Part shown: positions 1-64,000 of the stretch, piece after piece
Layout of the letters: each line of letters opens with the position of its first letter
Position numbering within the stretch: the stretch's first letter is position 1
From: Bugula neritina
Taxonomy: Eukaryota; Animalia; Bryozoa
Length of the DNA: 64,000 bases
NCBI GenBank assembly: GCA_964035545.1
Contig: OZ037772.1
Span: 310,001-374,000, forward strand
Reading direction: 5' to 3'
Translations under genes and position numbers: made by a program
Notes under the pieces: generated by a model
Told to the model about the DNA's origin: nothing
What the model saw: only the letters and a program-made list of their open reading frames with translations
Databases searched by the model: none

Positions 1-319
1 TAAGACCATGGAAAGACACCAGATCGATCTGAGAAGTAGAAAAAGACTGCGTGCTACAATGTTGTCTGCTAATAAAAATGATAACTTATTGATAATTACT
101 AAGCAAAGTAATAAATAATTGTGATAGCCGCCTTTTCAGATGCCAAAACTTTGACTTTCAGTACAATGATTAAGAAAACTCAATTATATGCAGAAGAAGG
201 TAAAAAAAAATGGGAGAATTTAAATTGAGTTCAAATGACTATATTAAAACTCAGTTTCATAAGCTATTTCCTTTGTAATTTTAAGCCTAACAGTCCTGTA
301 AGTTTATTAATAATCTGCA

Positions 320-578
320 AGGGCCACACCCACTCCCGAAAGGGCCACACCCACTCCAGAAAGGGCCACACCCACTCAAGAAAGGGCCACACCTACTCAA
401 GAAAGGGCCACACCCACTCCAGAAAGGGCCACACCCACTCCAGAAAGAGTCACACCCACTCCAGAAATGGCCACACCCACTCCGGAAAGAGCCACACCCA
501 CTCTAGAAAGGCCACACCTACTACAGAAAGGGCCACACCCACTTCAGAAAGGGCCACACCCACTTCAGAAATGGCCAC
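320..578. repeat. 21-bp minisatellite (AAGGGCCACACCCACTCCAGA)n, ~12 copies
   Basis: Direct tandem copies; explains the spurious RKGHTHS ORF at 235-609. Confidence 0.95.
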
Positions 579-865
579 ATTAGAGGGAATTCATAGTTTA
601 TCAACATAAACATAGTCTGTGGTAAATATTAGGTCTGTGCTAAACCCACTTGCTTTCTGTAAATAACACCAGACAAAATGAAGAATGACTCATACCTCAG
701 CCTTAGGTTGCCCCTGGATCTGCACAAAGTAGGCTGGTATTCTGTGCCCCCACCATAGCTGTCTGGAGATACACCAGCCCTTGGAGTTCCTCAGCCATTT
801 GTACCAAGTGACTGTGTGATAGTCTGGTATGATCTTTAGCTTGCCTGATTCTACTACCTGCAGTA

Positions 866-1075
866 TACATACTATGCTATAGATATACTATGCTATAGGT
901 ATACTATGCTATAGATATACTATGCTATAGATATACTATGCTATAGATATACTATGCTATAGACATACTATACAGTACTAATATATATACTACACAGCAC
1001 TAATATATTATATACTATACACAGTACTAATACATATACTATACAGTACTAATATATTATATACTATACATAATA
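866..1075. repeat. 16-bp (ATACTATGCTATAGAT) repeat followed by ~22-bp TATACAGTACTAAT-type tandem repeats, in a VARS intron
   Basis: Visible tandem copies filling most of the intron between exons 857-696 and 1171-1090. Confidence 0.85.
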
Positions 1076-1754
1076 TATAATACAAGTACCTCTACAGCCT
1101 TGGCTGCCATATCGTCACATGCCACATATCACTGTGGTTTGGGTATCGGCTCAATGATATCTTTAGATCGACTATAACACAAGAGAACACAGTGTAGAGG
1201 TCATTGTTAACAGACAGACTCACATAGTAACAGTTCAACTCAACAGCATTGTAAAATATAGTGGATATGTTAATGGAGCTATTCTTTAGGAGAACAAGAG
1301 AGGACAACTTCTATTACATTGAGATCTGCAGCTATGAGTCATTTTACTTAACTTAATACACAAAGCTATATACCTTTAGCTTTTAGCTATTGTTCACAGT
1401 TGAGCTGCTAATTCAACATTTTAATGTAAGAAACTATACACATTAGCAGCTAAACTGTGAAAAATAGCTAAGAACCAGATATATGGTGTGTACTAAACTA
1501 AGTAAAATGACTCACAAGTAAACATGACCAGGAAAAGTTCAGGATCTAACTGGACGTGTATGAAGAAAATGTAGAAATCTAACAAGTTGGGATAAAATTG
1601 TAGAGAGAAGACGACTCACCTACATACAGGAACTACCATAGGGTTGTCTTCCTTTCCTTTGTATAGCCCCAAGTCTTCCAACCTTCTCTGAACAGCTTTA
1701 CAGGCATCAAACCTGCACATGAAACTTACATGGAGTAAAAATTGCTAATAGACT

Positions 1755-1826
1755 CACACCTGTCACCTGCTCACACCTGTCACATGCTCACACATGTCAC
1801 CTGTACACACCTGTCACCTGTACACA
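1755..1826. repeat. Short tandem repeat (CACACCTGTCACCTG-like), ~5 copies
   Basis: Direct tandem copies. Confidence 0.8.
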
Positions 1827-2775
1827 AATGGTATTAAACCACTAAAACCTATGTAGATCAATATTTTCTTGCTATTAAGTTGAGTAATTGTGAAACAGCC
1901 AAAATAGGAAAATAAGACCTTGTAGTGCAGTGAGCAAGGCAAGTTCAAGCCATACAACTTTAACATGTTGCATTACAGAAGAAAGATCTGCTCCATTTTG
2001 GTAAATAACTATAAGTAATATTGGGAGTTACGCCACCTTTGAGTAACAACATGGAGTTGTGTTTCTTTTCATAAACGCAAAAAGGTAAAAGTTACTTGTT
2101 CCTTCGAGGTAGCATATATAATGCAAGGAAGAACCATCTCAACTTAGAAATATGTCACACAATTAGGAGTTATGCCACCTCCTTGTCAGAAACACGGAAT
2201 ACTAGATTCACACACCTTTTCATTTCCACAAACTCGCCGAAGTCTCCACATATTAACCCGTCATCGTCAATGATTGTGAGGAAGGGGAGTTTGTGTCAGA
2301 GGCCAACGTCGTAATCCTTGGGATCATGTGAGGGGGTTATCTTCACCGCCCCTATCGACAATTAGATGGGAAGTGAGAAGCTCTGAGGCTATGAATATTA
2401 CAAACAGTACTCGTTGCTATATGAATAGACTCCAATTTAGTTCTCCCTCCGTATCTCAGTAAGCTGAGGGACCTGAAACCTCAATTCATGACACAGTAGA
2501 AATCTTACCATAGTAGAATACCATATTTAACACACGGATCTGTTAATTTAAACTAATTTGTCCCAATACACATAACATAAGCCACAAAACAAAGGACCAA
2601 GCCATTCTCATGACCTGTGGTATTTCATGAGAACTAGAAACATAAGATATAGTGGAAGCACTGCCCCAAACAAAACAAATCATATGAAATGATAGTTTAG
2701 TGATGGAAATAATTAGTTAATAGTCTTTGAAAATAGTTGGGCCGGTCAACTTCTGAAATTACCTTGTAAGAAACA

Positions 2776-3102
2776 CAACAGGCTATGAATATACAGGACA
2801 ACAGGCTATGAATATACAAGACAACAGGCTATGAATATACAGGACAACAGGCTATGAATATACAAGACAACAGGCTATGAATATACAGGACAACAGGCTA
2901 TGAATATACAGGACAACAGGCTATGAATATACAGGACAACAGGCTATGAATATACAGGACAACAGGCTATGACTATACAGGACAACAGGCTATGAATATA
3001 CAGGACAACAGGCTATGAATATACAGGACAACAGGCTATGAATATACAGGACAACAAGCTATGAATATACAGGACAACAAGCTATGAATATACAAGACAA
3101 CA
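2776..3102. repeat. 23-bp minisatellite (ACAACAGGCTATGAATATACAGG)n, ~14 copies
   Basis: Near-identical tandem copies. Confidence 0.95.
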
Positions 3103-3207
3103 GAGAACTCACAAAACCAAGATGGAGGACCTTATGATTAGTGTTTTACTTTAAGGACTTTATGCAGAGTTGTTGCCCCCTGATCAGGAAACGGCGGTAG
3201 GTGGAGG

Positions 3208-3366
3208 TAGGTGCAGTAATGGAAAAATTGAGGAAAACATGTGTTCTAGATTAGAAATATAGCACAAGAAGTTATTTTCTTGAAACTTCAACCCGCACCT
3301 TAAACCAAAATGCAATAATAATATTAAAGAACTTAGGCTATCTCAAGTTCTCCACTACTGCTCCTA
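3208..3366 (+). mobile_element. ~160-bp MITE with TAGGTGCAGTAATGG-type TIRs
   Basis: The ends taggtgcagtaatggaaaaattgag and ctcaagttctccactactgctccta are imperfect inverted repeats; a second copy lies inverted at 6736-6898. Confidence 0.7.
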
Positions 3367-5547
3367 AGTGAGAAGGTGAGAATAGTTGAGAATAGGGAGT
3401 TGAGAGAATACTGGAGTTATTTCAACTGGCAGCAAGAGTCAGCCATTATTACGTTGATAAGCAACAAGGCTATTAGTGACATTGATGTCTACTAACCCAA
3501 CATAGTTTCTAATCTAGTTGTGGCCACAATGATCTCTTCGTCAGAGTCTTCTACTTTATATGCAAAGGAAAGAAGAACTCCGAACTCCACCTTCTCCTTG
3601 TAGCCCGGCACAGAGAGCATAGTCCTTCCCGTCAACTCTACTTTGTCTACCTGCAATCAGTGATACAACTCTCTCAGACTATACAGGTCAAAGGTTAAAC
3701 TGTAGTGTGTGCTTCTGAGTCAATGCGTTTGCATTCTTTTCTATTAGTTCATATAATGTATATGAATGCTCTTACGAATGAATATGTGGCTGTGGTCTCA
3801 TTGATGTATTCATTCGAAGATAGTCATAATATGTAATATATCAGGCTGTGTCTGAATACTACTATTAGGTTAGTTACCACCAACACACAAGTCTCGCAGT
3901 GAATAAACAGTTGACGTACACACAGCCGGGAGTCAGACTGATACTGTACGATATACCTCAATATCAGAGACGGCAGAGTTGAGAGTACAGGACCAGTTGA
4001 CGAGTCGGTTAGCTCTGTAGATCACATCTTTCTCGTGCATTCTGATAAACGCTTCGTTCACCGCTTTCAAAGATTTCTAATAAACAAATATATATGAGTC
4101 ATGTGTCAAGTGTGAACTGATTGGAGACCAGGTCTCATGATTAACCAATCATAGAGAGGATAACACACTGAGTCAGTAAACAGCCGACACGGCAGATAGA
4201 CTCCACTACTCAAACATAATACATGTATAGAGAGGATAACTCCTCACCTCATCCATAGTGAACGTAGTTCTGTCCCAGTCATAAGACCCGCCCACTTTCC
4301 TCAACTGATGGTAGATTCTGTCTCCTTTTCTATAGAAATTATATAAAAACACTGACCAATCGTTGTGCTGCAAAACTTAGTTATATTAGCAACTTAAATA
4401 ATGAGTCCAATGATAGAGTGTGATGAAGTAAACCTATATTTAACTTTTTGTATATTCAATTATATATATTAATTTTATCATATTATCATATATATTATAT
4501 ATTATCTTATATCAAACTGTAGCAACTGCACACCAATAAGATAAAATAAAAACTCAAACCCGAATACTAAGTCGCCATGAAATGCATTTTCAAGATAAAA
4601 TATTCCCTTACTGGTTCTTCCAGTCCCACACTCGTCTCACAAACTCATCTCGTCCCAAATCGTGTCGAGTTTTATTCTCTTCTCTAGCGAGTTTTTTCTC
4701 GACGACCACTTGAGTGGCTATTCCTGCGTGGTCACATCCGGGTACAAACAGTGTCACCTTCCCATTCATCCAGTGCCTGACAATACAGCAGAATTGACAC
4801 CTGACAACACAAGCATATCAGACACCTGTAGATATTCTGGAAAGGTGCTGAGAGAAATATCTGTGGTTGAAAAAACATCAATATGATAGATGAATGACTT
4901 ATGCCAACCGGTACTTACCACAAATTTTCTCAGCATTCAAAAAAGAATTAACAGGGGGATGTTCATAGCCTGTCTGTGGAATATCTCAAAGTGAGTTGGC
5001 AAGATGCCAAAATGTCATGTAGTCACCACCAGAGGAATGGTGTCTACTGTTACATGCTATAAGCTACATACACCACCAGTTTAGTGACTAGGTAAGTACG
5101 GAGTTGTCTCATCTATATGAATGAACATCTCACCACCGAACTATCGCATCCTCAACCGCCCCCGCGAGGGCGTGTCCTAGGTGAAGAGTCCCGGTCACAT
5201 TAGGGGGAGGGATCAGGATGATAAACTTCTCTTCAGGTGTGAGTTTCAGCACATCTCTACCTGTTACAAAGCAACCAATCACATCTCTCTCGGTTACAAA
5301 GTAAAAAGCAACCAATCACAGTACCTGTTACAACAGAGTAACAAATCACACCTCTACGTGTTAGAAGTAACCAGTCACACATTATAGACTTTACTAGGAT
5401 GAGAAGTGTACCTTTGAGATTATACTCAGGTTTGAAGAACCCTTCCTTCTCCCACCAAAAGTACCAGGCAGCTTCCACATAGGACGGAGAGTAAGAATCA
5501 GGCATGGGACACGTCGTGTCTAGAATAACAGAAAACTATAAAGTATA

Positions 5548-5760
5548 GGGGAGTAGCTGTGGTCTAGGGGTTAGAGCGTTTGTCTAGTGAACACGAAGCC
5601 ATTGTTTGACAAAGGCCATTGTGATGTTAGGAAGAGCATCCAGTCATAATTGCTCCTGTGCCACATCTAAATAAGTCCTCAGCCTGTTTTAACAAAAATG
5701 CTTTCCACCAGGAGTCTCTCACAAGGGTGGTGACTATACACTGATATCTAAATATACTAA
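5548..5760 (+). mobile_element. tRNA-derived SINE (internally deleted copy)
   Basis: tRNA-like head plus shared body GATGTTAGGAAGAGCATCCAG..AATTGCTC and tail GTGACTATACAC; homologous to 46220-46340 and 46377-46577. Confidence 0.75.
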
Positions 5761-6735
5761 GTTGAGACTTGTCTTCTACTGGTCCATACAGTTCAAATGT
5801 GATAAACACATGTATAAATACAATAATCTATTCATAGCCCATAGTCTAACCACCAACAAGGACGAATAAATAAGACGGTGGCCTGACACTACTACTACTA
5901 CAACTTATATAACTTATACACAGCAGATTGTTAGGAGTATTTAAATCTGAGGCTATCCAATGTATGAGTAGGGCAGCCCTAAATGTAGGATATTGGAATA
6001 CGATGTCTTATTACTTCAGTCTAAAGCAGTGTTTATACCTTCACGATTTTCAGTCAGAAATTCAATTTTGCCGAGTTGCATTTCATTCTAAAAGCCAATC
6101 ATCAAAATTTTTGCTTTGTACATGCTTAATCAAATAATTTTAGAGTAACAATCAAAAGGAATGATAACTCCTTTAGATATGGGGTATTCATGTTTATAAT
6201 TACATCGGCTGTCTTTTTCAATTATCACTTTTATGCTGTCAACTTAATTTATTACGTTTTCAAAGGGCATCAAATAGTGATTAAGCGAGGTATATTTGAG
6301 TATTACAGAGTGAGCTTCCTTATTAATATGATTTCAACAATTTTAAGTAAGACTGCTTACACACATAACTGTGTGTTCACTACCGAGCAGTGTACACTGA
6401 TAAATCAGTGCTTCAACTGAAACTTGTAAGTAAAGGAATGAAGAGCTCAATTGGGTATAAAATGTAGAGAATAATTGAACTGAACCTTTCTTATGGCCAA
6501 CTGGTGTGTCCACGTTATACGTTACTACAGCCTTCTCCTTTTTCTCTTTCACTTTTTTCTAGAAAAAAAATCAAATTTGAAGAAAATAAAATGGAAATTG
6601 TTAGCTACAGATACAGACAACTTCCAGGTAAAAGTACAACCATACAGTCGCAATACGAATATGTAATTCAAGTAACACTTTCATGTAGAAGTACAACCAT
6701 AAATATGAATAGAAAGTAACACAAATATATACATT

Positions 6736-6898
6736 TAGGAGCAGTAGTGTAGAAATTGAGATAGCCTAGGTTCTTTAATCTTATTATCAAATTTTGGTTT
6801 GGGGTTTGGGTTGAAATTCTTACAAAAACACAACTTCTTATGCTACATTTCTAATCTAGAACACAGGCTTTCTCAATTTCTCCATTACTGCACCTACC
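6736..6898 (-). mobile_element. Second copy of the ~160-bp MITE (inverted relative to 3208-3366)
   Basis: The reverse complement aligns along the whole length to 3208-3366. Confidence 0.7.
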
Positions 6899-8071
6899 TT
6901 AGTATATATAGAACCTGTAACTAACTAAACAGACACCTCAGTAGTCGTGGCAGACTCTGCCTTCTGTTTAGCCTGCTTAGCTTGAAACTTGGCTAGTTTA
7001 GCAGCTTTAGCAGCTTCTTTCTATAACCCTTTCTCAGATTTCACCTTGACCTCGCCAGTTGGCGCATCACCAGGGTTCACTTCCGACATGTTCGTTTATT
7101 GTGAGACTTTCCTTAAAACACAATCAGCCGGCATGGAACTAATAGATATCTCAATACTAAACATACAAACTATTGACCCAGTATAGTTATAGACAGATAT
7201 CTTAATACTAATAATATAAACTAATGGCTCAGTATTGCCTTAGTTATGCGTGGGGGTTCAGTGATAAAACTCCTATAAACCACACAGTTCAATAATGAAA
7301 GACTGTGACTTTTCACGAACAGACATCTCATCTCTGATTCTAATGAAAAATCACGAAATTTTCAGACAAACGATACTGCATTTCAACTTTGTGACTATCA
7401 CATGATAATAATCGTTGTCATTTGAAAGATTCTGCTAAAATCGAAATGCCAATGTTAATCACAAGGTCAACCATAAATGACTCAGTCTGATGGCTGACGG
7501 TTATGCTTAATGATTAATTAGTAATATGAATAGATTGCAAGTGATCAGCATGATGATGGTGATGATTGCTTTTCACCATCAAAGGTCAAACTTTGTAATT
7601 GCAGCTTGAAATGTAAAATTAAATAATATTACTTTTATTTAATTATACAAGTATAACTTACCATCATAACAACATTCAACTTTATGTAGTCATTATGAAC
7701 ATGATAACGGTTTACCTTTTACTTTAGGTGATAATTATACTATTCACGATTATCATTATGTCTACCATTATGATTATCTCAACTTTAACTTATCAATTAC
7801 GATAATTAACCATTTGTTTTTAATGATAAAAACTTAAATCATTGAATGAACATTAAAAATGATTTAATTTCACACTTTTATTATCATAACTATGAAATTA
7901 ATATTAATAGGCATATTTGATTTTTAGATTACAATAATAATTATCAAATCATGGTATAGAATTAAATATTATAGTTAATATTATTATAAATATAATTAAT
8001 ATAATTGTATTTATTGAAACTAAAATAGTAAGGTAAACTAAATGAATTATCGACATGAGTATGAGTATGAG

Positions 8072-8465
8072 TAGGCCACAACTAGAAGGTGCAGCAGCAA
8101 TTTGAGATCCCCGTTTGCAATACCTCATCAAAGATATAGAACAGGTGCAAAATAATGCAATCAGATTCATTGCTAAATTGAAAGGCAGAGACAGTATCAC
8201 TGTGGCACGTGACAAACTAAACCTAGAATCTCTCCCCGACAGACGCTTCAAGCTGAGGCACAAGTTACTGTTGCGACTTCTATCTAATGAGGGAAATCAG
8301 GCATCTCTAACCAACTCCTATGAACTGATGAACAGTAAAACCTAAAATACTAGGTTTACTAAGGCATCAAGCAGGGACGATCCCCCAACCATTTTTGCAA
8401 AATCAGCAGCCTACTACAGCAGCTTCTTTCCAAAAACAGCCCGAGAGCTTAAGTCTATGCTAAAT
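8072..8465 (+). mobile_element. Non-LTR retrotransposon (CR1/L2-group LINE), 3' fragment of ORF2
   Basis: RPQLEGAAAI*DP..IEQVQNNAIRFI..SITVARDKLNLESLPDRR..YYSSFFPKTARE matches the post-RT C-terminal pattern of these LINEs (RP.LEY...WDP, LE.VQ..A.RF, SFFP.T). Contains stops. Confidence 0.75.
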
Positions 8466-10719
8466 AATTAGTCAATACACCAGAGTTGTATATGTGCAAC
8501 ATACTGAAAATACTTGCTAGCCTGCAATCAGCAACTGTAGAGGTGTGCCTCTTGCTACATGCTCTAATGCGTGTAAGAGGTAAGAGGACTATCAATATGA
8601 CTATCAATATTAGTAGGAGTACCCAAGTACCAGTAGACATAGTAGCTGTAGAAAGTCTATCCCAATCAGTAACTGTAAGCCGTGAGGGCTGAGACTATAA
8701 CTAGGAATATAAAAAACTATAACTTGAGTATAACTAATTGAAAGGGAGTTAACATAAATTAAAAAATAATAAATATAATTACTACAAAATCAAAATGAAA
8801 TATGCATTATAAATATTTATATTTTTATTTTATAATAATTTTTAAATTTATTTATATCATTTTATTTAGGTTCATCACCTTTTATTATGATTAATGAAAT
8901 TCATAAATCATATTCATAATGATAATGATAATCACTTAAAAAATGAAAAGTGATAAACCCATAATCATAATGATAATAATTATTATTATCATTTATCGCT
9001 TATCAGTGATAATCATAATCATAATGATAATCTTGATCATAACCAATATGAATATCAATATCATGTTATACTTATTCAATAATTATAACTGATTGATTCT
9101 TATTCATAATAATAATGAATAAAAAATTATATTAACACTACAACTTACTTAATTAGAGTATTAGTATTAGTATTACTATTAGTATTACTTACAACTTGCT
9201 TATGCAAGAGAATTAAATCTTTAAAGCGTAGCATCTTTTTCAAGCAAAATAAGGATAATAACTTTCGTCAAATTGAGTTAAAAACTACAACTTATAAGTC
9301 ACAAGTATAAAGCAACTTATGCTCAGTCATCACTAATCCTAGTGGGTACGGCAAGCATATAGCATAATTTATTTCACAATGCGACAAGATTTTCTAGACG
9401 GTGCGCTTACGCCTCTCAATATCCAATTGTACGGTTCTTATGACTTTAAAACCCGTTTTTGAGAAGCAAGGCTAGATAGAAGTTAATGATCGATATTGAC
9501 TCGCTAAGAGTTTTCATGTAAACCCGCAAACTACAACTTTTAACTTGACCGCAAAGCTGGAAGTACGATAAGCGTCGCCGTATTGATTTCAGGCGGATTT
9601 TAGTTGATTTCTTTCAAACTGCTGAGAAGTAATATTTGCTTCCATTTTATGTCTGTATCAGCCATCAGGGCTATCGCGATACAATTATAAATGTTCTTAA
9701 TTCAATCAATATTATGAAATAAATAATGTAGGAAATTCAATTTTGACTATGTAGAATAATCTCAATCTGAATAAGTATTATTTATTTATTGTAACACTTG
9801 CACTTCGTCTTACTCTTACTCTTAGTCTTACTCTTACTCTTAGTCTAAGTCAGATAACATAGTACATACTCATACTGATAGTGATACTCAATCCCATACT
9901 CAATCTCATACTGAGTCTGATACTCATAGTCATAGTGATAGTTTTTGCCAGATTATTGCTAGATAATTTAAGCTAGTACTAGTACAGTAGTACTACTACT
10001 AGTAGTACTAGTACTAGTAGTACTACTACTACTAGTACTACTAATAATCACAGTACTAACTACTAATAGTAATAGTATTAGAGTAATATACTAATACTAA
10101 TAGTAATACTACCACTAGTAGTAGCAGTAGTGCTAGTAGTAGTAGGCTACATGATGATGATCATTATGATTATGATTATGAAGATGGTTATTACTATAAC
10201 TATTACGGTATGAGTATAACTATAACTGTATTACTATTAGTATTTGATTTTATTTTGCATTGCTAATTGAAGACCATGCGTTAAAATTAACTGTTTCTCT
10301 CTTTTCTAAGTTACATTTCAAGTTGCACACTAATAGACATATATGCTTTCAATTTTTTTGGTCTATCTTCAAGTTGTGAAACTTGACCAGTATGACTACG
10401 ACTAACTGTAACTAGAATAAAATATTGAATAATAGAGAAGTTCCATACCGTTACACCTCCTTTGACTTGTGCTACCGTCGGTAGTGCTAAAAGAGTAGAG
10501 CCAAAGAAAAGCATAACCACAGAATTCACAGCCTGCTGGTTTGAGATTTTTGTGGTCTAGAGATTGTACTGGGTTACAGAGATCTTTTTCCGTCTGTGAA
10601 TTTTTGATCCCTGCGGTTGTTTCTGACTGTGGGTAGTTGAAGGTGTTGAGGGAGTGGGCTCACTGGGTAGGTTATATTATTGTAATCATATTAACCAACT
10701 TGACAGTTTACTAATTCAT

Positions 10720-10920
10720 TGTCTAACTCTGTCTGTCTTAGTCTAGTAACACTATTTATTTATTTATTTACTTATTAATTTATTTATTTGACTAAATCTT
10801 GTCTGTCTTTGTCTAGTAACACTATTTATTTATTTATTTACTTATTAATTTATTTATTTGTCTAAATCTTGTCTGTTTTTGTCTAGTAACACTATTTATT
10901 TATTTTTTTACTTATTAATT
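10720..10920. repeat. ~60-bp tandem repeat, 3 copies
   Basis: Three near-identical units containing GTCTAGTAACACTATTTATTTATT. Confidence 0.9.
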
Positions 10921-10929
10921 TAATTAAAT

Positions 10930-12620
10930 TACTAGTTTATATCACCAAGTTATATCACTAGTTTATGTTACCAAATTAAATTTCTAGTTTATATTACCAA
11001 GTTATATTACTAGTTTATATTACCAAGTTATATTACCAGTTTATATCACCAAGCTATATTACTAGTTTATATTACCGTGTTATATTACTAGTTTATATTA
11101 CCAAGTTATATTACTAGTTTATATTACCAAGTCATATTACCAGTTTATGTTACCAAGTTATCTTACTAGTTTATATTACCAAGTTATACTACCAAGTTAT
11201 ATTACTAGTCTATATTACCAAGTTATATTACTAGTTTATGTTACGAAGTTATATTACTAGTTTATATTACCAAGTTATATTACCAAGTTATATTACTAGT
11301 TTATGTTACCAAGTTATATTACTAGTTTATGTTACGAAGTTATATTACTAGTTTATATTACCAAGTTATATTACCAAGTTATATTACTAGTTTATATTAC
11401 CAAGTTATATTACTAGTTTATGTTACCAAGTTATATTACTAGTTTATATTACCAAGTTATACTACCAAGTTATATTACTAGTTTATGTTACCAAGTTATA
11501 TTACTAGTCTATATTACCAAGTTATATTACTAGTTTATGTTACGAAGTTATATTACTAGTTTATATTACCAAGTTATATTACTAGTTTATATTACCAAGT
11601 TATATTACTAGTTTATGTTACCAAGTTATATTACTAGTTTATGTTACGAAGTTATATTACTAGTTTATATTACCAAGTTATATTACCAAGTTATATTACT
11701 AGTTTATGTTACCAAGTTATATTACTAGTTTTTATTACCAAGTTATATTACTAGTTTATGTTACCAAGTTATATTACTAGTTTATGTTACCAAGTTATAT
11801 TACTAGTTTATGTTACCAAGTGATATTACTAGTTTATGTTACCAAGTTATATTACTAGTTTATGTTACCAAGTTATATTACTAGTTTATGTTACCAAGTT
11901 ATATTACTAGTTTATATTACCAAGTTATATTACTAGTTTATGTTACCAAGTTATATTACTAGTTTATGTTACCAAGTTATATTACTAGTTTATGTTACCA
12001 AGTTATACTACTAGTTTATATTACCAAGTTATATTGTCAGTTTATATTACCAAGTTATATTACTAGTTTATGTTACCAAGTTATATTACTAGTTTATGTT
12101 ACCAAGTTATACTACTAGTTTATATTACCAAGTTATATTGTCAGTTTATATTACCAAGTTATATTACTAGTTTATGTTACCAAGTTATACTACTAGTTTA
12201 TGTTACCAAGTTATATTACTAGTTTATATTACCAAGTTATACTACCAAGTTATATTACTAGTTTATGTTACCAAGTTATATTACTAGTCTATATTACCAA
12301 GTTATATTACTAGTTTATGTTACCAAGTTATATTACTAGTTTATGTTACCAAGTTATACTACTAGTTTATATTACCAAGTTATATTACTAGTTTATATTA
12401 CCAAGTTATATTACTAGTTTATGTTACCAAGTTATATTACTAGTTTATATTACCAAGTTATACTACCAAGTTATATTACTAGTTTATGTTACGAAGTTAT
12501 ATTACTAGTTTACGTTACCAAATTATATTACTAGTTTATATTACCAAGTTATATTACTAGTTTATATTACCAAGTTATATTACTAGTTTATATTACCAAG
12601 TTATATTACTAGTTTATACT
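10930..12620. repeat. ~1.7-kb satellite; 26-bp unit built from two 13-bp subunits (TTATATTACTAGT / TTATRTTACCAAG)
   Basis: Continuous tandem array with occasional single 13-mer insertions. Confidence 0.97.
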
Positions 12621-13525
12621 GCTCTTCAGACCCTGAGAACTGTGCGTGAGGCTTCACCTGCGAGTGTGGTGCCTGTGTTTGGGTATGTGACCTTGACAGA
12701 GACTGTGGGAAGCTGCAGATCTGTTCGGAGAAAAGATGTTATCAGCAGGCTTCACCAGATGACAGAACTGTTGTCTAGGATCTTTATCACTCAGAACTAG
12801 TAGAATGTTCTTCAGGTTTGAATGCGAAATCTTTGTTCTAAACTCTATTGGAGTTTAAAAGTGTTGCTTTCTGTTGTACTTATATCTGTGCTGGCCAGGA
12901 TTTTTGAATGATTTTTGTTATGTATTTACGTAACAGAGTGTAAACTTAAAGCTGAATTTGCTTTATTTTCCACATATTTTGGTTTGCGATTTTTCAGTAG
13001 AAACGAGGCATCACACTTGGTGTGATTATCAGCATTTTTTGCAGGTGCTTCTATCCGTGTACTGACAACACAGCCTGTCCTAGTGATGGACAAATCTGTC
13101 ACCATGGTGTCTGTAAAGAGGGCTGTCAGGTGACTAGTCGCTATGACCTACACTGCGAGTTATTGATGACTTTCATACTATGAGTTATGACTACCTACTA
13201 TAATTTATACTGCGAGTCCAAGTAGCTGCTGTAACTTATGCTGTGAGTCATGACTAACTGATATCACTTATACTGTGAGTCAATTATCAAAAATAGAGAT
13301 ATGTTGTGTATGTGAGATATGTGAGGTTATTTAGTGACTAGTTCGCTATTTATAGAGTTTTGTTTCTATTAATAGACTGTACTGAAGATGAACAATGTGG
13401 ATCTGAGTTTACTGAATGCATATCCAACATATGCTATCAGCTTTATCCTCTCAACAATCCAGATCTTTCTGATGCTGAGCAGGACAAACTCTTTGATGAT
13501 CGGCTAGATCTACAGAATGATGGTA

Positions 13526-13742
13526 AGTTACTCTGTTAGTACAGTTACTCTGTTAGTACAGTTACTCTGTTAGTACAGTTACTCTGTTAGTATAGTTACT
13601 CTGTTAGTATAGTTACTTTGTTAGTACAGTTACTCTGTTAGTATAGTTGCTCTGTTAGTATAGTTACTCTGTTAGTACAGTTACTCTGTTAGTACAGTTA
13701 CTCTGTTAGTATAGTTACTCTGTTAGTATAGTTACTCTGTAA
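13526..13742. repeat. 17-bp minisatellite (AGTTACTCTGTTAGTAY)n
   Basis: About 13 copies beginning at the splice donor. Confidence 0.95.
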
Positions 13743-14421
13743 AGTTGTGTTTATACCTTCACGATTTTTCAAATTGAAAGTAAGAAATGGGGTCATTTCA
13801 GCATTCATAAGCTGCACATAATAGCTTATGTGTATATTTATACGGTGTGGACTTGCTATTACTGCGAGCAACAATATTACCAGCATGGGTGGTTGATTTA
13901 ACCTCTTAGTAGTTCCCATGGCTTACATACAATAAAATTCTAGTTGAATAGAATATTTACTATTGTAAAGTACAAAACAAATGACCAGAATATTTCATTT
14001 GTTGAACAGAAATTAATTTGTAATACTACTGTGGATTGGCTACTGTGCATTAGCTAGATGTAGGTGGAGTCCACGCTACCCAGCCATCCAGATGCATATA
14101 CTAAAGGGCCATTCAAAAACCAGCCAATCAAAGTCATTGATCTTACCATGGAGAGGAAGGGTTCACCCGATGTTGATGGCCTGCCTGGTATATCCGGCAA
14201 TCCTGGAGATGCAGGAGAAAGGACACCACCTTGTTTTTCAGGAGATATCGGACTTTTTGGAGAACCAGGTAATGTTTATGCTCAATTGAGTTTAATCTGT
14301 CAAGTTATATTGGGATCTTTTTCGTTTTCGTTATTTTATGTTTGTTACGTGGAAAAAGGAAAAAACTCTGTCTTGGAGCATTTTGGTTTTTTCAGAGAGC
14401 TTTGGATTATTTGATTATGGT

Positions 14422-14630
14422 CTACACAGGGGTGTAGACAAACTAAACTAGACAGGGGTGTAGACAAACTAAACTAGACAGGGGTGTAGACAGAATAAAA
14501 TACACAGGGCTGTAAACAGACTAAACTACACTGGGGTGTAGACAGACTAAACAACACAGAGGTGTAGACAGACTAAACTAGAGAGGGGTGTAGACAGACT
14601 AAACTACACAGGGCTGTAGACAGACTAGAC
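14422..14630. repeat. 26-bp minisatellite (CTACACAGGGGTGTAGACAGACTAAA)n
   Basis: About 8 copies, each with an internal CTACAC/GTGTAG inverted core. Confidence 0.9.
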
Positions 14631-17600
14631 TAACCAGTGGTCTAGATGGACTAAACCTCCTACGAACTTACAATTACCTTGCGTCATGACGTCTCTATTC
14701 TCTCCTATAATTTGACTTTTATTTAGCGAGCAGATTTCTAGTAGGCTATACTATAGTGACCAGTCACACTGTTTATTATAGCAACATGGAAATCAAGTTG
14801 AAAACTAGTTGCACCTGGTGTGATGTTATCAATGGGTGCTTACAGGTAGAGACGGAGTACCTGGATCTGTTCAGATCGGATATCAGGGTAAACAAGGAGA
14901 TCAAGGTCCTGCAGGTAAGAATGAGGAGTTACTCACCCTTGCTTGTGTATTTCTGTTCTTTTTAGGTATTCTATAATATGCTGGGGTTCTCCTCACAGCT
15001 AGTCTGCACTAAGGCAGGGTGTAGGCTAAGTAATCATATTAAATCCCAGCAGTGCTTGTTACTTCAACTGACAGGATTACTGTGTATGATAGTTACTCTG
15101 ACTGGTTTTCATGGATCATTTTTGCCATACTGTTTACCACATGATGCATTGTCTGAGTAAAAACAAGGAAACGAAGAAATATACCAGAAATGTTGAGAAA
15201 TTTTGTATTCCAAATTTGTTAAAATACCACTTGTAATGCACACTGGTGTTGCTTGGTTCATAGGACCTGTCGGACAAGCTGGAGAACCCGGTCTGGATGG
15301 CAGAAATGGAAAAACAGGAGAAACTGGACCAGCTGGTATGCCCGGTCCAACCGGCTCAAGGGGAGTCACAGGAGAACCCGGATCTGATGAAAGGTAATAT
15401 TTGTGTTTCACTTCACCCTATTCAGCTTCTTGGAACTTTTTATCTCTTTTGTTTTTATAATTTTGTTGTCAATTTTCTCAGAGACGGTTTACCTGGAGTA
15501 CCGGGTGCTGATGGTAGACCTGGGGAGCAGGGTGATCAAGGACCTCCTGGCCCCATGGGTCCAGTGGGATTCCCCGGTAACCAGGGACCTGAAGGTGCTC
15601 AAGGAGACAAGGGTGATAAGGCAGGAACATTCTTTATTCAGTTTTCTTTTTATTTCAGTTCTCTGGTTTTCCACTAGTCAATCCTGTAGTTGTTTATTTG
15701 TTTTAGTTTATTTATGTTAATACTAGAGTTGCTTCAGTGACATCACATCATGTAATATATTACATAACAGTACAGTATAATACACCATAATATAATATGT
15801 TATACAATACAATATTGTTACAGAAAATAGAATTCACTAATATCTCACAGCTAAGTTGTGTCTTCTAAATATATTCATTACTATAGGGGCCAGCTGGGCC
15901 AGAGGGTGCTTCTGGACCAACTGGATTGTCTGGACCAGCGAGTCCACGTGGGCCAACTGGTCCTCAGGAACCCCAGGGAGCTAAGGTATGAATTAAGTTG
16001 AACCTATCTTTGTCCTTAGTTATTGGCCATCAACAGAATCATGGCTCTAAGAGTTTTCCTACCTGGTAAGAAGATAAGGCAACTCCTAACTCATGATAAT
16101 AGGAATGGTGCTGCTGTTGTAGGACCCACTGGTTTTCAGGGACCTCAGGGATTCCCCAGATCTCCCGGTATTGATGGTGCAAGGGGAGATGTCGGATCAC
16201 TTGGTATTGCTGGACCACCCGGGCTACTGGGTGCTGATGGCAAACAAGGAATAACTGGTTCTCCTGGTGCTATGGGTCTACCTGGACCTGATGGTGCTAA
16301 GGTACACACTTACACTCACGCTCACACACGCATGCACTTACACTGTTAGCAGGTTATTGTTATTCATCTTGTTAGTTTAGTGGCAATAAACCAATAGTCT
16401 GTATTTCTAGGGTGAACAAGGGAGAGATGGAGAAATGGGTAGTCCTGGCAGTCCTGGACCTCCTGGACCACCTGGTGAAGCCCCAGTATTTGGTTAGTTA
16501 TTAGTAAAACCAAGTTATTGTCCATTACTTGTATCTTTTTTATTTTCTTTCAACTGTTTATTGGTAATATTTTGGGAATTTCATCTATAGCTTGTGATTG
16601 AAGCTTCTATTTATTCTACCACGGGTTATGTTAGGTGCGCCCCCTATGATGATGAGTGCAATGATGTCCAACAGTAAAGGTGTACAAGCAGATGATGCAG
16701 GCGCCAACAATGAGCTCTATAATATGTACCTCAGTGAGTAATGGCCATGATGTGCTTTGATGTTGCCCGCTTTGTAGCGGAAAAACTCTTTTAAATGCTG
16801 TTTTGGAACTCAAACGAAAGACTCGTTTCAAATTGTGTGTATGTTTTTGCAAATGAACAATTTTATAATTAACTGTTAGAAACTATTGTAATGAAAATAT
16901 AGACAGCTGTTATAATGTATTTCTCCTCCTAGCATCGATGATTGACATTCTTTCTTGATGAGTCGCTTATTTAGTTCGCTTCTTCAGTTGAATGTTGCTA
17001 CATTCTGACATATTATATAACGTTGGTTTCATTGCTGTTAGCTTACATCGCTACTTCTACCTTATTTCTCTAGAAACAAAAGTAAGGAACGGGTCCAAAG
17101 ACAGCCCTGTTAGGGACTGTAGAGAACTCTTCACTGAAAACCCAGAGTTCAAAAGTGGAACTAATTGGGTGAGAGAAGATACTGATATGTTTCTTTTTTT
17201 CTCTGCTCAGAAGAAATCCGTATCCAAGTCTTACGACTGAAATTCTGTGAACATGTTTTATATTCTGCAATTACTACTCCTGAGATGTCAATATAATGTC
17301 ATGTGAAGTTTCTACAGATATTTAATGAATTGTTGTTTAGGAAGAAGAGTTTTCCCATGAGTTGCCTGTATTATATAATTCTGTATATTCAACAGCTGAA
17401 CAGGTTTTAGTAGTTTCATTTGATATTAGCATTATGTTAGTGTGAAATAGAGAAGTTGTATTCTCTATTGTTTGTTGTCAGATGGATCTAGATGGTGGCT
17501 CCATAGCTAATGCTATCCAGGCTTACTGTCGCAAGGAAATGAAGAGCACTTGTATCAATGTCAAAACCTCTGAGTTTGCCACCAAATCGTACGTCACCCA

Positions 17601-18022
17601 GCAGCTAGATAATCAGCCATTCATTGCTAAACACATGGGAACAGCACTCGTGAGTGTTTATCTTGTATCAACCATGACTGTCTTAGTAATAGTCAAGAAT
17701 ATCCAAGAGTTTTATGTTGATAGGTGTCGCTATAGTAACGTGTTGGTTTCCTGTATGGATGTTGCTAGTCACCAGATACTAGTCCTCTACTATGTTGCTA
17801 GTCACTTGATAATCTGAACAATCACTGGCTTCTTCTTAAGCTGAGCGAGTTGTTGGTATGACTATTCCTTTTGCTGATTGTAGATGTATAAACTCAGTGG
17901 CGGTAGAAGACGCATTCAGTAGGAAGAATAGGTCAGTCATTTTATATACAGCTGGTGAAAAAGAATACACAGTAACAGTCAGCAGGTTCCAATATTCAGT
18001 GCTGCAGGTTGATTGCAAGGTA

Positions 18023-18360
18023 TGTAAATCTGACCTTTATATAGTGTAAATAAGACCTATATACTGTTAATCTGACCTATATAATGTAAATCTGACCTAT
18101 ATACTGTAAATCTGACCTATATACTGTAAATCTGACCTATATAGTGTAAATCTGACCTATATAGTGTAAATCTGACCTATAAAGTGTAAATCTGACCTAT
18201 ACAGTGTAAATCTGACCTATATAGTGTAAATCTGACCCATATAATGTAAATCTGACCTATATAGTGTGAATCTGACCTATATAGTGTAAACCTGACTTGT
18301 ATAGTGTAAATCTGACCTATAAAGTGTAAATCTAACCTATGTAGCGTAAATTCGACCTGC
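18023..18360. repeat. 20-bp minisatellite (TGTAAATCTGACCTATATAG)n
   Basis: About 17 copies starting at the splice donor after 18019. Confidence 0.95.
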
Positions 18361-21300
18361 ATATGAACATGATTGCGATAGTTGCATCTTTTTTGTATTG
18401 ATATACAATATAGCTTGCCTTTGAGGCTTTTTAACAACTACTAATGAGTTCAACCCAAAAGCACTTTGATTTCTGTGCAAGTTTAGAGTTTTAAGTTTGC
18501 CCTCTGCCATTTTGTAGTATTCCAAATACTATCAGAAGCTCTGACAGTGATTGAGATTTACACCAAGACCACCACCCACTTGCCTATTATTGACATTGCT
18601 CCTGGTGACATTGGGACCACCCACAAAGAGTTTGGGGTTCAGCTTGGAGAAGTCTGCTTTTCATAGACTCATATCTAACAACAGTTTTATTTGTCTGATT
18701 TGTAAGACTGTCCCTGATTAGATAATTAGTGGCCAATCAGAGAATGCAATCAATGTTTGGTTGGCTGAGACCAGCAGTCTGATTCTTATATAACCTAATT
18801 TTTAAATGAAATATTTGATTACTCTAAATAAATTTATCCGAGACTTCCAAGGCAGTGATGGTGATTTTTGTACATATAAATTTGAAGGAGTTTAGCTATA
18901 AGGTTTATGCTGTTTTTTTAATTATTCCACCATAACCTGAGTTTGTGAGTAGTAATTCTAGAATGAGGTAGGGAGGGTGTAACACCCTTCCCTATGACTT
19001 TATATATTTAGAAACTGTTGTTAATTTAGTAATTCTGTTGGTGCTACATTTTTAAATTCATTTAATCCAACCATTTCTCTATTACAAAATATATTTTACC
19101 ATAAGGTGCTACACAATTTATTTCTCAGCTTGTAGATTTCATCATCAAAATTATTGAAGTAATAAAATTGGTCCAGAATTTGAAAGAAGCTGCAGTTTTC
19201 AGATCTGATTATTTAACCTATTTATCCTGAAATTCAACATTGTTAGTTTAAAATGGAGTGTAACATATATTTTAGTCACTTAGTTCCAACTGTGTTGACC
19301 ATATCAACATTTTAAATTTTACTTCAGCTGCTATGAAGTACATAAGTAAATGGCATTAAATTTCCCATGTCACATCATCTTGTAAAAGTTAATTGTAAAT
19401 AAAAATAAATTTCAAGTGTTTTCGAGAAGTTACAGGTTTGTATGTTTGAACAAATGAAACATAATGTTCCTTAATGTCAAGATTCTGCTTATACCACAAT
19501 ACCATAAACATTGTCACTCTGTCAGTAGCCAAAAGCAGTGATGAAAAAACTTGTTTACTAACACAACTAGTAAATTTTATAAATATCAGACACGATTTAG
19601 AGAAGAGTTGATGCTGCCCTGCTGCTGTGGGACGGCGGAAGATTTTTGAAAACATAGATTGGCACTTTAGTAGAGTCAGACCTGAGCTCGCATTTGAAAG
19701 ACTTGTTACTGAAAGCAGAAACAATAAATATCAAAAAAAATGTCTAATTTTCAGGTTTCTGGGAAATTTTTTCAGATCTGTATTTCTGAAACTAACAATG
19801 TTTTACTAACCTTCATGTCAGGAGTTCTCTTCATCATTGTTGTACAGACTTTGAATACCGTCACGTATCAACTGGAAACACACATTACAATCATTAACTC
19901 AAGCACAATCAACATAGAAGTTTAGCAATTACCAGTGAGCATTGAAAGAATTTCAACAGATTGAAAACTTTTCCAAATAAATTATAAGTCTACAAACTGT
20001 TTTTGATCTAGCAATGAGCCATTTTAATTCGATACATAGTGGTGATCGCTTAGCTGGGATCTTGGTTGGGGGGTGGGGTCCATTCCTGCCATTGCTTCTG
20101 CCCATCTCAGTGTCTCTGCTACACACTCCTATGTAACAGATGTATGAGTTATATCTATTATACTGTATGCCTTCAGCACATATATGTCATACATCCATAT
20201 TGCACCTTATCGCAGTGGTAACTGGTATAAAATGTATCACCTTATATGCGTCAAATTGCGTGACTATCAGCTTCTTTTGAAAAGTCAAACTTTGGACTTT
20301 GGCTTCAGCCTTCGTCATCCGAGAATATAACTGAGAAACAACATCCTGTCAATAGGAAGACAGATAGCAGCGGAAATTTTTCAAATTTTGGTTTTCCTGA
20401 TGTCAAACACAGAAAGGTTTAACTCATGAAAACACAGCACTAATTAAACAGGGAGAACTAATATAATAATTCAAGGGAACCTTTAGGTTACAACTGGTTA
20501 GCAAAGTGGGTATCTCGAGGATCTTGTATTGGTGAACTTCAGCCTATAAATGGCTCGTTTTACTCTTTTGCTCACAAAGTTTATCAACAAGATAGAAAAG
20601 CTTAACATATTCACTAGAATAAGATTGTATCTGCTAAAGACTATGTCCAGCTATTATAGATTATAGATTGTATCTACAATCACATGGCACACTCACAGTA
20701 AACTTGTTAGCTTATTACTAAGCAGTGAACTTCAAACTATTAGGCAGAGTGTTAACAAAGGAAGTCACTTCCAACAACTGCATATCTGTTGAGAATAGCT
20801 CACTGCAGCCAGCTAAAGACTATGTCCAGCTATTATACACACTTTAGTCACAAATAATTAATTATATTTCAACTGCAAAATGCAAGGATTCGGTAACATA
20901 CATTAGCCCTGGCGATATGTTTTCTCATCTTGATAATATCCCATTGTTGAAAGGCTATCATTCGCTCCTTCTTAGCGACAAGTGCATTAGCAGCTTCCAG
21001 TTCAATTTTCAGTTTGTCATTGATGCTCTCTGCATCTGCCATGGAGTCACTAATCTGCTACATAGACACCTGCTGCTCGGCTAAATCTTTCTGAACTGTG
21101 AACTGCCTCACAGTTAAGGCTTTTCAACTTGTCCTGCAACTGGCCAACTTCTTCTTGCAGAGTTCCGGAAGTCTGTTTCTCAACCAATAGCTGTGTTCGC
21201 AGGTCACATGATTCTATCTACAGAAATGCACTCACAATACACAATGTTATATCTGTTGTATATGTACTAATTGCCTCTTTATATTGGAAACATGGTTCTT

Positions 21301-21427
21301 TTACTGCATAACCAATTGTAAAACAACGCTGATGTTTCAAACTCAGCGCGCTTAGCACATTTAAAAATCATGTGAAAAAAACGGGACATTTTCAAATTGA
21401 TGTATGTTGATTGGCTGAACAGTTTAG

Positions 21428-22434
<1,007 letters not shown>

Positions 22435-23677
22435 TATTATAAGTAGAAGAACTAACTAACCTCCTCTGCTTTCCTCTTCAGCTTATCCTGCAACACATGA
22501 CGCTCTTCAATCAAGATCTCCACTCTGGAAGCCTCCCCTGATTTGGTGGCGTTTTTACATTTCAGGGCTTCCAGCTGGACCTTCAGCATGCTGATTGTAT
22601 GGAGGTGCTCATAACATTGAACTTTCTAAAATTCATCATTGAAACTATTTCTTGAGCCTTAAAAGATAATACAGTCACAGTATGACTCATTATGCATTCT
22701 ATAAATCAAATTACAAACAAATCAATATCTAATAATAATTATGATGACAGTCAACATCTCAAATATTCTTATTAGACTTTTATATTCTATAACATATTGT
22801 ATTTATTACACTGCAATATAAAACAAAAACCTATACTGAAACTTCTACCTGTGAATGAAGATCAGCTTCTTGACTTTTACACTGGTCTAGAAGGGTGTTG
22901 ACTTGTGAGCCTCTTTCTTTAGCTGAAGCTAATAGTTGTTCTTTCAAAGTCCACAATAAGTAACGCAAAAATACGTACCTAATTGTGTGAGGAAGTCATT
23001 GTGCAAAGAGGACCAGGTTAAATGTTACTGCTATGAAGACAAACTCTGCACCAACCACAGAAAAAAGTAGTTTATAAGTGAACATTTCTAGAGCACTCAA
23101 GTAAAAGCGTCTACACCTGGATTACTTTAAGAAACAAAATGACTGACTGATTTATACCTTTACAATTTCCTCATACTCATTGAGTCTTCTTTCATACTCT
23201 GACTGTAATTGAACATTTTCTGTTGCAAGTTGACTGTTCAAAGTGATCAACTCTAAAACAACACATGCTTTCTCAGACAACTAAAGGCAATAGGCTTCTA
23301 TCCAACTTACACTGTGAGATTAGGATAAATTAAGTGAGCATTTCAACACCACAATAAGCAGTATTAGAACCATCCACTTTCGTGCAAATAGTTTCATTGA
23401 ATCCATTGCTGCATGAATGTAGTGAAAAACAAAAAGATATGGAAATTAAAAAGGAGACATAGGCTATAAAATTTGATAGGTTTAGTGAAACCAACACAGA
23501 ACCCACACTTCAAGTCACTATATTTATTATTACAACAGAATAAGGAACAACAGTAAGTAAATATAAAAAGTATCTGTTCTCAAGTCCAAACCGCCATCTG
23601 CCATCTTGGAGTCAAAACTTTTCCTTTTCTCGTGTGGGATAGTTGTGCCTGCATCTCCACAGGAAAAAGCAGTATTC

Positions 23678-23827
23678 ACATTACTAGCTCCACCCACATT
23701 ACTGGCTCCACCCACATTACCGGCTCCACCCACATTACTGGCTCCACCCACATTACTGGCTCCACCCACATTACTGGCTCCACCCACCTTACTGGGTTCA
23801 CCCACATTACTGGCTCCACCTACATTG
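23678..23827 (-). repeat. 18-bp in-frame exonic minisatellite encoding (NVGGAS)n
   Basis: About 8 copies of CACATTACTGGCTCCACC, in frame with the exon starting at 23834. Confidence 0.85.
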
Positions 23828-24864
23828 CTATCACCTGAAACAATAATTTATAATATATAACACAAAAACAATTTTATTAAGAACTTATTGATGTTATTGA
23901 TGTTGAGTTTTAGTCTGTACTTCTCCTTCAGCTGTTCATCACATCTCAACAGTACAATAGATCAATAATTTAAAGATTAAAATTTAATTTAATAAATAAT
24001 TTTAAACGCTATATCACTGAATAATACATAGCTTGAAAATGAAACTACAACACAATAATTTTTAGCTATGTGTCAAAGTTCTATGAAATAAGTTATATAT
24101 AAGCAGCAGAATTAGTCAATCTATAAACCTGAGTCTCTGTATAACTTGGTTTTCTCTTCACTTTATTGTAATGGTACACAAATAGGAAGCATATTGTAAA
24201 TTGATCTCAAAAAGTTGTTAGGGTTCATTTGAAATAATAACTTTAGCCGAAGACCCTATCAAGAAAAAAGCTTTTTCTAGTAGGTGCAGCATTGCACAAG
24301 TTTTATTTCTTTAGGTAATCTGAAAACCCAACTTAGGCTATGTGGAGACAATGTTTGTTTATTTGAATTTATGACATGGTTACTTGAGAAAGACATTCTT
24401 TTAACTTTTTAGAAGTACTTTAATGAAATTTATCTAAATTACACAAAAATTCTGCTGATTCTCATATAATGGTAAGACATACACCAACCTGACTGGTACT
24501 TCTTATCAGCTACAAGAGTTTGGACTTCATCAGCCATGTTGATGGCGGACTTGTGTTCTTGTAATACAGAAGGCAGTATATCAGCTGAACTAACCAATGA
24601 CTTGCAGCACAGAGCAGGGTAAGACTGTAGGCATTGTCAAAGCTTTTAGTGAAATGTTCTTGATGAAAGCTTTTGGCAAGAGCTTTCTAGCTGTTAACTT
24701 TTTGTTAAGTTGTCATCCTGCATCTGTGCATCTACACCATTCAGCATTCGCACTCACATTAACAATTATTTTGCACCTTCTAATTAAAGGAAAAGGAATA
24801 GAGAAATAAGTAGTACAGCCAACTAAGTCTGCCTCAATTCTGTCTTTACTAAAACCTGATTGCA

Positions 24865-25000
24865 TACAGTGTAAGTATACTGTGTAGGTATATAGTGTAA
24901 GTGTACTGTGTAGGTACACAGTGTAAGTATGTAGTGTAGGTATGTAGTGTAAGTATACTGTGTATGTAAACAGTGTAAGTATGTAGTATGTAGTATGATA
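24865..25000. repeat. Degenerate ~22-bp tandem repeat (CAGTGTAAGTATACTGTGTAGG-like)
   Basis: Visible tandem copies. Confidence 0.7.
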
Positions 25001-28000
25001 CTGCTATTCTAGTAAACTGAATGGTGAAAACGTGACTAGGGAAAGAGACAGCACGTCACAAGACCGCTGTATACAGGTGTCCTTGCCGAAGTGACTCCCC
25101 TCTCAACTACCGCATAGCATATCAACTCTACACCACCATCTTCTGTCCTACAATCTCAGTCTAACCAACCAATGGTAAGTCATAACCAACTTCTGTCAGT
25201 CAGTCATTCAACATGGTGCATTCTGATTGCATCAATTATACATCTGTTGAGTACTACTGCATGCTGTAGAACGGTCCTGACCTGCAAGGAGCCGATGGTG
25301 GTGAGGAGTTTCTGATTGACGATTCAGATGAAGATATGTCCCTGGACCCCCTGACTCCGTCTGTAGAATACTCAAAGAGCTGTCCAATCATGACGAGAGG
25401 TTAGTCTTTCATCAAATAGTTGCTTTCGGCTATTGCTTGTTAAATAAATAAACGCTGCTGACATAATGAACAGTTTTAAAATAGTGCAGACTAACTTATC
25501 CCGATGTATACATGTATGGTTTGCTATATGGTCAGTGTCAAATGTGTATGTATAAACATAAAAAAATATACTCTTTTAGATCTACAGCAAAATTCATGTT
25601 TTAGCTGTACAGTTTGTGCCACTACAGATAGCAGAGGAAGGCAAAACCAAACGCACGTCACTCAGTTCTGCAGTGCCATATATTATCATTACTGTTTAGA
25701 ACAGGCCATCAGTTCTTCACAAAAAACATGTTTGAAACTAAACTATAAAGATCTGCTGAGAATAAGTGCCTGTTACTTGCACTCTAGTAAACAGTAAATC
25801 TAATGGATGTATATTTTATCTAAAATCGTATGTTTTGAACTGCCCCTAGCACATTTATAACCAAAGAGTTTTGGTAACAACATTTTTATTTTAGTCATTT
25901 TTATATGATAGTTTTCATACTTAGCTCAATAATTGAATTTACTACTTGTCTAAATAATACATCGGAGAAATGCAAAATAAAAGTTATTTTCAATATTAAA
26001 AGTAGATTTCACCTCCCACGTCTAACATCACACATTTATAGAGTTGGCTATTAAATGACCAAGTCTTTGGTATGAATAAACTGGACAGTATTTGGCTAAT
26101 GACTATACATTGTACCATCATTATTGACTCTGTGGTTGGCACCACACTTCCCAGACTATTCTATCTTTTGTAGCTGAAACTTCTCAATCTATATATTAAA
26201 AGAGCAGAAGAAAAGCGTGCAGAGCTTCACCACGACACTATCACAAAGAAATAAGTTACTCAGGAATTACTTCCTTATATTCACAAGAGTCAGATGTTGA
26301 GAGCCAGCTATGCCTCAGTTGACAACAAGATGGGAGACGCCCATGGTTCTACCGTCAACGCTAAGGGTGCCATGAAAAATATGAAGAAAATTATCCTCAA
26401 CATGTAGACATTGCATCACCAGTCAGAGCAAATGTCAAGGTTAAACTCTGTTTCCTGTTGATGGACTTCCTTCTTGAATATCAGCTGTACCTTTATCTTG
26501 TATAGATATTTTAATTATATTCTCCTTGTATGATTAGGAAAATAGTTTGGATACAAATGTCACAATTTACTCTTTATTGTTTATGTGCTTTTGAAAATCA
26601 TGTTTGGTAATTCTTTCATGTTGCTGTAATTAATTGTTTAATAATAATAGATAATGATTATTCAATAATTACTTCTTCTGAAATTCCCTTAGGGTGTTGC
26701 ATGTTGTCCATTTTAAAGAGGAAAGTAAAGCATTGCCTATATAAACAAACAAATGAAGCAGCCTTGGTTTAGGGTAAACACAATGTCAATGATTTGAATC
26801 TTTGGTAAACAATAAGACATTTTCATAATGACCATAGAAAGCTCCATTAAATTGTTCATCACTAAACAATAGTTGTATATACTTCAAGTGGTTCATCTCA
26901 TGATCCTAGTTTAGCATCCAAAAAGAAAGCTCATGATAAGTAGTTTATGAGAGTGCAAGGGAATAGAATAGATATGAGGAACACAATTAGAGTAGAAAAA
27001 CAAAACAAAAACAATAACAGCCATTTTGATTGGAGAGAGGACTGAGAAAACTGCATAACTCTGTTTAGAGTTGTCTTCTTAATTTTGAGCTCATGGCATG
27101 TGTATGTGCTACCTAGCAGCAGTACTATAATATAAACAAGAAACAATCTCCGTTATATGCCCATCATTGACATCTTTGATGCATCTATTGATTCTATTAT
27201 CAGGTATTAGCGGTTAAATTAGTTTTTTCAACTTTTTCTAAAATAGTTAGCTCAGCTAACAGACTGGTTTTATAAATTACACTTTGAAATGTGTTTTTTT
27301 GTAATTCTGTTCTAAGCATTGTCCTACAGTGGCAAATTCTCAGGCCTACCTTCAACAGTCAGCTGTTGGAGCAGCAAAGTAGTTTGGGTTGAATAGTGTA
27401 TATTAATAACTTTCCTTTTAATGACTGACAGTCTAGTAGCAATACAAATAATACTTTTACAAAACTTTTCATCTTTACCAACAATGCAGCTAAATGCTGA
27501 AACAGTTTTGCAATTATTTGATTTATCTCGTTGCATATGACATGCTATTCATGCCAATGCCTAATAGTGACTATGTATATGTGTATGTATATAGAACACA
27601 GTGTATTATATGGCTCTGCTGAGTCAACAACCATTAATTCTATACAAATTCAAACCCAGAATATTGAGGTGTGTCCATTTATTCTAGTTGTATGTAGTAT
27701 TATTTATAAACTTTGCATGTACCACATTAAAATTTATTTTATTTAAGAAAATTCAACATTTGTTATGCAAATTTTGCCAGCAAATGACTAAAAAAGTTAT
27801 TTGATTTTTTAAAAATTTAGTAAGAAAAGTAACTCCTAAATAAAGTGACTGGCCCATGCTATGTCCTATTGATTTTAATATTGAACACATGATGTAATTA
27901 TGTAATATTTAGGATGTAAACTATCATCTCTGGTTTGTAAACAGGCACAATGTGGCCTTCAGTCTCTACTGATGTTTTATTGGTAAAACTGTTGTGAGAA

Positions 28001-28144
28001 CTACAATTAGTGAAGTTGTAAATATGCCATAATGAATTATAACAAGGGTAAGGGGGGGGGGTACAACGGTCATAGGGGTACAAAAAGCCGGCCAAATTGT
28101 CAGAGATGCTCAGAACTTTTTTTGAAAACTTATCTGGAACAAGT

Positions 28145-28350
28145 GGTGCCTGGTAAAAGTAGCACAGGTAAAATGACACAGGTAGTAGTGGCACAAATGG
28201 AAAAATAGATAAAAATGGCACATTTTCAATATTGAAGTTGGATATTTAGGGTTTTGAGTTCAGAATGGGGGGGGGGTTTGGAGGTTTGGCTTTTGGAAAA
28301 ATTTTACCATCAGTGTGCGATTTTTACTTGTGTCATTTTTATCTAAAATT
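28145..28350 (+). mobile_element. Mutator-like MITE with 9-bp TSD
   Basis: Flanked by ggaacaagt / ggaacaggt; subterminal GGTAAAATGGCAC-type repeats are inverted at the two ends; same family as 55275-56302. Confidence 0.75.
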
Positions 28351-29859
28351 GGAACAGGTTCTTCTCCTATAACAGTTCATTGAGTGTGGAGAAAGACACC
28401 ACAATTTTGAAAAATACACAACCGCTTTAGTGTAACTTTAGAAACACTGACGCTGCTATGAAAAGCAATGATATATGATGATTGCACTCCTGCATGTTTA
28501 GGTTCAGATTATTTAGAGTAGCAAATATATTTACAAGGTATATGTAGTATGCAGTTTATAGAGATTGACTATTGCATGGCTGCTAAGAGGTGGCCTGTTA
28601 TTTTTAGCAAACTTTTTGACTTCCATTTGGAAGTAGCACAGAAAGCAGTAAGGGTAAAGTAATTAATAAACGCATTCATGTCGAAGTAAACTGAGATTGC
28701 AAAATATAGTTTGGTTAAATAAGGGAGCTAAGATGAAGGTTTATATATAGATATTGTTATGATTTTCAGAATTAGGGTCGATGTGCAACCAAGAGAGTCT
28801 ATTTATTGCTAGAGAACTTCACCAGGCTAAGTCGAGTTAATACAGTTATATTTTAAGTACAAGGATACATAATAAAAATGATACAGAAACAGTTAGTAAT
28901 TTATACATCTATTTAATTTACTGCACTATCCTCAACTGACTAGTAGCGCGAAGCTAACTACTGCTACAGTTTATCGAATAATTACAAACTATTTTGTATA
29001 TACAATGCAAATTTCTTACAGAAAAGTGTCCAATTTTTGTTGAAGAAGTTACTAAGACTTTTCTTTGAAATAAATGCTATATAATATGTTTAAAAAAAAG
29101 ATTTTAAAATTATTGTATATGCTTTAATTTATAGTGAATGAATTTGGATTGGCAATGTTATTACTGCATAAACAATATAATATGCGGTTCTATGTGTATT
29201 GTGAAACGGTTAGCACTCAGGTTACTATTCTGTGAGACAAATTTGGGATTTGCTCCCCCAAAAGAATTGAAACTATAATATATATGTTTTTTATAATATG
29301 CATATCTATTTGATGATAATATTGAAGCAAGCAAAATTATAATAACAAAATATTACAAGACATTAACCAAATCAAAACAAAGATTATCCTAGCGATCCTT
29401 TGAAATCTTGCTGTGTTTATATTATACTGACAAAAATTATTAACTTACTACGAGGTTTTTAGTCAAATAACAAGAGACTAAATCCAAAACTAATTTATAA
29501 TTATTCTTAGCATATGACAAGTATAAATGTTACAGCTGCTCTTGTACAATGTACTTGTACAGCTCTTACTCATCCTAGTATGTTTAACTGGCATAGCATC
29601 CTTGTCTTTCTAGGGACTCGGTACATTGTTGGAGTGCAGAGGTCATCTCCAACAAAAGACTTTGAATTAGAGTGGATAAATAAAAGTAAGGGCTTGTAAT
29701 GTTTTTCAGCTCTAATTGAAGTTCCCAAAGTGTTATTGTTGGTAAGTTTCAGGCTCAAGAATAATCTTGTATTTTCTTATTAAAGAAAAAAAAAGAAAAA
29801 AAAAGAAAAAAAAAGAAAAAAAAAGAAAATAAGGGTCCTAAGTCGCAAAAACCAAAAGA

Positions 29860-30470
29860 TAGCTATTCCAGAGGTGTGGACATATTCAAAAGTTTCAAAT
29901 TTGGGGAAGGAGAATCTAAAGAGGTTCACAAGGATGTCCTAGAAAAATTTGACAACTTTTGTAAAAAGACCTTCAAGAAAATAATCAAGAGACATCAACT
30001 GCTATCAATAGATGAGTATGTCACCAACTTACATTGTTTATGAGTTTGATAGACAAAACTTCACTCAATACCAGAGACATATTTTTAAATATTGTTTTTT
30101 TGTGTTTGCAGGTGAAAGACCATTTCCATGTGATGTCTGTGGCAAGGCTTTCAAGCGCAGAAAAATCTGATAAAGAGGATAAAACAAAAATGGCTATTTT
30201 AATGCGAACCATTAGACCCAGAGGTGTAGACATATTCAAAAGTTTCAAATTTGGGGAAGGAGAATCTAAAGAGGTTTACAAGGATGTCCTATATAGGAAA
30301 ATTTGACAACTTTTGTAAAAAGAACTCCAACAAAATAATCAAAAGACATCAACTGCTATCGACAAAACAAGAAGTCACCAACTTACATGGGATCGCCAGA
30401 AAATGTGACCTTGGTGACATGTATGATGTCTTTTTTATGCAGGCCTTTCTTCTTGGCATCTTCTTGGTAT
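29860..30470 (+). mobile_element. Degenerate gypsy gag fragments (internally duplicated)
   Basis: RHQLLSTKQE..NLHGIARKCDLGDMYD is homologous to 33790-33935; 29866-30035 duplicates 30218-30388. Confidence 0.7.
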
Positions 30471-30471
30471 A

Positions 30472-30778
30472 TATAATTTTGTATGCTCACATGGAACTAT
30501 AGAAGGAAATGTCAGCTAGAAGAGGAAGGAAATGGAGGTCAAGACCAGCAACGCAATATCAAGGTCAACTAGAAGAAAGTAGTTTTAGGTCATGGCGGCT
30601 AGTTTGAGCACACTTTTGGACTAGAAGAGGAAGGAGACAAGGAGACCACAGAACTCTCTGAAGAGGGAAGTAAAACACACTTCAGCTACAAAGCAAGAGT
30701 TTAAAAGAGAAATGATTGGAAAAAGTTGAAATTTTACTCAATTTGATCAAAAATGAACAGATATTAATAAAAACTTTT
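30472..30778 (+). repeat. Dispersed ~300-bp repeat, copy 1
   Basis: Aligns to 43333-43655. Confidence 0.85.
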
Positions 30779-31389
30779 TGGATGCACATATTTGTCTTAT
30801 ATCCAAGTTAAAATAAATCATATGTTCTGTTACCTAATTTATTCATTGTTTGGACAGCATGCATCTAAGTAATGTAGAATAGTCATTTGGTGTAAACATT
30901 ATATGTACCTAGAGTAAATTTTTATTAAGCACTCATGTTTTAGGTTTTCATATTATTTTGGTATGCCGCTATAAACTGCAAGATTGATTGTTAAATAAGT
31001 AATAATGCTAATAGCTGCAGTAACTAATTTAAACTATCTAAAATAATATTCCAATTTTATTTGATTTGGGACAAAAAACAGTAATAAATTTATTTTCAGA
31101 GTTGATCTTTAATGAATACTTATCAACAAATATCTTTTCAAACAACAAGAAGTATAATACGTGCAAAATTTTTAAGTTGATGCAGATTAACAGAACTTAT
31201 TTATGGGTTAAATAACAAGCAATTGATTTAAGCTTTTTCAAATAGGAGGTTATTTTAATGATAGTAAAATGAATTTTACGTAAAATATATATTGTACGAA
31301 AATAAACAAATAGCAGCTAACTGGGAAGGAAGCATCTAACTGAGATGATAACATGTTATGTTACATCACCTTATTGTGTATGATTTTAG

Positions 31390-33414
31390 TATCAAGAACT
31401 TTTCCTGGACCACCTACTACCACAACCAGTTTACCAACTAGTCAAGAAGCAAATAATGGAGATAATCCAGAAGGTGCTTAATAAAAAAATTGTATATTTG
31501 GCGATAACCTCTAAATTTGTGATAACTGTCATTATATTATCATACTTGCAAAAACATAATATTCAATAGTATCATGATTATATTAGCTAAGAATGTACCT
31601 GTGGTATTGTTTGGAGTTTACAGCTTTGACATCAAAGAGGCTTTACTAATTTATATTTGTTTGATCAATGAATCATAGCACTTACTATCATGCAGTCCAA
31701 ATTTCTGTTCTGCATGCATCTTCAAATGAGATTTAAATGTTCAATTAGAATTACTTATTTAATGTTTTGTTTATTTTTAGTTAGAAATGTTGAAAATATT
31801 GAAGAGGTACCAGTTCAACAAGCCATGGAAGGTTTGTGTTGACACTTTGAAAATGTTTTATGGTTACAATTGACATAACATACAATTACTTTAATGTGAT
31901 GATGATTGTATTAAATTATCAGTATGACAAGACACTTTTATCTATGATATTTTTCCTGTTTTAAAGTACAAGAAATAGATGAAAATAACAGCTCCAGCGC
32001 CGGACCAGCTGATCCTATTGAAGCACTCAAGAAAGACATATAGAAGGTGCTTAGTAATGTACCATAATCAAATTTCTGTATTTATACAAGTTTTTAGCCA
32101 AAGAGTTGCAATCACATGTTCTCCTGTAGTTTTCAGAACAAAAAGATGCTTTTGTTGAGCAGAGTCTTGAGCTTGGTGACTTGACGAAATTGCTTTGGTC
32201 TTAGATAAGTCACAAAAGCATTTATTTGTAATTAATCTAAATACTAATATAAGACAGTTATAAATTAGATCTTAGTTTCAGGTCATATATAGTATGAAAT
32301 TTCACAGACATGAAGAAACAACTAAAGAAGGTGCTGGATGGGCAGAAAAAACTGATGGCTATAATCACTGATAGCCATAGTGGCAAAGACAATATAACTG
32401 AGCAGCTGGAGGAGCCGCTAAAAACAATACAAGAGTTTGAATCTCTTGAAGAACTTCTCCAATCCTCAAGAGAAAAACGTTCTGCTCTGGTACATAGTAT
32501 GCTACTATATAATATAGATTGTATAGCTAGTTTAAAAACTTTTGGTGTATAATATGCAATATATAACATCCTGGCGTAGTTGATATTAGAATACAATTTC
32601 TAGTGAACTGTAGATTTTCAAGCTATAAAGTGTGTTTCTCTTATGAAATGTTTCTCATTAAAGTGTTAGAAAAAATATTTGCCCCACTGCAATAACACAT
32701 TGAATGTATTCATGTAAATTCCTGCTATGAAATATAGGTGCATTAATGTTGTAAACAAAGTTTCTTTTCCAACTGGGAGGAAAAAACTGCGCAGATATGG
32801 TGAAAAGAGCCATGAGAAGAATTGGCACCAATGGGCTGTGGAGCCAATTCAGTATGAAGGGCAAAGCCCATAAACAACATAAAAAGCTGTCTCTAAAAAT
32901 ATATTGAAATAAAATCTGTATCAAAACTTATCAAATCTCTGGGACTGCATCAGCAGTTAAAATAGTTGTTGAGTTGTTGAGTTTAGAATAATTGCTCATC
33001 TAAAAATTTACTGCATTCACTAAGTTTTACTTTCTAATTATATTTCAGAAGCTCTGCTGAAAAGTAAAAGTAATAAAGAAATAGATATAGAGATTGAAGT
33101 ATCGCTATTTTTGCCGCAGTGCCCTTATCAACTGGGAGGGGATAAGTATAAAAAGACAAGTTTGCAAGATGAGGTTTTTGTTCTGTTGTTTTTCATTTTT
33201 CTTAACAAAATAAAATAGCCATTACAGAGATCGGTGTAGGATCGCAAACCTTTCACCAATGTTGTATGAAAACCATTTATGCAACGTTATGCAACACAAC
33301 GTTTATGGAACGTTGGTAAAAGTTTTGCGATAAACGTTTGTTTTAAAAGTTATATATAGTACAAAAATGTGTCGACATTTAAACGTTTATTAAACAATTT
33401 GTAAATTGTTGGTG
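31390..33414 (+). mobile_element. Relic of a CACTA/EnSpm(CMC)-like transposon with a spliced DUF4806-type gene and 3' subterminal repeats
   Basis: Exon-like blocks ending in FLFQLGGKNCADMVKRAMRRIGTNGLWSQFSMKGK (32761-32900) and EIEVSLFLPQCPYQLGGDKYKK (33049-33170) fit the DUF4806 pattern. Clustered AACGTT repeats at 33245-33400 end in TTGTTGGTGG. Confidence 0.6.
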
Positions 33415-33749
33415 GAGTGATTGTTAAAGAACTAGGGGGATGTTTTGATGGCTCTATAACTGAACCTGAAGAATCAGCTAGTGCTATACTAGACTGACTA
33501 TACAAAGATATCAAGCAAGGCTATGTCAATTATTGTACTAGCGATAATTTGCTATATCTCATAACCAGCTGCACAAAACCAAAGCAAGCATGGGGCACTT
33601 TACAAAAACCCAGAATCAGAAAGCAAGTCAGGAAACTGACAGTGCCTTTCTTCTATCAAAAAGGGAGACAACCAACTATACTAACCAAAAAAATACTTAA
33701 ACTGACACTTCATCTAAATTCGTCAAAATAAAAAATAGTTGTTGTAAAC

Positions 33750-34310
33750 ATGACAACTGCACAAGATGGTGCAGAGTTGTCCACCCAAAATAATCAAAAG
33801 ACATCAACTGCTATCGACAAAACAGGAATGCTTATCAATAGATGAGTATGTCACCAACTTACATAGGATTGCCAGGAAATGCGACCTTGGTGACATGTAT
33901 GATGCTTTTTTTATGCAGGCCTTTTTTCTTGGCATCAACGACACGAACAACTTTGGAGGAAATTGTTCGAGGTGTCAGAAAACATAGACCTCAAAAAAGC
34001 TATTAAAAAGTGCAAAGTGGCTGAGAGCTCTCAGAGTAATATGAAGACTATTAAAGCGGAAGGAGAATCAATTCATACACTTGGTCTCAAGGCCACTAAA
34101 GCAAACAAAAGTGTCAAACTGTACTTACTCACAACTGACAAGGAAGCGAATAATCCTGCCAAGTCTAACTGTGGAAACTGTGGCAACTCTCATCCTTCCG
34201 AAAATGCTTACGGTAAACAGTGTAGTAACTGCAAGAAATCCAACCACTTCAGAGCAGTCTGCAGATCCAGGAAAAACGGCAGAATAAATGCAGGCACTGG
34301 ACACATAGCT
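33750..34310 (+). mobile_element. Gypsy gag fragment with double zinc knuckle (deleted, frameshifted)
   Basis: SIDEYVTNLHRIARKCDLG...CGNCGNSH..AYGKQCSNCKKSNHFRAVC. Confidence 0.8.
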
Positions 34311-37300
34311 AAAACATTAAAGCTTTACCTGCAATGTTTTTACCTTTTTTAGGTTAAATGCAATAAAAAGAAGTGCAGTGTCAAATATACATGTAGCTTC
34401 AAATAGACTTGCACTCATGGCAACTGAAATTCATGGACAATAATAGTTCTATACTCAAAATACGTGCAGATAAGTCAGTAATAAGTCTAAAGTTGTGTTT
34501 ATACCTCTCCTGAACAAAGTATTTGTGTTTCAGTTAATAACACTCTTCAGAGTGCACCCTTATATAGTCTTACTGAAACTTGGTGACATTTCAACTTGAA
34601 TTTAATTGCTGACTAAAAATTTGGAAGGTATAAATGCAACTTAGCAAATATTACCTAAGAACCCTATCTAATAAAATAGTTGTGAAGTTTTAGCTACATG
34701 TAACATTTTAATAGACAAAATTACAATCACCCACCCTAGTGCTTACAAACTACAAAACCTGGTTTGATAACCGGGAATTTTAAATAACAATTCATTTCAT
34801 CAAGATTAGAATTAAAATAAATTTTTTATGGCATTCTCACCAAATAAAGATTCGCTGTTATTGTCCAACTTTGCTCTTTTAATCAAATTATTAAAAGCAC
34901 TTTGAACAATAGAAGCTGAGTCTACAAAAGAAGGAAGATGCATGTAAATACAATTTTATATCTGAGTGTTATTCCGTGCATTTAATCCAAAAATGTTAAT
35001 AAGAAAAACTGAAGGCTACTGAGTGTGTGTTACAAAAATGTTATATAAAGCCTGAGATCATGCTTTAAAACACTTTAAATATTGCATAATATATATTAAA
35101 TCAAATAAGTACAGGATCAAAATATATATAGATATTATAATTTATTATATGTATAAATATACATGAAGTGCTAGCATAATGTAGCTAATATTTTATATTA
35201 TGATAAGCCATAAGTGATCATTATAATTTTAAACAGTGTATAAGTTCGCAGTCTAAATACAATAAATAGATAGCTGTTGTCCATATTTTCAATGCAAGCT
35301 GATTAGAAATTGCCAGTGCAGAGTGTGACAGCCGATACTGGTTGCTGTATCAGCTGATAATTGTTGCTGCGTCAGCACGGGTGCTGTTTGGCACGGATGT
35401 CTATGTATTATGATTCACTTAACAAAGGGTGAATGAATTGAGGACACAGATGCAGGCCACAACTCTATTTTTTGTTTATTGCCAACAGTATATTTTCTAA
35501 GTTAGACTTAGACTCGAGCTCATACTGATGCTCATACTGTAACCTATAACCATGAGAATTACAAACATCATGTCAACTCAACATTGATTACACAGCTGAC
35601 AAAACATTTAGTTGATGAAGTTCAAAACAAAAGATAATATAATACTTGATACTCACAATTAAGTACAGATTGCCTGCATCTTTAGCAGAGGGAAAATTGA
35701 GCTACAGTGACTCATTGAATAAAAACAGCCAGCAAATAGCTATCTCGAAAGCTTTCACAAATAGCTTTCATTTCACAATGGTTTTTGGAAAGCTGCCAAA
35801 ACTCCTGCAACACAGAGATCTATACATGGCCTTCAAAGCTGTTAACATATATTTCATAGAGTTCCAATCACCATTAAAACAAAGTTTGAGTATAGTAGGC
35901 AATATAATTACTGAACAGACTAACTTTAAATATATATTAATGTAAGAGGTCTAACATTATTCTTAAAAACAAAGTAATAAAAGTAACAAGCTAAAGTTGC
36001 TTTCAAAATAAAATAATTATTTACAGGTAGACATTATTAAATTAAAATGTTTGGTATTAGATTACATCATATAGTTTTTTGGTAAACATTATGCATGATT
36101 GTTTCCCCAATCAACAAGAAGTCATATTATGCAGTTTGATGATTTGGATTATTTAAAAAAGATAATTGTATTTTTAGTAAATTGTTACATGAAACAAAAT
36201 TGCACATTTTCTCATAAATTTAACTACAGTTAAAACAACATTATTATTTTGTGGTAAGACTGGAAGAAATTAAAATAATACTCGACCTAAGAAAATACAT
36301 ACCTTTTGCTGTCTCCAACTTGCTGCTCAACTTTTCTTTTTTGCTTTTGGTAAAAACAGGCATTTTTTCTAAGAATTTAGTTATATTATAGTGTTTAAAA
36401 GTACTATGGTTTCCCAGCAAGCTTTACCTTGCTGAAATGTAACTTTCCAGTGTCAGAATAGCAGGTTTGACAAAATTTCTTATTTATATACTGCTATAAT
36501 AGTAACAGAGAAAATTATCTGTTCCTACAATTACTTCTACTAAGGTCTAGAGGGAGAGTGCATCCCTATAATAGATAATAGACCCTTTGTAGTTCTGGGC
36601 CAATTTTCGTTTCATCTTCATAATAATCAGGAAGCTTAAGTAAGCTTAAAAGTTTTTAATTTACCAAAAATGGCTGCCAAGAGTTGTACTTTAGTTTGAG
36701 CCTTATAAAAAAACCCTGGAATTAGCCTATTTGGCCGCAACTTCAAAAGCACTGTCATAATTATAAATTCTTTTGAAGAAGTTTACCCTCAAATACTGTA
36801 TACAATAAAGAAAAATCTTCAAGCTAGCTGTTCTATTTTTCTTGGTTTTGTGTTATCTCAGTACATGCAAAGTTTATAGTTTCTATGAGAGACCTTTTTC
36901 AACTGGCTGAGCATAATAGCTGAAAATTTTGTCTGCTGTCACTACAACGTGAACTTTTATAATAGGAGATGTTAAGAAATGCTTGCAGCTTACTTTTGCG
37001 ACTATAAATATTAGACCCTGTAGCATTTAAGACACCAAGTTTCATTCACAATAAACCTAATGGGAATCAAGAGATAATAAATTCAAAGTTATTACCACAT
37101 ATTATTGAAAATTATCTATACATGTCTTACTCTTTTTTTGTGTAGGTAATCATATTATATGACTAGCAAGAAATTTAGATTTTGATATTCACCCATTGCG
37201 TGAACAATATTTTTTCTAACTGAATTATTTTACTTGAAAAATTTTCAAAACAGGTAAACCAATTCAGCAACTAGTTTTAAAGTTTGAAAAAGGCATGTAG

Positions 37301-40300
37301 CACCAGTGCTACACTGGTCGTCTGTCTCTAAGAGTAACAATTCAGTTTAATTCCAATTGGCAACTCTCCTCCATATAAACTCCAAACAATATATTCTACT
37401 TGAACTGCTATATTTAAAAGCATTAGAAAATGAAAATCATACTTTTTATAAATAGTATGTATAGTAACTTTCATAAAATAAGCAAGCGCTTTGCTGGGAA
37501 TATTTTGTTGCATGCAATTAATAGAAACTGGGGGAACCCTGAGTATGTCTCATGTAAACACAGTTGGAGCAAATACACCAGTTAACTGTAGAATGGCTAA
37601 ATATTTGCAGCTATAATAACGCCTCTAAACAATTCAACTAAAAAGTAGACATGAATGTGGACATTGTAGCTATTTGGTTATAATTAGTATAATAGCTAAG
37701 CTGTGAATTTGCTCTTATCCTTACTAATAATTGACAGACAAAGTAAGAATTTAAAAGTAAAAATTCAAAGAATAAAATCTTTTAATAACCTCATACCCCA
37801 ATACATTAGGCCAGGAACTACGACAAATTAAAACAAATAATGGCTGTCCTAAATTTGCCTATAAATTTTTTGCGGCTACTTACATTTTTCTTTCATATAT
37901 TGAAGAAGACACAATTAGTGACAGTTTAGAATTAGCAAAAGCTAGCAACTGTAAGACATGTAGTTTTAATCAAGTAGCTAACCTATTACACAGGAAACTT
38001 GACAAATAAAATTTTCTGCTTCAGCAAGAGAAGTTTAAGCTTTTTACCACCTTGTCTCATTAAATGCTTGAATATTTTATGTGTATAAACACCTAAAGTA
38101 AGTTTGTGATTTGAAATTAATGGCAAAAGGTTAGACTCAACTAAGAGACTATTGCCTTTCTTGGCTTGGGCCAAGGCTAAACAACTTAAATAACTACTAA
38201 AAGTTTGTGGAGAACTCGAGCAGCTGACAAATTAAGTAATTTTAGAGGTAATGGTTTTCATTATAAAGTTGATAACAGGTTCCAACCTTAAAGAGATACA
38301 CAAAGGGCTACATAAGGGCAATGACAACTACAATAAGTATAACATAGGACATGAAGTTTGAAGCAATTCTGATGGCAATTCCCCAAGAATCAATATTATA
38401 CTAAACAAATGTAAACTTTGAACACATCTCTTTAACTTGCTGAAACTGCATACCAGCAAGAAATCTTTTAAAGGATTGCTCTATCTTGTCTAATAAATGG
38501 CCATTTAGGTCAAACACACATAATATTGTGTTTTTCTAAGCATGCATTGACAAAAAGCATTTGACCAAAGGTAGAAAAAGTTAGTTGAAGTTGAGGGTGT
38601 AGATTGGTAACAGCCAAAACGCCGATTTTGAAATGAGCTGGGAAGTGTGACGTAACAGCGCCAGCATTCCTGCTGGTCACGTGACTATACAAATGAATAA
38701 CTATAGAAATATGACTGTGAGATGTGATCTTTCAGCTCGTAATTTGTATATTTATAGAAGTGCAAATGTGAATTATCTCAATCTATAGTTTTTTGACATG
38801 TTAAATAACATGTATGTGATAACATTAGGCCATATTTTGCTTGTAAACATAGAAAAAAGCATTGCAAAAACATGCATTCTTTAGGATGAATGCCTGCGAT
38901 CGATCTAAACTAGGTCAGATTGTGCAATATTACGGGCACACCAAAGCTGACCTATATAGCGCGCTGTAACTGCTTGAGCGTTATTGGCTGATGTTGAGCT
39001 CAGCAACCTTGAATACTAGCGTTATAGTTAGCACGTGCAGCATAGTTACTGGCGTTCACACGTCACGTATTAGGCTATTCTTTTTCATGGCTGAAAATTT
39101 TACCTCCCTCAAAATTGGAATTTTGAAAAGCTGTTTTCTAGGCATATATCCCTTTGCAAAGTCACAATTGTTTGCATACACATTAGATTATAGTTCATAA
39201 TTATAATGTGATTGTAATAAACTAAGATAGAGCAATCCTTTAACGAAGATAAATTGCATTTTGTAAAACTGTTCACTGTTACCGTGCAACTGTGACTGAA
39301 TAAGGAAACATAGAGCAAGCCATTTTTTGTAAAACTAATCATCGATTAAGTACAGAATAAGTCATGAAAAGTTGTATAATTTTGTATTTTATACCGAAAA
39401 AAGTTTTCTTTAGTTAAATTATTATTTTAGTTGTTGAAAGAACAACTGTTATATTGACTCTAATAGTTTTACTTGAAGCTTTCCTGCAGTGTAGCAGTGC
39501 TTGTTCTATTCATTCAGTCAGTTACTTAACTGTTATTTAAAGTCAGTCAACAACTAAAGTTACTAGTCTGTAGGCTGTTCTATTTACTCTAGGGCCTAGG
39601 CTTTAAAAATGAAGAACTTCATTCTCTACCATCTAACACTTGTAACCTATTGATAGTCCAGGGTGCTTTGCTTGCCATACTCTGGCTTACAGACAGAGGA
39701 TTAAAATTGCTTTTTATTACTGGGTACCTATTATATTTTGCTTTTACAAGATAAATAAGTTTTAAAATATGCTAAAAGTATAAAAAGTATAAAAACATTT
39801 TTAATGGTAGCACCATACATTGTTGTCCAGTTTGTATCTCTATCCTAATATTTTGCGTTATTATTATTGTTATCAATTTGTGAAAAGAGGTACTGAAAAA
39901 GCTTTTTATGAAACTTTGAAACATTTACCCCATACACAACTTACTGGATTGCTCTGTATCACCGTAGGCTGGCGGTAAAGTTAGCCAAAATTGCTTATTT
40001 TGAAGTCTAGCTTTTGTGAAAATTGGCAAGCTTTAGTTAATAACCTGTAATTATATAGCCAAGTTGTTTAATTAAGATTTAAAGTAGCATTGTGTTACAC
40101 ACAATAGTTTCGGAAAACAATTGAAAGAAAAGTTCAATAATATATTACTAAAATACCAGGAAAGTCTTGCTGATGTTTATAAAGCATGCATTAAACGGAC
40201 TGTATTTCAATGGAAGATGTCTTACACATTGTAGAGGAAAAGTTGTCTACTTGCCTTAGTTTACAAGGCTATAGCATAAACAAAAAACAAAAAAATTAGG

Positions 40301-41546
40301 AAGAAATTTGGTGCTTGTCACAAATATTATGTTAATTTGTCTCTCTAGCATTAGGACAAAAAGAGAGATAAACCAGTTGCTCATATTGTGAGATTGCGCA
40401 TAACCTGCTATATACTAGCTTACAAATTGTTGAGTGCCAATATTTAAATTATCAATAAATTTATGCTAGGTAAGGCCAGTAAGAAAATTTAGTTTACCAG
40501 TAGTAACTTATATATTTTGACTGCTAGAAAGTTTAACTGCATTAACAAATAAGCCTCCTTATGCTGTGTAAGATTAAATAAAAAGTACATAAAAGCAGTA
40601 ACAAAGACAAGTTCTGAAACGTCTGCTCTTGCAAACAAAATGCCTAATTGCTAAGTGTTGGAAGCAGTTTCGAAGAAGCTTGTATATTATACCACTAATT
40701 GTTAACATTCAACCTATAAGTTACTGCTAAAAATTGAAAAAAAATTCAAGGCACATTCAGAAGCTTGCTAATATATTTCTTTTAAAGCTGCAATTGAAGA
40801 GTAATTTGCAGTGTAACGGCTGGATTTCTAGCCCACAAAAAGTTTCAATTGCTTATAAAAGGGGAGACAACAGACGTGCCTCACCTGCCTGCCACAGACG
40901 TGTGTCACTTGCAGTAAATGGTAAATAGTATTATAATGAGTGTTAATGAGAGATGAGCTCCATTACATATGAATGTTATTAATTACATTTAATTTGGTTC
41001 TCACAAGGGATAAATAGAAGTTATAAAATCTTACTCATGGGGTCCAACTATGTGGAGCAATTTTAACATTGGCTAATTTTCTTTGTTCTCAGCAGTGATT
41101 ACTAGTGGATACAATACTGCATTGAATTATTCTGAACTTGTTTAAATAAATACTTGGTATAGTAGAAAAATTATAAATTTTGTTTTAGGATTTAAACTTT
41201 GAAATATAATAGATATGCAATTACGAAGTAATTTTAAAACCTAATTACATTTCTAGATGTGTAATATATGTTCTACAATTACAGTTTTATACATCAATAA
41301 CAAATTACATTAATTTACTTGAAAAAAAATAGTTAATCACAGCTAATTACAAATTACATTCTCTCAAACTCTGGTGGTAATGGTTAATAACTGGCAGACT
41401 CAAATATCCTGTGTGCAGAAGTTTTTAGGGCTACTGATGATATTTAAAAACATTTTCTATTTGGTTTTTCACATTTCTAACTTTTGTCCCCCATATTTAA
41501 GGGATAAGAGTATGAAAGCTGGTGTGTACTAAATGAAGTAAACTGA

Positions 41547-41850
<304 letters not shown>

Positions 41851-43262
41851 TAGCTATAAACATGCACGTATATAAAGATAATAACATTCATGCAACTGGT
41901 AGTAAATACTGTTTAGTATGAGCTTCTACTAATTTTGCTACGGCATGTAGCTGCATTATAATAAATAGCGAGTTTAGGAGATCCTAAAGCACTTTATAGT
42001 CGTTTATGCAGAATTTTTCTTTCAGTCCAATATATGAAACTTATAAAAATAATTTTAGAGAGAACACACACTAACCGAAAATCAATTTTTTTTCAATAAA
42101 GTATATCATAGACCTGCATACTTTATTCAGGAAAGAAGAGAGAGCCCCAAAGAAAGAGCCACGCCTACCATTTCCAATGAAAACAGACCTGTCATACTAA
42201 GTAGCTACAGACCTGCTATACCAGATAAAATCAAACCTGCCATATTGCACAAAACTGAACCTGCAGCACTAAGCAAAGAGCAACCAATCAAATATTCCAA
42301 GCAAAGAGAAAACAATTCAGCATTGTGAGAAAACCTCCCCAGGGGAAATCAGCTGGTCAAAGTTTTAGCTACAGAAAAGGAAGAATTGCCGAGTATAGTA
42401 ATTATTCAGTAAGGAAAACAGCATGCTTACCTTGTTCTGGTAACCACTACACAATTGTGAAGAGAAAGGGCTGGAAAGCTCCACAGCTTTGAGACATTTC
42501 TCACACAGACAGCTGTTCTATAAGAAGTGTCACATAAGAGTTGTGACTATTGACTATTATATAGACAGGGTTGTAGGGATGGGGATACAGTTTTTAGATT
42601 TCTTATTTTAGGAATCCTTAATACTTTAGATTTGTTATGATAGCATTAACTTAGCAGAAGCTTTGGTGGAATTTGATCTAATGCTTAATTACTACTCAAA
42701 GCAGAATAGTTTAGTATTTTTTTTAAAAAGAACATAATATTATATTTGTATTTTCTTATAAATAGATGTTTATTATACATGCCGATCATAAAAGTCAACT
42801 CATTATATGGTATACAAAAATTATATCTGTAAATGAACATGTGCATGCTACAGCTGAAAATTAAAAATAAAATGAGAAGGAAAAAAACGTATTCAACTGA
42901 ATGGGTGATCAAATGACATTGCTGTATAAAATGACGAATCAGGAAAAAGAAAGTATGTGGAAACAAAGCAACACTGAACTACAATAAGGCTAACAAATAC
43001 TAGGTTAGCAGAAATAATATCATATTCAATAAATAAAATACCAAGAGGTGTAAAATATCAATATAAGTACACATAGAAAAAATAGGTGATATACAGAATA
43101 AAAAGTAACAGTTTAATATTGATAAAGCTTTTCATTTTCACACAAACATAACATCTTTACAAGGCATTATTGTATATATATATATTGCGAAGGTGTGGGC
43201 CATGGTACTCTGTTCTGTGCTGATGAGGGGACAAATCCCGAAACAGCTGCTGTCCACAGATT

Positions 43263-43265
<3 letters not shown>

Positions 43266-43335
<70 letters not shown>
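43266..43335. repeat. (TA)n microsatellite
   Basis: Pure TA run. Confidence 0.99.
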
Positions 43336-43340
<5 letters not shown>

Positions 43341-43655
43341 CGTATGCTCACGTGGAACTATAGAAGGAAATGTCAGCTAGAAGGAGAAGGAAATGGAGGT
43401 CAAGGCCAGCAAAACAATGTCAAGGTCAACTGGGAAAAAGTAGTTTTAGGTCACGAATTGTCATTCTCAAACATGGTGGCTAGTTTGAGCACACTTCTGG
43501 ACTAGAAGAGGAAGGATACGAGGAGACCACAGAGCTCTCTGGGGAGGGAGGTAAAACACGTTTCATCTACAAAGCGAGAGTTGAAAAGAGAACTAATTGG
43601 AAAAAGTTGAAATTTTACTCAATTTGATCAAAAATGAACAGATATTATTAAAAAA
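43333..43655 (+). repeat. Dispersed ~300-bp repeat, copy 2
   Basis: Aligns to 30472-30778, with a ~20-bp insertion. Confidence 0.85.
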
Positions 43656-43834
43656 AATTTCCAGAGATTTTAAAGCTGCTATGACAGGACAACTATAGCA
43701 TATTATAATTATATTATCACTTCATTATATAATAATCATATTACATGATATATTATATTGTTTATATGCCATATTATAATTATATTATATTATAATCATA
43801 CTATATTATAAATATGGTATATTATTATATTATA

Positions 43835-45329
43835 CTATCCATGTACATGACTTGCACCAAGTAGATGCCAAACGTTTCCTTTTCTGTGTTGGCAACTTGG
43901 AGCAGAACTCTTTTGGGTTGAAGGTCTGAAATAGATGGGGAAGAGATGATTCACCGCCCCTAGCAGAGGCGTGATGTCAAGAGAAGAATCCGAGGTCAAG
44001 TTACGACAACTTCTTCTTATGGTGTTGGCGGCTTTGAGAAAGATAGCTCTGTCGCACTCCTTGCCTGAAAACAGGAAACGGGTCATTGTACTTCTATAAA
44101 GGAAACGTACATGAACTGTATCAGAAGCTCAAACTAAAGTCTGTTAATAGTAATGAAAGATATAACAATGTTAATGAGAATTAAAGGCTCTATTAATAGT
44201 AATCATTAGATATCTGAATTTGAATTGTGGGAGGCTAACGCACTCACCCTGAGTAAACATCAGTTTGAACAGAGCACTGAGGTTATCTCCAATACTGTTG
44301 AGACTAGCTATAGCCTGGGAGCACATATCATATTGCAGCCACGGGTCTACCTTAGTAAGTTTCATACCTTCCAACTGTAAAAAGACGACAGAGCGAATAA
44401 AAAAGAATAACTGAACAGAGAATACATTCAACAACAGGTGGTTGTCAGGTGGGTGATATTCCTTACTGCTTCCCTCTGATCGCGTGATGTAACAGTCAAA
44501 TATGACATCACATGTCAACTCACTCTGCACTGCGGGTGGCTGTGACAAGCAGTGCTCCATACTTAGACCACCCACAGTCCAAGCACCTGGAGCACTGCCC
44601 ACATATGGACAAGTGACAAGACAAAGTGCTGGGGATAACTAGCAATACAAAGATAATTAACAGTCAGAGTATGAAGCTGGTACTCACCAGTTTGAAAGTG
44701 TTTCCAATATCATCTCTATAACTGGTTAGAAAGGATTGCACTTGGTAGAGTACTCTGTTAACAGCACCATAAATATCCTCTTTAGCGTGGCAGTTGCCGG
44801 CACCTGCACAACATGAAATAATTACCACCTGCTATTCGTTGACATATGTTAGACCAGTTGCTAGTGACATCAAATGACAGGTACTTGGTTAGCAAATTTA
44901 TACAAATATGAGAGTTCTACTGTCACTTGATCAAAGCTTCCGACACTCTTCGGCTAGTGTGACTCATAAATTATATATGACTTAGGCTAGCAAGTAAGCA
45001 TGAGCTCATTTTATAAGCTATGTAGCTCAAAACTATGCAAGCATCCTACCATAAAGAGACACCACTACACACCGCATCATTGGTATGAGAGTCTTCATAA
45101 GAACTAAAGCTACACTCAAGCCCCACCAGCATGATAGAATATATTGCAAACACTTACTATTGCACATATAGTCTATGGATGAGAGGGTTGCAGTCAGCTT
45201 CTTTGTAGATGTATGGATTCATTGAGCAAGGGCACCTTGGGCACATGCCATGCGCACATCTGTTGACAGCTGTCAAGTACATGACAGTACGTATTGATGC
45301 ACTGCCTTATCTATGTTACTCAGCAGTGC
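43835..45329 (-). pseudogene. 3' exons of an unidentified gene, degenerate
   Basis: GT-AG exons 45329-45158 (ALLSNIDKAVHQYVLSCT*QL..AQ*IH), 44803-44688, 44374-44248 and 44093-43835. The first three are phase-compatible. Two TGA stops and a frame shift at the last junction. Confidence 0.55.
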
Positions 45330-46219
45330 CTGCAAACAAATAAGGAAATATTACTTATGAAATGAGCAGAATTCTTTTTATTTCAGAGATTTTACATACT
45401 CTTACATTAACAAAGACATAAATTTCGAACATCTACATAAAATATTGGAGATAATTTAAATTTTTCTGCAAAATCTGTAAGTTGAACACTAAAAAACAAG
45501 TTTCTGCCCAACATAAAATGTCAACCATTGGAGAATCTTCTGACTCTATAAGTTTGTATCATGAGGATATATTTATTACGATGTGATCAACATCTGCAGC
45601 TTTTCAGAGAAACTAAACTGAATTATGTTGTAAGGCTATTCATGCTATAGTTAACCACTACTATCAATCAATAAAAACAGAAACTGAAAATATCTCTAGT
45701 TACTGTGACATTGCAAAAATGTTGTAAGAAAAATTATTCCAACTTGTAGAAATTGAAAAATTATATTTATAAAAATATTGCAACCTGTAGAAAATTTCAA
45801 AAATGTTTTCAAACAAATCTAAATTTATAACTTTAAAGGGAGAGATCTCAAATAATAATAACACATTGTAATAATCTGATTCAAATACATACCTTTTCGG
45901 TTAGAGAAGAAATATTTCAAATATGAAATAGTTATTGACTTGAGGGATCGTAACTCTCAACTTGTAAAGTTTTGTAAGGAACGCCAAGAATTTGTCTGTC
46001 CACAGCCAGATGTGACGGTGTGACTCTCTCGTTCTGTAATGTCACAGATAATTAATAAATCGACAGTGAAACAATAAACAGTGTCTGTGATAGAGGTAGA
46101 TCTACAAAAAGGACCATGCGTAGCGTAATAGTGTGAGTGTTTTAGAACCAAACACCATTGGTGATGTTTGAAGAGCCCCCAGTCATAACTTTGTCCATAA
46201 TGGAGATAGACCTATAAAA

Positions 46220-46340
46220 GGGACAGCTGTGGTGTACTGAGTAGAGTGCTGGCCTAGTAAACATAAGGTCAGTGGTTGCAGTTCAAACACAGACAGTGAT
46301 GTGAGAAAGAGCATCCAGTAACAATTGCTCCTGCTTCACA
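46220..46340 (+). mobile_element. tRNA-derived SINE, truncated copy
   Basis: Same head and AGAGCATCCAG..AATTGCTCC body as the neighbouring copy. Confidence 0.7.
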
Positions 46341-46376
46341 AGGTCAACATAAATAAAAAATAACAAACAAAAAGAT

Positions 46377-46577
46377 GGAGCAGCTGTGGGCTAGAGGTTA
46401 GAGCACTGGTTTAGTAAACACAAAGTCACGGGTTCGAACCCCAGTAAAGGCTATTGGTGATGTTAGGAAGACCATCCAGCCATAATTGCTCTAGTGTCCC
46501 ACCTGAACATGTCCTTAGTCTGGTTTAGAAAGACTCTTTCCATCAGGGGTTTCTCACAGGGATAGTGACTATACACT
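46377..46577 (+). mobile_element. tRNA-derived SINE, near full length
   Basis: A-box-like TGGGCTAGAGG, B-box GGTTCGAACC, and a TAGTAAA loop suggesting tRNA-Thr(AGT) origin; three copies in the window. Confidence 0.8.
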
Positions 46578-48089
46578 CACAAAAGTTTTACAATTATTAA
46601 AGCAGCAGAATTAGCAGAACATCAGTGAATGTAAACTCAGGTGAATTTTTTAAAATTTATAACATTAAACTAGGACACAGACCTCTAACATAAACTCAAA
46701 GAGCCTATTGCCAAAACCCTGCCGTTGCTTCTTCTCATGGACATGGAAGTCAAGGATACACAGTGGCTCTACCTCTCTCTGATTACCTTGATGGTCGTAG
46801 AGAAACAACTTCTTGATAAAACCAACAGCTGTGCCTTTTTATTACTGCAACAGTATGAAACTATCAGCAACTTGCAGACAGAGAAAGCTTAATCAAAAAC
46901 GAAATTCAGTTTTCCAAATATATGTAAGCTTTCAAGGAGAACATAAAAATTGGCAGCCAATTACAGAGCAAAATGTCACCTTAAAATTTTTATACTGTCA
47001 GCTTAACGTGAACATCAAATATGCAAAATAGAAAACTCTATAGTCTGAGAATTTATAACTTTAGCCCAATAAAATAGTGTGTATTTCGAGTGCTGTCTAA
47101 CTGCCCTGCATCCATTGAAAGTATTAGAATAGATGATGACTCACCTATTTGACTGACATTCAGTATAGATGTAAACTCTTTGGTGAGTATAGGAAAGCTT
47201 GCTGCTTGTAGTTGTCACAGTTGAAAGGCCCTGGGCTTTCTCGGATGCTTCACTCAGTCTGTCAATGACGTGGCACAGGTGCTTCTGAGTGCTTGGGACA
47301 CTAAAAGGAAATGTCATGACATCATTTCCTTTCATATTACAACAGTAAGTAGATATATGATCAATACCAAAACTATGCCAACCCAATTTCCAAACTACCA
47401 TTCAGATTTGGCATGTAAGCCAATAAATTAATATGAATAGACTCATTTCAAACTATCACAAAAGTTTGCTATTTTATGAAGCTGTAAGTAAACTGTGGTA
47501 TGAAAATTAATGTAAAACACGCTTTTTAGTGACTGTAGTACATGTAGAACTAGTAGTAGTCTAACTTGAATCTCAAAATTTTATAATGCAAAAAACTCTA
47601 AAATCTTATGCTGATTCATTAACTTATATTTTAATGTAGAATACCTCTATCCTCTTTTCTAACTTTAGATCACTCACTATCTATGTTTGTATACATAACA
47701 TTTGTTAAAAAACTCTCAATTTATTAGATTATTAAAAACTACATTTTTTCTTTATTTCACTTAAATTTCAACATAAAAATTCGATTAAGTATGAAATAAC
47801 GTTAAAATTAACTTCAAGAATCTTGTTATGTTTTTAAAAATATAAAACCCTAATTCAAACTTTGATAATTTAGAAAAAAATAGTTTAAAATCATTTGTAT
47901 ATAATTGCAGCAACAATTACTATTAGTTAATTGAAAAAGGTTTTGATTTAGCTGACCTAAGGCTAATAATAAATTGTTCAAATTTTTGTACATGTGTCAC
48001 CAACTTTAAATTACTTAGTTTACAAATACTTTTGCTGGTCTTAAGAGTCTATCGATGATAAAAATAGTTTTTCCTTCCACAAGTGAGCT

Positions 48090-48245
48090 AACATTGAAAT
48101 CAAAATTTATTTGATCTTGTCTTCAGCTTCTGCCCAGATATGGCAATTTCAACTTGCTAAACCAAAATTGAAAAGTTCATTTTTATCATTATTGCATATG
48201 AAATGAGCATTTCGCAGTTGAACCCATCAGAAATGACAGAATTAA
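48090..48245 (-). mobile_element. Possible hAT transposase dimerisation-domain relic
   Basis: Fragmentary STAKCSF..IKNEL..INFD resembles the hAT C-terminal S.AERSFS...IK..LR pattern; heavily decayed. Confidence 0.3.
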
Positions 48246-48460
48246 TATGAAAAAGAATGAAATACAGTTTAAATTAGATCAAATTTGTTTGCAGTTTTAC
48301 TGCATTGTCATGGCCAATGAGCATAATATCAACATGTATACAGCTAATAGCATGATTGTTTTACTACTACTATTATAAGTTTTTACTTTCAGCATAATTG
48401 ACTATTACACTTACTATAGCAATAGGCATGGTCAATGACCATAAATTGAGTGTTAGCATG

Positions 48461-48767
48461 TGTGGTGGTTCGTGGAACTACCAGCAGCACAACATGTAGG
48501 GTCGCGTAATTGACCCGGAACAATGGATAGCCAATTAGCGTATTTGATAGTTAGCAGCAATTATAGTTTCCCGCTGCTAACTCAGTCGAAGCTAGAGCGT
48601 CAAATAGATTAGATGTGTAAATTGTCTGAATGTATTGTATCGTTTTTATAATGTATCATTGTGTGTAAAATATATACTCGTTCACTCGACTTATCCTGGT
48701 GCAGTTCTATAGCAAATAATTAGACTCTCTGGATAGCATATCAACCCTAAATCTGGAAAACATAACA
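48461..48767 (+). repeat. 5' LTR (TGT...ACA); start could alternatively be 48451
   Basis: Ends CATAACA one base before the PBS. There is no second LTR to confirm the left edge. Confidence 0.7.
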
Positions 48768-48768
48768 G

Positions 48769-48786
48769 TGGTGGCAGCGGTGGGAT
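48769..48786 (+). promoter_or_regulatory. Primer-binding site complementary to the tRNA-Leu 3' end
   Basis: TGGTGGCAGCGGTGGGAT is the reverse complement of ...ATCCCACCGCTGCCA-CCA of eukaryotic tRNA-Leu(AAG). Confidence 0.9.
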
Positions 48787-48798
48787 AGTGCATCCAAG

Positions 48799-49752
48799 AT
48801 GGAGACTGAAAATGCGGGAACTCAACCACCGGCAATAGAAGGTGAGCGTAGAGACAATGCTGTAGAGACAATGCCTGTTAACCATGTAGTAGAGGAGCGA
48901 AGGGTTCCGCGAGAACTAACTGAAGACCGCTACCGGTTGAAGGCGCCCACCTTCACGGGTGAAGAGGAGGTGGAGCAATTTATCCAAGAGTTTAGCGACG
49001 TAATGGACGTCGCCCAGTGGCCCCCTAGGGTGGCCTTGCTGAAGCTTAGAATGGCATTGATGGACAAAGCCAAGCCCTATGGGCTGGGCGTAGACATTGA
49101 TAATATCTTTGCTTCTCTGCGGGCCCGCTTCGGCCTCTCTGCTACAGATGCCAGGGCCCGATTGGAGAGGTTGCGGCGTGATCCCCGCACCCCACTGCGG
49201 GAGCACGCCGCCGCGGTCATGAAGCTGGCACAGATCGCGTACAGCGACTTGCCCCCAGTCAACCGCGAGAGGTATACTCTCGACGCTTTCATAGCATCTG
49301 TCGACGATCTGGGTCTCCACCACCAGTTTCTAGCTAGGGGAGTCACCACCGTTGAAGATGCTCTGACTGAGGGGGAAGCTTACCTCCTAGCTAATCAAAT
49401 GCATAAAAGTCGCGGAAGCTCCCGTCAAGTGGAGATAGACCGCGCAGACACGGCCGCGGGACAAGGGGAGGAAACCTCCGCCGCGGCTGCCGTGTCCCAG
49501 TTGGCGACGGCATCGAAAGTCACTCAACTGACAGACATGCTGGCCAAGCTGATAGCAACACTGACACCACAAACCCTAGTGAGTACCGCCACTGAGCCCA
49601 TGCGGCCACCGGCGCCGCCACAGGGAGAAACAGTCAGTTTTTGCTGGGAGTGCGGAAATCAAGGGCATTTCCGCCGATACTGTCCCTTCCTAAATCAGGG
49701 GTTAAACTACCGCGGCCCGCAGATGTTCCCACCTCCTGCGGGCCGACGATGA
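48799..49752 (+). CDS. gag: Gag, 317 aa, with CCHC zinc knuckle
   Basis: Open ORF; PTFTGEEEVEQF capsid-like start; CWECGNQGHFRRYC. Confidence 0.9.
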   Translation: METENAGTQPPAIEGERRDNAVETMPVNHVVEERRVPRELTEDRYRLKAPTFTGEEEVEQFIQEFSDVMDVAQWPPRVALLKLRMALMDKAKPYGLGVDIDNIFASLRARFGLSATDARARLERLRRDPRTPLREHAAAVMKLAQIAYSDLPPVNRERYTLDAFIASVDDLGLHHQFLARGVTTVEDALTEGEAYLLANQMHKSRGSSRQVEIDRADTAAGQGEETSAAAAVSQLATASKVTQLTDMLAKLIATLTPQTLVSTATEPMRPPAPPQGETVSFCWECGNQGHFRRYCPFLNQGLNYRGPQMFPPPAGRR

Positions 49753-49765
49753 AACCTCCAGGGAA
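49701..49765 (+). promoter_or_regulatory. -1 ribosomal frameshift signal (G-TTA-AAC plus stem-loop/pseudoknot)
   Basis: Heptamer in the gag frame; perfect 10-bp stem 49713-49722/49736-49745; pol is open in the -1 frame. Confidence 0.8.
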
Positions 49766-52700
49766 GAAGAAACGCAGGTCACCCAAATGGGTACCGCGTA
49801 CTGGCAACCAACAGTGGCAACAGCCACGACGGACCAGCAAGGGGCTTCGCCCCGCGGCTATTTTTTCTATGCCCCTTCACAACAGATTCGCAGAGCTACA
49901 AGCCCAAGAATCTGGATGGGAACCCACAAAGGTAGCCGGGAATCTAGCCTCGGCACCCCCGAGGTCTACTTACCACCGCTACAAGAGACCTCCTTCGCGA
50001 CCCAAAGCGAGGGAGGTACTCCCTGCGAGAGTAAGGCCTGAAGAGAGAGTTCAGGTGCAGCCCCATGGGAACAGCTATTTCTTGCCCGGTAAACTGGAAG
50101 GCAAAGCTGTCACAGGATAGTTAAGGGCATCCTCACTAAGAATATCATAAATTTCTCTCAAAATGTAGTTTAAGTTCTTAAATAATATGGCTTTGTTGGT
50201 GGCATGCGTGTTGCCTACTTGCAATTGTTTAGCCTAAGATCAAACTACAACCAATAAGCAGCAACCTTCATTAGGGCTGCGTGATCTATCAACATTCCAT
50301 TATGGGTGCTACATAAACAAAGTACAAAGCAAGCTATTCATTATAGCCTGCCAGCTAACAAGCCTGTAATTAGCATGTACGCGCCAATATCTTCTCATCC
50401 CTACGTGCTCATTGAAGCGTGAAGTACTGCGCGCTGCTAATTTTCTATGAAAAAATATAGCATTTTCAGTGTATAAATCACCAATTTATGGGCAATCTAG
50501 AAGAGTTATTGGAAAAAGAAAAAAACTTGCACTGGAGAAATATCTCAGGATTCCAGCAGTGCAATTTTTATTCAGATATCATGTTTTACTGGTACTGAAA
50601 AGTCAGCTTTTCAGGCAAAATTGGCCCAAAATTGGGCAGTTTTCTGTCTATAACTTTGCAAAAAAAATGAAAATTGAAATTTCCAAAAAACTTACACTGG
50701 GGAAAAAGAAGATCTACAACAAAGTTTTTAAATTTTGACTCTAGCACAATTAGGTGAGATTTTATTTTACTGGTACTGAATTCTTATATGATTACAATGC
50801 AAACCTCTGCAAGGCAGTTGCAGCTAAAAGGTTGCCCTTAACTATCCTGTGGTTACTTTCCTCATTAATTCAGGCTGTACCACGAGCCTCTTGAGCCGCC
50901 AACTCTTCGACACCCTCAGTGCTAGGGTCAGGGGCGAGATGGAAGCATACGAAGGGGAGTATGGCACCCTAGCTGACGGGTCGTGCCTTCCCTTCTATGG
51001 TATAATTGAGCTGACGGGACGAGTCCGTGATCAAACGATCCAAGAGACATTCATCGTCAGTCAGCTCAAGGAGGACGCCATCCTCGGGATGCCATTCCTA
51101 CAACGGCACGGGTGTCACATAGATTTTAGCAAATCTGCGATGATGATGTCCGGGCGAGAACTCGCCTGCGTCGACAAGTTCGGCCGCCCTTTAGTAGGAG
51201 GTGTGCAAGTGATACGCAACCGTACCATACCAGGCCGCTCCCGGGCTACCATTCACTGCAGGGTGAATAATAGCTGGATCTCTGGACTCGGGGTAGTTGA
51301 AGGCGCGCACGAAAAGATCCAACTTGCCAGCAGTCTGAATCAGCTGACTGAGCAAGGGGAGATCTTAGTGCAGTGCGTCAACCCCTTTACCGAGTCTATC
51401 AAGCTTCCGGCTGGGTCGATGCTGGGCCGTTTTCACTCTGTTCAAGAGGAGGACGTAGGCCCGTCGCTGGGTGATGCGACAGAGGCACTTCCTCAGTGCC
51501 CTACTCAAGGGCGAGGGGCAGTCCCAGCACAACTCCGGGAGTTATATGACACAGCCTGTAGCGGCTGCGCGAGTAACAAAGAACGCCAAGTTATGGCTAG
51601 GTTACTACGCGACTACGGTGATGTGTTCAACAGCGGAGAGCATGACGTGGGACTGACTGGAATTGTCAGACACGAAATACCGCTGACTGCAGGGACAGTC
51701 CCTGTCCGGCAGCCCACACGCAGGCTGGGGCCGGAGAAAGAGAAAGAGGTTAGCCGACAAGTACGGGATCTTCTGGGCCGGGGACTGATAGAGCCCGCCC
51801 ATAGTGCGTGGAGCTCGCCAGTCGTACTGGTCCGGAAGAAAGACGGCAGTTGGCGGTTCTGTGTGGATCACCGCAAACTCAATAGCGTAACCATACAGGA
51901 CGCTTACCCTCTACCTCTTATTGACGAGTCATTGGACGCCCTAGCCGGCAGCAAGTACTTCAGTACGTTAGACTTGCTAAGCGGCTATTGGCAGGTTCCT
52001 CTGAGTCCCGACGCCCAGGAGAAAGCGGCGTTCATCACACGGGACGGGTTGTGGAAGTGGAAGGTGCTGCCTTTCGGGTTGACCTCCGCCCCAGCCACCC
52101 TCCAGAGGCTGATGGAGCAAATCCTCAGCGGGCTCCATTGGAAGACACTGCTGATCTACCTCGATGATGTCATCGTGATCTCCCCAGACTTTGAGACACA
52201 TGTCAGTCATCTGCAGGAGGTCTTTGAGAGACTCCGAGGTGCCGGTCTTAAGCTCAAGCCTTCTAAGTGCGCTCTATTGCAGCCAGAGGTTAAGTACCTA
52301 GAGCACGTTGTCGGTCGAAACGGCGTGGCAACGGATCCCGAGAAGGTACGGGCAGTAGAAGACTGGGTCACCCCCCAAGACTTGACCGGACTCCGGGCTT
52401 TCTTGGGGCTGGTAGGGTATTACAGGCAATACATACCAGACTTTGCGGGCATAGCACAGCCGTTAAACCGGCTCACCGCAAAGGGAGTGACGTGGCAGTG
52501 GACCCCAGTCGAACAAGAAGCATTCGACCGCCTCAAGGGCTGCCTACTAACGGCGCCCATCTTGGCCTACCCAGACCCCACTCTGGAGTACATCCTCGAC
52601 ACGGACGCCAGTGACCAAAATGTTGGCGCTGTGCTGTCACAGGTGCAGGAAGGCCGAGAAGTAGTAGTAGCCTACTACAGCAAGTCTCTCTCACCCACTG

Positions 52701-53883
52701 AACAAAACTACTGCACTACCCGCAAGGAGCTGCTGGCAGTAATCAAGTCGGTTAAGCACTTCAGACCATACCTATACGGCAGGAAGTTCCGGCTGCGTAC
52801 GGATCATGCCTCGCTGATCTGGTTGTGCAAGAGAGCAGAGCCCTCTAGTCAGGTCGCCCGGTGGCTCGAAATCCTAGCTGAATTCTCATACCGGATCGAA
52901 CATCGACCGGGCAAGAGACACAGCAATGCGGATGGGTTGAGTCGCCGATCTGACGGAGGTTGTAAACAGTGTCTCAACATCGAGAGGAGGGATGGAGGTC
53001 CCCCGCGATGCGAGTTGGAGACGCTGGCTCACCACGGAGCACCGTTTGACTGGTACCAGGGTCAACTCAGGCAGGGAGTTGATGAGTCCTCGGAGGGTGT
53101 ACAAAACCTCCGCGCCAACCCTGAACTGGCCGGTAATGTTCGAGAGCTGAAGAAGCTCCAAGAAGAGCTGCCTGGAGTCGTGGCAGACATATACCGGGCC
53201 AAAAGGGAAGGGAAGGAAGAGGGTAGTCTGCCCCACGGCCATCCGCCGTGAGTTGATTTGGGATACTCACAAACAGGCCCATGCAGGGGTCAAGAGACTG
53301 ATGTCCAAATTACGACTCCGGTGGTATTGGCCACAAACGGAGCGTGACGTCCGGCTCAGAGTCAAACAGTGTGAGATCTGCCAGGCCAGTAAGCATAGCC
53401 GCCCCCCTGGTGAAGCAGGACGGCGGAGGCTATATGCTGGTAGGCCCTAGCAAGTAGTCGCTGTAGACCTGGTCGGACCCATGCCCCTGACCCCCAGAGG
53501 CAATAATTGGATCCTAGTACTAACCGACCACTTTACTAGGTGGGCGCTAGACCAACATGTATTCTGTTATTTTGGGCTTCCCGAACAGATACACTCTGAT
53601 CAAGGCGCTCAATTCCAGTCTCAACTGATGAGCAACCTTTGTCACCTCTGGGGAGTAAATCAGAGCAGGACCACCCCCTACCACCCTCAAGGTAACGGGG
53701 TGGTGGAGCGCAACAGCCGGATGCTAGGTGATGCACTCCGGAGTCTCCTCCTTGGACGAGGTCAAGAGGAATTGGATACGGTGTCGCCGCAAGTCATGCG
53801 TGCATACCGTAGCACCCCACACACCAGTACTGGTGAGACCCCAAACCTCTTGATGCTCGGGAGAGAGACTCGTGTCCCTGACC
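49707..53883 (+). pseudogene. pol: Pol (PR-RT-RNaseH-IN), disrupted
   Basis: FLINSG protease motif (D>N), LPFGL and YLDD, TDAS, TDH, H..H..C..C zinc finger, VDL/HSDQG/VER integrase core. Insertion at 50111-50851, frameshift near 53230-53253, TAG at 53448, a deletion in the IN core, and 3' truncation. Confidence 0.92.
50111..50851. mobile_element. 741-bp non-autonomous DNA transposon with CACAG...CTGTG termini and 2-bp TSD (CMC/EnSpm-like)
   Basis: Perfect 19-bp TIR CACAGGATAGTTAAGGGCA / TGCCCTTAACTATCCTGTG. GT is duplicated on both sides, and removal restores GKAVTFLINSG. Confidence 0.92.
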
Positions 53884-54117
53884 TGTATGTTATACAGTAT
53901 ACTATGTTATACAGTATACTATGTTATACAGTATACTATGTTATACAGTATATTATGTTTTACAGTATATTATGTTATACAGTATACTATGTTATACAGT
54001 ATATTATGTCATACAGTATATTATGTCATACAGTATACTATGTCATACAGTATATTATGTCATACAGTATATTATATCATACAGTATACTATGTTATACA
54101 GTGTATAATGTTATACA
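53884..54117. repeat. 17-bp minisatellite (TATACAGTATACTATGT)n
   Basis: About 14 copies abutting the truncated integrase. Confidence 0.95.
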
Positions 54118-55051
54118 TAGACTGGAGTATGATTTATTAATCCAATCAGATGCAAGTATGAACTGCGTGTTCCTGTAAAGTACAGCCAATCATAATCCTG
54201 TGCCAACTTTAGTGTCTCACAGTTTGTGAACTGCAAAAAAACCAACTCATTCACCACCATGTCAATCAAATAATATAATATAAAGTATATTATGTAGCAA
54301 CAGCTGGGATGAGGTGAAACTCTACCAGAAATAATGTGTCCTATAAAAATTGCTCACAGCTTCTTAGAAGCAAGTATTTTACACTTGAACATGCAAGACT
54401 TGTACAGCTTATAATGGTGACATTGTTGAACTGATACACACCTCTGATTAGATGAGTTTTACATAATAAAACAATTGTTCATCACTTTTATTATTAGTCT
54501 AAGGTTGACAATAATTTACACTGTTAGTTATTGGTTGTAAACTGATCAGTTCATCATTAAGTACTTGTTTGCTGCTGCCTGGTTTATAACTGCTTATCAC
54601 AATTTTAATAACAGAGAAATTATCTTCTCTTGTTGTCTCCAGGTGCTACTGTATTTGACAGGTTTCCCTGTTAATAAAGTAATCTTATACTGATGCTGAT
54701 GACATCCACAAACACTTGTGTAGGGGAACAATTGACCCTTCTCTACAACAGGAAAAGAATTGGTAAGACACGTACCACTAATATTACATAGCTTATTTTA
54801 TCAATTTACTTATCCTTAATTTTATTGATTAAAAGTTACTTGATTGTAGGCTATTTTATAAATTGTTCCTATTAGACTAATTTGAGTGTACCTATACAAT
54901 ACTAGGTTTATATGACTGTGGTATATTGCTGAGTACACATTAAATCATAGACAGTGTAAATAATAGTTACTGTAGACTTTGCTCATAGTAAACTGAGTGG
55001 AAGAATTTACAGTCCAGTTCTTCGTGATGGAAAATTTCTATCTGCAGAAGA

Positions 55052-56595
55052 GCTCTAGTTGAAAAACTGTTATATAAAGTTTATTACTTCAAATACTATA
55101 CAAATATTATTAGTAGCTTGACATTTGTTATCATTAAGGAGTGTTTAATATAAATATAATACTTGAGATAAACATTATCATGTGTTATAATGTAGTCTGA
55201 AGTTATATCATATGACTTGACTATTTCTACTAGAGTTAGGGTGGGTCACCTGACAGCCCACACATATCTACACTGGTGTCAGGTGATAATGGTACAATTG
55301 GCAAAATAGGTAAAACTAGCACATTTTCAATATTAAGGTTTGAGGCAGGTTAAGTAGTTAGGAAGGAGTTAAGGTTTGAGAATCAGGTTCTGAGTTTGGG
55401 GTTTGGGTTTTGAGTTTGTGGTTTGCCCTCCTAATTACGCTTAACGTATTGTATGTCATAACAGCAAATTTCAGCCATTCCTGGTATAAGTTGCAGCGTT
55501 AATCAAGCACTGCTTGGCTCAAAAAATCACACCAGGCAGAGTTGATATGGTACTATAAAATTTAAAAAATACTTTCCGCTGGTTTGTTTTAATCGCTTAT
55601 TGTTGATTTAATTTAATAAATTCAAAAGTTTCAAAGGATTAAAATATCTTTTTCCCCTTGCTTAAATTAAACTCAGCTTAAAAATGTAGATTTCACTAAT
55701 TACTAAAGTATGCAAACCGACAATGTAAAAATTAATTGGACAGCTTAAATATTTTTATTATTCAAATTAGTTTGCACAATTATATATTTAATGGACACAT
55801 ATATTTAAAGGAGAGGTTTCTTTTTTTAAATGCTTTTATCTAGTCAATAACATTATTATCACATTTTTTGAAAATAATTTTGCAATAATTTGTGAATAAC
55901 ATTCAAAGGAGTACAAGTAACCGCAGACAAGAATTAGCCTTATTATGATTGGTCATAGCTCAACGTCATGCGTTGTACTTTTCTCAGTGTGTGACGCATG
56001 TTGACCAAACGTAACAGCAGGGCAATTTTATGTTTACCGTATGGTAAATGTGAATAAGGGGTTAGAGTTGAGGGTTTGATTTTGGAGTTTAAGAAAACTT
56101 ATAAACACCAGTAAGCCAGTTTTTCCTGCTAGGCTTTTTCCATTTGTGCCCTTGATACCAGAACCATTATTACCTGCGTGCCATTCTACCTGCGTGCCAT
56201 TTTATTTGTGCCATTTTATACCTGTGCCATTTTACCTGTGCCATTATTACTTGTGCCATTATTACCTGTGCAATTTTCCCTCTGCCATTATTACCTAAAA
56301 TCAACTACACTACATCACATGCTGTAGGAACACTATGGCACTCTAATTGAAAAATTGTTATCTATAAAGTTTGTTACTTCAAGTACTATACAAATATTAT
56401 TAGTAACTTGACATTTCTTATCCCTAAGGGGTGTTTAATATAAATATAATACTTGAGATAAACATCACATGTGATATAATGTAGCCTGAAGTTATATCAC
56501 ATGACTTGACTATTTCTACTAGAGTTAGGGTGGGTTACCCCACAGCCCACACATACAACTACACTATACACCACATGCTGTAGGAACACTGGCAC
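55052..56595. repeat. ~260-bp tandem duplication; the first copy is interrupted by a MITE
   Basis: 55052-55274 plus 56312-56340 aligns to 56341-56595. Confidence 0.9.
55275..56302 (+). mobile_element. Mutator-like MITE with 9-bp TSD, probably carrying a nested TIR element (~55423-56025)
   Basis: TSD atctacact / aactacact; the empty site is visible in the duplicate copy; tandem GTGCCATTATTACCT subterminal repeats. Confidence 0.85.
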
Positions 56596-58828
56596 AGCTG
56601 AGGCTAGGCTGACTAATAGGTATGGAATAGTTGACCCAGCAGTTATATACTTTGTTATAGAAACTCTAACTTTTTAGTATTAGAATATAAATAATTCTCT
56701 AAAGATTTGGTATATCAGAAAGAGCGTCACTCAACACCAATTAACTTGGTTGTCTCAATCAGAGCTGGTCTCTGTGTAGTTCAGTTTGTTTTAAAGGTTC
56801 TCTGAAGCTTCCCCAGTCTTTATGAGCTCTCTTTAGATATATACAATAGTTTTAATACAATACAAAGACAATTATTGTTAACACATGTCAAGTAATAGAA
56901 CAGGAATAAGGCCTCTCTGGTAGTTATTTGAATATCTACAAGAAGTATAACTAAATATACAATAATAACTACATATCTAGAAACATGCAGAATATTATAC
57001 TTGAATAAATCTCTTGTAACAAAGTATTGTTACATAACTGGAAAATAGAGAAACTATATTTCACAATTCAGAACACAATCTGCAATCAGCATTCAGTGCT
57101 GAAATTAAGCAAAAGCGATGACAGTTGTTATATGAATATAATAATATCATGATGTAAATAATGATAATGATATTATATTCATATACCAAATGTCATTGCA
57201 GTTCCCTAAGCCAAGCGTAACTGGTTATTGTTTGTCACGTGACTCAACAAATACACGCCCCTTCCGTTGTAACATTATAACGTCATTGAACACAGTCATT
57301 CACACGTTGACTGAAGAGGGCTACACACTGATAACTCGGAGGTTAGTATAACATTTATAGACTTGGTTTATCAATAGTCGGCAATCAGTATAAGTATTAC
57401 ATTTACTACATTACTATAACTATTAGAATTAGATTCAGTGTTGCAATCAGTTTTAATACCACGCTCGCTACCATCATCATTAAATTTATTTAAAATGATT
57501 ATCTTAACAAGTTATACTTATAGTAGGTTTATTAATATTATTATTTATAACCAGTGAGTCACTTATCTTTACTTTGTGAATTTATAATTGTAACACTGAA
57601 TAGCATTATCATCATTATAATTATAGTAATAATTATAATTATAATTGCAAGTTTTTAAATTAATGTTACACTTACTCGATTTGAATATCAGAATATCTTA
57701 CCACTGGCACTAGTCAGTTATTAATGACAGTGCATAGTGATCACTGCATGTGAGACATTGTCATACCCTGCACATTCCAATGCACTGCCCTTCTGTATTC
57801 ATTGTGAATAGCATATTTAGTTGGCTTATATTATTTTTCTCAGCTTTGATTATACAACTAACATGTAGTGCACTGCTCTAATTTATGTAACAACACTAGT
57901 TGCTGCTATCTTTACCTCTAAATTTATATCATTTAAAAAACTAACATATTTACATGATAGGTATTAAAATTAAAGTTACATAATTGGAATTGACTATTCT
58001 ATAGATTACTGAGAATATAAGGTTAGCCGCATTTATATGATGTACTCTTGTTGTAGACATAAAATATGAGGTTAGTGTTAATAAATCATTTGCTAGGTAA
58101 GAGTGTAGAATAAATAATTTGCTAGAGATGAGTGTAGAAGCTGCCAACTCATGAAACAACTACACCTGACCTAACAGAAGCACAAACATGTTAAATTAGT
58201 TTGTTTCACACCACCATAGTTTCTATTAGATGATTAGAATAGCAAACTAGCAATTGATGGCATGTTTCCTGACAGATGGAAGGGTGACTCTAAGTAACAT
58301 ATTAAATCATGCATCACTAACACTGCAGAAATGTTAAAATGAGTTTTGTCATGTAGATTATCAAGGAAACAAAGAATTTCCAACACCCAGCACAAAATAT
58401 TTCATAGAACTATGTTTTCTCACACTGCTATGTTCCCCCTGTTTAGTTTCTCACTCATGCTATACACTCCTTGCTATGTAATAGTTCATAGTACACCCTG
58501 GGAAGGAACAAAGTCTATCCTATGCTCAAGTGTAGACTCTGTCCCAGTAGTGTGTCAAAATACTCAGTTAGAAACACATTATTATTGGGAGTTCATGAAG
58601 TCTCCAGCTTACATAAGCAGCTGAGCCCAATTGCGCTGTTTGTTCATAAAAGTAATACATAACTCACTGGTATTCATGTTTCACTTCTACTCTACATTTT
58701 GATGGTCTGGTTATGACTTAGAACTTAATAGGCCAGTCTTTGGTTGGGAAACCTTCACATATGCAGTGTAAAATATTATTCTAAGAGTATGTGTATCTTT
58801 TACAGGATTACCTTATTATATAACCAAG

Positions 58829-61800
58829 ATGGCAGAATCCAGAGTTGTGAAAAAAAGACTAAACAATTCATATCGCTGTGGGTACTGCTCGCAGTACTTC
58901 AACAAACTTGAAGATCCCAGAACTCTGCCCTGTCTGCATGTGTACTGCATGAGATGTTTGAAGACTGACATCGGTGGTAGGAAGGATCATATCAGATGTG
59001 CTTATTGTAGGTGAGTTACAGTACATAACACAATATATCATGTCGTAGGTTTGCATATGATTTTCTCACTATCATCTAGGAGTTGTCTGATCTGTGTCTA
59101 TGAAAAGCTAACAATACTGTATATTCTATGTGAACTCAGGTTACTAACTTGTGGAGTGTGTGGATATCTTCTCATCAGGTAGAGAAAGTAACTGTTATGT
59201 AGATTACACCATCAGCTGTCCTCTCTTGTTGAATTGTGGTACTGTTGGATGTCATGGGATTGGGGTTGTCTCCTCATTATATTACTTTGTTCTCATACAG
59301 TACAAGACTTGTTAGACCAACCTTTTTCATGTCATCCCCACTTTCATAAATGTTTACTATTAATTATCCCCCCTTTAAAAAACGAAAAAATTTATGACTG
59401 ACATAATGATAATATAGATTACTATGCAATATTTTTCCTATTACATTTGAATATAATATAGTTATTTCTGATAATTATATTATGCATGTATAAAACACAG
59501 AGCAGTTCAATTATTAATATTATGGCTGCAGCTGATGACATTGTTTCAGCTTGCTTTCAAACCTCCCACCCCAACCCCTAAACCCCAACCCCAATATTGT
59601 AATTAAAACACATTCATGTAGAAGTAGACTGAGATGGCAGAATTGGTTAAATAGATAAGCTAAGATGAATGCTTATAGATATACATGTACATGTAACTTG
59701 CAAGAGCTCAAAAGTCTTCAACAAACTGCTTGAAATTTTTGAAATCAAAATCTCAGCTCTCCCTAAAAAGCCCAAATTCCCTCTTAGAAGAATCCCCCAG
59801 GTTGGGAACCACTGTGTTGAATTGACTTGTGATTATAAACATGTATGATGTTGTCATGACAACAGAGTTGCTGTGGCACAAAGTACAGTTTACTAGTATG
59901 TAGTGATTGTGTAGTGAGAATGGAGTGTCTGGTTATTGTCCATGGTTATGTGTAATCTGTAAGGAGTAGAATTATATTATTTTAATATAATGTTGAGGTA
60001 CTTTTATAATGGCAGTTTGCTCAATAGCTTTAGTTCTAATGCGATAGACTCATAGCTCTGGAGTCTAGCAGCTGTTACTATTACCACTAGCTGTTCAAAA
60101 TTCGACCAACATCCGGGCTGCCAAAGCATAATAGCCATTGACATTAAGGCCAAGCAGTCACTGGGAAATTATTTGACTAAAGAGCAGGTCTTATGACAAT
60201 TAGTAGTCAGTCCCTTAGACAGGAAACAGTGATTCTGTGACCTATGTAGTTAAATCCAATGCTGAACTTTTGATTGACTATTAGATGGCCATCACAATTG
60301 TATTTGGTAGTGAGTTGTACAATATAATATTATGGGGTGCCAATCAGTGTCTAATATAGTCTGTGAATTGAGTGTCTCCTTTAGCTTTGATGAGTTGATT
60401 ACTTCTTCTACCATCAGTCAGTTGTATTGAGTGTTACTTTGTATTGAGTGATGAATAGTGTTAAGGATTTGGGCCTATATTATGCCAACCCACCCTCTCT
60501 GACTTAGACTGTGACCCAACCTGCTGCACATACATAGTAGTACTACACTGAAGATAGTCAACATGTGTATATATCATATACATATATATATATAACATAA
60601 CTATATATATACATGCATATATCATCCTACTAGTAATGGATTACTAAGTACAAGTTATCCTATGACTCACTCTTCTTATGCTAGCTGCACGAGATAGGCA
60701 ACTCACACGTGACACGCACTCACAGCGCACTAGCTCTTGACACATTGCCAAGGATGATGAAATGACAGTTTCGCGCCACTCCTAGCAGTTAGAGTGGCAG
60801 GGAATAGTTGTAGTATGTTGTAGTATTGGCTCCTCAGAATTCACTCCTCAGTAATTAGTTGCATTGCACAAACTTGCAACAAAAGTGAATAATTATTGAC
60901 AATATGGCCTCCACTCAGTAGTTAACTAGTAATTTATCTTATCATTTTACTCTACAAGTTACAGTTGAGTCTATTTGTTGAGTAGCAGTTCTTTGTCATG
61001 AGTGACTATTTTCCAGCATATTAGTACATAATATAGTCAAGTGTGTTTGTGTGATAGCCTGTGGTCTTTATAATGAATGTCTGTTGATGAGTGATGAGTA
61101 TTTATTTGACTATTTGTCAAGGACATAGCTGTGTGTGTGTGTGGAGTATTTCATTACTTGAGATATACTAAACACAGCTAACACAGGTAACATACTGATT
61201 GCTATATATTGTAGGAAAGATCACTATGACATCACAGATCCCACAACACTACCAGTAGCTCAGCATGGAGACCCGTTAGAATACAAGTCTCCACCCAAAC
61301 CTGCACCCATTCCCTGCGATGTGTGTAAAGGTGGAACACAAGCTGCTGTGTTTTGTCTTGAGAGTCAAAAGAAATTGTGTCAGCAGCATCAAGAAGTGAG
61401 TCTTTCTTATGTCATTTCTCAAGATTAGTTACTAAACCAGTTCTGGTTTGTATGTAGAATATTATTGAAAAGAAATGTTGAGTCTGTAGGACTTTTTATA
61501 CTAAACACACAGTTTCACAGTGCAGTGAGTCAACTATGACAGACTTGTTGGTGAAAATACAACCAACTAAACTGTTGACCTTTATTATACAGAATCACAG
61601 AGAGCTGATGGGAGATAGACATCAGTTTATTGACATTGAGGTCTACAGAGCTTCTCCCCAAAGATATACTATAACTGAATGTGAACATCATAAACAGGAA
61701 CAGCTGACAGAAGTGTGTTCCAAGTGTCACCAGATATTCTGTATGAGATGTGATATGAGGACTGGCTGTAAGGATAAGACAGGTATTTACTTGCTGTTTC

Positions 61801-63705
61801 TATTTCTGTAGGAAGAAACTGAGAAATGTTACAAGAAACTGTTATTTATTATTTTATTATTAAAGTGAGTTATGTAACAGTAAAAGAGGAAGTAAGTTTG
61901 TCAGCATTAAGGTTTGTGTGAGACAGAAGTGGATAGTGCAGGAGTTGATATTCTCACTGTTATGTTGAATATTTAGTATATTTCATCCTTCAAGTGTCTG
62001 TTTCCTTGATAAGATGGTATAGGCATAGCTTTAACTCAGTGGTGTCCCACCTTCTTCATACCATTCCCCTTTTTATAAATGTTTTCTATTAAGTTTCCCC
62101 CCTTTTGAGAAACACTGTAACTTATATTCATAAAGAAAATCAGGGTACAGATTTTTTCCAGAAAAGGCCAGTGTGTTTGACATGGACCAGTGTCTGCCAC
62201 AGCTTCAGTTTAGCTTTGAAAGCATTGATGCTGGTATCAAAAGCAGTGAGTTGATGATTATACTCATTCATTTTAGGTTCAGAGTTTATAGTACAGCAAA
62301 TATATCTACTAGGTATTCAGGAAATATTTTATGGAGATCAGTTTGACTGGCTGCAACAAATTCCTGTTAGTTTTTGCTTTCAAGAAACTTTTTAACCTCC
62401 ATTCGTAGTAGGAAGGGTAGCAGCTAGAGTAGAAAAGGAAAAGGCACTTTGTGTTTGACATGGACCAGTGTCTGCCACAACTTGAGTTTAGTTATAGTTA
62501 TACATATACATGTAACCTGGAAAACAAGGCAAGAGCTCAAAGAAATGAAACCCCTGAAAAGCCCAAATTCCCTGCAAGGGGAATTCCCCCCCCCAAGGTT
62601 GGGAGCCACTGCTGTGATTAATGAGCTAACCTGTGAAATATTTCTAGTCCAACCAACTGTCTAGTTATCACATAGTATGTGTATAGTGATACATCATCAA
62701 CCTGTAGTTAGAAGTATAGTAGGTGCAGAATAAGTACAATATCATATCTTTTATGGATCGTGTGATTTTATGTATACAGAGGAGACAGTAGCATCCCATG
62801 ACTTGGCATCTTTGAGTGATTTGTCTTGTGAGTTACGAGAAAGTCTGACTGGTGGAATAGAGACTCTGTCTGAGAAAGTTGCAGAGTTGAATGACATCTC
62901 AAAGGATGCCTGGAAAGAACTGAGTAAAATAGAAGATGAAGTGAAGAAGATGGTTGCCAGAGTAAACTCTGTAGCTGACGCTCAGGTATGCTGACATGAT
63001 GATGTCATCTAATGTATTTCTGTTTGTCTGAAATTAGGTTTTGCATGTGGTCTTTGAGTTGTAAATAGAAATGAATTCCATTTGCCACTAGAATTAACTG
63101 GCCATTAAAGCTTTATCATTCTGTGTACAAGTAGCAGTAGTCATTCATCACATGTTACTCAGTGCAGAGGAACCTGTCAATACAGATGACTCACTCATCC
63201 TTCTGCAACTGTCAATCACTCACACACAGAGAGGTTGGCTGTGTGAGTGATTGACAGGTGTCAGGAGGAGGAGACTAGTCACGTGATGTACTAGCTCTCT
63301 GCTGTGTATAGAGTGTCACGTGACTGAGTCATTGTCCACTCAGTGGGTGATCTGTTATTTTCATTTCAAGTGTAGAGGTTGTGAGGTGCAGATGTGGTTA
63401 CGCTGTGTTACTATTTATTAGATAGAAAAGATTAGAAAGAGAGCTACAAACCTGAGGCTAGAAATATATGGATATTTGAAGAGCTGCACACAGAAAGTGG
63501 ATAATTATAGAATAGAGCTGGCCTTGAGTAAGACAATGGGCAGACAGTCTCTGCTGGACACAGTGCAACATGCAGTTGATAAGTTCAATGATGCAGGGAT
63601 TGTGAGAGACTACAAAGAGATGAGTGAGAAGATGGAAAAGGCTACAGATATTGGTGTAATAGAGAAGTGTGTACTTCCAGACAGCATCTTGGTGCCAACA
63701 TGTAG
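58829..63705 (+). CDS. TRIM/RBCC protein (RING, two B-boxes, coiled coil); 5' exons, continues beyond the window
   Basis: Phase-consistent, stop-free exons 58829-59010 (C3HC4 RING), 61215-61395 (B-box1, one C>S), 61593-61782 (B-box2-like), 62780-62985 and 63422-~63705 (coiled coil). Confidence 0.88.
59308..59814 (+). mobile_element. hAT-like MITE (...GGTTGGGAACCACTG end)
   Basis: Charlie-type CAGTGGTTCCCAACC terminus; both ends are shared with 62037-62611. Confidence 0.6.
62037..62611 (+). mobile_element. hAT-like MITE, second copy
   Basis: CAGTGGTGTCCCACC ... GGTTGGGAGCCACTG imperfect TIRs; TSD not clear. Confidence 0.65.
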
Positions 63706-64000
63706 GTGGAGTCTATAAATAGTAACACTAACTATAAATAACTTTCTGCTTGTAATTAGTTGAGTTGTTTTCACTGAATATTTTAATAGTAGAATAAGTA
63801 GATAGAGTTTATTTATTAGAGAATTGAGTTTTATTCTACTCTCACATTATGAGACATTTCTGCAGTGTTTCAGAGTTTATGATGTATAAGTGAGCTGCTA
63901 AACTGTGTTATGCTGACTACCTGCTGTCAGTATTAACAAGATATTCTCACTTAGACCTGTGCATCACGTAGCAACTTGTAGTAACTACAGACTGCTTGTA

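Follow-up and report, generated by a model that had tools for sequence, protein, structure and literature searches.

In the 64,000-nucleotide stretch of Bugula neritina DNA analysed here (the window), copies of VARS (valyl-tRNA synthetase), a fibrillar-type collagen and ATAT1 (alpha-tubulin N-acetyltransferase) lie in a 47-kb block next to a TRIM gene. We consider that these copies are redundant passengers of recurrent segmental duplication in the neighbouring TRIM-NHL array, and we give this reading a probability of about 0.55. As such, the VARS, collagen and ATAT1 copies are an ordinary kind of genomic debris. Intron-exon structure is kept in VARS (11 exons) and ATAT1 (3 exons), and both genes carry lesions that disable their reading frames. 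The features on which this reading is based are listed in the table.

Table. Features of the window, with positions counted from its first letter.
Feature	Position	Strand	Basis or remark
VARS unprocessed pseudogene, 5' half	696..6558	-	Pfam tRNA-synt_1 on exon ORFs
VARS exons 1-6	6558-~6486, 5519-5412, 5260-5134, 4776-4612, 4329-4248, 4076-3957	-	borders from DNA
VARS exons 7-11	3650-3497, 2351-2216, 1712-1620, 1171-1090, 857-696	-	borders from DNA
In-frame TGA, VARS exon I (…PKPQ*YVAC…)	1129..1131	-	TGG in second copy (L005); Trp in all references
In-frame TGA, VARS exon G2 (…DYDVGL*HKL…)	2296..2298	-	AGA in second copy (L005); Arg in Watersipora and references
23-bp minisatellite at site of lost VARS exon G1	2775..3108	-	comparison with L005
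26-bp satellite, ~63 copies, between VARS and collagen	10989..12618	.	Tandem Repeats Finder
Short fibrillar-type collagen copy	13001..18666	+	Pfam Collagen and COLFI
Collagen, Cys-rich exons	13001-13536	+	
Collagen, helix exons	14178-16494	+	
Collagen, C-propeptide exons	16635-18666	+	
Coiled-coil ORFs	20872..24636	-	three-frame reading
Retrotransposon gag-like fragments, three similar pieces	29765..34349	+	ORF translations
Three exon-like splice-flanked ORFs, last ends in stop	43838..44800	-	ORF reading
ATAT1 unprocessed pseudogene, 3 exons	45893..47317	-	Pfam Acetyltransf_16; human ATAT1 (PDB) alignments
ATAT1 exons	47317-47145, 46844-46683, 46033-45893	-	GT/AG borders, DNA reading; agree with human alignments
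Gypsy-type LTR retrotransposon (gag, protease-RT-RNase H and integrase ORFs)	48766..54137	+	Pfam RVT_1, RT_RNaseH, rve
TRIM gene, 5' half	58820..64000	+	Pfam zf-RING_UBOX and zf-B_box

The VARS pseudogene extends past the window start, the exons seen here representing the 5' half of the gene. GT/AG borders and a compatible phase are present at every junction among these exons, which are about 80% identical to Watersipora VARS (P0256) by tblastn and agree with it in their borders. Besides the two in-frame TGA codons, exon G1, which spans some 50 codons in the editing domain (DTAVAVHP...FGTG), is deleted between 3497 and 2351. This exon is kept in a second copy of the block, described below, at L005:11286-11438. 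The segment L005:10981-11431, exon G1 included, is without counterpart in the window, and a 37-nt motif adjoining G1 in L005 has grown to about 14 copies in the window. An additional exon upstream of 2352, carrying a TAA stop and lacking an FGTG motif, was also considered, but this stretch is intron according to both L005 and Watersipora.

Compared with the second copy, the VARS exons show 17 replacement and 14 silent differences, i.e. a replacement fraction of 0.55 versus a neutral expectation of 0.73 (p=0.02), and exon divergence is lower than intron divergence. This suggests that a signal of purifying selection is still present in these exons. With such a replacement deficit, a long-dead passenger needs an added assumption, either gene conversion or recent death. 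An intact parental VARS presumably resides elsewhere in the genome; no Bugula VARS of at least 554 aa is found among the best 120 matches to Watersipora VARS. A search with one VARS exon returned mainly fragment matches, plus P0001, which pointed to another copy, and a scan of JGI metagenomes gave matches in other organisms only, all at 85% or less.

The collagen copy has a helix of only about 90 Gly-X-Y triplets, with at least six breaks at the glycine position (SPR, EPQ, RSP, ERD, TPP, CFS). One helix exon has no GT donor after 15620, and two phase mismatches are present in the C-propeptide. The terminal stop is in place at 18664-18666, and neither a premature stop nor a frameshift was detected in the recognisable exons. 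The initial annotation had described a block of dead, intron-bearing genes with several lesions each. This description applies to VARS, with its two stops and lost exon, and to ATAT1, with two frameshifts and a four-codon deletion, but not to the collagen in terms of stops or frameshifts. The collagen copy is evolving neutrally: its C-propeptide differs from L005 by 49 replacement and 16 silent changes, which is the neutral expectation. The neutral evolution expected of an unprocessed pseudogene is seen, in comparison with the second copy, for collagen but not for VARS.

In ATAT1, exon 1 ends in phase 2, whereas exon 2 has its conserved frame displaced by one base. This frame is preceded by TAA TAA, and the frameshift was placed at 46844-46836. 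Exon 2 also carries a 12-nt deletion within a conserved hairpin. In exon 3 the frame shifts after LAVDR, near 45996-45993, and the downstream frame matches residues 166-193 of the human protein (E=6e-5). One of the ATAT1 frameshifts falls within an A5 run. The three exon-like ORFs at 43838-44800, previously listed as an unknown gene, have no Pfam or Atlas match; they could belong either to the 3' part of ATAT1 or to a different gene. The coiled-coil ORFs, previously called PACT-like, could likewise not be identified with Pfam or Atlas. A frameshift and a TAG (close to 21060) are probable in these ORFs at about 21050-21090, as judged from their own reading frames.

The idea that debris of transposable elements fills the gaps of the block receives modest support, from the gag-like fragments (one weakly matching Retrotrans_gag, at 33754-33984), from repeats resembling SINEs and from numerous satellites. 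No large internal duplication was found in the window by self-BLAST. The TRIM gene starts about 11 kb from the pseudogene block and extends past the window end, only its 5' half being inside. This half encodes a RING, two B-boxes and a coiled coil; its exon ORFs are uninterrupted and its donor sites could be read. The decay boundary formerly placed at 47-58 kb corresponds to the Gypsy element, which has a GC content of 48-54% versus about 33% in its surroundings, and to the upstream region of the TRIM gene.

The second collagen-VARS copy is located on contig VXIV02002135.1 of the 2020 draft GCA_010799875.2 (pieces L005 and L006). VARS and a COLFI collagen are found there in the same order and orientation as in the window, and the contig encodes the protein P0327, "VARS [Bugula neritina]". 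The two sequences, the second being from another individual's draft assembly, are collinear over about 20 kb at 88-93% identity, with large indels and a substitution divergence of 5.7-9.5%. Divergence of non-coding DNA is uneven, with 5.7% in the VARS part versus 9.5% in the collagen part. Two segments of the window, 9.1-16.3 kb and 20.2-40.9 kb, are missing from the contig, as are the 26-bp satellite (an alignment gap versus L006) and the coiled-coil stretch. The contig carries stops and frameshifts of its own, although some of the latter may be indel artefacts (PacBio RS-II, one Pilon round), and not a single lesion is common to both copies. A third variant, represented by metagenome contigs from two metagenomes (L001/L002), has two private 1-bp deletions. 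The window's own version is present in US samples, as 2016 symbiont-metagenome runs contain about 0.27 of the window 31-mers.

These data do not support the proposal that the whole block decayed together: no lesion is common to the copies, the VARS exons keep a sign of constraint whereas collagen is neutral, and non-coding divergence is 5.7% in one part and 9.5% in the other. A segmental duplicate had been among the causes first put forward. The existence of a second, structurally different collagen-VARS copy agrees with duplication, but the process looks recurrent and not like a single old event.

The window and the 2020 contig could also be alleles, that is, very divergent haplotypes with presence-absence variation, on both of which the genes are dispensable or dead. 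In the 2020 genome paper, high heterozygosity and a two-peak k-mer profile were described for a specimen genotyped as type S, a type reported present in the UK, and an alignment that is collinear for about 20 kb with large indels would be consistent with such haplotypes. Yet, since this specimen is of the type found in the UK, a divergence of 6-9% is too high for ordinary alleles, the measured substitution values being far over those usual for alleles. The third variant and the presence of the window's own 31-mers in US runs also argue against allelism, which we regard as unlikely. The second copy is more probably paralogous, judging from the sequence comparison. Sibling species (types S, D and N) were considered as a source of the 6-9% divergence, and were discarded for the 2020 contig, which is type S; the metagenome contigs may derive from such a type.

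Alternatively, a block of housekeeping genes might have been duplicated just once, in a segmental event of greater age, and the copy might lie near TRIM by chance, with no causal tie to the array. Such an event would be compatible with the conserved gene order and introns of unrelated genes, several of which carry lesions, but the block occurs in at least two or three versions. Moreover, all splice sites being intact and VARS having only two stops argues for a young copy. This possibility thus appears doubtful.

According to the passenger reading, a multi-gene segment (ATAT1, the coiled-coil gene, fibrillar collagen and VARS) would originally have adjoined a TRIM-NHL gene. It would have been copied more than once while the TRIM-NHL array expanded by segmental duplication, the link between the two being their adjacency. 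The TRIM gene may have been the sole selected cargo and its neighbours redundant. As redundant passengers, these neighbours would be lost independently by each copy, whether by point mutation to a stop, by a small frameshift, by loss of an exon at a minisatellite or by a large deletion. The residual constraint of the VARS exons might be due to gene conversion from time to time, or to inactivation at a late date. Intact parents of the passenger genes presumably exist. In a variant that we find improbable, the block itself keeps what was originally the flank of the TRIM-NHL array, with a linkage (VARS, fibrillar collagen, ATAT1, TRIM) that resembles the vertebrate MHC region, its exons being partly refreshed by conversion from intact parents. 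Recurrent duplication together with such conversion would explain why replacements are in deficit and why no lesion is common to the copies.

Decay of the whole region as part of a non-recombining or dispensable segment (a sex-limited, B or germline-restricted chromosome, or a supergene haplotype) is very unlikely. Bugula neritina is a colonial hermaphrodite, which counts against this reading. Colonies from the UK and the US, as well as metagenomes, contain the block or something close to it, and the exon ORFs of a TRIM gene situated 11 kb away are uninterrupted. The window belongs to a Hi-C-scaffolded piece that reaches at least 9.8 Mb further, and the genome note (tzBugNeri2.1) states "Sex chromosomes: None", which disfavours the sex-limited chromosome suggested in the initial annotation.

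Still less credible is that the genes are intact and that errors of assembly or consensus simulate the lesions. The A5 run at one ATAT1 frameshift could be taken in this sense, as could about a dozen small RNA runs, in which 10-15% of the VARS-stretch words are present. Such errors would hardly produce two substitutions to TGA, deletions of 8 nt and 12 nt, a 450-bp exon deletion, radical replacements at conserved residues and a neutrally evolving collagen in an assembly made from HiFi reads at 132x with a QV of 53.7. A fractionating homeolog from whole-genome duplication, also suggested earlier and in line with several unrelated genes decaying side by side, has almost no credit left in view of 0.7% duplicated BUSCO genes in a 216-Mb genome of 9 chromosomes and of copies diverged by 6-9% only.

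If the block is the original flank, the dead copies would document where a hypervariable receptor array of an invertebrate was born and how it duplicated. Dead passengers could also serve as neutral markers to date duplications, to reveal gene conversion within the array and to locate its ancestral position. For annotators, passengers may inflate gene counts or pass for an essential gene; the 2020 annotation already labels a 95-aa fragment model of the VARS copy "VARS".

The block can be compared with three known systems. Like degenerating regions of Y/W, germline-restricted or B chromosomes, it shows unrelated genes broken in a row and an accumulation of repeats. Unlike them, it occurs in a species for which no sex chromosomes are reported, beside TRIM exon ORFs that are uninterrupted, and in several diverged versions instead of one decaying homolog. 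It shares with unprocessed pseudogenes in segmental duplications the conservation of introns and gene order, the stops and frameshifts, and the copying of neighbours as one block. It differs from these by the replacement deficit of its VARS exons and by lesions that are private to each copy. Duplication blocks of immune clusters, such as human MHC class I units and plant NLR clusters, carry passenger gene fragments. As in these clusters, a diversifying receptor family in fast expansion, here TRIM-NHL, is interspersed with dead unrelated neighbour genes, whereas the receptor is in this case a RING E3 ligase of a bryozoan, linked to the block by adjacency.

The initial annotation described a block of five dead intron-bearing genes, and for two of them this is confirmed: VARS and ATAT1 are intron-bearing copies of conserved genes, side by side, each broken several times by stops, exon loss or frameshifts. 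For VARS, 11 exons could be laid out with GT/AG sites and compatible phases at all junctions. Among the references, a valine--tRNA ligase-like protein of Watersipora subatra (P0256) matches best, with about 80% identity to the window's exons. Three disabling changes are present, namely two TGA codons (see table) and the absence of an editing-domain exon (encoding DTAVAVHP...FGTG). This exon is retained at L005:11286-11438 in a second copy of the block, and about 450 bp surrounding it are missing from the window relative to L005. An expanded minisatellite sits exactly on the deletion junction: a 37-nt intronic motif, present in about 1.5 copies at L005:11436-11472, corresponds to about 14 tandem 23-bp units at 2775-3108. 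As the lost exon runs from phase 1 to phase 1, its loss by itself does not shift the frame. The stretch directly upstream of 2352 is intron, so that a TAA and an apparent motif loss there do not count as lesions. About 12 small runs labelled as possible same-organism RNA contain 10-15% of sampled words from the VARS stretch (650-6600). This could mean that the copy is transcribed, that a near-identical parent is expressed, or that the words belong to repeats. No Bugula VARS of at least 554 aa was found among the best 120 matches to the Watersipora VARS, and sequence searches including JGI metagenomes did not find the intact parental genes.

Features of the window and the matches or remarks attached to them
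Feature	Position	Strand	Basis or remark
VARS	6558 down to 696, then off the window	-	Pfam tRNA-synt_1 on ORFs with contiguous profile positions
VARS TGA	1131-1129	-	Trp there invariant in every aligned reference
VARS TGA	2298-2296	-	In place of Arg
Fibrillar-type collagen	14.1-18.7 kb	+	Pfam Collagen and COLFI matches
ATAT1, 3 exons	Exon 1: 47317-47145	-	Pfam Acetyltransf_16 and human ATAT1 alignments
Short-unit satellite and (TA)n sites	10989-12618, 13526-13740, 14422-14656, 18023-18351, 23677-23826		
Gypsy-type retrotransposon	48766-54137		Long gag, protease-RT-RNase H and integrase ORFs

In ATAT1, exon 1 terminates in phase 2. In exon 2 the sole good acceptor (ttgcag at 46845) is followed by TAA TAA, the conserved frame is shifted by one base next to an A5 run, and four codons are missing from the conserved IKVGYKKLF hairpin. 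One frame of exon 3 gives NERVTPSHLAVDR and the next gives KFLAFLTKLYKLRVTIPQVNNYFIFE, which aligns with human residues 166-193 (E=6e-5); about 8 nt spanning Pro-Ser-Gln codons are gone. Neither the coiled-coil exons nor those of the "unknown gene" received a name from Pfam or Atlas search. The coiled-coil frame runs on past a change of frame and a TAG at about 21050-21090, which suggests two candidate lesions.

The second copy was reached through P0327 (VARS [Bugula neritina], KAF6027142.1), found with a VARS exon ORF to which it is 97% identical across the in-frame part. It is located on contig VXIV02002135.1 of the 2020 draft GCA_010799875.2, of which 17.3 kb (L005/L006) were compared. This stretch is collinear with window positions 624-20214 and again 40889-41521, at a BLAST identity of only 82-93%, and lacks the window's 9.1-16.3 kb (satellite and collagen helix exons) and 20.2-40.9 kb. 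It reads TGG and AGA at the sites of the window's two VARS TGAs. Its private lesions in VARS are a TAG in exon B, a stop in exon E and changes of frame in exons A, C, F, H and J; its collagen C-propeptide contains a TGA. The draft was built from raw PacBio RS-II reads and a single round of Pilon, so errors may account for some of the indels. No lesion is common to the two copies. The 2020 annotation of L006:81-3948 places gene models of 95 and 66 aa on the broken VARS copy, one of them named VARS, so that pseudogene pieces stand recorded as proteins. A third version, on contigs L001 and L002 from two unrelated ENA metagenomes, shows about 92% identity in substitutions, and two 1-bp deletions in its exon B are private to it. 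Of the window's own 31-mers, about 0.27 occur in the 2016 symbiont-metagenome runs; by label, year and mention these runs appear to be the US Illumina data with which the draft was later polished.

The collagen is a less direct case. Its helix exons total only about 90 triplets, with the non-glycine triplets TPP, CFS, ERD, SPR, EPQ and RSP and one two-residue insertion. No GT donor follows the exon that ends at 15620, and two C-propeptide junctions are phase-mismatched unless minor acceptors serve. The exons have no internal stop or frameshift, so the sequence by itself would allow an unusual but functional gene. Comparing it with L005 argues against this: replacement and silent changes in the C-propeptide number 49:16, at the neutral expectation (a replacement fraction of 0.73, from the non-coding substitution spectrum), and exons diverge by 8.5% versus 9.5% for non-coding sequence. 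The collagen is unconstrained, and its death is supported indirectly. Neutrality did not extend to the VARS exons (387 codons), with 17:14 against the same expected replacement fraction of 0.73 (one-sided p=0.024), Nei-Gojobori pN 0.021 and pS 0.056, and an intron mismatch of 0.057. Either constraint on VARS lasted for part of the period after the copies separated, or an intact parent occasionally converts its exons. Divergence is uneven along the block (5.7% in the VARS part versus 9.5% in the collagen part), which speaks against one simple shared age. With this, the VARS replacement deficit and the absence of common lesions, the proposal that the block decayed together is not supported.

Segmental duplication is the fitting cause among those proposed, given the collinear diverged second copy. 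The data point to paralogous copies, via recurrent segmental duplication in the TRIM-NHL array, the compared copies coming from different assemblies. At 5.7-9.5%, and with many large indels, the substitution divergence between window and 2020 contig exceeds ordinary heterozygosity by a wide margin. A sibling species as source of the 2020 contig's divergence is unlikely: genotyping assigned the 2020 colonies to type S, one of the cryptic species, and type S is reported from the UK, the origin of the HiFi specimen. According to its genome note, the HiFi assembly tzBugNeri2.1 comprises 216 Mb in 9 chromosomes and 320 scaffolds (GC 34.5-35%, 132x coverage, QV 53.7). Its duplicated BUSCO fraction of 0.7% contradicts a fractionating polyploid homeolog; a sex-limited chromosome does not fit, no sex chromosomes being listed, and neither do the other exotic causes proposed.

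The window is AT-rich, with a GC of 26-41% except within one transposon. The dead genes and the stretches between them are unusually dense in short-unit satellites (17-26 bp) and in long (TA)n tracts. A VARS intron (5550-5742) and an ATAT1 intron (46377-46577) each contain a copy of a SINE-like repeat with a tRNA-type box B (GGTTCGAACCC), the two copies being about 76% identical. Directly past the window's last VARS exon, several frames of a minisatellite at 229-606 stay open (7-residue GHTHSRK-like units); the 2020 contig stops at the matching point.

The window terminates in RING, B-box and coiled-coil exons of a TRIM gene. What had been taken for a decay boundary at 47-58 kb is the Gypsy-type element, GC-rich (48-54% versus about 33% in its surroundings), together with the region upstream of this gene. 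In human, VARS1, ATAT1, COL11A2 and TRIM genes lie in or beside the MHC region at 6p21. The parental locus may thus preserve an old VARS-collagen-ATAT1-TRIM linkage, beside a later hypervariable TRIM-NHL array.
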